64,000 bases of DNA from assembly GCA_003280965.1 (NCBI GenBank), contig QCDI01000003.1, positions 84,837-148,836 of the forward strand, given 5' to 3'. This document shows positions 1-64,000 of this stretch, piece by piece. A program made the translations under genes and the position numbers. The notes under the pieces were generated by a model. That model was not told the origin of the DNA and made no database searches. It saw only the letters and a program-made list of their open reading frames with translations. The DNA comes from Prochlorococcus sp. AG-355-B18. Its GTDB lineage: Bacteria > Cyanobacteriota > Cyanobacteriia > PCC-6307 > Cyanobiaceae. Position 1 is the first letter of the stretch, and each line of letters opens with the position of its first letter.

Positions 1-1
1 A

Positions 2-826
2 GAATCTGCAAGAAACGTGAGTTGTGTTGGAGCAGAACCAGTTGCTATTACAAATAACTTGAATTTTCCTTCTCCTGAAACTGATATAGGATATTGGCAA
101 CTTTCATCTTCATGTAATGGAATTTCTGAAGCATGTAAAGCTTTTGAAACTCCTGTAACAGGAGGAAATGTTTCCCTTTACAATGAATCCAAAAATAAAG
201 AAAACGAAATTACTCCAATTAATCCCACTCCAGTTATTGGAATGGTTGGGAAAATAGATAATGTTGAAAAAGCTATTAGCAGTGAATGGAAAAATATTCA
301 TGATCAAATATGGTTAATTGGTTCTTATAAATCAGAAACAACAATTTCAGCTAGCTCTTACTTGGAATATTTTCATGGAGAAATTACAGGTCGTCCTCCA
401 AAGTTGGATTTGGGAGATGAAAAATTTTGCCAGGGTTTTTTAAGGAATGCTATTTTAAAAAGTCTTGTAGTTTCTTCTCACGATGTTAGCGATGGGGGTT
501 TATGCATAGCTCTAGCAGAGTGTTGTATTTTGTCAGGAAAAGGTGCAACTATAGATCTTAATAAAGATTTTAATAGAGATGATAATTTATTATTTGGAGA
601 AGGCGGTTCTAGGATTATTTTTTCAATAGACAAAATGAAAGAAAATGAATGGTTAAATTATCTAAAAGAAAATCAAATCAATTTTCAACAAAGTATATAT
701 GTAAAAAAAATAGGAAATGTTTCTAGTAAAAATCTCAATATAAAAATTAGAGATAAAGATATTTGCAATATTAGGGTTGAGGAATTAACCGAAAAATTTA
801 ATAATAGTATCTCAGGTCACTTGTAA
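2..826 (+). CDS. purL: Phosphoribosylformylglycinamidine synthase subunit PurL, C-terminal part (5' end outside window)
   Basis: Frame is open from the window edge; motifs NNLNFPSPE, VTGGNVSLYNE, PTPVIGMVG, HDVSDGG; upstream of purF. Confidence 0.95.
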   Translation, partial: ESARNVSCVGAEPVAITNNLNFPSPETDIGYWQLSSSCNGISEACKAFETPVTGGNVSLYNESKNKENEITPINPTPVIGMVGKIDNVEKAISSEWKNIHDQIWLIGSYKSETTISASSYLEYFHGEITGRPPKLDLGDEKFCQGFLRNAILKSLVVSSHDVSDGGLCIALAECCILSGKGATIDLNKDFNRDDNLLFGEGGSRIIFSIDKMKENEWLNYLKENQINFQQSIYVKKIGNVSSKNLNIKIRDKDICNIRVEELTEKFNNSISGHL

Positions 827-873
827 ATATGAAAAACATTTTTCAACTAATAAAATTTTTACGAAATTAAGTT

Positions 874-2334
874 ATGTGCGGAATAGTTGGAATCGTTTCT
901 TCAGATGATGTAAATCAACAAATTTATGACAGTCTCTTGCTTTTACAGCATAGAGGTCAAGATTCAACAGGTATAGCTACAATGGAAAATACTGTTTTCC
1001 ATATACATAAGGCCAAAGGGCAGGTTAATACTGCATATAGAACTAGAGATATGAGGAATTTAATCGGTAAAATAGGACTTGGTCATGTTAGATATGCAAC
1101 AAAGGGGTCAGCAGAAAGTGTAGAGGAAGCCCAACCTTTTTACGTTAATGCACCTTATGGAATTGTTTTAATACATAATGGCAATTTGACTAATACTAGA
1201 GATTTAGAAAAACAACTATTTAATATTGATAAGCGTCATACAAATTCTTCAAGCGATACAGAAATGCTATTAAATGTGTTTGCTACAGAATTGCAAGAAC
1301 AAACTAATAAGCAAGAATTAGAACCTGATATTATTTTTGATGCTATCAAATCTTTGCATAAGAGAATTCAAGGATCATATGCTGCAATTGCATTAATTTC
1401 AGGTCATGGTTTATTAGCCTTTAGAGATCCTTTTGGTATTAGACCTTTAGTAATAGGAAAAAGATTTTCATTAACTACAAAAAAAGAAGAGTGGATGGTA
1501 GCTAGCGAATCTTTAGTGCTCGAGAATAATGATTACCAAGTAGTGAGAGATGTAGATCCTGGAGAAGCTATTTACATAAATCTTAATGGCGAGTTTTTTT
1601 CTAAGCAATGTTCTGAAAATCCAATATTATGTCCTTGTGCTTTTGAATATGTTTATTTAGCTAGGCCAGATTCAATTATGAATGGAATTTCCGTTTATAA
1701 AGCTCGTTTGAAAATGGGAGATTATTTATCTGAAACAATAAAGGAAACAATTACTTCTGGAAATGTTGATGTCGTAATGCCTATTCCTGATTCTTCTCGA
1801 CCTGCCGCTATGCAAGTTGCAAGACAGTTAGGAATTGAGTATAGAGAAGGGTTTTTTAAAAATAGATATGTTGGCAGAACATTTATTATGCCTGGTCAAC
1901 AGAAACGTAAGAAATCCGTAAGACAAAAGTTAAATGCTATGAGTGCAGAGTTTAAAAATAAAAATGTATTAATAGTTGATGATTCGATAGTAAGAGGTAC
2001 TACTTCAAAAGAAATTGTACAGATGGCTAAAGATGCAGGAGCAAATAAAGTTTTTTTTACATCAGCGGCTCCTCCAGTTCGTTTTCCTCATGTTTATGGA
2101 ATTAATATGCCTAACAGAGATGAATTAATAGCCCATGATAGAACAATAAGAGAAATTGCTGATAAACTCGAAATTGATAATCTCGTTTATCAAAGTGTTG
2201 ATAATTTACGTAAATCTATAATAAGTGATTCTATTGTCGAACATTTGGAGATGAGCTGTTTTACGGGTACTTATGTAACAGGAACAGTAAATCAAGAGTA
2301 TTTAAATTGGGTTGAAAATGAATATAAATCTTAG
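874..2334 (+). CDS. purF: Amidophosphoribosyltransferase
   Basis: N-terminal MCGIVG, QHRGQD, GHVRYAT, PRPP motif [11 protein letters not shown]. Confidence 0.98.
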
Positions 2335-4772
2335 GCGAGAAAGTTTTCTAGTCGAAAACAATTTTCAAGATATTCGTCTTTATCTAATTTTAAAAAGTCA
2401 ATTAAAAAATTTGTTTTATTAGATTTAAAATTTAATTTATTGAGGTCTAATCTCGCAGATTTATTTTTATTAGTTTCAATATCAAGATAATAGTTACTCG
2501 GTAAAATTTTGAGGAAATAATCGTTTTTAATTTGGGTTTTTTCATTTAAATATCCCAAACTGTATTCATTTGCAAAATAAATTTCATTACTATTCAAACA
2601 AAAGATTTTTCCTTGCTTAGAAACTAAATAAATATTTTCTTCATTTTGATATGAACAACAAGAAACAATTTCTTCAGTGGGAAAAAGTTTTGCAATCATT
2701 AAACCTTGAGATTGTTTCGTTGTAGGCGCCATAATTTTATTTGATAAGCTAAATTTAAATAATCTTCCAATAGAGGTTAATATTAGTAAATTTTTTTCTT
2801 CACTAGACACAAATGAATCAATGGTTTTTATATTATTTTTTAATTTTGTTATTCCAAAAGATCTATTACTTTTTATCATATCCTCATCAAATAAAACTTT
2901 TTTAAACCTCCCATCTGAATTCAATATGCATAAGTAATTTTTAATTTCTTTTTTAATTGAATGAAAATTTATTATTTCATTAGGATCAATATTTCCAAGG
3001 ATTTTATTATCTAATTTATAGTCATTATTAATATTTGATTCCCAATCAATATGAAAAACTTTTCCTGTATTAGTTATTCCAATTATTTTTAGATTTTTTT
3101 CAACATTACATATAAATTTTTGAATATTTTTATTATCTATAACTTTATTTACATCTTCAAACGATTTCTTATAATTACTTAAAATCACTCTTTTTAAATA
3201 TAATCTATTATCTATACATAATTTAGTTTTTTTATTTATTAAGTCTTCTAATATTTGATTATTAATTGTTTCTAATTCTTCGTTTTGATCAATATTTTTA
3301 CGCAGTTTTGTTTTTCTATTGACATTATATGTTTTCTTGAGTTTTAATAATTCTTCTATAAGTAATTCAAGTAATAATTTTCTTTCATTCAATAATTTCA
3401 TAAAATAATTCTTTTTTTCTTTTAATTTTTTTATATCATCATCTATTAGATTTTTTTCCAGATTTGTTAGTTTTTTTAGCGGCATATCCAAAACTGAATT
3501 TGCTTGTTTTTCATTTAAGGAAAATTTTTCAATCAATTTTAATTTAGCTTCTCCAGTATTTTTTGAGGCTTCAATAACCTCAATAACTCTTTTAATATCT
3601 TTTGTTGCTTTAGACAAACCTTCTAATATTTCTAGTTTCTCAAGAGTATTTTTTAGAAAATAACTGGTTCTTTTTCTAATAGTCTCTTCCCGGAATTTAA
3701 GAAAATAGTCAAGATATTGTTTTAAGTTTAGTTGAACAGGTTTACCTTTAATTAACGTTAAAAATATTGCCCCAAAGTTGGTTTGGAGTGTTGTTTTTTT
3801 ATATAAATTCGAAATTACAAGTTCAGTATTAGAATCTTTTTTTAACTCTATTACAATTCTCATACCATCTCTATCGCTTTCATCTCTAATATCAGCGATC
3901 CCATTAATTTTGTTTGAATTAACAAGTTCAGCCAGTTTTTCAATCCAACCTGCTTTACTAATTTGATAAGGAAGTTCTGTAATTATTAATGCATTTCTTT
4001 TATGTTTACCTTTGCCTAAATTTATTTCCTCTTTATTTAATATCCCTCTAATTATTATTGATCCTTTTCCCGTTTCGTAAAGTTCTTCTATAGCTTGGTT
4101 ATAAATTAATTCTCCGCCAGTAGGGAAATCAGGTCCTTTAATAATTTTAGATAGTTTTTTGTTACTTATATCTTTATTTTCTATTAACGCAATTAAACCA
4201 TCCACTATTTCTCCGAGGTTGTGAGGGGGAATGTTTGTTGCCATTCCAACAGCAATTCCAGATGATCCGTTCAGCAATAAAAAAGGAAGTTGAGCTGGAA
4301 GAACATCTGGTTCTTTTTGTGAACCGTCAAAATTATTCGAGAAGTTTACTGTGTCTGAACCAATTTCTTCCAGAAATCCAGTGTAAGCTATTGGAGCTAA
4401 CCGGGTTTCAGTGTACCTCATTGCAGCTGGTGGATCATTATCCACAGATCCAAAATTTCCATGGCCGTCTAGGGTCGGATACTTAGTTGAAAAATTTTGA
4501 ACTTGCCTCACCAATGCATCATATACTGCTTGATCTCCATGTGGATGGTACTTTCCGAGAACATCTCCAACTACCCTCGCGCACTTTCTAAATGGCCTAT
4601 CTGGTGTTAAGCCTAGTTCGTACATTGCAAATAGTATTCTTCTCTGTACAGGCTTGAGGCCATCTCTTGCGTCGGGTAAGGCACGTCCAACAATTACACT
4701 CATTGCATACTCAAGATAAGAACGTTGCATTTCTTCTTGGAGTGAGATAGAAGTGAAGTTTTTCTTATCCAT
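2331..4772 (-). CDS. Type II DNA topoisomerase subunit A (GyrA/ParC-like paralog with divergent C-terminal domain)
   Basis: [41 protein letters not shown]; start placed at ATG 4772 (ORF track starts 4781); gyrA vs parC not resolved. Confidence 0.9.
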
Positions 4773-4854
4773 TAGAGTCAAAAATTGAATATGTGATTTA
4801 TGAATTAACTAAATTAAGACTAATAGGTAAACAAATATTTACCAGTATCGAAAT

Positions 4855-5718
4855 TTAAGAAGATGCTTCAATTTTGGATTTTGCTAATAATACATAGTCT
4901 TGTAATTGTTTATTTTGTAAAAGAATTTCTGTTGAAGCTTGCAGTTTTTCTCCCCACAATTGTTCTTTTCTATAATTGTAATTAACATAATTAGGATCTT
5001 TTGCTAAAGATTTTTTTGCAAGTTCAAGAGCGAATTTAATATCTTTTAACCTTAAACATGAGGCAAGTCCTAGTAATGGTTCAGCGTTATCTTCAATCGA
5101 GATAGCTTTTTCAAAAAGTTTGATTGATGAAGTTATCTCATCTTTTTCGAAATAAGCTAAACCTTGATTATTGAATGCTTGCCAGAAATCAGGTTTAATT
5201 TTTATAGATCTATCAAATAACTTAATAGCTTCATAGTAATTTTTTTCCATTAATAAAATATTCCCTAATTGAAAAATAGCTTTATGGTTATTTGGCTCAA
5301 TACTTAATCCTTTTTTCAAAGCATGTTTTGCCTTGTTTTGTTTTGAAATTTGAAAGTAAATATTACTTTTGGCAAAATATATTTCGCTAATATTTGGATT
5401 AATTTCTTGAGCTTTATCTAATGACTTTAAAGCGTTTTTATATAGACTGTTAGCTACCTGAGCTTCAGATAATATTAGCCATAGTTTTTCATCTTTTGCA
5501 TTAATCTTCACAGCTAATTTTGCTAAGTTAAGACTGTCTTCGTATTGTCCAAAAAATAAAAGTTGATATGCATTTTTGCCAATAGATAAGCCTTCCTTTT
5601 CTAAATTTTTTATCGTTGGAAAATAATAATAGGGAATTATAGATTGAACTTTTTCTATTCTAAAAAAGCAAAAACTCAATAAATAGAAACATAGTATATT
5701 TTTTAAAAACTTTCTCAT
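4855..5718 (-). CDS. Tetratricopeptide repeat protein
   Basis: Repeated TPR-like helical pairs (e.g. AIFQLGNILL...EAIKLFDRSIKIKPD); hydrophobic N-terminus. Confidence 0.85.
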   Translation of the reverse strand: MRKFLKNILCFYLLSFCFFRIEKVQSIIPYYYFPTIKNLEKEGLSIGKNAYQLLFFGQYEDSLNLAKLAVKINAKDEKLWLILSEAQVANSLYKNALKSLDKAQEINPNISEIYFAKSNIYFQISKQNKAKHALKKGLSIEPNNHKAIFQLGNILLMEKNYYEAIKLFDRSIKIKPDFWQAFNNQGLAYFEKDEITSSIKLFEKAISIEDNAEPLLGLASCLRLKDIKFALELAKKSLAKDPNYVNYNYRKEQLWGEKLQASTEILLQNKQLQDYVLLAKSKIEASS

Positions 5719-6686
5719 AATTTAAGTTTGTTATTTTTTAGATTTGCTTCTATGTTTCTTTTCCACATCCATGGTTTAATTCTTTTTAAAGTGGTTCCTT
5801 TTAGATTTTCTTCCCAAGTTTTATCATCCCAATTTAAAGAATCAATCCCAAGATTTTTCATCCATTCTTTGGGAGTAGTTTCAAAAGTATTATTGTATGG
5901 TACGGACTTATTCCAAGGGCATACATCTTGACAAATATCACATCCTGCAACCCATCCATTCAAATTTTTTTCTATTTTTTTTGGAATAGTTTTTTCTCTG
6001 TTTTCTATTGTGTGATATGCAATGCACAGATCTGATTGTATAACGAAGGGCTCTACTATTGCTTGCGTCGGACAACTTTCAATACAAATATCACATTTTC
6101 CACAAAGAGATTGATGAGGTTTATCTGGGATTAAATCTTTTGTAAGGATTATAAAACCCAACGTAAACCAAGAACCATTTTTCTTACTTATTAAATTACT
6201 ATTTTTCCCTATCCAACCAAGACCTGATTCCTCAGCCCATGCTTTTTCAAGAAGCGGTGAAGTATCTACACATATTTTCCATTTACAATCAGGAATTTCA
6301 AGGTTAATCCATTTACCAACATTCTTTAATTTTTTATAAATCACTTTATGATAATCTTCTCCTTGGCTAAATTTTCCTATTTTGAAACGGTTGTTGTTAT
6401 TGTTGTTTGAACTTATGTAAGTAAATCCAACGCTTAGAATACTTTTTGCATCTTTAAGAAGTGTGTTTATGTTTTTTCTTCTTTCTGCTTCCATCCATCT
6501 CATATCAGCATGGTGGTTATTTGATAACCATCTTTCTAATGCACTAGTTCTTAATTTTAAGCGCGAACTACCAGGTATTGAAGCAATTCCAGCTATGGTA
6601 AAACCTTCATAAATCGCTCTTTCTTTTAATTTTTTACTTATTTCTAGTTTGTCTTTAATGGAATTGATCATTTCTTTATTATGCAT
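5715..6686 (-). CDS. queG: tRNA epoxyqueuosine reductase
   Basis: DYHKV, VDTSPLLEK, GLGWIGKN, CGKCDICIESCPT and GCDICQDVCPWN Fe-S motifs; start may be a few codons downstream. Confidence 0.93.
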   Translation of the reverse strand: MHNKEMINSIKDKLEISKKLKERAIYEGFTIAGIASIPGSSRLKLRTSALERWLSNNHHADMRWMEAERRKNINTLLKDAKSILSVGFTYISSNNNNNNRFKIGKFSQGEDYHKVIYKKLKNVGKWINLEIPDCKWKICVDTSPLLEKAWAEESGLGWIGKNSNLISKKNGSWFTLGFIILTKDLIPDKPHQSLCGKCDICIESCPTQAIVEPFVIQSDLCIAYHTIENREKTIPKKIEKNLNGWVAGCDICQDVCPWNKSVPYNNTFETTPKEWMKNLGIDSLNWDDKTWEENLKGTTLKRIKPWMWKRNIEANLKNNKLKL

Positions 6687-6817
6687 AGCTTTTTTTAAAA
6701 GTTATTTGTTTAGCTAAGAAACTAATAAATAATTTAAATTTATTAAAAAAAAATATATCCTAACTTAGAAAAAACAGTTAAATTATTAGTAAAGTAAATA
6801 TAGTAAGAAACATTATT

Positions 6818-7552
6818 TTGGTTGAATCTAATCAAAACCAAGATTCGAACCTAGGATCTAGGCTTCAACAGGATCTAAAAAATGATCTTATAGCTGGTTT
6901 GTTGGTTGTAATACCTCTTGCAACAACAATCTGGCTTTCATCATTAGTTAGTAAATTTGTTTTAACATTAGTCACTTCTGTCCCGAAGCAATTAAATCCT
7001 TTTATTAATTTAAATCCTTTATTACAAGATTTAATTAATCTTACTCTGGGTTTAACTGTTCCTTTGTTAGCTATTTTGCTAATAGGCTTAATGGCGAGAA
7101 ATTTTGTAGGAAGATGGCTATTAGAATTTGGAGAAGGTACGTTATCAAAAATTCCTGTAGCAGGAGCAGTTTATAAAACTCTTAAACAATTGCTAGAAAC
7201 TTTTTTAAGTAATAAATCTAACCGGTTTAGAAGGGTTGTTTTAGTTGAATATCCACGCGAAGGTTTATATAGTGTAGGCTTTGTAACTGGTGATGTTGGC
7301 CCTTCTTTGCAGCCAGAATTGGAACAAAAGTTGCTAAGTGTTTTTATACCTACTGCGCCAAACCCAACTACTGGTTGGTACACTTTGGTCCCCGAGTCTT
7401 CTGTTAAAGATTTGGATATTTCTGTCGAAGATGCTTTTAGAACCATTATCTCAGCGGGGATAGTTAATCCAGATGAAAAGAATAACATCACAAATCCAAC
7501 ATTTTCAAAATTATTTTCTCAATTACGCGCTTCCACTAATACTTCTTCTTAG
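6818..7552 (+). CDS. DUF502 family membrane protein
   Basis: AGLLVVIPL, VVLVEYPR, VFIPTAPNPTTG motifs. Confidence 0.85.
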   Translation: MVESNQNQDSNLGSRLQQDLKNDLIAGLLVVIPLATTIWLSSLVSKFVLTLVTSVPKQLNPFINLNPLLQDLINLTLGLTVPLLAILLIGLMARNFVGRWLLEFGEGTLSKIPVAGAVYKTLKQLLETFLSNKSNRFRRVVLVEYPREGLYSVGFVTGDVGPSLQPELEQKLLSVFIPTAPNPTTGWYTLVPESSVKDLDISVEDAFRTIISAGIVNPDEKNNITNPTFSKLFSQLRASTNTSS

Positions 7553-7555
7553 TTG

Positions 7556-8182
7556 ATGCATAATAGATCCCTATCCAGAGAATTATCCTTAATTTCTTTA
7601 GGTTTGATAAAAGATAAAGGTGATTTGAAATTAAATAAATCCCAGATAGAAGAGATTTTTGAATCTGCTCTGGATTCTTTAATCAACCATTGCAGAGACG
7701 AATTAGATAATTGCGAATCAAATTTAGAAAATGCATCACAAAAAATATTAGAGAGTGAATTACAAGAAGGTATTGATTCTTCTTTTTCAAATGTTAGAGA
7801 GGAGTTAATAAAATCTATTAAAAAAATTGAGACTGTAATGAATACACTCTCAATAACTTTAGATTTTCCTAAATTAATAGTATCTAGTGGACAAATTGAT
7901 ATCAGAGAGGATGTGAATCAGAGGATCAGTAATATTATTAATAATCTTACGACTATAGATTCTGAGATTGATCAATCAATGGATGGTTGGAGATTAAAAA
8001 GATTGCCTAAAATTGATCGTGATATTTTGCGTTTAGCATATGTAGATATTAATTTTCTGGATACACCTATTGCTGTTGCTTGTGATGAGGCAGTAAATTT
8101 AGCTAATAAATATAGTGATATGCAAGGAAGAAAATTTATTAATGGAGTTTTAAGGAGATTACAAACAGTTAAATTGCAATAA
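7556..8182 (+). CDS. nusB: Transcription antitermination factor NusB
   Basis: RSLSRE, WRLKRLPKIDRDILRLA, EAVNLANKY, FINGVLR. Confidence 0.93.
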   Translation: MHNRSLSRELSLISLGLIKDKGDLKLNKSQIEEIFESALDSLINHCRDELDNCESNLENASQKILESELQEGIDSSFSNVREELIKSIKKIETVMNTLSITLDFPKLIVSSGQIDIREDVNQRISNIINNLTTIDSEIDQSMDGWRLKRLPKIDRDILRLAYVDINFLDTPIAVACDEAVNLANKYSDMQGRKFINGVLRRLQTVKLQ

Positions 8183-8240
8183 TTATTTGATATAAATAAA
8201 TAATATTTTAAAATTTATTAAATACGAATTATAAATATCA

Positions 8241-9500
8241 ATGACTAATACTAATTCTGATAATTCTCGAGAATGGGCTGCGCAAGCTTATGCACTTTTA
8301 AAAAAAAAGCAGGAAGAGCAGAAGCAAGAACTAATTAAGCAGGAAGAGCAGAAGCAAGAATTAATTAAGCAGGAAGAGCAGAAGCAAGAATTAACTAAGC
8401 AGGAAGAGCAGAAGCAATCTTTGATTGATAGTTTTAACACAGAAAATGTTCAAGGACCTACTAAAACTATTGATGAAACTGAATTAGGAGAATTCGATGA
8501 TAATTTTACTTGGTCTGCAATGGTATTAGCAGCCCAAGGAAAAGAAATAAACCAAATATCGATAGATGAAATTGATTGGTTAACTAAATTAAGAAGAGGT
8601 TTAGAAGAAACTAGAAAAGGATTTGTTACTGAATTATTGGACAAATTAGGAGATGATCCTCTTACACCAGAATCTCTTGATGATTTAGAAACCTTACTAA
8701 TAAGAGCTGATGTCGGGATTGATTCAACAGATAAAGTTATTAGTTCCCTTAGAAAAAAATTAAACGAAGAAGTCGTAGGTGGAGAAGCAGGAATAAAATT
8801 TTTAAAGAAGGAATTAAAATTGATTATCGATAAACCTATAAAAAATTCAGGCATTGATCTTTTAGTGCCTCAAAAGGGTAAGTTAAATGTTTGGTTATTA
8901 GTAGGAGTTAATGGCGTTGGCAAAACTACTACATTAGGAAAATTAGCTTATTTATCATCAAGGAGTAATTATAAAACCTTGATAGCTGCAGCTGACACTT
9001 TTAGAGCTGCCGCAGTAGATCAATTAAAAGTATGGGGTGAGAGGAGTAATGTTGATGTCATATCTAATCAATCAAAAAATGCTGATCCAGCGGCTGTGGT
9101 TTTTGATGCGATTAATTCTGCAAAAAAAAGAAATGTTGACTTATTACTAGTTGATACAGCCGGAAGATTGCAAACAAAAAATAATTTGATGGATGAATTA
9201 GCCAAAATAAAAAAAATTATTGATAAAAAGGTTCCTGATGCAATTGTTGAATCATTATTAGTTTTAGATGCAAGTCAAGGTCAAAATGGGTTAAAGCAAG
9301 CTAAAAGTTTTGCCAAATCGGCAAATTTAAGTGGAGCAATCATTACTAAATTAGATGGAACTTCTCGAGGAGGTGTTTCTTTAGCAGTTTCTGAAGAAGT
9401 TAATTTGCCTATAAGATTCATTGGGGCTGGAGAAGGCATAAAGGATTTGAGACCATTTAATAGTTATGAATTTGTTGAGGCTTTGCTTGCAGATAAATAA
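8241..9500 (+). CDS. ftsY: Signal recognition particle receptor FtsY
   Basis: GVNGVGKTTT, DTFRAAA, DTAGR, TKLDG GTPase motifs. Confidence 0.97.
   Translation: MTNTNSDNSREWAAQAYALLKKKQEEQKQELIKQEEQKQELIKQEEQKQELTKQEEQKQSLIDSFNTENVQGPTKTIDETELGEFDDNFTWSAMVLAAQGKEINQISIDEIDWLTKLRRGLEETRKGFVTELLDKLGDDPLTPESLDDLETLLIRADVGIDSTDKVISSLRKKLNEEVVGGEAGIKFLKKELKLIIDKPIKNSGIDLLVPQKGKLNVWLLVGVNGVGKTTTLGKLAYLSSRSNYKTLIAAADTFRAAAVDQLKVWGERSNVDVISNQSKNADPAAVVFDAINSAKKRNVDLLLVDTAGRLQTKNNLMDELAKIKKIIDKKVPDAIVESLLVLDASQGQNGLKQAKSFAKSANLSGAIITKLDGTSRGGVSLAVSEEVNLPIRFIGAGEGIKDLRPFNSYEFVEALLADK
8307..8417 (+). repeat. 30-bp in-frame tandem repeat (~3.7 copies) in the ftsY N-terminus
   Basis: Unit AAGCAGGAAGAGCAGAAGCAAGAAYTAAYT at 8307, 8337, 8367, partial at 8397; encodes KQEEQKQEL(I/T). 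Confidence 0.95.
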
Positions 9501-9567
9501 ATATTTAATGAAATTTTATTAAAAATTTAAATTTAATGTTAAAACATACTTATTTATTAAATTTGTT

Positions 9568-10911
9568 GTGACAAATAATCAGCAAGAAAAATTATTTTCA
9601 AACAAACTTATACAAAACTTTTTAGATAATGAACCTACATCGTCCTTAGAAAACAAATATAAATTTGCTGAAATTGCATCTTCTTTAGCATATTATTTAA
9701 AAACTTTTTCCAACATAAATAAACTACTTGATTACATATGCTTAATTTTCAAACATGTCTTTAATGAAAAAATAATTTTTATTATTCCTTTAAATTACGA
9801 AGGAGAAATATGGTTTGAAAACATTAAAATTTCTGCTAATGATAAATCTTTTAAAATTCAAGAAGAAATTAAAAGTTGTTTTAATCAATTTAATTTTTCT
9901 AAAAATTTCAAAATTAAAGAAATTCTTATTTTTGAAAATGTTTTAAAAAAAATTTTTAAAAATTATAGAATTGAAACAGAAAAAATATTATCTAGAGGTA
10001 AATGTAGAGGATTTATTTACATTTTAAGCAAAGATTTGACTGGTAATTCTATTAGAGATGATCGTAATTTTAATTTTATTCAAAATTCTCTTGCTGTTGG
10101 ATTAGAAAATTACTGCTTAATAAAAGAAAAGAAAAAGCATGAGAACGTTGATAGAGAGATTTCTACAGGGGCTGAGATACAATCTCAATTACTCCCAGAT
10201 TATTGTCCATCTATTTATGGTGTTGACCTCGCAGCACATTGTAGACCAGCTCTCCAATTAGGAGGCGATTACTATGACTTTATGTGTCTAAAGACGAATA
10301 TTTCAGAAAAAAGAAAAGAAAAAGCTAGATGGGCCTTAGTTATAGGTGATGTTATGGGTAAAGGTATTCCTGCCGGTCTTTTGATGACTATGCTACGAGG
10401 AATGCTGCGTGCAGAGGTTCTTACAGGGTTACCTCCGGATAGAATTTTGCATGATTTGAATCAACTAGCAATAAATGATTTAGATCAATCACATAGATTC
10501 GTTACATTATTTTATTCAGATTATGATCCTAGGACTAGAAAATTGAGATTTGCAAATGCGGCTCATAATCCTCCGTTGCTTTGGAAAAGCTCAGATCAGA
10601 AAATTATAAAATTAGATGCTGAAGGATTTGTACTCGGACTACAAAAAGAAGCTGAATATCAATGTAGTGAAATCAAGCTTAGTGAAAATGATTTAGTGCT
10701 TTATTATACTGACGGAGTAATAGATACCTCTAATTCTTTAGGAGAAAGATTTGATGAAAAAAGGTTAATTAAAATTTTTACAAGATTATGCAAGCAATCT
10801 TTTACATCTCAAGAAATTTTAAATAAAATATTTAAAAAGTTAGATGATTTCACAGGACAAAATAGACATCTTGAGGATGATGCATCTATGGTTATTTTTC
10901 AATTGAAATAG
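9568..10911 (+). CDS. PP2C/SpoIIE-family protein phosphatase (RsbU-like)
   Basis: GGDYYDF, IGDVMGKG, NAAHNPP, YTDGV, DDAS. Confidence 0.9.
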   Translation: MTNNQQEKLFSNKLIQNFLDNEPTSSLENKYKFAEIASSLAYYLKTFSNINKLLDYICLIFKHVFNEKIIFIIPLNYEGEIWFENIKISANDKSFKIQEEIKSCFNQFNFSKNFKIKEILIFENVLKKIFKNYRIETEKILSRGKCRGFIYILSKDLTGNSIRDDRNFNFIQNSLAVGLENYCLIKEKKKHENVDREISTGAEIQSQLLPDYCPSIYGVDLAAHCRPALQLGGDYYDFMCLKTNISEKRKEKARWALVIGDVMGKGIPAGLLMTMLRGMLRAEVLTGLPPDRILHDLNQLAINDLDQSHRFVTLFYSDYDPRTRKLRFANAAHNPPLLWKSSDQKIIKLDAEGFVLGLQKEAEYQCSEIKLSENDLVLYYTDGVIDTSNSLGERFDEKRLIKIFTRLCKQSFTSQEILNKIFKKLDDFTGQNRHLEDDASMVIFQLK

Positions 10912-10971
10912 ATATTTTTTGTCACCTATATAAAAAAATGCTTTATTAGATATATAAAGTTATTAATTGAT

Positions 10972-12351
10972 ATGGCAAAAGTTTGGAGTAAAAGATTTGA
11001 TAATACACTTAATCCTTTCATTGAAAAGTTTAATGCTTCAATTGGTTTTGATAGAAAGCTTATTTTAGAAGATTTAGATTGTTCGATTGCCCATGCAAAA
11101 ATGCTTGGTAAAACGCAAGTTTTATCCTCTTCTGAAACTTTGCAAATACTAAATGGTTTAGAGACAATTAAAGTTGAATATTTGGAAGGCAAATTTTTTC
11201 CTGGTCCTCCCTCTGAAGATATTCATTATTGTATAGAAGAAAAACTAATTAGTTTAATTGGAGAAACAGGAAAAAAATTACACACAGGTAGAAGTAGAAA
11301 TGATCAAGTTGGCACAGATATAAGATTATGGCTAAGGAAAGAGATTGATAATCTCGAAATTTTACTAACTGATTTGCAAAAATCGTTTCTAAATCTTGCT
11401 AAAGCAAATATTCATACCTTAATTCCTGGATATACACATATGCAAAGAGCGCAACCATTATCTTTAGCGCATCATTTATTGGCTTATTTGGAGATGTTTC
11501 AAAGAGACCGAGAAAGGTTTAAAGAAGTAAGATCAAGAGTTAATACTTCACCATTAGGAGCTGCAGCATTAGCTGGAACAAAAATAAAAATAGATAGGAA
11601 CTTTACAGCTTCAGAATTGGGTTTTGAAAAGATATATCACAATAGTATTGATGCAGTTAGTGATAGAGATTTTTGTATAGAGTTTGCTTCTGCATCAGCT
11701 TTAGTAATGTCTCATTTGAGTAAAATTTCGGAGGAAATAATTTTATGGGTAACTGATGAATTTTCTTTTGCAAAATTAACAGACAAATGTGCTACTGGTA
11801 GTAGCTTAATGCCTCAGAAAAAAAATCCTGATGTTCCAGAATTGATAAGAGGTAAAACAGGAAGAGTGTATGGACATCTTCAAGCATTGTTAACAATGGT
11901 AAAAGGGGTTCCACTTGCATATAATAAGGATTTTCAAGAGGATAAAGAACCAATATTTGATACCGCAGAGACTATATCATCTTGTATTAAAGCAATGACT
12001 ATTTTAATCAATGAGGGCATAGAATTTAATATTGAAAATTTATCTGCATCGGTAAACAATGATTTTTCTAATGCCACTGATTTGGCTGATTATTTAGTTG
12101 AAAAAAATGTTCCTTTTAGGACCGCATATCAAGTTGTGGGTGAACTTGTTAAGTATTGTTCTGAGCAAAAAATCTTATTTAAAAATCTTAAAATTGAGGA
12201 TTTTAAAAAATTTCATCCTAAATTTGAAGAAGATGTTTTTGTAGATCTTGAACCTCTTAATGTCGTTAAATCAAGAACTAGTGAAGGTGGTACAGGTTTT
12301 ACCCAAGTTGAAAAGGAGGTTAATAATTGGCAGAAAAAATTGTTACTTTGA
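10972..12351 (+). CDS. argH: Argininosuccinate lyase
   Basis: [31 protein letters not shown]. Confidence 0.98.
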
Positions 12352-12462
12352 GTCTCAATTATTTTTCTACAACAAGGGTATGCTTTGAAGTAGAATAATA
12401 GAGTATTGTAATTAACTACATTTGTAGTTTTTTAATTTTGTAAATTTTTTGTTGAGTTTAAA

Positions 12463-12936
12463 GTGAGTATTTTTGTTGGCAATTTGCCTTTCCGCGCGGA
12501 GCGTGAAGATGTTTTACAGTTATTTTCTCCTTTTGGTGAAGTTATAAATTGTTCTCTTCCTCTTGAAAGAGATACAGGAAGAAAAAGAGGATTTGCATTT
12601 GTTGAAATGGCAGATGAAGCAATTGAAGCTACGGCTATTGATGGTTTGCAAGGTACAGAGCTTATGGGTAGGCCATTAAGAATAAATAAAGCAGAGCCAA
12701 GAGGATCCGGAGGACCTAGAAGAGGAGGAAGAGGTGGTTTCGGCGGCAATAACGGCGGTTACGGCGGCGGCAATTCTGAATCTAATACCTCTTATACCAA
12801 TAAATCCTCTGGTGCAGAAGGTTGGGAAGATAGAAGTTATGGGAACTCTTCTGAGAATTCTGAATATGAAAGTGGCAGGAGTCGGAGAAAAAGGGGAGTT
12901 TCAAATGGAGGTAATGCTTCTAATGATGAAAATTAG
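12463..12936 (+). CDS. RRM RNA-binding protein with Gly-rich C-terminus
   Basis: RNP2 IFVGNL, RNP1 RGFAFVEM; GGNNGGYGGG tail. Confidence 0.92.
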   Translation: MSIFVGNLPFRAEREDVLQLFSPFGEVINCSLPLERDTGRKRGFAFVEMADEAIEATAIDGLQGTELMGRPLRINKAEPRGSGGPRRGGRGGFGGNNGGYGGGNSESNTSYTNKSSGAEGWEDRSYGNSSENSEYESGRSRRKRGVSNGGNASNDEN

Positions 12937-13937
12937 TAACCCATTTCTTTAAGCATAGATGTTAATTTGAGAAGATACTCAATATCTAACTCTTTATTTA
13001 TAGATTTTATCGAAATTTGATTTCTCCAAATTTTTGCTTTTGGAATACCCTCGACCAAATTTATAAGATGTTTACAAATATCCCAGGAGTTTCCTCCTTC
13101 ACTTAAATGATTATCTATATAAGGAATTAAAGAGAAGATAATATCTGAAGCTGATTTTGGTTTTGTTTTAATTCCATAAACCTTTTTATCAATTTCAGAC
13201 CATCTTAGGGGATGTTTATACACTGATCGTCCTACCATTACACCATCAAAATCAATTAGAGCATTTAATGATTCATCGATATTTGTTAACCCCCCATTGA
13301 TTTCTATTAATAATTCTGGATTTAACTTTTTTAATTTTTTTACTACATCGTATTTAAGTGGTGGAATAGTTCTGTTTTGTTTTGGATTTAGCCCTTTCAA
13401 GATGGCTTTCCTGGCGTGAACTGTAAATCTGTCTGCACCAGCTTTTGCGATACATCTTACGAAATTATTTAAATTCGTAAAACTATCATCGTCGTCTACT
13501 CCAATTCTGTGTTTAATGGTGACTGGTAAGTTGCAATTATTTTTTAAAGTATCTATGCATTTTGCAACTTTTTCAGGATCCTTCATAAGCGAAGCACCAA
13601 AATTTCCAGAACAGACTCTTGGACTTGGACAACCAACATTAAAGTTTATTTCGTCATAACCCCAATCCTGTGCCATTTGGGCAACCTCTTTTAGAACTTT
13701 GGGATTGTCTCCGCCAAATTGAATTGATATGGGGTGTTCTTCATGATTAAAATCTAAAAATTTTTCTTTTTTATCTGTATGAAATAAACTTTGAGCTACA
13801 ATCATTTCGGTATATAAGAGAGCTTTAGAACTTATTTTTCTCATTATCATTCTGAAATGTTTATCAGTACAATCCATCATTGGAGCAATACTTAATTTAT
13901 GAATATTTTTAATAGAATTAGGACGAATGTAATTCAT
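12933..13937 (-). CDS. dusA: tRNA-dihydrouridine synthase A
   Basis: APMMDCTD, NFNVGCPS, HARKA, EINGG. Confidence 0.92.
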   Translation of the reverse strand: MNYIRPNSIKNIHKLSIAPMMDCTDKHFRMIMRKISSKALLYTEMIVAQSLFHTDKKEKFLDFNHEEHPISIQFGGDNPKVLKEVAQMAQDWGYDEINFNVGCPSPRVCSGNFGASLMKDPEKVAKCIDTLKNNCNLPVTIKHRIGVDDDDSFTNLNNFVRCIAKAGADRFTVHARKAILKGLNPKQNRTIPPLKYDVVKKLKKLNPELLIEINGGLTNIDESLNALIDFDGVMVGRSVYKHPLRWSEIDKKVYGIKTKPKSASDIIFSLIPYIDNHLSEGGNSWDICKHLINLVEGIPKAKIWRNQISIKSINKELDIEYLLKLTSMLKEMGY

Positions 13938-13960
13938 TATTTTTTATGTGAATTAAGTAT

Positions 13961-14455
13961 ATGAATCGATTTCTATCAAGAAGAACCTTTATTCTAATTC
14001 CTTCCATGTCAATACTTAAAACAATTTTTAAGCCTATGCAAGTTTTAGCTTCTTCACTAGCTTCTAAAGAAGAGTGGAATTTATCTAAAGAAGATTGGAA
14101 ATCAAAGCTCAGCCCAGAATCCTATTATATTTTGAGGGAGGAAGGAACTGAAAGAGCTTTTAGCAGCAAATTAAATAATGAAAAAAGAAAAGGAGTTTTC
14201 CATTGTGCAGGGTGTGATTTGCCGCTTTTTCTCTCAGATAAAAAGTATGATAGTGGAACAGGATGGCCAAGTTTTTGGGATTCTATTCAAGGATCAATTG
14301 ATACGAAGGTTGATTTTAAGTTGATTGTTCCAAGAACTGAATATCATTGTTCTAGATGCGGAGGTCATCAAGGTCATGTATTTAACGATGGGCCACCTCC
14401 CACAGGAAAAAGATACTGTAATAACGGCCTCGCATTAAGGTTTGTTCCTGATTAA
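13961..14455 (+). CDS. msrB: Peptide methionine sulfoxide reductase B, with Tat-like leader
   Basis: GTERAF, SGTGWPSF, GHVFNDGP, RYCNN; N-terminal SRRTF. Confidence 0.95.
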   Translation: MNRFLSRRTFILIPSMSILKTIFKPMQVLASSLASKEEWNLSKEDWKSKLSPESYYILREEGTERAFSSKLNNEKRKGVFHCAGCDLPLFLSDKKYDSGTGWPSFWDSIQGSIDTKVDFKLIVPRTEYHCSRCGGHQGHVFNDGPPPTGKRYCNNGLALRFVPD

Positions 14456-14530
14456 AAATTTGTGCGGCCTTCCGCAACTTGTTTTGTGCATCATTTTAAT
14501 GGAAAATAGTCTTATTAAATTATTAGGAAA

Positions 14531-15250
14531 ATGATTGAAAATCAATCAGACAATATTGATATTAAAGAAAGTGATATTTCTGATCTGGATAATCCTCCCG
14601 AAGATACTTCACCTCAAGAAGATCAAATAGTTGAAAATGATGAATCATCATCCCAAAAAACAGCAGAAATAAATACTGAAGAATTAAAAAATACTATTTC
14701 CAATAATGATGCAAGATTAGAACAGTTAGAAAAAGAACATGAAACATTAAAAAATCAATATTTAAGAATTTCAGCAGATTTTGAAAATTTTAGGAAAAGG
14801 CAGTCTAGAGATCAGGATGATTTGAAAATTCAACTTGTTTCTAAGTCTTTAACCGCAATACTTCCTATTGTTGATAATTTTGAAAGAGCAAGACAACAAC
14901 TTAAACCAGAAAGTGAAGAGGCTCAAGCTCTTCATAGAAGTTATCAAGGATTGTATAAACAACTAGTAGAAGTTTTAAAACAACAAGGAGTTGCCCCCAT
15001 GAGAGTTGTTGGTCAGCAATTTGATCCAAATTTGCATGAAGCTGTATTAAGAGAGCCAAGTGAAGAGCTTAAAGAAGATTTGATTATCGAAGAATTGCAG
15101 CGAGGATATCATTTAGAAGGAAAGGTTTTAAGACATGCTTTAGTTAAAGTTTCTATGGGACCTGGAAAACAAAATTCACAAGAAGAAGTAGAAAAGGATA
15201 CAGTTGAAGTGGATATTGATTCAGAGGAAAGTACTTCTGAGGATGTATAA
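14531..15250 (+). CDS. grpE: Nucleotide exchange factor GrpE
   Basis: [32 protein letters not shown]; upstream of dnaJ. Confidence 0.96.
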
Positions 15251-15279
15251 ATTCCAAATTTTTACTTGAGCATTATTTA

Positions 15280-16404
15280 ATGGCTGATTTTTATCAAATA
15301 CTTGGAGTTTCAAGAGATGCTGATGCTGATACCTTAAAAAGGGCTTATAGAAAATTAGCAAGACAATATCATCCTGACGTTAATAAAGAACCAGGAGCTG
15401 AAGATAAATTCAAAGAAATTGGCAAGGCTTATGAAGCATTAGCTGATCCTGAAACGAGAGCTAGATATGACCAGTTTGGAGAGGCTGGTCTTGGAGGCGC
15501 AGCTGGAATGCCTGATATGGGTGATATGGGTGGCTTTGCAGATTTATTTGAAACCTTTTTTAATGGCTTTGGTGGACAAAATCCACAGGGAGGAAGAACT
15601 CAAAGAAGAGGTCCTCAACAAGGAGATGATTTAAGGTATGACCTTAATGTTGATTTTAAAGATGCAATATTTGGTCAACAAAGAGAAATTAAAATTCCTC
15701 ATCTTGAGACATGTGAAGTCTGTAGCGGAACAGGTGCAAAGCCTGGAACTGGACCAAAAAATTGTTCAACATGTGGAGGCAGTGGACAAGTTAGAAGAGC
15801 AACGAGAACGCCTTTTGGTAATTTCACACAAGTAGCTGAATGTCCCTCATGCAATGGAGCTGGTCAGATAATTGCAGATCCATGTTTAAGTTGCGGTGGT
15901 AATGGAGTAAAGCAAGTTAGAAAAAAATTAAGAATTAATATTCCTGCAGGAGTTGATACTGGTACTAAATTAAGAGTTTCAGGCGAGGGAAATGTTGGAT
16001 TGAAAGGGGGTCCACCTGGAGATCTTTATGTTTTTATTAAGGTTAAGAATGATTCAAAACTTAAAAGAGATGGTGTGACTATTTACTCAGAAATAGCTGT
16101 GAGTTATTTACAGGCTATTTTAGGAGACACTGTTGAAATTACTACAGTTGATGGAAATGTTAATTTAACAATTCCAAGTGGTACTCAACCAAATACAACT
16201 CTGTCACTTGAGAATAAAGGTGTACCTAGACTTGGCAATCCAGTTGCTAGAGGTAATCATGAAGTTCTAGTAAAAGTAAAATTGCCAACTCTTATAAATG
16301 ACGAAGAACGAAAGCTTCTAGAGGATTTAGCTTCTCAATATTCAGATAAAAATATTAATTCCAGTAATGGACTATTTAGTAAATTATTTGGTAAAGAATC
16401 TTAA
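15280..16404 (+). CDS. dnaJ: Chaperone DnaJ
   Basis: J domain HPD, G/F region, four CxxCxGxG repeats. Confidence 0.98.
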
Positions 16405-16634
16405 TGAGTTTTTTAAAGCATTTGGATCTTAAATCTGTTCCATGCCCTTTAAATGTCGTCAAAATTAAATTGGCTTTAGAGAAGTTATCCACAAATGAAC
16501 AACTTATAGTTGAACTAGATAAAGGTGAACCAGAAGAAATGGTATTAAATAACTTAAAAGAGATGGGATGTTTGTTTAAACAAATCAAAGAAAATGAAAA
16601 ATTTATAAAAATAAAAATATTGAATGAAAACTAA
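16404..16634 (+). CDS. TusA/SirA-like sulfurtransferase family protein
   Basis: LDL..VPCPL motif, 76 aa. Confidence 0.85.
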   Translation: MSFLKHLDLKSVPCPLNVVKIKLALEKLSTNEQLIVELDKGEPEEMVLNNLKEMGCLFKQIKENEKFIKIKILNEN

Positions 16635-17541
16635 TAGTAAATATTTAGGTTTAGTTACGAAAAAATTTAATGATTTTTTTTTAGTTGATTTAAAAAATCA
16701 AGAAAACTCTGGAAATAGCCAGAAATTTTTATGTAAGGTTAAGAAGTCTATAAATTTCAAGGATCAATTAATTTATGTTGGAGACGAAGTAGCGATTGAA
16801 AAAATTGATTTTAAAAGTAAACGTGCAATAATAACAAATCTAAAAAAAAGAAAAAATCTTTTAGTTAGACCCTCAGTTGCAAATATTTCTAACATATACG
16901 TTACTTTTTCCGTTGAAGAACCAGAGTTAAATTTATCTCAAGTTAATAGGTTTTTGATATCAGCAGAATCAATGGGAGTTGAAGTCTCATTAGTTTTGAC
17001 AAAGTGTGATTTAATTTCTGATAAAAGAAGATCATATCTATTTGATAAATTTGAAAAATGGGGTTACCAATTAATAACTTTAAATTTACAGAAATCTGAT
17101 TGCTTTAAAAATTTGTTAGCCGAGCTAAAGCAAAAAGAATGTTCAATTTTTATGGGTCCATCCGGAGTTGGCAAAACTACTTTGCTAAATATGATTATTC
17201 CAGGTCTTCAAAATAGTACTTCTCCAGTTTCCAATAAAATTAAAAGAGGAAAAAATACTACTCGAAACGTTGAGTTATTTGCTATTTCGAATCAAAGTTA
17301 CATTGTGGATACTCCTGGTTTTAATATGCAACCTCTGGAGGTTGATATTAAGTTGTTACCAAATCTTTATTCAGAAATATATAAACAGGTAATCGAAGAG
17401 GGAATTAAGTGTAAATTTCGTAACTGCTTACACTTAAACGATGAGGGATGTAATTTAAATAAATCCTTTGAAAGATATTCTTTTTATAAAGAAATGATTG
17501 AGTCTTCTAAGAATCACTATTATCAAAACCAGGAAGATTGA
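16624..17541 (+). CDS. rsgA: Ribosome small subunit-dependent GTPase A
   Basis: [31 protein letters not shown] zinc finger. Confidence 0.95.
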
Positions 17542-17857
17542 GATTTAATCCACCAGTCAAATCATTCATCCTTTCTTTCATAGTTGTAGTTGATAATTCA
17601 TGAGCTTTTTGAATAGCTTGTAGAATATTTTGCTGTATTTGTTCTTTATTTGAATTTAAGATATTTTCTTGTACTTCTACCTTTAAAGGAAGTTGGTTTC
17701 CACTAATCCAAACCTTTATCATCTCATCATCACTTTTGCCTTCAATTTCCATATTTTCAAGTTCATCTTGTAATTTTTGAGCATCTTGCTGAATTTGTTT
17801 AGCTTTTTTAAAAGCTTCTGTAAGTTGTCCAAAGTTAGGAAGTCCAAAACCCGCCAT
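17507..17857 (-). CDS. YbaB/EbfC nucleoid-associated protein
   Basis: [22 protein letters not shown] pattern typical of the family. Confidence 0.9.
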
Positions 17858-17874
17858 TTTGTAAAAAAGTTTCT

Positions 17875-18768
17875 TTAGTTAGGATAGTCAAAACCGATCA
17901 TTCTTACTTCCGGTTGCAAAAAAATCCCTTTGTTTTGTAGTACTTTTTGTTGAATTACTGTTATTAATTCATAAATATCTTTTGAACTTGCTGAAGAAGT
18001 GTTAATTATAAAATTTGAATGCATTGTAGAAATTTCAGCACCGCCAATTTTAAAACCCTTTAAACCCATATCATCAATTAATTTTGCTGCATAATTATTT
18101 TCAGGATTTTTAAAAACACTACCAAAACTTGGTTGATGATATGGTTGTGTTTCTGTTTTTAACTTAAGGTTATTTTTGGTTGTTTTAATTAATTTTTCTA
18201 GATTTCCATTAGGTTCAAAATGTAATCTTGCACTAATAATTGTTAAATCATCTCTTTGTAAAGAACTAAATCTATACTCAAAATTGATATCTTTTTTTTC
18301 AATTTCAAGTTTTTCAAGAGTTTTATTATTAATAACTTTTACGGAAATAAGATTTTTTGCTAGCGATAAATTACCTGTGCCAGCATTCATATAAATTGCT
18401 CCTCCTAATGTTCCTGGAATTCCGACAGCCCATTCCCCTCCTTGTAATCCATTTTTAGCAAGAGAATTAGATAATGTTGGGAGCATTACACCTGCTTCCG
18501 CTTCAATAATTCCTGAATATGGTTCTATCTTTATTGATTTCAATTTTTTTGTACAAACAACTAAGCCTTTTATGAAAATATTATTTATTAAAAGATTTGA
18601 ACCTGCGCCAATTATTTGACATCTTTGTTTATTTAAATTAGCCCATTTTATTAGATATGAAAGTTCTTCAACGCTTCTTGGCTCAGCAAAATATTCAGCT
18701 ACTCCTCCCACTTTTATAGTTGTATAACTACTTAAATTACAGTTTTCAGAAAAAATTTTTTTATTCAT
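17875..18768 (-). CDS. murB: UDP-N-acetylenolpyruvoylglucosamine reductase
   Basis: [29 protein letters not shown]. Confidence 0.96.
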
Positions 18769-18785
18769 AAATTAGTTTATTTATT

Positions 18786-20195
18786 TTAATTATTTTTTTT
18801 ATTTAAAATTGACCAGAAATTATGACAGTCACCAGCTCCCATATTCAAAATTAAATCCCCTTTTTGAGTTAATTCGTAAAAATTCTTTGTAACTTCATAA
18901 TAATTATTTATGTAACTAACATTTTTATTTTTTTTATAAATCAGATCAGTAATAATTTTCGAAGTAATTTTATCTTCGTTTCCTTCTCCTGCTCCATAAA
19001 TACTTGTCACATAAATCACATCTGCTTTTGATAATTCTTCAGCGAATTCTTTATTAAATTGCTTTACTCGAGAATATCTATGGGGTTGAAATAAAGCAAT
19101 TAATCTATTTTTTTGAAATTCATTATTATGATTTTGCTTAATAAATAATCTTCCTAATTTAATCGTCTCTTTTATTTCGTTTGGGTGATGTGCATAATCA
19201 TCATATAAACTTCTTTCATCTATTTGGCCTCTAAATTCAAATCTTTTTTTTGGCAGTTTCAAATATTTTAAATTTTTCTTAATTTCTATAAAATCTACTC
19301 CTATCATTCTGGAAGCTGCTATTGCTGCGGTGATATTGGATAGATTGTGTAGACCTGGAATTGGAATATTTAAATTACTGATAAAATTTCCATTTTCATA
19401 ATATTTTCCAATTGTATACTTTGAATTAATTTCAATCGGGATTATTGCATATGCTACGTTTTTAAACGTAGAGTTTGACCACTTAAAATTAGAATAAAAA
19501 TTTTTTCTTGAGGTTTTACAATCAAAATTAAGTAATAATTTTTTAGAGTTTTCAGCGAAACTTTTAAAAGAAGATATGACTTCAGTTAAATTAGAAAAGT
19601 GATCGCAATGATCAAAATCAATATTATTGATTATTCCAATATCAGATTTATATTTATCAATAGTCCCATCAGATTCATCAACTTCAGCTACTAAGTATTT
19701 TGTATTTTCTAAATGACAATTAGAGTTGTAAATAGGAATTATTCCTCCAGTTATTGAAGAAGAATTACGTGTACATAACTCAAGTATCGTAGAAAGAAAT
19801 GTACTAGTTGATGTTTTTCCGTGGCTGCCTGCTATCGCCAATGCAGTATAAGTACGCATTAGCATTGCAAGTATCTCTGAACGATGTTTTATTGATAAAT
19901 GTTTTTCTTTGCAATACGAAAATTCTTCATTTTCTGGCTTTATCGCGGAGCTTACAACAAAATTAATTAATCTGTTGGTAAATTTTGAAGTAACAAATTC
20001 AATATTTTGTCGAACTTGAGAAGTAAAGATGACTGCACCTAGTTTCTCCAATTTATTAGTTTCATCGTTTTTAACTAAATCAGATCCTGAGACCGAACAA
20101 CCGTTCTTAAGTAAACCCATTGCTAATGCTGACATCCCAATACCTCCGATCCCAATAAAATGAAAATGACTTTTCAAAAGTAATTTTTTATCCAA
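18786..20195 (-). CDS. murC: UDP-N-acetylmuramate--L-alanine ligase
   Basis: GIGGIGMS, GSHGKTST, DESD, DDYAHHP, FQPHRYSR. Confidence 0.96.
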   Translation of the reverse strand: MDKKLLLKSHFHFIGIGGIGMSALAMGLLKNGCSVSGSDLVKNDETNKLEKLGAVIFTSQVRQNIEFVTSKFTNRLINFVVSSAIKPENEEFSYCKEKHLSIKHRSEILAMLMRTYTALAIAGSHGKTSTSTFLSTILELCTRNSSSITGGIIPIYNSNCHLENTKYLVAEVDESDGTIDKYKSDIGIINNIDFDHCDHFSNLTEVISSFKSFAENSKKLLLNFDCKTSRKNFYSNFKWSNSTFKNVAYAIIPIEINSKYTIGKYYENGNFISNLNIPIPGLHNLSNITAAIAASRMIGVDFIEIKKNLKYLKLPKKRFEFRGQIDERSLYDDYAHHPNEIKETIKLGRLFIKQNHNNEFQKNRLIALFQPHRYSRVKQFNKEFAEELSKADVIYVTSIYGAGEGNEDKITSKIITDLIYKKNKNVSYINNYYEVTKNFYELTQKGDLILNMGAGDCHNFWSILNKKNN

Positions 20196-20388
20196 TGTTT
20201 ATCTTTCACTTAAATCAAAATAACTTCTAGGTAAAAATTTGCTATTTTTTCTTAAAAAAAAATGTTATTTTTTCTTGAATTAATACAAAACTAGACTTAT
20301 TTGCTTAATAAATCAAAAAAACCTTACGTTATTGCACAAAATTCAGTATGATCAGCAACTTAGGTTAATCATTTAGAAATTATTAGTT

Positions 20389-21411
20389 ATGACTTTGCGT
20401 GTTGCAATTAACGGCTTTGGCAGAATTGGTCGAAACTTTATGCGTTGTTGGCTTAGTAGAGGGGCTTACACCAATATTGAAGTAGTCGGAATTAACGTTA
20501 CTTCAGATCCTAAGACTAATGCTCATTTATTAAAATATGACTCAGTCCTTGGTCAACTTGATGGTGTTGATATTCAATATACTGATGATACTTTTGTAAT
20601 TAATAACAAGACAATTAAATGTTTCTCAGATAGAAACCCAATGAATCTCCCTTGGAAAGACTGGGGTGTAGATTTGGTTATTGAATCTACTGGAGTATTT
20701 AATACAGACGTAGGTGCAAGTAAGCACTTAGAGGTAGGAGCAAAAAAAGTTATCTTAACTGCGCCTGGTAAAGGCGATGGCGTTGGTACTTATGTAGTTG
20801 GAGTTAATGCAGATACATATAAACACAAAGATTACGATATTTTGAGTAATGCTAGTTGTACAACGAACTGTTTAGCTCCAGTAGTCAAAGTTTTAGATCA
20901 AACTTTTGGGATTAATAAAGGTTTGATGACTACAATTCATAGTTATACAGGTGATCAAAGAATTTTAGATAATAGTCATAGGGATCTAAGAAGGGCTAGA
21001 GCCGCTGCTACAAACATCGTTCCTACTTCTACAGGAGCTGCAAAAGCAGTTGCTCTTGTATACCCAGAAATGAAAGGCAAATTAACTGGAATTGCAATGA
21101 GAGTTCCAACTCCTAACGTTTCAGCAGTAGATTTTGTTTTTGAATCTTCTAAATCTGTCACAGCTGAAGAAGTCAATAATGCTCTCAAGGAAGCATCTCT
21201 AAGTACAATGAAAGGCATTATTAAATATGGAGATGAACCATTAGTTTCAAGCGATTATGCAGGTACCAATGAATCATCAATTGTAGATAGTGATCTTACT
21301 ATGTGTATAGGAGATAACCTTGTAAAGGTGCTTGCATGGTATGACAATGAGTGGGGTTATAGTCAGAGAGTTGTAGATTTAGCCGAGATTGTTGCTAAAA
21401 ATTGGGAGTAA
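20389..21411 (+). CDS. gap2: Glyceraldehyde-3-phosphate dehydrogenase (NAD(P))
   Basis: [34 protein letters not shown]. Confidence 0.95.
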
Positions 21412-22398
21412 TTAAAAGTGTTTGAAAGGTGTATTATTAAATAATTTGTTTTTTTTATTATCTTTAAATTCTATTGATGGTTCACCAACAGTAAAAAAAC
21501 CAATCTCGTTAATATCTTTATCAAGATTAGATAAATTTTCTGCCCATTTTTTGGGCAATGAGAAAACTAATTCATAATCTTCTCCTCCAAAAAAATAGTA
21601 TTCGTCCCATTTATCTCCTTTAGGCCAATACTCATCTTTAGGTATTTTTTCATAGTTTATGATCGCTTTGCAGTTGCTAGCTATTGCTAAATCTTGTAAG
21701 GCTTGAAATAGGCCATCACTGCTATCAGTACATCCTATTCTCCTAATATTTTTATTGGAGCGAGTTTTGAGGAGATTATTTAGAAAATTCGGGTAAACTC
21801 TTGGGCGACAAAAATGTTCAATAGACTTAATGATTAATCTTTCATTAAGTGAAAATTCATTATCGAAATTAATTTTATTTTGTATTAAAAATCCCAGTTT
21901 GCTAAGACCATGAATTCCAGTAGTTAAGATTATATCTCCTGGTTTACATGCATTTCTTCTTAATTCAAGCTCACCTTGAATTCCAAAGGCCGTAATTGAA
22001 ATGATTTTTTCATTCCCCTTTGAGCAATCTCCCCCTAGAATCAATCCGCCATATTCTTTTAATGCTTTATTTATTCCTTTGTATACTTCTTCAACCCAAA
22101 TCCACTCAGTTCTAACAGGTAGAACTAGGCTTATTGTAATACCAATAGTTTTCTCGCTTCCACTAGATAATAAGTCAGAGATGTTGCTTACAACTGCTTT
22201 CCACCCAAGGTCTTGAGGGCAAATACTATTGTCGTTGAAATGAACATTTTCCACTAAAGAATCAGTATTAACAAGTAAATTTTTATTTTTAGTTTTGATT
22301 AAAGCGCAATCATCTGAAACTTGATTTTTAGGCATAAATTTTCCTAGCCTATTTATTAATTCTTTTTCTCCTATATCTTCTAATATTTCTTTATGCAT
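21412..22398 (-). CDS. thiL: Thiamine-monophosphate kinase
   Basis: GEKELI, DDCA, NISD, GGD, DSSDGL, GGEDYEL. Confidence 0.94.
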   Translation of the reverse strand: MHKEILEDIGEKELINRLGKFMPKNQVSDDCALIKTKNKNLLVNTDSLVENVHFNDNSICPQDLGWKAVVSNISDLLSSGSEKTIGITISLVLPVRTEWIWVEEVYKGINKALKEYGGLILGGDCSKGNEKIISITAFGIQGELELRRNACKPGDIILTTGIHGLSKLGFLIQNKINFDNEFSLNERLIIKSIEHFCRPRVYPNFLNNLLKTRSNKNIRRIGCTDSSDGLFQALQDLAIASNCKAIINYEKIPKDEYWPKGDKWDEYYFFGGEDYELVFSLPKKWAENLSNLDKDINEIGFFTVGEPSIEFKDNKKNKLFNNTPFKHF

Positions 22399-23482
22399 TT
22401 AATTTGAGGTTTTTAATCCCGTCTAAAACATCAATCGAAATTATTGTGTCATCTTTAGTAAGCTCTTCTAATACATCAAATCCATCTACAACGTAACCAA
22501 AGGCAGCATTCCTCCCGTCAATTAAATTGCGACCCGCTGGATTTAATTCTGCTTCATATAAAAAAAAGAAAAATTGCGATGACCCATCATCAACTGCGGC
22601 ATTTGAATGGGACCATCCTAGAGTTCCAAGTGTTGCAAAAGGTAATGTTGGCGTCTCTGTGTAAAGACCTAAATCTTCAAAAGTTTGATTGTAAAAAGTA
22701 TCTTGTTCATCAGGAATTCTTATTTCTAAGGGAACGTGACGTTCTTCATTTGTTTCAGGATCTATGTAACCAATATCATCACCAATTGGATCGCCTGTTT
22801 GCAGTACAAAAAATTCTTCTGCTCTGTTAATGGGTAAATCTTTATAGAAGTTTTTTGAAGATAAATCTATAAATGCTCCTGCTGTGAGTGGGGCGTTAAA
22901 TCCATCCACAATTGCTTGCATATCTCCTTTGGAGGTTTTTATATTGACTTTTGCTCTGCCCAGTAATCTTGGTAAATTATCAAATTCCTGGGGAATAGAG
23001 TATGGAAATTCTTTTGGTAGAAAATATTCTTCTAAACCACCTATTTTATCTAAAGCATTTTTTCGAGTCGCTATAAATGAGTATTTATCCTTTGATTTAG
23101 AGTAATCTTGAAGGCTATCAAAATTTTCTTTGAGTTCTAAAAATGTTTTTTCAGCAATCTTCTTTTTATCTTTTGGTAATTCTTGAATAATTTTACTTTG
23201 GTATTTTTTTAGCAAAGATTGACATTTTGTAACAGTTTTCGTAAGAGCGGGCCATCTTCCTCCTCTTACAAGGTCACTAGTTTCTTCCAATTTGTGTTGA
23301 ATTTCTTGTAACTCAACTTGCTTGATAGGGAGTGCGTTTCTGAGGATTGCATTAGGGTCTTTTACTGCATTTCCAGTGGGTAAATCAGCTAATACTTGAA
23401 TAGGTTTTAAAAGAAAAACCTGTAAAATTACAACCGATAGAATTAAGAAAAGTTTGTTCTGATTTGATAAGAATTTTTGCAT
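22391..23482 (-). CDS. Cyclophilin-type peptidyl-prolyl isomerase (thylakoid-lumen TLP40/CYP38-like)
   Basis: Signal peptide, DGFNAPLTAG, LQTGDP, SSQFFF, FGYVVDG. Confidence 0.88.
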   Translation of the reverse strand: MQKFLSNQNKLFLILSVVILQVFLLKPIQVLADLPTGNAVKDPNAILRNALPIKQVELQEIQHKLEETSDLVRGGRWPALTKTVTKCQSLLKKYQSKIIQELPKDKKKIAEKTFLELKENFDSLQDYSKSKDKYSFIATRKNALDKIGGLEEYFLPKEFPYSIPQEFDNLPRLLGRAKVNIKTSKGDMQAIVDGFNAPLTAGAFIDLSSKNFYKDLPINRAEEFFVLQTGDPIGDDIGYIDPETNEERHVPLEIRIPDEQDTFYNQTFEDLGLYTETPTLPFATLGTLGWSHSNAAVDDGSSQFFFFLYEAELNPAGRNLIDGRNAAFGYVVDGFDVLEELTKDDTIISIDVLDGIKNLKLNA

Positions 23483-23526
23483 AGCACTCTTGCAGGTTTA
23501 TGATCCTTGGGGGATGTAATACAGGA

Positions 23527-24087
23527 ATGATTTCCAGTAACGATTTTCGCACAGGAACTACCATCGAATTGGATGGACAAGTTTGGCGTGTTGTAGAATT
23601 TCTACATGTCAAGCCTGGTAAGGGTTCTGCTTTCGTACGAACAAAATTAAAATCAGTTCAAAGCGGCAACGTTGTTGAAAAAACTTTTCGAGCCGGAGAA
23701 TCAGTACAGCAGGCTATCCTTGAGAAGTCTAACCTGCAGCATACTTATGTGGAGTCTGGTGATTATGTTTTTATGGACATGACTAGTTTTGAAGAGACAA
23801 GACTCACCTCTGAACAAATTGGTAAAGGCTCAAAGTATTTGAAAGAGGGAATGGAGGTTAATGTAATTTTCCATAATGGTAAAGTTTTAGAAGTAGAACT
23901 TCCAATATCTATTACTTTGAAAGTTACAGAAACTGATCCAGGAGTTAAAGGTGACACTGCTAGTGGGGGCACGAAACCAGCTATTCTAGAAACAGGTGCT
24001 CAAGTTATGGTTCCTTTATTTATTTCTGTGGGAGAAATGATTAAAATCGATACTCGAAATGACACTTATCTTGGACGTGAAAATTAA
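23527..24087 (+). CDS. efp: Elongation factor P
   Basis: [16 protein letters not shown]; start at ATG 23527 ([10 protein letters not shown]). Confidence 0.97.
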
Positions 24088-24593
24088 TGGCTATGAAATT
24101 AGATCATGATGACTTAGATCGCTTAATAGAGAAAATCTCTACTAGCGATATTCAAGAATTTCTACTTGAGGGAGAAGATTTTAAACTCGAAATAAAACGT
24201 AATTTATTTGATCAAAACCAAGGTACCAAAAATTTAGTTTCCAATGGCACATATGAAAGCCAAGCAATTACCAATCAAAAACCCATTAATGATAATGTCT
24301 CAGTAGCTAATGAGTCTGAGACGCCACAGGTAGCCCCTCCTGGACGCTCAGATCTTACTGAAATTACTTCTCCTATGGTTGGAACCTTTTATAGGGCTGC
24401 AGCGCCTGGGGAGGAGCCATTTGTCGAAGTAGGAAACAATATTAAGGTCGGTCAAACTATTTGTATTTTGGAAGCTATGAAGTTAATGAATGAAATTGAA
24501 TCTGAATTTAATGCTGAAATAGTTGAGATTCTTGTTGAAAACGGAACGCCAGTTGAATTTGGTCAAGTTTTAATGCGTGTTAAGCAGTCTTGA
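24087..24593 (+). CDS. accB: Acetyl-CoA carboxylase biotin carboxyl carrier protein
   Basis: SPMVGTFY, EAMKLMNEI biotinylation motif. Confidence 0.97.
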   Translation: MAMKLDHDDLDRLIEKISTSDIQEFLLEGEDFKLEIKRNLFDQNQGTKNLVSNGTYESQAITNQKPINDNVSVANESETPQVAPPGRSDLTEITSPMVGTFYRAAAPGEEPFVEVGNNIKVGQTICILEAMKLMNEIESEFNAEIVEILVENGTPVEFGQVLMRVKQS

Positions 24594-25604
24594 ATTTTTA
24601 TTCATTTCTATGGCAGCTTTTATAGCCTCAATCATGCTTTGGCATTGAGCTATTCCTCGTCCAGCAATATCAAAACCCGTTCCATGATCTGGAGATGTTC
24701 TTATAAAAGGCAAACCTATTGTTGTATTTACTGAGTAATTAAGGGCTATAACTTTCATTGGTATTAGACCCTGATCATGATACATAGCAAGGATGCCGTC
24801 ATGTCTTTCAGCATCTTTGTTTAGCCAAGCTTTTGCCGAAGAATTCCAGCAACTATCTGGTGACAAAGGGCCAAATAATTGAATATCTCTATTTTTTTTA
24901 TTCCAAGCAATCAATGCACTATTGAGCCAATCTTTCTCTTCATTACCCAAAATCCCTTCTTCGCCAGCATGAGGATTTAATCCAGCAACTTTTAAAATAG
25001 GTTTATCAATATAGGTATTACAAAAATTTTTTAAAAGATCTAACTTAGAGTGAACCAATTGTGTAGTCAATTTCTTGGGCACCTCACGAAGTGCTATGTG
25101 AGTTGTAGCTAGTAACGTATTGAATCTCCAGCCTGTAATTGGTGATTTTGCTGTAAATAACATTCCAAAATTTTTTACTCCACATGATTTTGCTAATACT
25201 TCAGTTTGACCAGAGAAATGATGACCTGCTAGTGACCATGATTTCTTACAAATTGGTCCAGTTACCAATGCAGAATTAGGATATTGTTTTACGATTTCAA
25301 TTGCTTTCTTTAAATAAAAAAAACTTGAATTTCCATAACTTGATTTGGATTCATCACTAGATGAAGATATTTCGAGATCATGAATTTTGAGATTTTTAGG
25401 ATTTGCAAGATTTTCGATTCCTAAAGATCTTAATTGTTCATATGTTTTTTGAAGATTTTTTTTGGAACCAACTAATATAAAATCAATATTTTCTGGTATC
25501 TCGTTTGAACAAAGAGCTTTTAAAGTTATTTCAGGTCCAATGCCAGATTCATCTCCAACACTTAGTACTATTTTTAATCTATTATCAGTATTCTGAAAAT
25601 TCAT
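24570..25604 (-). CDS. pdxA: 4-hydroxythreonine-4-phosphate dehydrogenase
   Basis: GIGPEI, GLNPHAGE, MYHDQG, RTSPDHGT. Confidence 0.96.
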   Translation of the reverse strand: MNFQNTDNRLKIVLSVGDESGIGPEITLKALCSNEIPENIDFILVGSKKNLQKTYEQLRSLGIENLANPKNLKIHDLEISSSSDESKSSYGNSSFFYLKKAIEIVKQYPNSALVTGPICKKSWSLAGHHFSGQTEVLAKSCGVKNFGMLFTAKSPITGWRFNTLLATTHIALREVPKKLTTQLVHSKLDLLKNFCNTYIDKPILKVAGLNPHAGEEGILGNEEKDWLNSALIAWNKKNRDIQLFGPLSPDSCWNSSAKAWLNKDAERHDGILAMYHDQGLIPMKVIALNYSVNTTIGLPFIRTSPDHGTGFDIAGRGIAQCQSMIEAIKAAIEMNKNSRLLNTH

Positions 25605-25617
25605 AAATTTTTTTAAT

Positions 25618-26502
25618 TTATTTTTTAAAGTTTAAGAAGCAATTTTTTAAGCCTAATTTATAGTTTTTATAAATTAGTTTATATCCAAGTGTTTCGCATA
25701 AAAGTTTATTAGAAATTCTTCTATTTTCCATCCAAAAAGATTGAGCGATGGGCGATAATTCCTTTTTTGCTTCCTCAAATAATATTGGCTTTGGCATTTT
25801 TAAATCAAGTAAATTATAGCAATATTGAATAACTTCTATTTGAGAACAGGGTTCATCATCTGCAAGGTTAATAATCTGGTGAAACTTTAAAGAATCTTTA
25901 TTTTGTAATAGAAAGATAATTGCATTTGTGATATCAGCAACATGGATTCTCGAAAAAACCTGATTTTTTTTGGAAATAACGCGAATTTTTTTGTTTTTTA
26001 TTGCTTCAAAGGTGGATCTCCCAGGCCCATAAATACCTGGTAACCTGAAAATTTGTACAGGTAAACCCGATTCAATCCATTCTTTTTCGCAATTTAATCT
26101 TCTGTGACTTCTATTTTGAAGAGGGTTGGGTGGGTCAAGCTCAGAAACCCAATCGCCTTTCGTGTCCCCATATACTCCTGTGGTAGATAAATATCCAACC
26201 CATTCAAGGGATAAAATTTTTAGCTTATTTTTAAGACTTTTTAATACTGGATCGTTTCCATTTTTGTCGGGAGGTATGCAACTAAGAATATGAGTGACTC
26301 CATCAAAAAATTTTTCATTTGGAACTTTTCTATTTTCACTGTTAAAAACAAAACTATTTGGATCTTTGTTTTCAGATCTCGAACTTGTTAAAGCAGTACA
26401 GCCTAATTGCCTTATGGTTTTTGCAAAGAAACTACCGCTAAAACCGCTCCCTAAGATTAAAAATTTTTTTTTAATATTCAGTGAACTTGCAGGATTTTTC
26501 AT
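25618..26502 (-). CDS. NAD-dependent epimerase/dehydratase (atypical SDR)
   Basis: ILGSGFSG, YLSTTGVYGD, RLPGIYGPGR, SRIHVADI. Confidence 0.88.
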   Translation of the reverse strand: MKNPASSLNIKKKFLILGSGFSGSFFAKTIRQLGCTALTSSRSENKDPNSFVFNSENRKVPNEKFFDGVTHILSCIPPDKNGNDPVLKSLKNKLKILSLEWVGYLSTTGVYGDTKGDWVSELDPPNPLQNRSHRRLNCEKEWIESGLPVQIFRLPGIYGPGRSTFEAIKNKKIRVISKKNQVFSRIHVADITNAIIFLLQNKDSLKFHQIINLADDEPCSQIEVIQYCYNLLDLKMPKPILFEEAKKELSPIAQSFWMENRRISNKLLCETLGYKLIYKNYKLGLKNCFLNFKK

Positions 26503-26535
26503 GCGATGCTAAAGTAGTACATATGTATTATTTTA

Positions 26536-26766
26536 GTGATGAAGACAACTGTTAAACCTATTTTAAAATCAAAAACTGTTTGCATCAGCAAAAGTTATAC
26601 TCGATTAATAGAAAAAGAAATCAGTTTAGTTAGTTTTAAATTCTACCAAAAATTATTAATTCTCCTCATTTCATTTTCTACATTTTTAATATTCCCAGAT
26701 TCGCCAAGAGAATTGGGAAATATTTGTGAGAGTTATAATTCGAGCAAAATATGTAATGTTTGGTAG
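26536..26766 (+). CDS. Small hypothetical membrane protein
   Basis: 76-aa ORF exactly filling the gap between two genes; one hydrophobic segment; C-terminal C...C.VW. Confidence 0.6.
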   Translation: MMKTTVKPILKSKTVCISKSYTRLIEKEISLVSFKFYQKLLILLISFSTFLIFPDSPRELGNICESYNSSKICNVW

Positions 26767-27168
26767 TTAGGCTGCTTTGTATTTTGATTTATCTGTTTCG
26801 TAATTATTTTTACTTGCCTTAAAATTAGGATTTGCCCACTGCAATAATCTTATAGCTAATCTTAAATCTCCTTCTAACCAGGCTCTTATAGCCATTGCTC
26901 TTCTCGGATCATAAAATTTTTGTCTTCTGTACCAGTACAAAGCATTTGCATCTGATTTATCGCCATTACAAGAAAGACATGCTGGAACGCAGTTTTCCGT
27001 GGTACTCAAGCCACCTTGGCTACGAGGTAAAACATGGTCAATAGATTCAGATGGTTTTCCGCAATATATACAACTTTTTCCCGTAAATCTATGAATTGAT
27101 TTTCGCCATTGTCTTAATCTAAACTTAGGACATAAATCCTCTAAAAACACCGCATCATTGATATGCAT
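26767..27168 (-). CDS. HNH endonuclease family protein
   Basis: CIYCG..SIDHVLPRSQGG..NCVPACLSCN. Confidence 0.9.
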   Translation of the reverse strand: MHINDAVFLEDLCPKFRLRQWRKSIHRFTGKSCIYCGKPSESIDHVLPRSQGGLSTTENCVPACLSCNGDKSDANALYWYRRQKFYDPRRAMAIRAWLEGDLRLAIRLLQWANPNFKASKNNYETDKSKYKAA

Positions 27169-27331
27169 TCAGACTATTTAGTTAAGTAAATAATGGCTTG
27201 AATATGTTAAAAGTCAATGTTGATTTATCGTGTTTTACCTAAAATTTGTCTGTAAAATTTAATTTAGTGTATATAGATACAAAAAAAAATATTGCAGAAC
27301 AATTTAAAATTGAAAAAATTAAAAGGTTAAA

Positions 27332-27784
27332 TTAATAGCTATATCGATCAATGGTTTCATCTGTAAAAACTTCATTAGTTTCTTCTAATTCTTTTTCTAA
27401 TCTTTGTCTTTTCTTTTCTCTATCTTTTGCTTCTTTTTCTTTTCTTTTTTCTTCTTTTTGTAAATCTCTTTCAAGTTTCCTATTTGGATGAAGATTATCT
27501 AAATATTCAACACAATACCTATATTTTTCATTTTCTCTTATGACCGTTTCAGTAATTTGTGATGCAGCTTGTTTAGGTGAGACTTTGAAAAATCCTCCTT
27601 TTTGCTTTTTTATGTAGGTATATGCTGCCTCCCAACTGCTTTCATGATCGTTTCCGCCATCTCTCATGGTACAAAATATTTCTGCTCCAAATGAACTGGC
27701 ATTAACATTTGAATTAGTAAGAAATAATGGAGTAAAAATTCCTACAGTTATTAATATTAGTTTTTTCTGCTTTAATCTTTGCAT
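27332..27784 (-). CDS. Conserved hypothetical exported protein
   Basis: Signal peptide, FCTMRDGGNDHESSW motif, charged coiled-coil tail. Confidence 0.7.
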   Translation of the reverse strand: MQRLKQKKLILITVGIFTPLFLTNSNVNASSFGAEIFCTMRDGGNDHESSWEAAYTYIKKQKGGFFKVSPKQAASQITETVIRENEKYRYCVEYLDNLHPNRKLERDLQKEEKRKEKEAKDREKKRQRLEKELEETNEVFTDETIDRYSY

Positions 27785-27840
27785 TAAATTTTTTGTTCCT
27801 ATTTAAAAATATCTTTTATGGAGAATATGTCTATAGAAGT

Positions 27841-28353
27841 TTAAGATTTTATCACTCCAAATAAGTTCAAACATTTAACAACTAAGGGGAGAATCAGAAG
27901 CACAGTGATCAACCTTACAGCGTGTAGAGTTGCTACTGCTGCGCCTACTCCATATTCAGAACCGACAAGACTCATGCCGCTAATACCACCTGGTGCAGCA
28001 CCTAGGATTGTTGTTATTACATCTATATTTAGTAATCTGCTTGTCCATAATCCAATCGCTAATCCTGTAATTACTAAAGTAAAAGTTATTAGGATAGCTG
28101 GCCTCCATAAGCTTTGAAGGTCAACTAATGAGTCTCTAGTTAAAGATGTGCCAATAACTGTCCCAATCCCAATCTCTAATATTGTTCTTGTCCCAATTGG
28201 CCAATCTGCTATGTCCACTTTGCCACTGATACTTAGGATGCTTGAACCTATTAAGGCTCCAGCAAGAGGAGCTGCGGGTATACCTGTTTTTAGAGCCAAA
28301 GCCCCAAAAATTCCTCCTGCAATTAGATAATAGATGAGATTTATGTTTGGCAT
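27841..28353 (-). CDS. AbrB-family (AidB regulator-like) membrane protein
   Basis: Multiple TM segments with GAAPGG..M motif. Confidence 0.8.
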   Translation of the reverse strand: MPNINLIYYLIAGGIFGALALKTGIPAAPLAGALIGSSILSISGKVDIADWPIGTRTILEIGIGTVIGTSLTRDSLVDLQSLWRPAILITFTLVITGLAIGLWTSRLLNIDVITTILGAAPGGISGMSLVGSEYGVGAAVATLHAVRLITVLLILPLVVKCLNLFGVIKS

Positions 28354-28486
28354 AAATTTTAGAGATGTTTGGACATAATATTAGAAAGATTTTTTTTTTC
28401 TTGGGTTTATATTCAAATTATATTTTTGTTTTTCTCTCATAATGTCCCCATTTTTTGGCATAATATTAAACAAAGCATGAATTTTT

Positions 28487-28684
28487 ATGTCTTCACAAGT
28501 TTCATTAAAATCTAATAAAAACCTTATAAAGAAAAAGTTATCCTTTTTTGAGGGTGGTCATCAGCTTGAAAAATTAGAGTTTGCTCTAGCAATAGCTCAA
28601 ACTAAGGGAGATGAAAAAAAATCAATCACTCTTAGAAAAAAGATTGTTGAATTAGGTGGAAATGTTGAAGAGCCAGGGACTTAA
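28487..28684 (+). CDS. Small conserved hypothetical protein
   Basis: 65-aa ORF, FEGGHQLEKLEFALA...LGGNVEEPGT. Confidence 0.7.
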   Translation: MSSQVSLKSNKNLIKKKLSFFEGGHQLEKLEFALAIAQTKGDEKKSITLRKKIVELGGNVEEPGT

Positions 28685-28691
28685 ATTAATT

Positions 28692-29849
28692 TTATTCAAG
28701 ATATTTAGATGCTATTACTAATGCTTCGCCAGCTTGTTGAGCATTTATTTTTCCTAAATCAAGGAGTGTATTACTAATAGCAGAAATTACTGTAATTATA
28801 TCTCTGTCATTTACATAACCTAAGTGGCCGACTCTAAATATTTTTCCTTTTAAATGATCTTGTCCACCTGCAAGTAAGATATCAAACTTATTTTTTATAG
28901 TTTTTCTGAATTCTTCAGCATCTATTCCTCCAGTCTCTATTGCCGTAATTGAAGGGCTTAGATACTTTTCATCTGCAAACAATTTTAGATTTAAAGCTTT
29001 TGCAGCACTGCTCATCGCTAATTTATGTTTTTCATGTCTAAGGAAAATATTTTCTAATCCTTCTTCTCGCATCATTTTTAAAGATTCATCTAAAGCAAAA
29101 ACCAAATTTACTGCGGGAGTATATGGGTTACTGTTACTCAAAAGACTTTTTTTGTAGGATTTTAAATTTAAATAAAATTTTGGTAAATTAGATTTTTCTG
29201 TAGCTTCCCATGCTTTTTGACTCATCGATATAAAGCTGAGTCCTGGCGGTATCATATATCCTTTTTGTGATCCTGAAGCAACGATATCTAATTGCCATTC
29301 ATCTACCGGTACATTACAAGCTCCAAGACTTGTGACGCAGTCAACAATAGACAATGCTTTTTTATGTTCACGTATATATGAACTGATAGATTTGAGATCA
29401 TTTATGGTACCTGTTGAAGTTTCAGAATGAGTCAAAATTACTGCTTTTATTTCTTTTTTTTGATCTTCTTCTAATATTTTTTTAAATTCTTCTGGATTAA
29501 GAGGAGTCCCCCATTCGGAGTCAATTTTTATGACTTCTAGCCCAAATTCTTTAGCAACTTTTACCCATCTTTCACCAAATTTTCCATTTTCCCCACAGAT
29601 AACTTTATCACCTTTACTTAAAGTATTTATTATTCCAGCTTCCATTGCGGCAGTTCCACTACCAGTAATTGTTAGAACTTCATTTTGAGTTTGATGAAGC
29701 CATTGTAAATTTTTCGTAGTACTTTCTACGAGATCTTGGAATTCTTTGCTGCGATGTCCTATTGGATGCTTACTTAATGCTTGTAAAACTTTTTCTGGAA
29801 CTGGTGTCGGTCCAGGAATCATCAATGATAATTTTTGTTGTATGGCCAC
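28692..29849 (-). CDS. Class V PLP-dependent aminotransferase (alanine/serine-glyoxylate type; often annotated soluble hydrogenase small subunit)
   Basis: MIPGPTPVP, GSGTAAME, HSETSTG, SGSQKG, FRVGHLG. Confidence 0.92.
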   Translation of the reverse strand: MAIQQKLSLMIPGPTPVPEKVLQALSKHPIGHRSKEFQDLVESTTKNLQWLHQTQNEVLTITGSGTAAMEAGIINTLSKGDKVICGENGKFGERWVKVAKEFGLEVIKIDSEWGTPLNPEEFKKILEEDQKKEIKAVILTHSETSTGTINDLKSISSYIREHKKALSIVDCVTSLGACNVPVDEWQLDIVASGSQKGYMIPPGLSFISMSQKAWEATEKSNLPKFYLNLKSYKKSLLSNSNPYTPAVNLVFALDESLKMMREEGLENIFLRHEKHKLAMSSAAKALNLKLFADEKYLSPSITAIETGGIDAEEFRKTIKNKFDILLAGGQDHLKGKIFRVGHLGYVNDRDIITVISAISNTLLDLGKINAQQAGEALVIASKYLE

Positions 29850-29909
29850 TTTTTGTTAAATAGGTCATTCTTAGATTAGTTCTCATTATATATTTTTCAA
29901 TTACTTGAT

Positions 29910-31028
29910 TTGAAAAAAGGATTTTCTTTACCTTTGTGGGTTGCAGGAGCCGCTAGGTCGGCATTAAAAAAACTTGTAGGTTTGCCATTTGATAATTATG
30001 AAATACTAAAAATTCCTAATGAAAAAAAAGAAGTAAAACTCAAGATTCATTCAGTTGGTTTACTTAAAGGTGATTCGCATTCATTAGGAATTTCCTTTGC
30101 AAACTCTGGCCTAGATCTTGACATAACACAAAACTTAGAAATATGGACAATAGTTTCCTTAGAAAAAATCCCCTTAGATAATACTTCTCCAACAAATCCA
30201 ATCAATATTATTCCAGGATCTGGTGTAGGTATCTATGAGAATACATCAGCTATATGTATTTCTGATTTTGCTGAAAAAGTTTTATATGAAAATTTATTCG
30301 ATATCATTCCGAAAGGTTTTATTTTGAATTTAGAAATTGTTTTTCCAAATGGGGAGTTTTTAGCAGAAAGAACTAGTAATAAGTCTTTTGGTATTGTTGA
30401 TGGATTATCTATTATTGGAACTTCTGCAGAAACTTATTCGAGTGCTTCACCTGATCAATTAGAGGAAGCGAAAGTAAAGCTAGCGAATCTGACTAAAAAT
30501 GATTTTAAAGGGAAAGTTGTCTTTGTTATTGGTGAAAATGGTTTAAATTTGGCAAAAACTTCTAATGTTAAGTTGCCAATTATAAAAGTTGGTAATTGGA
30601 TAGGACCCCTAATAGTTGATGCTGCAATAAAAAATGTTAAAACTGTAATTCTTTTTGGTTATCATGGAAAATTAATTAAATTAGCAGGCGGAATTTTTCA
30701 TACACATAATCATTTAGCCGATGGAAGGATAGAAATTCTCGTTTATTTAGCCGTTAAAGAAAAAGTACCATCTGAAATAATATTTAAATTATCTAAATTA
30801 AAAACTCTGGAAGATGCCTTATTATTTCTTGAAAGATTTAATAAATCTATAGCCGAGAAATTATTCCAAAATTTATCAAATACTATTGAAAAACGCTCTT
30901 ATGATTATGTTAATAGGTATGTAAAAACCGATATGGAAATCGCATCAATTATTTTTGACAAAAAAAGGAAAGTAAGGTGGTCAGGAACTAAGGGAAATAA
31001 TTATATCTCTTATTTTCAAGGAGATTAA
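29910..31028 (+). CDS. cbiD: Cobalt-precorrin-5B C1-methyltransferase
   Basis: LAERTSN..FGIVDGLSIIGT, GYHGKLIKLAGGIFHTH. Confidence 0.93.
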   Translation: MKKGFSLPLWVAGAARSALKKLVGLPFDNYEILKIPNEKKEVKLKIHSVGLLKGDSHSLGISFANSGLDLDITQNLEIWTIVSLEKIPLDNTSPTNPINIIPGSGVGIYENTSAICISDFAEKVLYENLFDIIPKGFILNLEIVFPNGEFLAERTSNKSFGIVDGLSIIGTSAETYSSASPDQLEEAKVKLANLTKNDFKGKVVFVIGENGLNLAKTSNVKLPIIKVGNWIGPLIVDAAIKNVKTVILFGYHGKLIKLAGGIFHTHNHLADGRIEILVYLAVKEKVPSEIIFKLSKLKTLEDALLFLERFNKSIAEKLFQNLSNTIEKRSYDYVNRYVKTDMEIASIIFDKKRKVRWSGTKGNNYISYFQGD

Positions 31029-31076
31029 TTTTTGATTGATTATGCTTTTGTAAATAAATTGAGCTAACTTTTAAAC

Positions 31077-32663
31077 ATGAGTCAAACATCTTTAAAAAAA
31101 GAACGAGATCCCTCAATATTAATTTTAGATTTTGGATCTCAATATTCTGAATTGATTGCAAGAAGAATAAGAGAAACTAATGTTTTTTCTCTTGTAGTAA
31201 GTAACTGTATTTCAATTGAGGACATTCTTAAAATTAATCCTAAAGGGATAATTTTAAGTGGGGGCCCAAATTCTGTATATGACCAAAATTCTCCTAAATG
31301 CGATGAAAAAATTTTTGATTTAGGAATTCCTATTCTTGGTATATGCTACGGAATGCAATTAATGGTTAAAGAACTTGGAGGCTCTGTCTCTTCAGCCACA
31401 AAAAAAGCTGAATATGGGAGGGCACCAATAAATATAGATTCAGAGTGTGACCTATTCTGCGATGTAGAAGATAAATCAATAATGTGGATGAGTCATGGTG
31501 ATTCAATTAATTGTTTGCCGGATGGATTTAATAAAATTGCTCATACAGAGAACACACTCCATGCTGCGATTGCAAATGATAGAAAAAAATTATTTGGCGT
31601 ACAATTTCATCCTGAAGTTATTCATTCAGAGTATGGGATGACGGTAATTAAAAATTTTGTTTATAAAATCTCAACTTGTGTTGCTGATTGGACAACAGAA
31701 ACCTTTTTAGAAGAAACAATTCCCAGGATAAAAGAACAAGTTGGCAATAAGAAAGTTTTGCTTGCCTTGTCAGGCGGAGTTGATTCTTCAACTCTTGCTT
31801 TTTTACTTAATGAAGCAGTTGGAAATCAGCTTACATGCATGTTTATTGACCAAGGCTTCATGAGAAAAGGTGAACCAGAATTTTTGATGAACTTTTTTGA
31901 CAAGAAGTTTCATATAAAGGTTGAATATATTAATGCTAGGGAAAGGTTTATTGCCAAATTAAGGGGGATTACTGATCCAGAACAGAAAAGGAAAATTATT
32001 GGTGAAGAATTTATAAGAGTATTTGAAGAAGAAAGTAATAGATTAGGACCTTTTCATTACCTAGCGCAAGGCACTCTTTATCCTGATGTTATTGAAAGTG
32101 CTGGTACTAATATTGATCCCAAAACGGGAGAAAGAATAGCTGTAAAAATAAAGAGTCATCATAATGTGGGGGGATTACCAAAAGATTTGCAATTTAAATT
32201 AGTTGAGCCATTAAGAAAACTTTTTAAGGACGAAGTCCGAAAATTAGGAGCTGCATTAGGTTTGCCAGATGAAATTATAAAAAGACATCCATTCCCAGGA
32301 CCAGGGTTAGCGATAAGAATTTTGGGAGAAGTGACTAATGAAAAACTCGATTGTTTAAGAGATGCAGATTTGATTGTGAGAGAGGAAATAAAAAAAGCTG
32401 GTCTTTATGATGATATTTGGCAAGCATTTGCAGTTTTGCTACCGGTTAAAACTGTAGGAGTTATGGGTGATAAAAGAACTTATTCATGGCCAATTGTTTT
32501 ACGTTGTGTATCTAGTGAAGATGGTATGACAGCAGATTGGTCAAAAATTCCCTTTCAGGTTTTGGAGAGAATTTCAAATAGAATAGTAAATGAAGTAATT
32601 TTAGTAAATAGAGTTGTTTTTGATATTACAAGCAAACCTCCTGGAACTATTGAGTGGGAGTAA
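31077..32663 (+). CDS. guaA: GMP synthase (glutamine-hydrolysing)
   Basis: [28 protein letters not shown]-terminal KPPGTIEWE. Confidence 0.98.
32643..32663 (+). repeat. attL-like direct repeat (3' end of guaA)
   Basis: GGAACTATTGAGTGGGAGTAA; recurs at 39103-39123 with one mismatch (18 bp perfect). Confidence 0.92.
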
Positions 32664-32699
32664 AAAAATTAGCTAAAACCTTGTTATAGTCTAAAAAAA

Positions 32700-32784
32700 T
32701 AGGTTTCACGTAGGTTTCACGTGGAATATTGGTAACCTATTTGCAACGCTTTTTGATGGCTAGGTTTCACGTAGGTTTCACGTG
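32700..32784 (+). repeat. Two pairs of 11-bp tandem repeats (TAGGTTTCACG), putative integrase arm-type sites
   Basis: Perfect copies at 32700, 32711, 32761, 32772; pairs 61 bp apart; function inferred. Confidence 0.85.
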
Positions 32785-32930
32785 ACGCTATAAGCACTTC
32801 TCTACAGAGAAATCAAGGAATGAATTTTTCTCTACACTTTTATTTCTCTGAAAGTACCGAAATATAATGTAAAAAAAACTTCTTTATTAGTAATATAGTT
32901 TCTAAAGACGGTACATAGCCAATTTTACCG

Positions 32931-35420
32931 ATGCTCGATAAAGAATGTATTAGGTCAATAAAGCGTTTTCAAGATCCTTTTATTCGTAGTTTCATTTTTG
33001 ATTCGAATTCTTGGTATGAGTTTGCAAGTAAAGTCAATCAACTTGGTAATGGAAGAGAACAAAATAAAACAAAAGGAGATATCTTTGAATTATTTACTTG
33101 TTTATATCTTGCATCAGATCCAATTTTTTCATCCAAACTGGAAAGTATTTGGCATCATTCAAATGTTCCATATCCCATAGTTGAAAAACTTGATTTACAA
33201 CTTCCTGAAATTGGAATTGATTTAATTACAAAATCAAAAGATGGAGATATTTGGGCGTTTCAATGTAAATATCATTCTGATATTAGTAAAAATGTTTCAT
33301 ACGAGGAGGTCTCCACTTTTTTCTCAATTACAAATAGACCTCAAACATTTAATAATATTACTCATAGGATAATTTGTTCTTCAACATACGAGGTTAGTAA
33401 AAAAATAAGAAATGCTGAAAAAAATAAACTAGGTTATTTAACTTTTTGTGAATTTAGTCAACTTGGTAAAGAAGAGTTCTATGGTTTTCATTCCCTTTTG
33501 AAAAATGAAAAGATTAGTCTTGAGAGTTATGAACCAAGAAATCATCAGATAAATGCTATTGAAAAATCAATAAGATATTTTTCTACTGAATCAAGGGGTA
33601 AATTAGTTCATCCTTGTGGTGCTGGCAAAAGTTTAACTGGGTACTGGATATTTCGACATTTAAGCGTAAATAACACATTGATTGTTGTTCCTAGTCTTCA
33701 ATTAGTCAGACAGACTCTAAAAGCATGGGCAAGAGAATTATTGTGTGATGGTGTAGAAATCGATTGGATAGCGATATGTAGCGACGACGATGTTAGAAAT
33801 GTAGATGATCCGGCGATGAATATTTCAGATATAGGAATTGAAGTTAATACAGATGTAGAGGTTATAAGTAAATTTTTAACAAAAAAAACTAATAATAAAA
33901 AAATCGTAATTACCACATATCAAAGTGGAAAAGCGTTAATCAATGCAGCACAATTCACTAATTTCAATTTTGAACTAGGAATTTTTGATGAAGCTCATAA
34001 AACTGCAGGAAATAAAAATAAGCTCTTTGCTCAACTTCTTTATGATGAAAATATTTTTATAAAGAAAAGATTATTTATGACAGCTACTGAGAGGGTATTT
34101 AGAGGTGATTCAGATGAAACTATATCTATGGATGATGAAGTTATTTATGGAAGAATAGTTGATGAATTTTCTTTTAAATCTGCTCTAGAGCAGAAACCAA
34201 AAATTCTTTCTGATTATCAAATATCAACGACAGCTACATTTAAAAATGAAATTAAAGAATTGATAGAAAATAATGAACTTCTGAAAGCAGGAAATAAACA
34301 ATGGACATTTGAGGCAGATGCATCAACTTTTGCAGCTTTAATTACATTAAGAAAAGCAGTTCAGGAATTAAAAGTAAAACATGTAATTTCATTTCATCGA
34401 AGTATTTCAAGAGCTAGAGAATTTCAACAATTAAATGATGCAGTCAATAATTTTGGTACTAAATTTGGGTATATTCATTCTTATCATATTAATGGAAAAA
34501 AAGGCACAGGAAAAAGGTCTGAAATAATTAATAGATTTATTTCTGAAGAACCAAGTTTAATTACTAATGCTCGATGTTTGACGGAAGGAGTTGATATTCC
34601 TGAAGTCGATGCAGTTCTTTTTGCTGATCCAAAGGATAGTACAGTTGATATTGTACAGGCGGCAGGAAGAGCAATGAGAGTAAGTGATAATAAGGAATTA
34701 GGTTATATTCTTTTACCTGTGATGCTTGATGAAGAAGAAAATAATTCAATCGAGGATAGTGCCTTTAAACAAATTATTAAGGTGGTTTCAGCTTTAGGTA
34801 TGAGCGATGAAAGGATTGTTGCAGAATTTCAAGAAATTGCTCAAGGTAATAATCCAACAGGGAGAAGAATTGTTGATATTGAGGAAGTTTTTAGTTCAAT
34901 AAATTTAGAAAGCTTGTATTCGAATATAAACTTTAGAATTTGGAACAGATTGAGTTTCGCATCGAAATTTATAAATTTAAATCAAGAGATATTAATTGCT
35001 GAAATAGGAAAATCTGGTGATAGATGGAAGCAAGCTAATTTTCCACTCAAAATATGGGAAAATTACTTTGGAGGAGATTTAAAACTTGAGAAATATATCC
35101 ACTTGTATGAAGTCAATAGAAACGGTTCTCTCAACAAAAAAGTCAGTACAAAGATAGTAAAGGTTAAAAGTCAAAACTATAGAGTTGAATTAGGAGCAGT
35201 TGCAGGAATTAATTATCCTGATTCAGGTAGACCTATAGGTATCTTTAAAAAAATTTCCCAAAGTGAATTTAGATATCATATATTTATGCCAGACGATCCC
35301 ATGCATCCAAATTTACTTGGTTATTTAAATATTAGGGGTAAAGGTTATGCGACATCTCTTAAAGGAGCTTTAGTTTTTTTAAATCAACTTGAATCACTTT
35401 GGCCAGATTGTCCTGTTTAG
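32931..35420 (+). CDS. Mrr-like nuclease + SF2 (DEAH) helicase fusion with unrecognised C-terminal domain; restriction subunit-like
   Basis: N-terminal GDIFE...GIDL...QCKY; helicase motifs PCGAGKS, DEAH, TAT, LTEGVDIP, QAAGRAMR; no MTase motifs. Confidence 0.88.
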   Translation: MLDKECIRSIKRFQDPFIRSFIFDSNSWYEFASKVNQLGNGREQNKTKGDIFELFTCLYLASDPIFSSKLESIWHHSNVPYPIVEKLDLQLPEIGIDLITKSKDGDIWAFQCKYHSDISKNVSYEEVSTFFSITNRPQTFNNITHRIICSSTYEVSKKIRNAEKNKLGYLTFCEFSQLGKEEFYGFHSLLKNEKISLESYEPRNHQINAIEKSIRYFSTESRGKLVHPCGAGKSLTGYWIFRHLSVNNTLIVVPSLQLVRQTLKAWARELLCDGVEIDWIAICSDDDVRNVDDPAMNISDIGIEVNTDVEVISKFLTKKTNNKKIVITTYQSGKALINAAQFTNFNFELGIFDEAHKTAGNKNKLFAQLLYDENIFIKKRLFMTATERVFRGDSDETISMDDEVIYGRIVDEFSFKSALEQKPKILSDYQISTTATFKNEIKELIENNELLKAGNKQWTFEADASTFAALITLRKAVQELKVKHVISFHRSISRAREFQQLNDAVNNFGTKFGYIHSYHINGKKGTGKRSEIINRFISEEPSLITNARCLTEGVDIPEVDAVLFADPKDSTVDIVQAAGRAMRVSDNKELGYILLPVMLDEEENNSIEDSAFKQIIKVVSALGMSDERIVAEFQEIAQGNNPTGRRIVDIEEVFSSINLESLYSNINFRIWNRLSFASKFINLNQEILIAEIGKSGDRWKQANFPLKIWENYFGGDLKLEKYIHLYEVNRNGSLNKKVSTKIVKVKSQNYRVELGAVAGINYPDSGRPIGIFKKISQSEFRYHIFMPDDPMHPNLLGYLNIRGKGYATSLKGALVFLNQLESLWPDCPV

Positions 35421-35421
35421 G

Positions 35422-36786
35422 TTATCTACAAATAAAAAGATATTCTGAATCAAACGATATTTCTTTATTGAGAGCAGTGCGGTTAAGTTTACTATGAGAA
35501 AATTTCCCCACGGAATCTATGTCGACTTTTGAAAAAAAATTTAAAGCAATCTCTCTGATTTGATCAATCGTCATAACTCTTGGATGTGCATTTTTCTCTG
35601 ATGCATATGGTGAGTAAGAGAGGACAAGAGGTAACTTTTTTTCAGATATTTTCGAAAATAGTAATTGGAATGCTTTTGGAGCTTGATTGCGAATACAAAA
35701 AGGTGATTGATGACGATTCTTTCTATATATCCCACGACTAAGCATGGTTTCCCCATGTGCTTTGTTTGATGAAATTTCTGGATCATCTCTCAAAGATAGA
35801 GTTTCAAGAACATGATAAAAACGACTGTAATGATCTCTTGTGTATGGAGGATCTGCGTAAATAATGCTTTCATTGCACTCTTTAGATGAAAGGTAATCTA
35901 AGTAATCAGATCTAATTGCTTCGTGATTAAAATTTGCTGAATAATTTAAGCAAAATTTTTCAAGTGAATATAAAAAAATCTTAGTTATTGATTTATTTCT
36001 ATCTTTTGATGTTTGATTGTATAAAGACTTTTTCACTTTACCTTCTTTATCACGAGGTCTTAAGGGTTGGGCAAAGTGTTTGCCGACAGTATTAACGACT
36101 TCACTTGCAGTTGCTAAAATAGCAGCAGTGAATAAATCTTTTTCTAATCCTATATAGTTTTCAGCCATATCTAATAAAGCATCAATTTCTGCAGCTTGTT
36201 TGAAAGAGAAATAAATACCACCAAAATGTCTTAATGTCATCGTAGATAAATAATTTTCTTTAGGAAATTTTTCAATTTGTTTCCAACAATTATTCATTGC
36301 TATTTGAAAATCATTTTTAATATCGTTTTTTGCGGTCATTAATGATCCGCTTTCAATCATCATTGCAAGTTGTTCTGTATCCCCATTTTTAGCCTGACTC
36401 ATCAAATTTTCCTCAATTTCAATTAATGGTTCAGCTACGATTAATGATTTATGCTTATGGATATTTTTAAGTTGATTTTCTAACTTATTTTTATTTTTTT
36501 TTATAAAAATTTTGTTATCACTTAGTAGTGCTGTGCACAATATGCGAGAGTATTCTTGGATATCAATAGCAGTTACTTTGCGCGTTTTTCCTAGCCAAGA
36601 GGAGACAGTACCTGATCCAGCAAACAAATCACATACAGGGGCATCTTTAGAGGTAATTTGATTTAAGTTAGATTCTATTTTTTCTAAAATTCTTAATTTA
36701 CTTCCAAGATAATGAATAGGTCGCCATGGCTCTTGATCCTGAATTAATTTTGTTTTCCCTTTATTAGATAAATGTTTATATGACAC
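35422..36786 (-). CDS. N6-adenine DNA methyltransferase, alpha-class (D12/FokI-like)
   Basis: YLGSK, DLFAGSG (motif I) precedes YADPPY (motif IV); YSRFYHVLETL. Confidence 0.88.
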   Translation of the reverse strand: MSYKHLSNKGKTKLIQDQEPWRPIHYLGSKLRILEKIESNLNQITSKDAPVCDLFAGSGTVSSWLGKTRKVTAIDIQEYSRILCTALLSDNKIFIKKNKNKLENQLKNIHKHKSLIVAEPLIEIEENLMSQAKNGDTEQLAMMIESGSLMTAKNDIKNDFQIAMNNCWKQIEKFPKENYLSTMTLRHFGGIYFSFKQAAEIDALLDMAENYIGLEKDLFTAAILATASEVVNTVGKHFAQPLRPRDKEGKVKKSLYNQTSKDRNKSITKIFLYSLEKFCLNYSANFNHEAIRSDYLDYLSSKECNESIIYADPPYTRDHYSRFYHVLETLSLRDDPEISSNKAHGETMLSRGIYRKNRHQSPFCIRNQAPKAFQLLFSKISEKKLPLVLSYSPYASEKNAHPRVMTIDQIREIALNFFSKVDIDSVGKFSHSKLNRTALNKEISFDSEYLFICR

Positions 36787-36830
36787 TATTTTTTACTTTC
36801 CCAAAGTTAATGTTGCCCAATTTTAATACC

Positions 36831-36854
36831 TAATTAATATTCTTATATTAATTA
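36831..36854. promoter_or_regulatory. 10-bp inverted repeat in the divergent promoter region between the two MTases
   Basis: TAATTAATAT-TCTT-ATATTAATTA; arms are A/T-only, so function is uncertain. Confidence 0.3.
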
Positions 36855-36903
36855 CTTTTTTAAATAAATTAAAAAAGATTTATAAACTAAAAATATCTTT
36901 CAA

Positions 36904-38037
36904 GTGCACGATCCCATACAACAATTAGGTTTAATAAATCATGAGAAATATTCTCTGAAAGAGAACGATAAATTATTTTTAGGGGAAGGTAGTCAATTAT
37001 CTGCTCTAATACATGGAGATAATGATGCAGTAATTGATATAGCTAGTGAATATTTGAAAAATCAAGTTAGGTGCATTTATATTGATCCACCTTATAACAA
37101 CCTTGAAGTTTATGAACATTATGAAGATCGCGATTCATATGCTGTGTGGATTAAAAAGTTGACTAATCATATTGCCCGACTTTATAAGTTATTACGTGAT
37201 GACGGCAGTCTTTGGATATCTATAGATGATCGACAAATGCACTATCTCAAAGTAGCTATGGATGAGATTTTTGGTAGAAATAATTTCATTTCAACTATAG
37301 TTTGGGAGCATAGAAAAACAAGAGAAAATAGAAAGGTTTTTTCAAATAATCATGAATATATTCTTGTATACGCAAAGGATGCTGAAATTTTTAAAAAGTG
37401 TATGAATAAACTTCCTTATAATGATGAGATAAAAAAAAGATTTAAAAATCCTGATAATGATTATCGCGGTCCATGGCAGTCAATATCTTTAAATGTACAG
37501 GCAGGACATGCTACAAAAAGTCAGTTTTATGATCTTATTGCACCAAATAGCAATATTCATAAACCTCCCGCTGGTAGATGTTGGGTTTATTCAAAACTCA
37601 AAATTCAAAAATTAATTAGTGATAATCGCATTTGGTTTGGGCAAGATGGTAATGGAGTTCCGAGATTAAAGAGATTCCTCAACGAAATAGATACATCCTT
37701 AACTCCGCATACTTTATGGAGAGCTGATGAAGTGGGAACTACTGAAAATGCAAAGAAAGAAATATTAAAATTGTTTCCAGAAGAGCCGGTATTCGATACA
37801 CCGAAACCTTTTCAATTGATTGATAAAATTCTCAAAATTGCTGCTAATCCTGGTGATCTAATCTTAGATAGTTTTTTAGGTTCTGGAACAACTTCCTCAG
37901 TTGCGATTCAAAATAGAATGAGATTTGTTGGAATTGAGAGAGGAAACCATATATATTCTCACTGTCATAAACGTCTTAAGCAAATTTTAAAAGAATATGA
38001 TGCGCAAGTAAAATTCTTCGAACTTGTAGAAGAATAA
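36904..38037 (+). CDS. Amino (N6A/N4C) DNA methyltransferase, beta-class (Type III Mod-like core)
   Basis: IYIDPPYN (motif IV) precedes FDTPKP and LDSFLGSGTT (motif I). Confidence 0.9.
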   Translation: MHDPIQQLGLINHEKYSLKENDKLFLGEGSQLSALIHGDNDAVIDIASEYLKNQVRCIYIDPPYNNLEVYEHYEDRDSYAVWIKKLTNHIARLYKLLRDDGSLWISIDDRQMHYLKVAMDEIFGRNNFISTIVWEHRKTRENRKVFSNNHEYILVYAKDAEIFKKCMNKLPYNDEIKKRFKNPDNDYRGPWQSISLNVQAGHATKSQFYDLIAPNSNIHKPPAGRCWVYSKLKIQKLISDNRIWFGQDGNGVPRLKRFLNEIDTSLTPHTLWRADEVGTTENAKKEILKLFPEEPVFDTPKPFQLIDKILKIAANPGDLILDSFLGSGTTSSVAIQNRMRFVGIERGNHIYSHCHKRLKQILKEYDAQVKFFELVEE

Positions 38038-38038
38038 A

Positions 38039-38590
38039 TTATTCCCAGCCATAAGGAAAGAACTTTCTACATCCACCCGAATCAACAAAGAATCCTTCTG
38101 TAGCATCTATAATAGTTTTCATTTCTTTTGATAATTTTTGTCTTCCAAATTCACTATCTTTAGTAAAAGGAATCGAATAATAATAACCTTGTGAAAGTGA
38201 TGGCATTAATGCTCTTAATTTGCCAGATTTCCTATCTTTTTTTGAAGTTGCTCTCCCTAATTGATTCCCCACAAAATTCATAAAAGGTCCTGTCCTTATC
38301 TCCTTTGTATTTTTTGTTCTTTCCTGATAGGTTTTTTCTTCGTTTAACAATTCAGGTGAATATGATCTTGCGGTGTAATACTGACCACCATATCCATTCC
38401 AGATACCTACATAGAAACCTAAAGAAGGTTGATTTTTATAATTTAGAGATCCTATACCACCACCGGAACCAGTATATTTCAAAGTTATAGTTACATCTGG
38501 TTCTACTTCACTTGTAAGTGTGCAAATTGAGTCTGCTTTAACTAAAGGAATAACACCTAATAAAAGTGGCAAAAGTAGTAAGAGTTTCAT
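38039..38590 (-). CDS. Hypothetical exported protein
   Basis: 183-aa ORF with signal peptide MKLLLLLPLLLGVIPLVKA; two Cys near the termini. Confidence 0.75.
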   Translation of the reverse strand: MKLLLLLPLLLGVIPLVKADSICTLTSEVEPDVTITLKYTGSGGGIGSLNYKNQPSLGFYVGIWNGYGGQYYTARSYSPELLNEEKTYQERTKNTKEIRTGPFMNFVGNQLGRATSKKDRKSGKLRALMPSLSQGYYYSIPFTKDSEFGRQKLSKEMKTIIDATEGFFVDSGGCRKFFPYGWE

Positions 38591-38949
38591 TACCTACGAC
38601 GACCTAAATCAATTAACTTAGTTGTTCTTTTGCAAATATCAACTTCTATCCATTCCATATTTGCAGTATGAGTTGGCATATCCTCTTTTGACGCAACTGT
38701 ATATTTACACTCATTGAAGATATCTGTTTGATAAACCCAATACCAAGGATATTTGTAATGAGTATTACGTTCAATCCTTTTTGTAAGCATTTCCCAATAG
38801 GTGTCATTAACTAATTTAATTGCTGCTCTTTCGCCTTCAGTACATTCACCTTGCGATTCTGGGCAGGTATATTTGTGCCTTTTATATTGTTCTGTATTAG
38901 CAGGAGTACTAAAACCAAATATCAAAAACAGAAGAAATAGTTTTTTCAA
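38590..38949 (-). CDS. Hypothetical exported protein
   Basis: 119-aa ORF, signal peptide MKKLFLLFLIFGFSTPA, four Cys; stop overlaps next start by 1 bp. Confidence 0.7.
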   Translation of the reverse strand: MKKLFLLFLIFGFSTPANTEQYKRHKYTCPESQGECTEGERAAIKLVNDTYWEMLTKRIERNTHYKYPWYWVYQTDIFNECKYTVASKEDMPTHTANMEWIEVDICKRTTKLIDLGRRR

Positions 38950-39011
38950 AATTATTTTTTATATTAATTTTAATTATCCTGTCAATATGACAAATATTAC
39001 TCCTCAAACTA

Positions 39012-39033
39012 TAGGTTTCACGTGGGTTTCACG
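39012..39033 (+). repeat. Pair of 11-bp tandem repeats T(A/G)GGTTTCACG near the right end of the guaA island
   Basis: TAGGTTTCACG TGGGTTTCACG, same motif and orientation as 32700-32782. Confidence 0.85.
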
Positions 39034-39102
39034 TAGAAAAATTTGTGTTATAATCAGGTCAAACCCATTGATATAACTGTCTTTTTTATTCACCTCTTTG
39101 GA

Positions 39103-39123
39103 GGGACTATTGAGTGGGAGTAA
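39103..39123 (+). repeat. attR-like direct repeat (duplicate of guaA 3' end)
   Basis: GGGACTATTGAGTGGGAGTAA encodes GTIEWE*, as at 32643-32663. Confidence 0.92.
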
Positions 39124-39195
39124 GTTATCAAAATTTCTAAAAACTAGAGGATTTTAATTTATACAAGAAATGTTTTTAAATTAGATTGAAACATA

Positions 39196-39909
39196 ATGAG
39201 CGAGATTATTAAACTAAGTCGATCTACTGTTGAGAAATATCTTAGTTGTCCAAGATGTTGTGTACTTGATAAAAAATATCAAATAAAACCGCCCTCATTA
39301 CCATTTACTTTAAATATAGCTGTCGATAATTTATGTAAAAATGAATTTGATCACTACAGAAGAATTCAGGAGCCACATCCATTATTTATTGAACATGGCA
39401 TTGATGCAGTTCCTTTTAAACACAAAAATTTAGAACGTTGGAGAAGTAATTTTCAAGGAATAAGATATAAGTCAATTGAACATAATTATGATTTTGGTGG
39501 AGCTGTGGATGATATTTGGCAGAAAAAAAATGGTGATCTTATCATTATTGATGTAAAAGCAACATCTAGAAATAATTTTGATTGGTCTGAGACTTTTAAT
39601 AAGTACGAATATGCAAAAGCTTATAAGAGACAATTAGAAATGTATCAGTGGTTATTTAAAAAGAACGGATTTAAAGTTGCCAAAGAAGCTTATCTCTTAT
39701 ACTTTAATGGAAAAAAAAATGAAGAGGTTTTTAATAATCAATTAAATTTTGATGTACATTTAATTAGATTAGATTGTTCTACATCATGGGTAGAAAATAA
39801 GATAATTGATACGGTCAAATTATTGCGTTCTGATATTTTTCCCAAACCGTCATTAAATTGCGAATACTGCAATTATTTAAAAAAACGTTGGAAATTATCA
39901 ATAACTTAA
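39196..39909 (+). CDS. PD-(D/E)XK nuclease family protein (Cas4/AddB-like)
   Basis: LSRS..CPRC, GAVDD...IIDVK, QLEMY, C-terminal CEYC. Confidence 0.85.
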   Translation: MSEIIKLSRSTVEKYLSCPRCCVLDKKYQIKPPSLPFTLNIAVDNLCKNEFDHYRRIQEPHPLFIEHGIDAVPFKHKNLERWRSNFQGIRYKSIEHNYDFGGAVDDIWQKKNGDLIIIDVKATSRNNFDWSETFNKYEYAKAYKRQLEMYQWLFKKNGFKVAKEAYLLYFNGKKNEEVFNNQLNFDVHLIRLDCSTSWVENKIIDTVKLLRSDIFPKPSLNCEYCNYLKKRWKLSIT

Positions 39910-39989
39910 TTATTATCGAGAATTATTGGCTATCTCTGGAAAAATAGTAAATTAAAGATAATCTTTACTTAGATAATTTATTTAGACTT

Positions 39990-40598
39990 TTGATAAATTC
40001 GAAAAATTCTGAGAGCAAGATAACTAATCATCTTCAGCAAGATGTAGTAAAGGTATCTGGTAAAACAATTTTTATTAATCCTTTTTTGTATTGGCGAAGG
40101 TTTGACGAGAATACAAATAGATGGCTTAGAGAACCTGGTCAAATGTCTGAGGATCAAATTAATCCAAATAGGAACCGTTTTTATCCAGAAATAGAGTGGA
40201 CTGATTTAAGCCATGAGCAAAAGCTTATAAAAGATGCAACCGTAGAGATGTTTCTAAAAACTCTTGAATTGATTAGTACATTTCATCCGTACCTTAGTGC
40301 TGGACAGCTATTAGAAGTTGAGAGAAAAATGGCCATCATAAAAAAAGTTCCTTTTGAAAAGTGGGTCACAAAATCTTTCGCTAAAAAAGCTAAATTATTA
40401 GAAAATGAAAAAAGAAAATATCAGAGAGAAAGGTTTTTTAGTAGCTGGAAGGAATGGTTTAGTCTTGAAAATACTCAGCAAGCTATTATGCCATTGATCG
40501 TCATTATATTTTTATCAACATTCATTGGTTGGTCCTTAGGCATATCTAAAAATAGTTGTAATCCTTATTTTGAACAAAATTTAGATCAGTCAAATTAA
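39990..40598 (+). CDS. Conserved hypothetical protein with C-terminal TM segment
   Basis: 202-aa ORF; INPFLYWRRFD, NRFYPE; hydrophobic C-terminus. Confidence 0.75.
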   Translation: MINSKNSESKITNHLQQDVVKVSGKTIFINPFLYWRRFDENTNRWLREPGQMSEDQINPNRNRFYPEIEWTDLSHEQKLIKDATVEMFLKTLELISTFHPYLSAGQLLEVERKMAIIKKVPFEKWVTKSFAKKAKLLENEKRKYQRERFFSSWKEWFSLENTQQAIMPLIVIIFLSTFIGWSLGISKNSCNPYFEQNLDQSN

Positions 40599-40698
40599 TT
40601 TTTCATATTTTTTTGGTACCGAACTTAATATTATTTTGAAAAAATAAATTTTTTATTTAACATTGGTATGAATGAAAAAATTTTAAAAATATAAGTAT

Positions 40699-40848
40699 AT
40701 GAATGAAAAATTTACTTCAAATAATTATGAAAATGATGAGTTAAATCTTAATACTGAAGAGAGTGATTATAAAAATTTAGTTACTAGACTTAGAGAGATA
40801 AGCTCAAAAATTGCGTTACTGGAAAAACGATATTTGGATAAATTTTAA
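40699..40848 (+). CDS. Possible small protein (49 aa), below ORF-track cutoff
   Basis: ATG 40699 to TAA 40848, MNEKFTSNNY...LVTRLREISSKIALLEKRYLDKF; ends 4 bp before likely mrdA start. Confidence 0.45.
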   Translation: MNEKFTSNNYENDELNLNTEESDYKNLVTRLREISSKIALLEKRYLDKF

Positions 40849-40852
40849 ACTT

Positions 40853-42643
40853 TTGATAAAAAGTAATTCTAATAAAAAACTGATTTCATTAACGAGACAA
40901 CCTTTAGTCTTACTGATCTTTTCATCTATTTCGTTTTTATTGATTTTATTGAGATTAATTTTTTTGCAACTATTGAATTATGAATCTTTTAAGCAAATGT
41001 CTGATGAAAACAGGATTAGACTTATTGCTTCTCAACCAATACGCGGAAGAATACTGGATAGAAATGGTAATGTCTTAGCAGATAGTAGAGTCAAATACTC
41101 CTTAATAATAAAGCCCCAATCTGTAAATGATATCAATTGGGAAAAACATAAATTGATTGTGTCTGATTTGTTAAATGTTGATAGTAATTTAATTGAAAAA
41201 AAATATTTTGATGGTTTAAAAAATAAGCAACTTTCAGTTACTATTCTTGATGATTTAGATGAGGGTCAAATAATAAAATTTAAAGAAAATGAAGATAATT
41301 TATCTAGTTTTGAAATAGCTACGAAATTAATTAGAAATTATCCCTATAAATCTCTTGCTGCTCATGTTATTGGTTATACTCAACCAATCACTGATCCGGA
41401 ATATAAATTTTTATCTAAAAAGGGTTATAAATTAAATGATTTAATAGGAAGAACTGGAATTGAATATGTCTATGAAGACTTTATAAGAGGTGAATGGGGT
41501 GGAGAGATGGTTGAAGTAAATTCTTTAGGCAACTTTCAAAAATCATTGGGTATTAAACCTTCAATAAAAGGTAATGATATTGAATTGACAATTGATATAA
41601 ATTTGCAATTAGTTGCGGAAGAAGTACTTAAAGATAAAAAAGCTGGAGCAATAATAGTGATGGATCCAAGAGATGGTGCAATAAGAGCAATGGCTAGCAA
41701 GCCTACTTTTGATTTGAATTTTTTTTCAAAGGATTTTAAGCCTGAAAAAGAATATAATAATATATTTAATTCATCTCAAAAACCTCTTTTTAATAGAGCA
41801 CTAAATGCTTATGATCCGGGAAGTGTTTGGAAAATTGTAACTGCTTTAGCTGGCTTAGAAAGTGGTAAATTCCCTAAGGATACTTTGCTAGATACAAAAC
41901 CATGTATCATTTATGGAAGTCAATGTTTTAGGGAACATAATGATTTAGGTTTTGGGAAGATAGGTTATGAAGATGCTTTAAGAGTTTCAAGCAATACATT
42001 TTTTTATCAAGTCGGATATGGAGTAGGCGTTGATGAAATTTACGAGGTATCCAAAAAGTTAGGTTTTAATTCCTTATCCGGGATTGAAATTTCTGAACAA
42101 GAAAATACAGGATTTGTAGCAAGTAGTGAATGGGCTAAAGAAGGTAGAGGATGGGGCCAACCAGGAAGAACTCCATGGGTTCCGGAAGATATTGCGAGCA
42201 TGTCTATTGGACAATTTGTTGTTCAAGTTACTCCTATTCAAATAGCTAGAGCATATTCCGCGATTGCAAATGGAGGTTATCTAGTCACTCCCCATTTAGC
42301 TAAAAAAGGTGGGAAATATCTGTTAGATAAAAAAAGAATAAAAATAGATATTGATCAAAATAATATTCAGTTGATAAAACGCGGGTTGAGGAAAGTTGTT
42401 GAGTCTGGCACAGGTGTATCAATTAATTATGGCGTTTCAAATTTACCTCCAGTTTCAGGTAAAACAGGAACTGCTGAAGATGGTGAAGGTGGCTTAGATC
42501 ATGCTTGGTTCGTTTGCTTTACTCCTTCTGAAAAGAGTGAGTTGCTTGTAGTTGCTTTTGCACAAAATACTCCTGGTGGTGGATCTGTACATGCACTTCC
42601 TATGGCTAGAGAAATTTTGAAAGTTTGGAATGAAAAAAAATGA
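40853..42643 (+). CDS. mrdA: Penicillin-binding protein 2
   Basis: RGRILDRNG, PGSVWK (SxxK), SSN, KTGTAE; start placed at TTG 40853 (ORF track 40811). Confidence 0.92.
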   Translation: MIKSNSNKKLISLTRQPLVLLIFSSISFLLILLRLIFLQLLNYESFKQMSDENRIRLIASQPIRGRILDRNGNVLADSRVKYSLIIKPQSVNDINWEKHKLIVSDLLNVDSNLIEKKYFDGLKNKQLSVTILDDLDEGQIIKFKENEDNLSSFEIATKLIRNYPYKSLAAHVIGYTQPITDPEYKFLSKKGYKLNDLIGRTGIEYVYEDFIRGEWGGEMVEVNSLGNFQKSLGIKPSIKGNDIELTIDINLQLVAEEVLKDKKAGAIIVMDPRDGAIRAMASKPTFDLNFFSKDFKPEKEYNNIFNSSQKPLFNRALNAYDPGSVWKIVTALAGLESGKFPKDTLLDTKPCIIYGSQCFREHNDLGFGKIGYEDALRVSSNTFFYQVGYGVGVDEIYEVSKKLGFNSLSGIEISEQENTGFVASSEWAKEGRGWGQPGRTPWVPEDIASMSIGQFVVQVTPIQIARAYSAIANGGYLVTPHLAKKGGKYLLDKKRIKIDIDQNNIQLIKRGLRKVVESGTGVSINYGVSNLPPVSGKTGTAEDGEGGLDHAWFVCFTPSEKSELLVVAFAQNTPGGGSVHALPMAREILKVWNEKK

Positions 42644-42664
42644 AATTCTTTTAGGTTTAAAAGT

Positions 42665-43189
42665 TTATGTTTTTAATTTTTTCATTTGTAAAAGTCTTTG
42701 AATAATATCTTCAATAGTTTTCGTATCTATTGGTTTACTATATGAGGACAAAAGTTGTCTTCCTAATACCTGACTTCCTAAATGAGCTAATTGTATGCGT
42801 AACGAAGTAAGAAGTTCTAATCCTACCCCACCAGAGAATGTAGCAATTGCGATTGGTTGACCATTAAATAAATTCCTAAAGTCATCTCCCGAAATAGAAA
42901 GCCAAGCTATGAAGTTTGAGAGAATAGGAGGTATTGATCCATTATATTCAGGAGCACAAATCACCCACTTTTCTATTGCGAAAAGTTTTTTTTTTAATTC
43001 TTCTATTACAACCGGGATATTATCTTTGCTATGAATTCTTGGATTAAATAATGGAATGTCAAGAGTCGTAAGATCTAATATCTCAGAACTTATTTTCAAT
43101 TCATTACTTTTTTCAAGGAATTTTTCAGAAAGTTCTAAATTTTTTCCACAACTAGCAGTAATGATTATAAGATCTTTTGATTCAGTCAT
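42665..43189 (-). CDS. NADPH-dependent FMN reductase
   Basis: PEYNGSIP motif, flavodoxin-like. Confidence 0.88.
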   Translation of the reverse strand: MTESKDLIIITASCGKNLELSEKFLEKSNELKISSEILDLTTLDIPLFNPRIHSKDNIPVVIEELKKKLFAIEKWVICAPEYNGSIPPILSNFIAWLSISGDDFRNLFNGQPIAIATFSGGVGLELLTSLRIQLAHLGSQVLGRQLLSSYSKPIDTKTIEDIIQRLLQMKKLKT

Positions 43190-43206
43190 AAATTAGATAA
43201 ATAAAT

Positions 43207-45009
43207 TTAATAGCTAGCACCAGTTTTACGGTGATGAACTGCTGTCAGACTATCGGATTTTAGTATATTACCGTGCAGTACTTCAGCGTATATTACCCAA
43301 TGATCCCCACATTCCATTCTCTCTTTTACAGAAGCATCTAACCACGCTAAAGATTCAGGAATAATTATTTGTTCATTAGGAGTTAATTCAATATCTAAAC
43401 CTACAAATCTATCTTCACCTGGTGCAAAGGGTTTTGTGAATCTTTTCAAAGGTTCTTTAAAATCTTTTTCACTTAGAATATTTAATGCGAATGAATCTCC
43501 TATTTGTAGAAGAGACTCTACCGATCTATCTTTTGCCACTGCAATACTTAATCCTGGAGGAGAAAAACTTGCTTGACTAACCCAAGATGCAAGCATAGCT
43601 CCTTTGATATTATTCTCATCTTTGCCTTTAGAGGCAGTTAAAACGCAGAGTGAGCCAATTACTCTTCCAAGAGCTTGTAGCTTTGGATCCGTTTTGCTTG
43701 TAATCATTCCGGCATCTGACTTTCTGGGTTTTTTCTTTGATTTTTTTATAATTTTTCTTCCAAAGTGAGTTCCTATCTCTTCTAGCTCTTTAATCTTTGG
43801 TTTATTTGGACTGAATTTAATTCTTATAGGGTCAAAACTAAACTTAAAACCACCATCTTTTAACTTTGTTTCAAGTAAATCTATAGCTTCGCCGCTCCAG
43901 CCAAAACTACCAAAAATTCCTACTGGTTTATCTCTATTACCCTCTGATAACAAAGTTCCTAGTGCACTTACTATTGGAGTTGGGGCGTGACCACCAAGTG
44001 TAGGAGAGCCTATTAAATATCCATCAGCATTTTGGATAGATTTTACAAGTTCATCATTTGGTGTAAATTCACAATTTATACTTTCAACTTCGACAGAAGT
44101 TCTATTTATCCCTTTAGCTAATGCATCACCTATTGAGGCTGTATTTCCATATGCACTTGCGTATATCAGAGCGATCTTAGGATTATTTGTTGAGAGATTC
44201 TCACCCCATCTAATGTAGTCATTGAAGAAGCTTTTTAAGCTATATTCAATAGCGGGACCATGTAATGGTGCAATAGTTTTAATGTCATAATCTGCAATTT
44301 TTTCAGTTATTGATACTACTTGATTAGACATTGGTGCCATTAAGCAATCGTAAAAATGTTTCCTATCAGTTTCTGTACTAACTCGATTTGTTTCAGACCA
44401 ATCTGCAGAAGCAATGTGAGCAGAAAAAATTTTTTCACTTAGAAGGATTTCTTGATTGCGTTCATAAATGATCAGACCTCCAGGCCAACGTGCTGTTGGA
44501 ATAGGAATTAACTCTAGTGAAATGTTATCTAACTCTAAATTAAGTTCTTTTTTAACTATGTTTATTTTGGGTAATTCAATTTCAACGAAGTCTTTTAAGT
44601 TAGGATTTCTTTGATTCCAAAGTTCATTAATAAGTTTAAAGCCTGGATTAGAGCAAGTAATAGTTGTGTTTTGAAATTTGGTACTTATATTTTTTATAGT
44701 TTGAATAATTTGGGGATTAATATGACCAGAAATGAAATTGATTTTATCTAATTTAAATTGATCGCAAAACCTAGAAATTACTTTATTAAATGAATTTAAA
44801 TATTGTTTCTCAGGTGGATGAATAATAAAAAGTTCCTCATTATTTCTAATGAAAAAAGTATTAAAAGAGGTTCCTTTTTCAAGGTTAAATTCAAGTTCAA
44901 ATCTTTCTTTATTTTGGTCTAAAAATCTTACACAAGAAAAATTATCGGTAATTTCAAATTCTGATAAGTTTTCTTTTTCTGTAAGTAAGCCTATATTTAT
45001 ATCAGACAT
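43207..45009 (-). CDS. flv1: Flavodiiron protein (class C), non-canonical diiron site, Flv1-like
   Basis: Beta-lactamase-like + flavodoxin (YASAYGNT) + flavin reductase domains; GHINPQ replaces HxExDH. Confidence 0.85.
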   Translation of the reverse strand: MSDINIGLLTEKENLSEFEITDNFSCVRFLDQNKERFELEFNLEKGTSFNTFFIRNNEELFIIHPPEKQYLNSFNKVISRFCDQFKLDKINFISGHINPQIIQTIKNISTKFQNTTITCSNPGFKLINELWNQRNPNLKDFVEIELPKINIVKKELNLELDNISLELIPIPTARWPGGLIIYERNQEILLSEKIFSAHIASADWSETNRVSTETDRKHFYDCLMAPMSNQVVSITEKIADYDIKTIAPLHGPAIEYSLKSFFNDYIRWGENLSTNNPKIALIYASAYGNTASIGDALAKGINRTSVEVESINCEFTPNDELVKSIQNADGYLIGSPTLGGHAPTPIVSALGTLLSEGNRDKPVGIFGSFGWSGEAIDLLETKLKDGGFKFSFDPIRIKFSPNKPKIKELEEIGTHFGRKIIKKSKKKPRKSDAGMITSKTDPKLQALGRVIGSLCVLTASKGKDENNIKGAMLASWVSQASFSPPGLSIAVAKDRSVESLLQIGDSFALNILSEKDFKEPLKRFTKPFAPGEDRFVGLDIELTPNEQIIIPESLAWLDASVKERMECGDHWVIYAEVLHGNILKSDSLTAVHHRKTGASY

Positions 45010-45025
45010 TTTAAAGATTTATTTT

Positions 45026-46801
45026 CTAATAATGATTAGCAACTTTTCTGTGATGAACTGCTGTCTTGCATGATAAATCAGAAACATTACCATTTTCAAC
45101 AATCCCGTAAATTATCCAATGATCTGGAGTTTCCATTCTGGAACTAACTTTACAATCTAAAAAGGCGAGTGAATCTGAGAGAACTGGTCCTCCTTCAGCG
45201 ATGTTGCTAATTACATCTACATCTGCAAATCTGTCAGCTCCTGGGGCAAATCTTTTTAAAAAATGTCTGAACATTTTTTGATAGTTATCTTCTCTCAAGA
45301 TATTCACGACGAAACCTTTCCCAACTTGCATATATGATTCAATAGCTCTATCTTTTGCTACCGCAACTGTAATGCCTGGCGGAGAAAAGCTTGCTTGACT
45401 AACCCAACTTGCTACCATTGCACTTTGTCTAAATGTAGAACCTTCCCCTTGGCTCGCTGTAACTACATATAATCCTCCACTTAATCTACCTAACGCTTTA
45501 TCTAAATTTGAATCGAGGCTTTTCATAGAGGCAATATTCTTCTTTTTATTAATCAATTGACCCAAGTCAGTTCCAGCTTCTTCGAATTGTTGATAAACAA
45601 TTGGATCTGGAATATTTCTAACTCTTAGAGGCGAAAATGCCTCTTTCTGTCCTAGTTCTCTTAATTTATTTGCTAGTGAATCTATTGGTTCATCATTTCC
45701 ACCAAATGCATCGTATACAGCCGTAAATTGTTTTGGTTTTAATGCTGCAAACAATGTTCCAAGAGATTCTTTTAAATCGTTATCTGAATCCACTGGCCAT
45801 GTGGGAATAACCACTGCTTTTGATTCAGAAATTAAACTTGTTAATTCTTGAGTGTCAGAAGATCTTAAGTCAATTAATTGAACCTGTGCATCTGCTTTAC
45901 TTATTCCATGAGATATAGCTTGACTTAGTCGATCGCAATATCCATAGTCGCTTATATAACATACCGATACAAATTCATTACCTTTACTTTTATTGCTGCT
46001 CCATTCTAGATATTTTCCTTTCCAAAAATTGACCTGATTATGGAGCAAAGGCCCATGACCAACAGCTATTGTTTTTAATTCAGGTAGCTTATCTATTCTT
46101 TTAATTGCTTGCAGAACGCTTCTAGCGTTTGGACCCATAAGGCAATCGTAATAAAAACGGAAATCATCGTATATTTCTTTTTGATCAGTGTCAAAAAATT
46201 CTTCAGAACAATAATGTAGTCCAAATGCATCGCATGTATAGAGAACATTTGTGCTGTGATCATATGAAAATATGGTATCTGGCCAATGTAAATTTGGTGC
46301 ACTTATAAATTCAATATTATGTTCTAAACCACTATTAGGATTAGTTCCGAGATTTAAAAACTCTCCACTCTTAACCTCTAGATGCTTAAAAGGAATATGA
46401 ATTTGGTCTTCAATAAATTTAAGGGCTAATTTTGATCCAACTACTGTGATATTTTGGTTTAGTTCTAAAAGATTACCTATTAAACCAGAGTGATCAGGTT
46501 CTGTATGGCTTGTAATTAAATAATCAACTTCTTGAGGATTTACCTTTTTCAGTAATTCTTCAAACCATAATTCTCCGAACTTTGCGTGACTAGTATCAAT
46601 AATTGCTAGTTTTTCGCCTTTAATAATAAAACTATTGTAAGTAGTTCCATTTCTTAAACCAAATTCAATATCAAATCTACTGCGATCCCAATCCAAAGAT
46701 CTTATGGCACAAGAATCATCAGCAAAGTTTTGAGATTGAACCGTCAACTTGTTATTAGTTTGTGCCAATTTAGATTTACTTGTCTGGGCAGAGGCTATCA
46801 T
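45026..46801 (-). CDS. flv3: Flavodiiron protein (class C), canonical diiron site, Flv3-like
   Basis: SHTEPDHSG, HWPD, CDAFG, GHG; C-terminal flavin reductase domain. Confidence 0.88.
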   Translation of the reverse strand: MIASAQTSKSKLAQTNNKLTVQSQNFADDSCAIRSLDWDRSRFDIEFGLRNGTTYNSFIIKGEKLAIIDTSHAKFGELWFEELLKKVNPQEVDYLITSHTEPDHSGLIGNLLELNQNITVVGSKLALKFIEDQIHIPFKHLEVKSGEFLNLGTNPNSGLEHNIEFISAPNLHWPDTIFSYDHSTNVLYTCDAFGLHYCSEEFFDTDQKEIYDDFRFYYDCLMGPNARSVLQAIKRIDKLPELKTIAVGHGPLLHNQVNFWKGKYLEWSSNKSKGNEFVSVCYISDYGYCDRLSQAISHGISKADAQVQLIDLRSSDTQELTSLISESKAVVIPTWPVDSDNDLKESLGTLFAALKPKQFTAVYDAFGGNDEPIDSLANKLRELGQKEAFSPLRVRNIPDPIVYQQFEEAGTDLGQLINKKKNIASMKSLDSNLDKALGRLSGGLYVVTASQGEGSTFRQSAMVASWVSQASFSPPGITVAVAKDRAIESYMQVGKGFVVNILREDNYQKMFRHFLKRFAPGADRFADVDVISNIAEGGPVLSDSLAFLDCKVSSRMETPDHWIIYGIVENGNVSDLSCKTAVHHRKVANHY

Positions 46802-46920
46802 AGAATAATTAGCTTTATAAATTAACTTTAGTTATATAGAATATAAATTCGCGTGATTATTTTTGCGAAATAACCGAAATTACGCTTTTCTTTCATTTTT
46901 AACCTTCTTATTCTGGATAA

Positions 46921-49581
46921 ATGACATCTCAACTAATTAAAAAAATAGTTACTGGAGATGAGATAAGAAATGCTTTTTTAAAATTTTACAGTGAAAAATT
47001 ACATAAAATCATTCCAAGTGCATCTTTGATTCCAGATGACCCTACGGTTATGCTCACAATTGCTGGAATGCTACCTTTTAAACCAGTTTTTTTAGGGTTA
47101 AAAGAAAGACCATCAAAAAGGGCTACATCTAGCCAAAAGTGCATCAGAACAAACGATATAGAAAACGTTGGAGTTACAGCTAGACATCACACTTTTTTTG
47201 AAATGCTTGGTAATTTCTCTTTTGGAGATTATTTTAAAAGAGAGGCTATTCAGTGGGCTTGGGAATTAGTTACTAATATTTATCAACTTTCTGGTGAAAA
47301 TATCATTGTGAGTGTTTTTCACGAAGATGAAGAGTCTGCAAAAATTTGGAGAGATGAAATTGGGATTCATCCAGATAGGATAGTGAAACTAGGTGAGGAA
47401 GATAATTTTTGGTCATCTGGCAAAACAGGTCCATGTGGTCCTTGTTCAGAACTTTATTATGATTTTCATCCTGAAAAGGGTCTGCAGAATATTGATTTAG
47501 AAGATGGAGATCGTTTTATTGAATTTTATAATCTTGTTTTTATGCAATATAATCGTGACCCTAATGGAAAATTGACAGATTTAAAATTTAAAAATATTGA
47601 TACAGGAATGGGTCTTGAAAGGATGGCTCAAATACTACAAAAAAAGCAAAATAATTATGAGACAGATTTAATTTTTCCTATCATTCAAAAAATTTGTGAG
47701 ATTGCCAATATTGATTATTTTTCATCAGATGATAAAAGTAAAATTTCTTTAAAAATCATTGGTGATCATACAAGAGCTGTTATTCATTTAATTTCTGATG
47801 GAGTAGCAGCAAGTAATCTCGGCAGGGGATATATATTAAGAAGGCTTATTAGAAGAATGGTCAGACATGGGAGATTATTAGGTATAACAAACGAATTTTT
47901 ATCTCATATTGCTACTGTCGGGATTAATTTAATGCAAAATAATTATCCTGATTTAAAAAATAATAATGATTTAATTTTGAATGAAATAAAAATTGAAGAA
48001 ATAAGATTTAGGGAAACTCTTGAAAGAGGAGAGAAATTGCTAGATGAGTTAATTTCTTCAGGGCAGAAATTAATTTCTGGTTTTAAAGCTTTTGAACTTT
48101 ATGATACTTATGGATTTCCTCTAGAACTTACTATAGAAATTGCTGAAGAAAATAGTATCAGTGTAGATGTAAAGGGTTTTGAAGAAGAAATGAATGCACA
48201 AAAAGAGAGAGCTAAAGCTGCTTCAAGTAATATTGATTTGACATTAGAGGGATCATTAGAGCGAGAAATTGATCTTTTTAACAAAACTGTTTTTAATGGT
48301 TACAATTCACTTCTTTCTGAAGCTGAAATAAAGGGTATATTCTTGGATTCAACATTAGTTAAGCAAGCAAGTGAAGGTCAGAAAGTTTTAATTGTTCTTG
48401 ATCAGACAACTTTTTATGGAGAATCTGGCGGGCAAGTTGGTGATATTGGAACGATATTTTCAAAAGATGTAGAGGTCTTGGTTGATAATGTTATGCGAAA
48501 GAAAAATGTTTTTTTACATTATGGAACGATTAAAAAAGGAATATTAACTATTGGACAAAAAGTTAAGACAAATGTTAGCTCCTCTAATAGAGCTAAGGCT
48601 GCTGCAAATCATACAGCTACTCATTTATTACAATCTGCACTTAAATCAGTTGTTAATGAAAGTGTTGGACAAAAAGGTTCATTAGTAGCCTTTAATAAAT
48701 TACGATTTGACTTTAATTCCTCTAATCCTATTTCTAAAGATCAAATTTCTAAGATTGAGACTTTAGTTAACTCGTGGATTATGGAAAACCATACCCTAGA
48801 AATAAAAAATATGTCTAAGAGTGAGGCTCTTGAAAAGGGCGCAGTCGCCATGTTTGGAGAAAAATATGATGATGAAGTGCGCGTTGTTAATGTACCAGGA
48901 GTTTCAATGGAACTTTGTGGTGGTACACATGTCAAAACTACATCCGAGTTAGGTTCTTTCAAAATAATTAGTGAGGAAGGAATCTCAGCCGGTGTAAGAA
49001 GAATCGAAGCATTATCAGGCCAATCAGCATTAGATTATTTTAGTGATAGAAATGCATTAGTAAATCAACTAAGTGATTTGTTAAAAGCAAATCCTAATCA
49101 ACTTTTTGAAAGAGTTAATAATTTGCAATCAGAGCTCATTAATAAGAATAAAGAGATACAAAAAATGAAAGATGAAATTGCATATTTTAAATACTCTTCT
49201 ATAAAATCATCCGCAGAAATAGTAAATTCTTTTTCAATTTTAGTAAATCAGATTGATGGCTTAGATGGGAATTCTTTGCAATCTGCAGCACTTAATTTAA
49301 CTTCTCATTTGGGAAATAAAGCAATAGTGGTTCTTGGGGGAATACCAAATCCAGATAATAAAAAGTTGTTATTTGTAGTTTCTTTAGGTGGTGATGCAGT
49401 AACAATAGGATTGCATGCAGGTAAATTAATTAATGAGATTGCAAGAATTTGTTCGGGAGGTGGAGGAGGAAAGCCTAACTTTGCTCAAGCAGGTGCTAAA
49501 GATATTGATAAGTTAAGTGATGCTCTAGATTATGCTAAAAATTATTTGCAAAAAACATTAGATAGTCATTCTGATAAATAA
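46921..49581 (+). CDS. alaS: Alanine--tRNA ligase
   Basis: [39 protein letters not shown]. Confidence 0.98.
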
Positions 49582-51512
49582 CTACTTTTTCTAAGACTAA
49601 TTTCGATTTGATCCATTAATTTCCTTGCTTCTTCAATAGTTAATTTTTTTTGATCAATTGCTGATTCAGTATTAATTCTTATAGATTCAACCAAAGAAGC
49701 TGAACTGTAATCTAATAATTGTAAAATTTCAGATTTACTGTCCTCTTTAATAATGTTTTTGACTTTATATGAATCATCTTGGTTTATGTCTATGTGAACA
49801 ACGTTTGTACTGCCAAATAAATTGTGCAAGTTTCCTAATGCTTGTTGATAGGCTCCAGTCATAAAAATTCCAATTAGATAATCTTTATCTTCCTCTGGCC
49901 GATGTAAATTTAGTAGTGATTTAATTTTTCCATTATCAATAAAATTATTTAGTTTTCCATCTGAATCACAAGTTAAATCTGCAAAGTTGCCTTTGCAGAA
50001 CGGCTCTTCTAAGTGCCTATGTATTGGTACTATTGGAAAAATCTGATTTATCGCCCAGCTATCTGGTATAGATTGAAAGATAGATAAATTTGCATAATAA
50101 GTTGATGCAAGAGTTTCTGTAATTTCAGATAAATCAGGGTGATTGAGTTCATCATTATTCAGGTTATTAGAAATTTCTTTTGCGCAAGCCCAAGTAAGTT
50201 CTTCGGCATAAGCTCTTTCTGCCAAACTTAAAAATCCTAATCTAAAGGCGACTAAGCAATCTTCTTTAAACTTTTTTGCATCATTCCATAGTTCAATTAT
50301 TTGAGACAAATTTATTTTTTTATTTTTAAGTTTTTTTAATTCATAAAAAGTTTCAAGTAAATTTGAAATTATTAATTGTTGATTTTTTTTATCAAAAATT
50401 TGTAGTTTGGAACTGACATGGCTTGTTCCTAAGACATTAAAAATTAAAACTGAACAATGACTAATTATTGCTCTTCCACTTTCTGAAATTATGGTTGGAT
50501 GCTTGATATTATTTAATTCACATGAATCCTTAATAGTTGCAATTACATCGTTAGCATAATTTTGAAGAGAATAATTAGTAGAGGTGTTGGAGGAGGTTTT
50601 AGTTCCATCAAAATCTATTCCTAATCCTCCCCCAACGTCGATATATTGCATTGGGGCTCCTAGTTTGCATAGTTCAACATATATTTGACTCGCTTCTTGT
50701 AATGCGTCTTTGATCACAGCAATATCGCTTATTTGACTGCCTATATGAAAATGGAGCAATTTCATTTCTTTGATAAGATTTGCTTCTTTTAGTTCTTTTA
50801 TTGTCAACATAATTTCTGGGATTGATAATCCAAATTTGGAATTATCTCCAATAGATTTACTCCACCTACCACTACTTTTACTTGATAACTTTGCTCTAAT
50901 GCCTATCAATGGAGTCGCGTTAAGTTCTCTAACTGCTTGAATAATTCTTTTTACCTCATCTCGTTGTTCAATAACTATTATTGGATTTTTGCCAAGTTTT
51001 CTGGCCAAAGTAGCAATCTCAATATATTTTTTATCTTTATATCCGTTGCATATTAATAATGAATTTTGGTTTTCAAGAAGTGCAAGGCCGATTAATAGTT
51101 CTGATTTACTTCCTACTTCTAAACCAAAATTCCATTGGCTACCAAACTCTATTATCTTTTCAAGTACATTTTTCTGTTGATTACATTTGACAGGAAAAAC
51201 GCCTTGATAAATGTTTTTATATTTATAGGTTTTTATTGCTTTTAAAAAAGATTCATGTAATGCATTTAAGCGATCTTTCAAGATATCATTAAATCTTATG
51301 ATTAATGGAGGATTTATTTCTCTACTCTTAAGTTCTTTGACAAGCTTAAAAAGATCAATCTTATTTTCAGATTTTATATTTTTAGTTACTGATATATTTC
51401 CTTTAGAATTTATAGAAAAATATTTATCTCCCCATTTGTCTATGTTATAAGTTGAAATACTATCTTCAATAGTCCAAATATTCTTTAATTTTTTCGGCTC
51501 AAAATTGGTCAA
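49566..51512 (-). CDS. speA: Biosynthetic arginine decarboxylase
   Basis: FPVKCNQ, GLEVGSK, HFHIGSQ, DVGGGLG, TCDSDG. Confidence 0.96.
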
Positions 51513-51634
51513 TTTATGTTTTAGTGATTAATAAATGTTTTTGAAAATAACTCAAAACAATATCTTTTATTTTAATGATTACTTGCCAAGTTACCACCCA
51601 AAAGTTGAATATACATAGAGTGATTATTAACTAA

Positions 51635-52093
51635 ATGACCAAAGAGAGAACTTTTATTGCAATTAAACCAGATGGAGTTCAAAGAGGATATGTTTCTGAG
51701 ATTATTGGCAGATTTGAAAAAAAAGGATTTAAATTGGTTGGATTAAAGCAATTAATTCCTTCAAAAGAACTTGCTCAAAATCATTATGGAGTACATAGAG
51801 AAAGACCCTTTTTTGGTGATTTAGTAGACTTTATTTCGAGTGGTCCTGTTGTAGCAATGGTTTGGGAAGGCGAAGGAGTTATTTTGAGTGCTAGAAAACT
51901 TATAGGTGCAACAAAACCTCTGGAAGCAGAGCCTGGAACAATTAGAGGTGATTTAGCTATTGATATTGGGAGGAATATTATTCATGGTTCTGATGGAGAA
52001 GCTACAGCAAAATTTGAAATTGATCTTTGGTTTAACGAAGAGGAATTATGTGAGTGGGAAACTTCTGATTCGAAATGGCGATCTGAAAATTAA
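51635..52093 (+). CDS. ndk: Nucleoside diphosphate kinase
   Basis: [22 protein letters not shown]. Confidence 0.98.
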
Positions 52094-52096
52094 AAT

Positions 52097-53206
52097 TTAA
52101 ATCGCAAATCTATCTAAACTAAATTTTTCTAAAAAGCTTTTTTCTATTTCTTTTAGATTTTTATTCTGAACTATTTTCAAAAGAAGATCACTTGTTATTG
52201 CAGAAAATAAAACTCCATTTCTGTAATGTCCTGTAGCTATGAAAAGATTTTCAATTTTTGATTTCCCAATTATTGGTTTTAGATCTGGTGTGCAAGGTCT
52301 AAATCCCCACCAATGTTCCATTTGTGGCCAATTAATAGCTTCTGGCAATAATGAGAGAATGCCTTCTTGCAGCTTTTTTATTCCATTAGGAGTATTACCC
52401 TGATTAAATTTTGAATCTTTTTCAACTGTCGCTCCAACTATAATAAGTCCATCATCACGGGGAACTAGATAAGTTTTTGGACCAAAAATAACTCTTTTCA
52501 AAAAATTTGTTGGACCTTGTATTGATAGCATTTGTCCCTTTACAGGAAAGACTGGAATTTTACTAAAAATTTTTTTACTCCAAGCACCGCTGCATATAAT
52601 TGCTTTTTCGCAGTTAATTTTTTTAATTTCCCCAGTTGCACATAAAACGGTTGCACCCGTAATTTTGTTTTTTTCGAATGTCAAATCCTCTACTTCTGAT
52701 CCCTCTTGAAATTCGACTCCATGCAAAGAGCATGCTCTCTCAAGAGCACGCATGAGTCTTCTTCGGTTATCTATTTGACCATCTTGTTCAAAAAGTAAAC
52801 CATGTTTCCAAATAGAATTTATTCCATTAATTTCTGTTTGAAGATCTTTGTGATTTAGATATTTTCCATATTCATACGTGGGAAACTCTTCAAGATCTTC
52901 TTTATTTTTAAAAGGAACTACTATACCACATTTTTTTAAACCGCATTTAATATTACTATCTTGTTCAATACTTTTTATCCACTTTGGAATTAAACTTTGA
53001 CTTGCTTGGCCAAATTTTAGTAATTCATCTTCGAGCCCTTCGGCATGAGTAGCTAACATACCTGCAGCAACAAATCCAGCTGATTCATTTCTGTTTTTGC
53101 TTAAAACTAAAACTTTGAAGTTATTTCTAGAAAATTCATAAGCAATAGATAAACCTAAAAGGCCACCGCCAATAATTAATATTGAATTTTTTGTTTCTTG
53201 TGTCAT
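52097..53206 (-). CDS. thiO: Glycine oxidase (thiamine biosynthesis)
   Basis: GGGLLG, AAGML, PVKGQ, GFRP, GHYRNG. Confidence 0.9.
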   Translation of the reverse strand: MTQETKNSILIIGGGLLGLSIAYEFSRNNFKVLVLSKNRNESAGFVAAGMLATHAEGLEDELLKFGQASQSLIPKWIKSIEQDSNIKCGLKKCGIVVPFKNKEDLEEFPTYEYGKYLNHKDLQTEINGINSIWKHGLLFEQDGQIDNRRRLMRALERACSLHGVEFQEGSEVEDLTFEKNKITGATVLCATGEIKKINCEKAIICSGAWSKKIFSKIPVFPVKGQMLSIQGPTNFLKRVIFGPKTYLVPRDDGLIIVGATVEKDSKFNQGNTPNGIKKLQEGILSLLPEAINWPQMEHWWGFRPCTPDLKPIIGKSKIENLFIATGHYRNGVLFSAITSDLLLKIVQNKNLKEIEKSFLEKFSLDRFAI

Positions 53207-53285
53207 TTAATAATTAATATTTTTATTTGTGTTTTGGTCCTCTTTTCCTTTATATCCAATAATATTAATAAAGAGACTTTTGATA

Positions 53286-54758
53286 ATGAAAAATTTGGAA
53301 TCTTGGGAAGCTGTGATTGGTTTGGAAACTCATGTACAGCTTAATACGAAAAGTAAAATATTCACATCTGCGTCAACAGCTTTTGGTGATGCTCCAAATA
53401 CGCATATAGATCCTGTCGTTTGTGGGTTACCAGGAACTCTTCCAGTTTTGAATGAGACTGTTCTTGAATATGCTGTAAAAACTTCTTTAGCATTAAATTT
53501 AAATGTTGCAGAACATTGTAAATTTGATAGAAAACAATATTTTTATCCTGATCTGCCTAAAAATTATCAAATTTCACAATTTGATGAGCCACTAGCTGAA
53601 AATGGTTGGTTAGAGGTTGAAATAATTGAAAAGGACAAAGAACCTTATATCAAAAAAATTGGTATAGAAAGGTTACATATGGAAGAAGACGCCGGAAAAT
53701 TAGTCCATTCAGGTAGTGACAGATTAGCTGGTTCTAAGTATTCTTTAGTTGATTACAATCGTGCTGGAATAGCTCTTTGTGAGATTGTAAGTAAACCAGA
53801 TATTAGAACAGGTAAAGAGGCATCTGAATATGCTTCAGAGATTAGAAGAACAGTTAGATATCTAGGAGTATCAGACGGAAATATGCAAGAGGGTTCATTG
53901 CGATGTGATGTCAATATTTCTGTTAGAAAAGGACCTAATGCTCCTTTTGGCACCAAAGTGGAAATAAAAAATATGAATTCATTCTCTGCAATTCAAAAGG
54001 CTTGTGATTATGAAATAGCCAGACAAATAGAAGTTTATGAAAAAGGAGGAAAAATTTTCCAAGAAACAAGGTTATGGGATGAAGCTAAGCAATTAACAAA
54101 AAGTATGAGAATGAAAGAAGGCAGCAGTGACTATAGATATTTTCCTGATCCTGACTTAGGACCAATTGAAATTACAAAAGCCCAAAAAGAAATATGGTTA
54201 AAAGAACTCCCAGAATTACCTTCAAAGAAAAGAAATAAATATGTAAGTGAATTTGGGTTATCTGCATATGATGCAAGGGTAATTTCTGATGAAATTAACA
54301 TGGCAAACTTTTTTGAAGAAACAGTAGCTAATGGTGCTGAGGCCAAACTAGCTTCAAATTGGGTAACAAGTGATATTGTGGGTTACTTAAAAGCAAATAA
54401 ACTTAGTTTCAGTGACTTAAAACTTAGTCCTAAAAATCTTTCTGAAATGATTAGCCTGATTTCAAATAACACTATCAGTGGAAAAATTGCAAAAGAAATT
54501 TTACCTGAACTAATTCAAAAAAATATTTCTCCGAAAAAATTAGTTAAAGAAAAAGGGTTAGCTATGATATCTGATTCTTCAAGTATTTTACCAATAATTG
54601 ATGAACTGATAACTGAACATCCAGATGAGGTTCAAGCATTTAGAAATGGTAAAACTAAATTACTTGGTTTTTTTGTTGGTCAACTTATGAAAAGAACAAA
54701 AGGTAAAGCTGACCCTAAACTTGCAAATAAACTTCTTGCAGAAAAATTGAAAAGCTAA
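53286..54758 (+). CDS. gatB: Asp/Glu-tRNA amidotransferase subunit B
   Basis: IGLETHVQL, FYPDLPKNYQISQ, DYRYFPDPDL; start at ATG 53286. Confidence 0.97.
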   Translation: MKNLESWEAVIGLETHVQLNTKSKIFTSASTAFGDAPNTHIDPVVCGLPGTLPVLNETVLEYAVKTSLALNLNVAEHCKFDRKQYFYPDLPKNYQISQFDEPLAENGWLEVEIIEKDKEPYIKKIGIERLHMEEDAGKLVHSGSDRLAGSKYSLVDYNRAGIALCEIVSKPDIRTGKEASEYASEIRRTVRYLGVSDGNMQEGSLRCDVNISVRKGPNAPFGTKVEIKNMNSFSAIQKACDYEIARQIEVYEKGGKIFQETRLWDEAKQLTKSMRMKEGSSDYRYFPDPDLGPIEITKAQKEIWLKELPELPSKKRNKYVSEFGLSAYDARVISDEINMANFFEETVANGAEAKLASNWVTSDIVGYLKANKLSFSDLKLSPKNLSEMISLISNNTISGKIAKEILPELIQKNISPKKLVKEKGLAMISDSSSILPIIDELITEHPDEVQAFRNGKTKLLGFFVGQLMKRTKGKADPKLANKLLAEKLKS

Positions 54759-54762
54759 AGCT

Positions 54763-55380
54763 TCAAAGAAGCTCTCTTATTGTCTGGATCCATTTATTTT
54801 GATCATCTGAATTGTCTAAAATAATGTCTGAAAATTTTCTTTTTTCTTCAAAACTTAATTGAAGATTTATGCAGTCATATGCCTCTTTTTCACAAATTTT
54901 ATCTCTTGTGATAAGTCTTTTTTTTTGTAGTTCTTTAGGACATTTAACTAACCATATTTCAGTGCAAATATCTTCAAATTTTGCTTCAAATAATAATGGA
55001 ATAACCAATACTATAGTTTGATTATTTTTGTATTTACTACATTCTTCTATCATTTTTTCTTTAATTAATGGGTGCAGTAGTTTTTCAATCCATTCTTTAC
55101 TTTCAGAATGTTTAAAAATAATGTTCCTTAAAAGTTTTCTGTTTATTGCCCTTTCTGAATTGTTCTTATGATCAATAATTTTATTTCCAAAATAATCTAA
55201 AATTTTCTTATATCCATATGTATTTGGTTTGATTAATTCTCTTGATAAATTATCTGCATCTAATATTGGAATGTTTTTATATTTTTTAATGTAATTAGTT
55301 ATGGTTGTCTTCCCACTAGCAATACCTCCTGTTAAACCAATTCTTCTTTGGTTGTTTTTTGATTTTTGAAGAATATCCAT
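54763..55380 (-). CDS. coaE: Dephospho-CoA kinase
   Basis: IGLTGGIASGKT, LLHP, PLLFE. Confidence 0.95.
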   Translation of the reverse strand: MDILQKSKNNQRRIGLTGGIASGKTTITNYIKKYKNIPILDADNLSRELIKPNTYGYKKILDYFGNKIIDHKNNSERAINRKLLRNIIFKHSESKEWIEKLLHPLIKEKMIEECSKYKNNQTIVLVIPLLFEAKFEDICTEIWLVKCPKELQKKRLITRDKICEKEAYDCINLQLSFEEKRKFSDIILDNSDDQNKWIQTIRELL

Positions 55381-55455
55381 ATAATTAATAATAATCTAAT
55401 TACCTGTTTCTTTAGTATTAAAGAGTAGTTAGTATGAATTAAAATACTAAAAATT

Positions 55456-56694
55456 TTGAGCCAGTTAGATTCCAATTGGTCGTTTGTTGATGACAGTAAG
55501 TTAACACCCAAGGGGTTCCTTTTTGGTGGGATATCTGCTGGATTAAAAGCTTCTAATAAAAAAGATTTAGCACTAATACTCGCTCCAGAAGGAAGTATTT
55601 TTAGTGGGATGTTTACCCAATCAATAGTTCGCGCTTCTTGTGTAGATATTTGTGAGGAAAGGATTAAAAGAACTTCAGGTTTTGTGCGAGCAATACTAAT
55701 TAATTCAGGACAAGCAAATGCATGTACAGGAAATCTTGGGATTCAACATTTTCAAATTGCTACAGGAAAGATTGCGGAACTTTTAGGTATAAAAGAAGAG
55801 GAAGTTTTAATGTGCTCAACTGGTGTAATTGGTGTCCCAATAAAAATCAATGATTTAGTAAAAAATTTATCGAATTTAGTTAATGATTTAAAGGGTAATA
55901 ATTTTCAAAATGCAGCAGAAGCAATTTTAACTACTGATTTGACTTTGAAAAAAGTTTTAATAGAGACGATTATTCAAGGTAGAAAAATAAAAATAGCAGG
56001 ATTTGCAAAAGGTTCAGGAATGATTTACCCCAATATGGCTACAATGCTTGCGTTTCTTACCTGTGATGCGGGTGTTCAAAAAGAAGAGTGGGACAAAATG
56101 ATTGCTATTGCGGTTAAAAAATCTTTTAATGCAATATCAGTTGATGGAGAGACAAGCACAAATGATTCTTTTGTTGGAATAAATGCAGGAGAGAAAATTG
56201 AAAAAAGGTTTTTCCCAATTATCCAAAAAGGGATTGATATTGTATGTCAAAAGTTGGCAAAAAGTATTGCAAGGGATGGAGAGGGAGCCAATTGTTTATT
56301 AGAAGTTTTGGTTTATGGAGCAAAAAATACTGATGATGCAATTATAATCGCGAAATCGATTTGCAATTCTGCCTTGGTAAAAACTGCGATACATGGTTGT
56401 GATCCGAATTGGGGACGAATTATTTCTGCTGCAGGTAATTCTGGAGTTAAATTCAATTTAAATAACGTTGATTTGTTTATAGGTAATGCTCAGATTTTGG
56501 AAAAAGGTAAGTTAAATAAATATGATTCACAAGAAGTCACAGACTATATTAATTCCAGAATGAAAGGTAGATATTTAGTTGATGATATTGTAAAAATTAT
56601 GATTAATCTAAATTCTGGCGAATCGAAAGGCACAGCTTGGGGATGCGATCTTTCTAAAAGGTATGTTGAAATAAATAGCGAGTATACGACTTAA
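55456..56694 (+). CDS. argJ: Ornithine acetyltransferase / N-acetylglutamate synthase
   Basis: NSGQANACTG, KGSGMIYPNMATML, DGETSTND, DPNWGRI, ends INSEYTT. Confidence 0.97.
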   Translation: MSQLDSNWSFVDDSKLTPKGFLFGGISAGLKASNKKDLALILAPEGSIFSGMFTQSIVRASCVDICEERIKRTSGFVRAILINSGQANACTGNLGIQHFQIATGKIAELLGIKEEEVLMCSTGVIGVPIKINDLVKNLSNLVNDLKGNNFQNAAEAILTTDLTLKKVLIETIIQGRKIKIAGFAKGSGMIYPNMATMLAFLTCDAGVQKEEWDKMIAIAVKKSFNAISVDGETSTNDSFVGINAGEKIEKRFFPIIQKGIDIVCQKLAKSIARDGEGANCLLEVLVYGAKNTDDAIIIAKSICNSALVKTAIHGCDPNWGRIISAAGNSGVKFNLNNVDLFIGNAQILEKGKLNKYDSQEVTDYINSRMKGRYLVDDIVKIMINLNSGESKGTAWGCDLSKRYVEINSEYTT

Positions 56695-56695
56695 G
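56671..56695 (+). repeat. attL-like direct repeat (3' end of argJ)
   Basis: ATAAATAGCGAGTATACGACTTAAG; 23/25 match at 59398-59422. Confidence 0.88.
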
Positions 56696-56847
56696 GCAAA
56701 TCCATTGTGCTGGAAGGGATTTGAAGGTTTTTGATTTTATATATCAGTTTTAAACCATATAGTTTCTACATAGTTTTTTAAAAGAATTTTTTAATTAATA
56801 ATAGAAATTTTAAAAAAGGCTACAATCAAAACAATAGAAGTATTGAA

Positions 56848-57540
56848 TTGAATAATCTCCCTTTTGATATTTTTAAGAAAATGGTTCCTAGCAGTAAGGA
56901 AGTCGTAGATAAGCATTTTTTACGTTTAAAAGAAGAATTAACATCTAATGAATTAAAAATAAATTTTTCACATTACGTTCAACTATTACACGATCAGATA
57001 TATACAGATTTTCTTAAAATTCAAAAAGATGGATTTAATAAAGCATTTTCTGATGATTTAGAGAGTGGAGAATTATCATTTGAAAAATTTGATAAATTTT
57101 TTCTAAGTCTCTCTCAGTCAAGAAGAGTGCGTTCAGGTGGTGTTTTTGAATTAATTATTGAAAATTTACTAAAGTTTTTGGAATATCCTATTGATACTCA
57201 AAAAAAGATTGATAACAAAAGAGTAGATTTTGTTCTTCCTTCAGTAGATTTTTATAAGAAAAATCCTCTTAATACCGTTTTATTATCTGCCAAAAGAACA
57301 ACCCGTGAACGTTGGAAGCAAGTTGTTCCTGAAGTCAGTCAGTCAAATCAATTCTATTTAGCAACAATAGATAAGCAAATTACAAGTGATCAGTTAAAAG
57401 AAATGGAAAAACATAGGGTATTTGTTATTAATACACTTCAAAATATTGATTCAATTGATCATTATAAAAATGCTGCAAATATGGTTTCTTTTGAGCATTT
57501 TTTAGATTTTACTTTGGATCATCAAAAGAGAACTTGGTAG
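56848..57540 (+). CDS. Type II restriction endonuclease, EcoRII C-terminal/PspGI/SsoII-like catalytic domain
   Basis: SRRVRSGGVFE, RVDFVLPS, SAKRTTRERWKQV resemble the CCGG-family catalytic motifs; adjacent to a C5 MTase. Confidence 0.82.
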   Translation: MNNLPFDIFKKMVPSSKEVVDKHFLRLKEELTSNELKINFSHYVQLLHDQIYTDFLKIQKDGFNKAFSDDLESGELSFEKFDKFFLSLSQSRRVRSGGVFELIIENLLKFLEYPIDTQKKIDNKRVDFVLPSVDFYKKNPLNTVLLSAKRTTRERWKQVVPEVSQSNQFYLATIDKQITSDQLKEMEKHRVFVINTLQNIDSIDHYKNAANMVSFEHFLDFTLDHQKRTW

Positions 57541-57643
57541 AATTTACCTTTATTTGAATTTAAAAATTTGCATTATGTAATTCAATAAAGACAAAAAGGG
57601 AAAAACTGATATCGTTTAAATATATTTAAAAATAGTGCCCTAG

Positions 57644-58852
57644 ATGGATATATTATTACGGGATTTAAATCCAGAAGATATTGAGTGGATAAAGAAAAAA
57701 ACACAGAATGCTACTTCACAAAATAAATTTATAAAGTCATTAATATCTGAAGCAAGAATTAAAGAAAAACTTCAATTAGTAAGAAACTCTGAGAAAAAAA
57801 ATTCATACCAAGATTCAAATACTCCTTTTAGTTTTATTGACTTATTTGCTGGAATTGGTGGATTTAGAAGCGCTCTAACTTTTCTTGGTGGTAAATGTGT
57901 TTTTACAAACGAGTGGAATAAATATGCAATAACTACTTATAAAAATTGGTATGGAGATGAAGAATCTACCAATGATCATGATATTAGAAACTTTAATCAT
58001 TCATTAATTCCTAATCATGATGTTTTATGTGCCGGATTTCCTTGCCAACCTTTTTCTTTAGCAGGTGTGTCTAAGAAAAATTCTCTTGGTAGAAAACATG
58101 GTTTTGAAGACGTTGATCAGGGAAATTTGTTTGATTGCATTATGAGTATTGTTGATGTAAAAAGACCACCAATTCTTTTTTTAGAGAATGTCAAAAATTT
58201 AAAATCACATGATAAAGGAAATACATGGAAGCATATACATAACGAAATCTCTTCTAGGGGTTATGAGATTTTTTCGAAAGTTATTGATGCTAGTAATTGG
58301 GTTCCTCAGCATAGAGAAAGGATTTTTATAGTTTGTTTTGATAAGTCTATTTTTTGCAAAGATAGGAAAGTTAATTTTCAGTTTCCAGAATTTCCTACAA
58401 CAAGAGAATATTCTTTATCAAGTTTTCTTGAAAAAAATCCTGACAAAAAATATATGCTTTCAGATAAGTTATGGAATTATCTTCAGAATTATGCTGAAAA
58501 ACATAGAAGAAAAGGAAATGGTTTTGGATATGGATTGGTAGGTAATGATGGCAAAACTAGAACCATGAGTGCAAGATATTACAAAGATGGTGCTGAAATA
58601 TTAATTGAACAAGATGGTTGGAGGAATCCAAGGAGATTAACTCCAAATGAAGCAAAATATTTAATGGGTTTTCATGATAAATATGCAAAATGTTTTGGTC
58701 ATATGAATGGATTCCCACAAGTTGTTTCAGATACACAATCTTATAAGCAATTCGGAAATTCAGTAGTTCCAATTGTCGTTGAAAAAATTATGATTCAGAT
58801 AATTGCAGAAATTAATTCTTATCGACAAGATTTAAACTTTAAGGCTGCTTAA
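57644..58852 (+). CDS. dcm: DNA (cytosine-5)-methyltransferase, Dcm/M.EcoRII/M.SsoII-like
   Basis: DLFAGIGG, GFPCQPFS, ENV, QHRER, KGNGFGYGLV, SARYYKDG, KQFGNSV. Confidence 0.92.
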   Translation: MDILLRDLNPEDIEWIKKKTQNATSQNKFIKSLISEARIKEKLQLVRNSEKKNSYQDSNTPFSFIDLFAGIGGFRSALTFLGGKCVFTNEWNKYAITTYKNWYGDEESTNDHDIRNFNHSLIPNHDVLCAGFPCQPFSLAGVSKKNSLGRKHGFEDVDQGNLFDCIMSIVDVKRPPILFLENVKNLKSHDKGNTWKHIHNEISSRGYEIFSKVIDASNWVPQHRERIFIVCFDKSIFCKDRKVNFQFPEFPTTREYSLSSFLEKNPDKKYMLSDKLWNYLQNYAEKHRRKGNGFGYGLVGNDGKTRTMSARYYKDGAEILIEQDGWRNPRRLTPNEAKYLMGFHDKYAKCFGHMNGFPQVVSDTQSYKQFGNSVVPIVVEKIMIQIIAEINSYRQDLNFKAA

Positions 58853-58858
58853 AGACTT

Positions 58859-59266
58859 ATGGATGTTCATAATCCAAAAGTTAGAAGTTTTAATATGTCT
58901 CAAATTAAATCGAAGGGAACGAAACCTGAATTAATAGTGCGTAAATTATGTTTTTCAAAAGGTCTAAGATATCGATTAAACAAAAAGATTTTTAATATCT
59001 CAGCAGATTTAATTTTTCCTAAATATAAATCTGTTATTTTTGTTCACGGTTGTTTTTGGCACAGTCATGATTGTAAATATGGGCGCGTGAAACCTAAATC
59101 AAATGCAGAATTTTGGAATAAAAAAAGAGGAGATACTTGCATTAGAGATCAACGAAATCAAAACAAATTGATAGAAAATGATTGGAAATACTTGATTATT
59201 TGGGAATGTGAACTCAAAAATTTAGAAAATGTTTCTTTTAAAGTTAATAAATTCTTTGATTTATAA
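58859..59266 (+). CDS. vsr: Very short patch repair endonuclease
   Basis: MDVH...RSFNMSQI...TKPE, FVHGCFWH, IWEC. Confidence 0.93.
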   Translation: MDVHNPKVRSFNMSQIKSKGTKPELIVRKLCFSKGLRYRLNKKIFNISADLIFPKYKSVIFVHGCFWHSHDCKYGRVKPKSNAEFWNKKRGDTCIRDQRNQNKLIENDWKYLIIWECELKNLENVSFKVNKFFDL

Positions 59267-59345
59267 ACCACTAATAAACCGGTAGTGTAGTTATATCAAT
59301 CGTTTTGAGAGATAAAAATTTAAATAAACCACCAATAAACCACTA
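59263..59345 (+). repeat. Two pairs of 11-bp tandem repeats (ATAAACCACTA consensus), putative integrase arm-type sites
   Basis: ATAAACCACTA 59263, ATAAACCGGTA 59274, ATAAACCACCA 59324, ATAAACCACTA 59335; pairs 61 bp apart. Confidence 0.8.
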
Positions 59346-59397
59346 ATTTAATCTTTGAGATCCGTTGCTATGACTGACTTTTATACTGTATGTTTTT

Positions 59398-59422
59398 ATA
59401 AATAGCGAATATACTACTTAAG
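59398..59422 (+). repeat. attR-like direct repeat (duplicate of argJ 3' end)
   Basis: ATAAATAGCGAATATACTACTTAAG encodes INSEYTT*; both mismatches to the left copy are synonymous. Confidence 0.88.
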
Positions 59423-59656
59423 TTTTAGTAAATCTATTGGTAGATATTCATTTATATAAAGAAATAGTATTGTTAAAGTTCCAATTACAGAACCTATAAA
59501 ACCTCCGAAAAAATTAACTAATAATCCAGATTGTTTAATTATTGGTTTTTCGTTTTTTTCTTCTTCAAAATTAGGAGAATCAACTACTTTTAAGCGCTGA
59601 TTGGTTGTTGGTTGTTTAAGTTGTTGATGTCGGATGAGTGCTTCGAAATCAGGCAT
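59414..59656 (-). CDS. Small hypothetical protein with C-terminal TM helix, overlapping the parA-like gene
   Basis: 80 aa from ATG 59656 (ORF track 59680); hydrophobic FFGGFIGSVIGTLTILFLYI. Confidence 0.65.
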   Translation of the reverse strand: MPDFEALIRHQQLKQPTTNQRLKVVDSPNFEEEKNEKPIIKQSGLLVNFFGGFIGSVIGTLTILFLYINEYLPIDLLKLK

Positions 59657-60261
59657 GGAATTTGTGAGGCAATTGAACAATAAGCAGACCAGCCCGTCAT
59701 TCGACGAGGATCTGATCTACCTAAATCGTCTACAGCTTCAAATACAGCATTTCCAGAGGCTTCTGCTTTATCAAATGCTGAAAGTAAGGGTATAAATTTA
59801 TCAAAAACATGTAAACCAAAATTTTCTAGAGCTGCTTTGGCTTGTTGCGCTGCTTTTTGCTGTCTAAAATCAACTTTTACTATTACTACTGCATGGTTTA
59901 CTTTTAAGTTTCTTAATAAATTAGCTAGTTCAACTGTTAGTTCTACTGATCTTGCTTTTGCAGTGGTAGGTAAGATAACTAAATCTGAACCATACGCTAA
60001 GTGTTTAAGTTCTTCTTGATCACTGCTAGCTTGTCCATCAGTTATAACTATTTCTGATGATCTTGATGCTTTAGCAGCTGAACTGACGGGGAAAACTGGA
60101 AATGGAAGATTTCCTCTTGATGCATATGCTAATGCAGATCTATTCTTGTCAGCATCGACTATGCAAACTTTTTTACCTTCAGAATGCCAAACACTAGCAA
60201 GGTGAATACTTGTGCAGGTCTTGGCAACCCCACCCTTTTGTCCGCAAACGGTAATGAACAA
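59590..60261 (-). CDS. ParA/MinD-family ATPase (short, plasmid type Ib-like)
   Basis: GQKGGVAKT deviant Walker A, IVDAD, ITDG, SDLVILPT. Confidence 0.85.
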   Translation of the reverse strand: MFITVCGQKGGVAKTCTSIHLASVWHSEGKKVCIVDADKNRSALAYASRGNLPFPVFPVSSAAKASRSSEIVITDGQASSDQEELKHLAYGSDLVILPTTAKARSVELTVELANLLRNLKVNHAVVIVKVDFRQQKAAQQAKAALENFGLHVFDKFIPLLSAFDKAEASGNAVFEAVDDLGRSDPRRMTGWSAYCSIASQIPCLISKHSSDINNLNNQQPISA

Positions 60262-60391
60262 TTTTTTATTTTTATTTATCTTACTTTGGAGAATAATTTC
60301 TTAATGTCAAGAGATTTTGATTATTAATGCTTTAAAACTTATTTTTTGAAATATTTTAAATAGGTCAATATTTTTAGATAACCTTAATTAA

Positions 60392-61375
60392 GTGCTTAAT
60401 TTAAATAGGCCAGTGAAAAAAAGAATTGGATTAGGTACTTGGTCCTGGGGTAATAAGCTTTTTTGGAATTATAAATCCTTAAATGACGATGATTTACGTG
60501 AGACATATAATGAAGCTTTACGAAGAGGTTTCGATCTAATTGATACTGCAGACTCTTACGGTACTGGGAATTTGCAGGGTAGAAGTGAATTATTGATAGG
60601 CAAATTTTTACTAAATACTCCTTCAGCAAAGAAAAATAGAATTCAAGTAGCAACCAAACTTGCACCTTATCCTTGGAGAGTTGGTGACAGAGGTTTTAAT
60701 AAACCTTTTTTGAAAAGTTTAGAACGGCTTAATAACAAATTAGATATAGTGCAACTACATTGGTCAACTGCAAATTACAATCCTTGGCAGGAATTAGGCC
60801 TTTTGAACAATCTTTGCGATTTAAAAGACCAAGGCTTTGATTTTCAAATTGGGTTATCAAATATTGGCCCAAAAAGATTGACGAAATTAATTAATTACTT
60901 GGCCAAAAGAAATCAGAGCATAAAAAGTGTTCAGATACAGTTTTCTTTGCTTGCTCCTGATTTAGGGAAACAATATCAGGTAAAAAAAATTTGCGAAGCA
61001 AATAATATAGAATTCTTTGCCTATAGTCCTTTGTCTTTTGGAATACTTTGTATTGATCCAGATAAAGAAGAAAATAAAGAAAAAAGTTTTATTCGTAATG
61101 CTTTGTTTGAAAACTATAAAAAACCAACACATGAATTGCGGAGGTGTCTAAAAAGAATTGCGAATCAAAGATCAGTTTCCCAAGCGCAAGTTGCAATTAA
61201 TTGGTGTTGTTATCAAGGTACGGTTCCACTTGTTGGAATGCGGAACAAATCTCAAGTTATTGATGTATCGAATGTATTCAAGTGGAATTTAAATAAAGAG
61301 GAATTTAAATTACTTCAGGAAGTTTCTAAAAGTTGTTTAAAAAAAATGCCAAAAAATCCTTTTTCGAGTACTTAA
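60392..61375 (+). CDS. Aldo/keto reductase family protein
   Basis: IGLGTWSWG, DTADSYG, ATK, QLHW, AYSPL, QVAINW; true start may be slightly downstream. Confidence 0.9.
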   Translation: MLNLNRPVKKRIGLGTWSWGNKLFWNYKSLNDDDLRETYNEALRRGFDLIDTADSYGTGNLQGRSELLIGKFLLNTPSAKKNRIQVATKLAPYPWRVGDRGFNKPFLKSLERLNNKLDIVQLHWSTANYNPWQELGLLNNLCDLKDQGFDFQIGLSNIGPKRLTKLINYLAKRNQSIKSVQIQFSLLAPDLGKQYQVKKICEANNIEFFAYSPLSFGILCIDPDKEENKEKSFIRNALFENYKKPTHELRRCLKRIANQRSVSQAQVAINWCCYQGTVPLVGMRNKSQVIDVSNVFKWNLNKEEFKLLQEVSKSCLKKMPKNPFSST

Positions 61376-61383
61376 TAAAATTT

Positions 61384-61521
61384 TTAGGTAGATATCTTCT
61401 TATTTTTTTTTATTTCACAACTACTATTCCATAGTTCAGTAGGAAATTTTTCACCGGTGAATCTAATAACTTTAGGTTTGAAGTTTATTAAAAAGTCATT
61501 TAGGTTTTTATTAGGTTCCAT
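61384..61521 (-). CDS. Possible small protein (45 aa), below ORF-track cutoff
   Basis: MEPNKNLNDFLINFKPKVIRFTGEKFPTELWNSSCEIKKNKKIST*; fills an otherwise empty gap. Confidence 0.35.
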   Translation of the reverse strand: MEPNKNLNDFLINFKPKVIRFTGEKFPTELWNSSCEIKKNKKIST

Positions 61522-61683
61522 TTTAAAGGATTAGAGTTTTTAATAAGATAAATTAATTTAAAACTAATCTTCTCAGTATTTATACTTATAAAATTAAAAA
61601 AATTCTTTTTAATACATGCAATTGCAGCAATATTTACAAAATAATAAATTATCTAATACAACTTCTTAGTTATTTAAAAAAGT

Positions 61684-61945
61684 AGAGTCCTTCCAGACTC
61701 CGCGTATCATTTGGTTGATAAGGCTGATATGACCCCATCTCCTTTAAGGATCAAGCAGCAACTGGTGCTGTTTGACGGGAGAAACTAACGATTTTGTTAG
61801 CGTTTGTGTTTTTGCTCTAACCGAGCAGGCTTCAGTCACCTTCCTTATGCCCCGTCGAAACCATTGCAACCCCAATAAGTGGAGTTGAGCGGAGTCGAAC
61901 CGCTGTCCGAAACATCGGTTGAGATCACCTAGTCCAATTGGACAT
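61684..61945 (-). ncRNA. ssrA: tmRNA, circularly permuted two-piece form
   Basis: On - strand: T-arm/acceptor GGTTCGACTCCGCTCAACTCCA (ends 61880), short spacer, then GGGGTTGCAATGGTTTCGAC (from 61873); tag ORF ANKIVSFSRQTAPVAA* at 61801-61751; outer ends approximate. Confidence 0.93.
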
Positions 61946-62004
61946 TTATATTCTGACAGGCAAAATGAGTATTGAATAGTTTTTTTATTAAGTTTTTATC
62001 GTAT

Positions 62005-63129
62005 ATGAATGTAGTTGCATCATCTCCAGAGGGACTTGAGAAATATTTAGCCGAAGAAATTGCAAATTTAGGTGGGTTTAATATTAATACTTATAAAAGA
62101 TTTATTAATTTTGAATGTGATTATGAAACTTTTTATAGAGTTCATTTTTACTCTAGACTGGCTTTTCGTTTTTATAGAGAAATTGCAAGTTTTAATTGCT
62201 ATGACAAACAATCTTTATATGAGGGGGTTAGAGACTCATTTGATTGGATAGGTTGGTTACGCTATGAAAAAACATTTAATGTTCAAGTAACTGGTAAAAC
62301 ATCTTCTTTAAGTCATACGCATTTTACCGCTCTTGAAGTTAAAAATTCTATAATCGATTTGCAAAAGGCAGTTTGGAATAAAAGATCAAATATTTCTTTA
62401 GATAATCCTGATTTCATAATTCATCTTCATTTAAATAATAATAAAGCAATTATAAGTCTCCAAAGTAGTGTGGAAAGTTTACATAAACGAGGCTATAGGC
62501 CAGCAGTTGGAAATGCACCATTAAAAGAAAATTTAGCTTCTGGATTGATAAATATGACTCAATGGAATGGCAAAGTCCCTTTAATTGATATTATGTGCGG
62601 CTCGGGAACTTTTTTAATTGAGGCAGTTCACCAATTGCTTGAAGTTCCTATAAATACTGATCAAGTATATCTTTTTGAAAATTGGTTGGACTTTAAGAAA
62701 GATATTTATCTTAATGAAAAAAATAAAGCGATAAATAAAATTATAAATTATGAAAAATTACCAAAAATTATAGGTTGCGAAATTAATAGAAAGGTTTTTG
62801 AGCAGGCTAAATCAAACATATCATTGGCAGGGCTCGAAAATTATATTGAACTTATAAATAATGATTTTTTGGAACTCCAATTAAAATTTACACCTGGGAT
62901 AATTATATGTAATCCTCCTTATGGCAAAAAATTAGGCGATGAAAATGAATTAATTCATCTATATGAACAAATGGGAATCTTCCTAAAGAATAACTTTTCA
63001 GGTTGGGAATTTTGGCTGCTAAGTGGAAATCCAAAACTAACAAAATATTTGAAAATGAAATCTTCATTGAAAATTCCTGTTAGTAATGGAGGGATTGATT
63101 GCAGATGGATAAAATATTTTATAAGATAA
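62005..63129 (+). CDS. THUMP-domain RNA methyltransferase (RlmL/YpsC-like)
   Basis: SLHKRGYR, APLKENLA, MCGSGT, NPPYG; start at ATG 62005. Confidence 0.9.
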   Translation: MNVVASSPEGLEKYLAEEIANLGGFNINTYKRFINFECDYETFYRVHFYSRLAFRFYREIASFNCYDKQSLYEGVRDSFDWIGWLRYEKTFNVQVTGKTSSLSHTHFTALEVKNSIIDLQKAVWNKRSNISLDNPDFIIHLHLNNNKAIISLQSSVESLHKRGYRPAVGNAPLKENLASGLINMTQWNGKVPLIDIMCGSGTFLIEAVHQLLEVPINTDQVYLFENWLDFKKDIYLNEKNKAINKIINYEKLPKIIGCEINRKVFEQAKSNISLAGLENYIELINNDFLELQLKFTPGIIICNPPYGKKLGDENELIHLYEQMGIFLKNNFSGWEFWLLSGNPKLTKYLKMKSSLKIPVSNGGIDCRWIKYFIR

Positions 63130-63130
63130 T

Positions 63131-63532
63131 TTATTTTTTGCCTAAAACGGCTTTTGTTGTCTTGCCTAGACCCTCTAATGTTTGAGGAAGATACGGTCCT
63201 TTGGCTAATTTTCCTCCGAGCTTCAAACTTAAACCTGCAAGAATTAAATCGATAAATATTATGAGTAATAAATTATATTCAGTATTCCAATTATTATAGT
63301 TTTTTAGAAAAAGGTAAAAAATAATATGGATGCAAATTAGGACTAATAATAGTAATGTGCTTCCGATTGCCAAAAATATTCCACCACTAATTAATCTTCT
63401 TTTTTCTCTATCTACTTCTTGAAGAGCTATTCTTACATGTAAATCCATAACTGAACTAGCTATAGCTGAAATTCTTGATGCAGTATTTGCAAAGTTTCTA
63501 TTTTTTTGTTTTTCCATATTATTTTCTGCCAC
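63131..63532 (-). CDS. YqjE-like ('phage holin family') membrane protein
   Basis: Two TM helices after LHVRIALQEVDREKRRL; follows a tail-anchored protein gene. Confidence 0.75.
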   Translation of the reverse strand: MAENNMEKQKNRNFANTASRISAIASSVMDLHVRIALQEVDREKRRLISGGIFLAIGSTLLLLVLICIHIIFYLFLKNYNNWNTEYNLLLIIFIDLILAGLSLKLGGKLAKGPYLPQTLEGLGKTTKAVLGKK

Positions 63533-63980
63533 TGTTTATGAGAGTTCCTATTAGTAAACCTATTCCAGCAGCAATAGCAATAGATAATATTGGTTTTTTT
63601 CTAATTGGACTTTCTATTTTTGGTCTTAGTGTATTGTTAAGCTCCTCTAATAACTCTTCTAATTGACTTTCGATAGGTTCAATTTTGTCCGATATTTCCC
63701 AATTGTTTTCTTTGATTGAATCAATGATTTCAAATAGTTGGCGTTTTATTCCAACTGCTGAGGTTCCACTATGGCTCGATATTACTGCAACCAAATCATC
63801 AATACTTCCTTTTGTGGCTTCAAGGGTTTGCTGAGCAATTGTAGGCCATTTTTCCTTTATTAAAGGGATTAAACTGTCAATTTTTTCAAGCAACCATTTC
63901 TCCGAGATAACTTCTTGATCAGGAAGTTCAGTGTTATATACTTTTTCTTCTACTTCTTTGGGAGTATGGTAGGTCTCCAT
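63519..63980 (-). CDS. Tail-anchored protein, DUF883/ElaB-YqjD-like
   Basis: Helical acidic body and C-terminal IRKKPILSIAIAAGIGLLIG TM motif. Confidence 0.7.
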   Translation of the reverse strand: METYHTPKEVEEKVYNTELPDQEVISEKWLLEKIDSLIPLIKEKWPTIAQQTLEATKGSIDDLVAVISSHSGTSAVGIKRQLFEIIDSIKENNWEISDKIEPIESQLEELLEELNNTLRPKIESPIRKKPILSIAIAAGIGLLIGTLINSGRK

Positions 63981-64000
63981 TATTTAAACTTATTTATTTT

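Follow-up and report, generated by a model that had tools for sequence, protein, structure and literature searches.

Arrangement of the guaA and argJ islands

The window (the whole stretch of Prochlorococcus DNA that was analysed, 64,000 nucleotides long) contains two islands of restriction-modification cargo, one at the 3' end of guaA and the other at the 3' end of argJ. Each island is bounded by an att core that is duplicated at its ends and occurs as one copy in relatives with an empty site, and both target genes are intact. The guaA cores span 18 bp and are identical; the argJ cores span 24 bp and differ by 2 mismatches. The features of the guaA island are as follows.

32646..32663, + strand: attL core, comprising the last codons and stop of guaA; identical to 39106-39123, single in empty relatives
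32700..32721, + strand: left arm pair 1, two copies of TAGGTTTCACG, likely arm-type integrase sites
32761..32782, + strand: left arm pair 2, 61 bp after pair 1
32799..32836, + strand: inverted-repeat box before the first cargo gene, a likely operator/promoter
32931..35420, + strand: cargo, Mrr-like nuclease plus ResIII/helicase, 829 aa (Pfam, PADLOC)
35422..36786, - strand: cargo, D12-class adenine methyltransferase, 454 aa (Pfam, PADLOC)
36904..38037, + strand: cargo, N6/N4 DNA methyltransferase, 377 aa (Pfam, PADLOC)
38039..38949, - strand: two small unannotated genes, 183 and 119 aa (no match in Pfam or PADLOC)
39012..39033, + strand: right arm pair, unit and direction as in the left pairs
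39066..39081, - strand: arm motif shared by guaA and argJ, candidate site of a host DNA-bending factor (matrix score 17.4)
39106..39123, + strand: attR core, copy of the attL core

The place of left pair 1 is kept in relatives (+54 to +57) and before the integrases of the elements L214, L217 and G261 described below. The module of the 183- and 119-aa genes is common to at least five other guaA inserts at 78-87% (blastn). The argJ island is organized as follows.

56671..56694, + strand: attL core, end of argJ
56740..56761, + strand: left arm pair, degenerate, at the place of intact pairs in the relatives G113 and G171
56848..57540, + strand: cargo, EcoRII-C-like restriction endonuclease, 230 aa (Pfam, PADLOC)
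57644..58852, + strand: cargo, C5 cytosine methyltransferase, 402 aa (Pfam, PADLOC)
58859..59266, + strand: cargo, Vsr endonuclease, 135 aa (Pfam, PADLOC)
59263..59284, + strand: right arm inner pair
59286..59301, + strand: shared motif between the right pairs, candidate bending-factor site (score 14.1)
59324..59345, + strand: right arm outer pair, 61 bp after the inner pair
59363..59378, - strand: shared motif between arm and core (score 21.1, the highest in the genome)
59398..59421, + strand: attR core

The stop codon of vsr overlaps the first repeat of the argJ right arm.

Geometry of the repeats

The guaA unit, TAGGTTTCACG, is found exactly at 32700, 32711, 32761, 32772 and 39012, and with one mismatch at 39023. 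The argJ unit, which is ATAAACCACTA-like, lies at 59263, 59274, 59324 and 59335, with 3 mismatches summed over the four copies, and the offset from pair to pair is 61 bp in both islands. An earlier note on this DNA had pointed out these arrays, and its repeat coordinates, 11-bp unit and 61-bp offset were all confirmed when the sequence was re-checked. The degenerate pair that it placed on the argJ left arm (56740/56751) indeed occupies the expected position, +69/+80 from the core start, where relatives carry an intact pair. Its distances of 54 and 53 bp between repeats and core are correct as figures, but the two values were taken from different core ends, so that their agreement depends on the reference point; counted from the inner end of the core, the repeat begins after 36 bp in the guaA island and after 52 bp in the argJ island. 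The AAACC that was said to be common to the guaA and argJ units is probably incidental, since at least ten guaA and at least seven argJ unit variants occur in relatives. The guaA unit recurs exactly a sixth time at 59086, on the minus strand within vsr; this isolated copy is likely due to chance.

The 1.58-Mb genome was scanned for 2 x 2 tandem repeats (unit of 10-12 bp, offset of 30-120 bp, at most 4 mismatches, low-complexity units removed). Three matches were obtained, namely the guaA cluster, the argJ cluster and one 12/54 repeat (unit/offset) on C7, the first two being the only 11/61 clusters. Block-shuffled genomes gave an 11/61 match in 0 of 20 shuffles and a match at any offset in 0 of 2. 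The same layout recurs at guaA and argJ in relatives, including integrase-bearing islands.

Cassettes without an integrase in this genome and its relatives

The main point, which the earlier note missed, is that nearly all such islands lack an integrase. Pfam and genome searches detected no matching integrase in either island or elsewhere in this genome, and no recombinase adjoins its guaA or argJ site. The four tyrosine recombinases of the genome were considered as helpers and rejected; they are located elsewhere and have neither unit upstream.

In relatives the guaA site is occupied in 71 of 98 genomes and the argJ site in 65 of 109. An integrase is present in 3 of 135 inserts, the other 132 contain no integrase fragments, and the whole set of 135 yielded a single backbone fragment. 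Among metagenome arms, 3 of the 62 that were informative had an integrase. The cassettes are small (median 1.6-1.8 kb), draw on a cargo pool common to the guaA and argJ sites, and are often stacked in relatives, up to about five units; the islands of the window are single. Every cassette carries a particular 11-bp 'flavour' at its two ends, with the 61-bp offset retained. Of the typed cassettes, 50 of 58 at argJ and 44 of 54 at guaA have the same flavour on the left and on the right (94/112 over both sites), against shuffle means of 10.3 and 5.9, respectively.

Sequence comparison of 20 cargo-sharing pairs, which were hand-picked and are not independent, gave 131/1266 differences in the arms versus 721/4597 in the spacers, and several of these pairs have no arm advantage (14/65 versus 59/227; 15/66 versus 35/226). 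Among 35 close cassette pairs, four, all integrase-less, are 91-97% alike in cargo and 81-100% in both arms, with host flanks that are 71-81% alike; in the one of these four cross-lineage pairs that was aligned, identity climbs at the core. Near-identical cassettes in hosts with divergent flanks fit site-specific transfer, presumably by helpers. The other 31 pairs come from closely related hosts or have one dissimilar arm, a pattern in keeping with descent or ordinary recombination.

Deletion from arm to arm has commonly left scars of about 130-160 bp, and the left arm of the argJ island is decayed here; decay therefore clearly occurs. Reads on the guaA island contained two joints, an empty-site one in X1 (32664 to 39139) and a scar-type one in all four runs (32666 to 39014); the summed depths are not copy numbers. 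No att-to-att circle joint was found among the 15 joints listed of 42 (four runs, contigs only). Two pattern scans and two integrase scans of viral contigs, among which records close to this genome may be missing, returned nothing, and a search for cassette pairs in truly reversed order in different genomes gave only within-genome artefacts.

Integrase-bearing elements

Integrase-bearing elements (masters) with the same layout were found at both sites. Those at guaA comprise G030, G023, G261, G142 and G009, together with L214, L217 and L239 from metagenomes and two Synechococcus/Cyanobium-titled records. L214 and L217 carry the guaA unit of the window (GGTTTCACGT pairs). In L214 a resolvase gene is followed by the right pair, the core, two left pairs and the integrase, which is an attP configuration; it could be a head-to-tail tandem rather than a free circle. 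Three pairs around a core recall the attP sites of HP1 and L5. The masters at argJ are G049, G223 and G228. In G049 the integrase lies at the far end and points inward behind two pairs 61 bp apart, the predicted mirror layout. No argJ master with the argJ unit of the window was found in the genomes and records searched.

The G261 integrase conserves the catalytic R276, K313, the R384, H385 region and Y416. It has a predicted N-terminal β-sheet domain, and its fold matches the Tn1549 and lambda integrases; the N-terminal domain is predicted to bind arm sites. The earlier proposal that the repeats are arm-type sites of tyrosine integrases is supported at the sequence level by integrase-bearing elements with this layout at guaA and argJ. 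Its further statement that two related integrases built the islands stands only loosely, as partial alignments between guaA- and argJ-targeting integrases give about 20-30% identity and a quick tree, built from the sequences found here, does not place them as sister groups. One target is served by many arm flavours, and argJ is used by two integrase types. With guaA and argJ integrases only about 20% identical, the 61-bp geometry is not the narrow family signature that had been suggested; it marks a broad class of picocyanobacterial att arms.

The master genes scanned, a part of all master genes, encode the integrase, a serine resolvase, a rolling-circle-Rep look-alike and unknowns, with no match to conjugation genes among them. 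PHROGs gave no match for the Rep-like and 320-aa proteins, and Atlas placed the latter in unnamed clusters. The module of integrase, replication and serine recombinase genes is present in masters and absent from both islands of the window.

Motifs in the arms

The motif shared by the guaA and argJ arms, defined by a matrix trained without this genome, was detected upstream of 14 of 22 held-out integrases, compared with 9 of 400 random windows. It sits at fixed places in the arms, and the spot between the pairs is its commonest position in argJ right arms. The motif presumably resembles an IHF site. The genome has a single gene of the HU/IHF family (PF00216).

The inverted-repeat box at 32799 has counterparts in masters ahead of the integrase and of other backbone genes. 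Of 113 guaA cassettes, 70 retain it at the left end and 8 have it in reverse at the right end. This distribution, together with its recurrence before backbone genes, fits an operator. A role as a resolvase site for cutting out the backbone was dropped because copies of the box stand ahead of several backbone genes, in either orientation.

Proposed origin and movement of the cassettes

The repeats bound two integrase-less cargo cassettes, each lying between two copies of a gene's 3' end (guaA or argJ). From these comparisons it is likely that the repeats serve as arm-type sites for lambda-like tyrosine integrases, and that the cassettes are moved by rare helpers whose integrase reads the same 11-bp unit. 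Each integrase would bind its own arm flavour, and a host bending protein, bound to the shared motif between pairs, would fix the 61-bp spacing (a 22-bp pair plus a 39-bp spacer, about six helical turns). The cassettes may have arisen from masters that lost their backbone and later exchanged cargo. A visiting master of matching flavour would excise a cassette, alone or as a master-cassette tandem, and carry it to the intact gene end of a new host; subsequent excision of the master itself would leave the cassette behind, and stacks could build in this way. Since the genome has no helper, both islands are presumably parked at present.

A rather unlikely alternative accepts the arm sites as real and regards the islands as dead remnants, which arrived as full elements, lost their backbone, now spread only by descent and homologous recombination and were kept for their cargo. 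G119, which retains a Rep fragment and has its left end and cargo in common with the master G023, is clearly derived by deletion. Degenerate arms and scars occur often, this genome lacks a helper, and neither a circle joint (among the joints listed) nor an order reversal was seen. Against it stand the absence of integrase fragments from 132 of 135 inserts and the single backbone fragment overall. The better conservation of arms than of spacers in cargo-sharing pairs (e.g. 0/66 versus 51/229) and the cross-lineage cassettes with divergent host DNA right up to the core also argue against this explanation.

It is very improbable that the cassettes are shuffled in an integron-like manner by a recombinase resident in the host, for example the tyrosine recombinase of 389 aa that most of 123 genomes encode, with the masters being incidental. 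The small size of the cassettes, their stacking and the one cargo pool over both sites are in keeping with such a system, but the flavours are many, several of them stand directly before the integrase of their own element, and the 389-aa gene has no arm motif match upstream. One conserved protein would be unlikely to read 17 different units. Equally far-fetched is the idea that the repeats are regulatory operators or replication iterons: the left pairs do lie just upstream of the integrase or the first cargo gene and the masters have a Rep-like gene, but pairs occur at both ends at fixed core distances, switch end with the integrase at argJ and join around the core in L214, and a separate box recurs before backbone genes. 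Tn7-type ends, which go with a short target duplication, were dropped in view of the 18-24-bp core duplication and the lack of a transposase.

Extending the helper-moved cassette model, it can be proposed tentatively that Prochlorococcus keeps a standing fleet of att-only cassettes at the ends of protein genes (guaA, argJ), a tyrosine-integrase counterpart of MITEs. Each cassette might be addressed by an orthogonal 11-bp arm code, maintained by selection although it has no integrase, and carried from lineage to lineage by rare helpers. A host bending factor, perhaps the single HU in the role of a sequence-specific IHF, would impose the same 61-bp geometry on integrase families that are not related. 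Through the shared spacer motif, the involvement of a host cofactor can be tested. About 60-70% of the genomes measured carry inserts at these two core-gene ends, with defence and secreted-protein cargo. The cassettes point to a way for the most abundant marine cyanobacterium to acquire genes that surveys based on integrases or tRNAs would miss.

Relation to known systems

Arm sites, CIMEs and guaA targeting are already known as parts; a literature search, made mostly by listings, found no prior description of cassettes at these guaA/argJ sites and none that names argJ or a flavodiiron gene as an integration target in Prochlorococcus. CIMEs of the Streptococcus ICESt1/ICESt3 type have lost their integration genes but keep attL and attR, accrete in tandem at a gene 3' end, can travel in tandem with an active element and derive from conjugative ICEs/IMEs (PMC5704250). 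The islands of the window likewise keep attL and attR without integration and transfer genes, and tandem accretion at one att site is seen in relatives. Unlike CIMEs, the master genes scanned here gave no conjugation match, integrase-less units outnumber masters by about 40 to 1 across inserts, many orthogonal arm flavours occupy one site, and cargo is common to two sites. The guaA-targeting islands GIsul2, ATE-1 and the IncP island encode a tyrosine integrase directed to the guaA 3' end (PMC5704250) and are autonomous for integration, which the islands of the window are not.

Tycheposons of Prochlorococcus carry an end-located tyrosine integrase, replication genes and a small serine recombinase, are rare and transient, leave material behind, may stand several in a row and are described at seven tRNA/tmRNA genes; the main text of the preprint has 0 matches for 'GMP', 'argJ' or 'protein-coding' (bioRxiv 10.1101/2020.12.28.424599). 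The masters belong to the same host group, likewise have an integrase at one end, replication genes and a small serine recombinase, and are rare; elements at guaA and argJ, too, can stand several in a row. In contrast to tycheposons, the units described here lie at guaA/argJ 3' ends, are mostly integrase-less and have sharp att boundaries. Integron cassette arrays, which have a resident IntI gene with attI next to them and attC sites, differ as well, the present boundaries being duplicated gene ends with arm pairs and no recombinase beside either site.

The natural pairs of arm unit and integrase allow arm-binding specificity to be tested directly and could yield orthogonal tools for integration in picocyanobacteria. 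In the lambda-type attP the core is flanked by arm-type sites and a host bending factor participates (PMC4111918), and Cluster J mycobacteriophages have paired direct 10-bp arm sites (PMC3706429). The elements at guaA and argJ resemble this type in the core placed between direct-repeat pairs, the three-domain integrase and the probable host-factor sites in the arms. They differ from it in that a single target goes with freely varying arm units at a constant spacing of 61 bp.

Repeats and islands in the window

The earlier note had described two islands flanked by paired 11-bp tandem repeats, and all of its coordinates for repeats and cores proved correct on recheck. The islands, neither of which contains a recombinase gene, are bordered as follows.

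32646 and 39106: identical 18-bp cores, borders of the guaA island
56671 and 59398: 24-bp cores, borders of the argJ island

The argJ left arm is decayed. A scan of the host genome (1.58 Mb, low-GC, 24 contigs, 99.35% complete) for 2x2 tandem repeats with units of 10-12 and offsets of 30-120 (the offset being the distance between two pairs) returned the two island clusters and one unrelated 12/54 repeat. The 11/61 arrangement was absent from 20 of 20 shuffled genomes, and clusters at any offset from two of two. The core distances of 54 and 53 bp are right as values, but their match is weaker than it appears because different core ends were used. A coding tandem repeat (30 bp, ~4 copies) lies at 8307-8426.

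The cargo of both islands consists of restriction-modification genes and two small unknowns. The genome encodes four tyrosine recombinases, all outside the islands, and profiles of the relevant integrases gave no host match at 1e-9; at 0.01 the matches were weak and confined to the C-terminus. Four ocean metagenomes contain the restriction cargo of the guaA island at ~99% identity, whereas none of the other fetched loci matches it that closely; thus, cargo seems to be exchanged within a shared frame.

Occupancy and arm geometry in relatives

Occupancy was assessed in 123 relatives at least 85% complete, kept only where both flanks lay on one contig and strand. The argJ site was measurable in 109 (44 empty and 65 filled, 61 of these with at least 400 bp) and the guaA site in 99 (27 empty and 71 filled, 60 of these with at least 400 bp; one, rearranged, was set aside). 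The 135 fetched inserts comprised 71 guaA and 64 argJ inserts, two of them incomplete, with one 44-bp argJ insert omitted. Using 35 integrase queries, tblastn detected an integrase in three of the 135, each full length, and no integrase fragment in the remaining 132. Among 77 metagenome matches to the guaA left arm, an integrase came next in three and was absent within at least 600 bp in 59, while 15 were too short. Separately, one relative (G044:C1 ~36300-63200; L067, L153) carries the ~17-kb core block that separates the two islands in inverted orientation, with both breakpoints inside islands, and a rearrangement is also apparent in G116.

The integrase-less inserts, or cassettes, at guaA carry left pairs at ~+55 and ~+116 and a single right pair; the main argJ type is the mirror image, with a single left pair and right pairs at ~-135 and ~-72. 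All four copies could be located in 38 of 113 guaA and 23 of 92 argJ cassettes, with an offset of 60-62 in 32 and 22 of them, respectively. Unit variants were typed into 10 guaA and seven argJ flavours, with left and right flavours identical in 44 of 54 typed guaA and 50 of 58 typed argJ cassettes (shuffle maxima 15 and 20). Automatic splitting, which over-splits a few inserts, yielded 239 segments, of which the 203 of at least 450 bp formed 148 cargo families, 126 with a single member. Cargo at ~90% identity is common to different flavours and to both sites. The commonest argJ cargo seen is a ~410-aa protein family (L187:4173-5414 and more than 25 argJ cassettes), with a signal-peptide-like start, variable N-terminus and conserved C-terminus, sometimes in several tandem cassettes.

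Integrase-bearing elements

Elements of like layout that bear an integrase (masters) occur at both sites. At guaA, a 454-491-aa integrase was found in five of 285 genomes, directly behind the left arm in four. The guaA unit of the window recurs in masters L214 and L217, and a neighbouring unit in L239. L214 reads resolvase gene, right pair, core, both left pairs, integrase, as in a circle or head-to-tail tandem. In the argJ master G049, the far end holds an inward-facing 527-aa integrase, situated behind two pairs whose offset is 61 bp; in G223 and G228 the integrase is of another type and lies near-end, and their flavour is frequent among integrase-less cassettes as well.

Several masters also encode a small serine recombinase, a Rep-like protein (in the Atlas, similar to rolling-circle Rep at 0.94, the family being on 26% of that cluster) and a 320-aa unknown. 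The latter, of no known family, is conserved in guaA masters (L074:3575-4525, L118:4429-5412), has look-alikes in unnamed viral clusters and is a candidate regulator or directionality factor. None of these backbone genes was found in integrase-less cassettes except one Rep fragment, in G119, whose left end and cargo are also common to master G023.

The predicted fold of the G261 integrase (mean pLDDT 79, pTM 0.50) places an N-terminal β-sheet and helix before the usual domains and matches Tn1549 integrase, lambda integrase and XerH. The integrase family of the host genus has matches in records titled Prochlorococcus, Synechococcus and Cyanobium. In a quick tree, the integrases of each target site form a cluster of their own (guaA 100, flavodiiron-gene site 99, argJ 87). 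The repeats are very likely arm-type sites, as the earlier note held; its two related integrases fared less well, the guaA and argJ enzymes sharing ~20-30% identity over partial alignments and showing no sister relation. Most of the 123 relatives have a 389-aa tyrosine recombinase (L002:829-1998), perhaps the chromosome-dimer resolvase. A third target is empty in the window.

45026-45060, minus strand: 3' end of a 591-aa flavodiiron gene

In seven relatives, an element with a 489-507-aa tyrosine integrase sits directly there.

A 16-bp motif, presumably resembling an IHF site, is common to guaA and argJ arms, where it is found both in the gap separating the two pairs and in the stretch from arm to core. 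Of 22 held-out other-site integrases, 14 carry it in their upstream region, versus nine of 400 random windows. Additional integrase groups occupy other sites (L121:8449-9966, L123:8659-10233, L188-L190, L191-L196), and several of them have tandem arm pairs together with the motif upstream. The HU/IHF family is represented by a single gene in the host genome. If the DNA were bent between two pairs occupied by integrase, this would account for a single 61-bp spacing across distant integrases.

Probable mobility of the cassettes

The integrase-less cassettes are probably moved by helper elements. In 20 cargo-sharing pairs, hand-picked and not mutually independent, differences fell at 131 of 1266 arm positions versus 721 of 4597 spacer positions, an effect that was uneven (0/66 versus 51/229 in one pair; none in some). 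Four of 35 close pairs share cargo and both arms at 81-100% and host flanks at 71-81%. One alternative, recombination via the flanks, is disfavoured for G010/G124, where identity jumps at the core, which favours site-specific transfer of a unit that would already have been integrase-less. Against live movement, no order reversal of cassettes between genomes was found, nor any circle joint among the joints shown from metagenome reads; frequent arm-to-arm deletion scars and the decayed argJ arm likewise count against live cassettes. Core-pair-core scars of ~130-160 bp, as deletion between left and right arm pairs would give, occur in L075, L299, L306, L314 and others, and such a joint in four of four metagenome runs.

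Comparison with known systems

Paired arm sites and host bending factors are textbook features (PMC3706429 and PMC4111918). The cassettes work as CIMEs do (PMC5704250), except that the scanned master genes gave no sign of a conjugative ancestor. The masters resemble tycheposons as outlined in a preprint (bioRxiv 10.1101/2020.12.28.424599) but target protein-gene ends instead. In openly accessible papers and preprint main texts, we found no earlier account of Prochlorococcus cassettes at guaA or argJ, and the accessible parts of the VEIME paper (PMC9618062), PMC5812530 and PMC12884075 hold nothing on these sites. The window also contains the tmRNA gene, at 61660-61969 (C3:146496-146805), 2.3 kb past the argJ island; tycheposons are known to target this gene.
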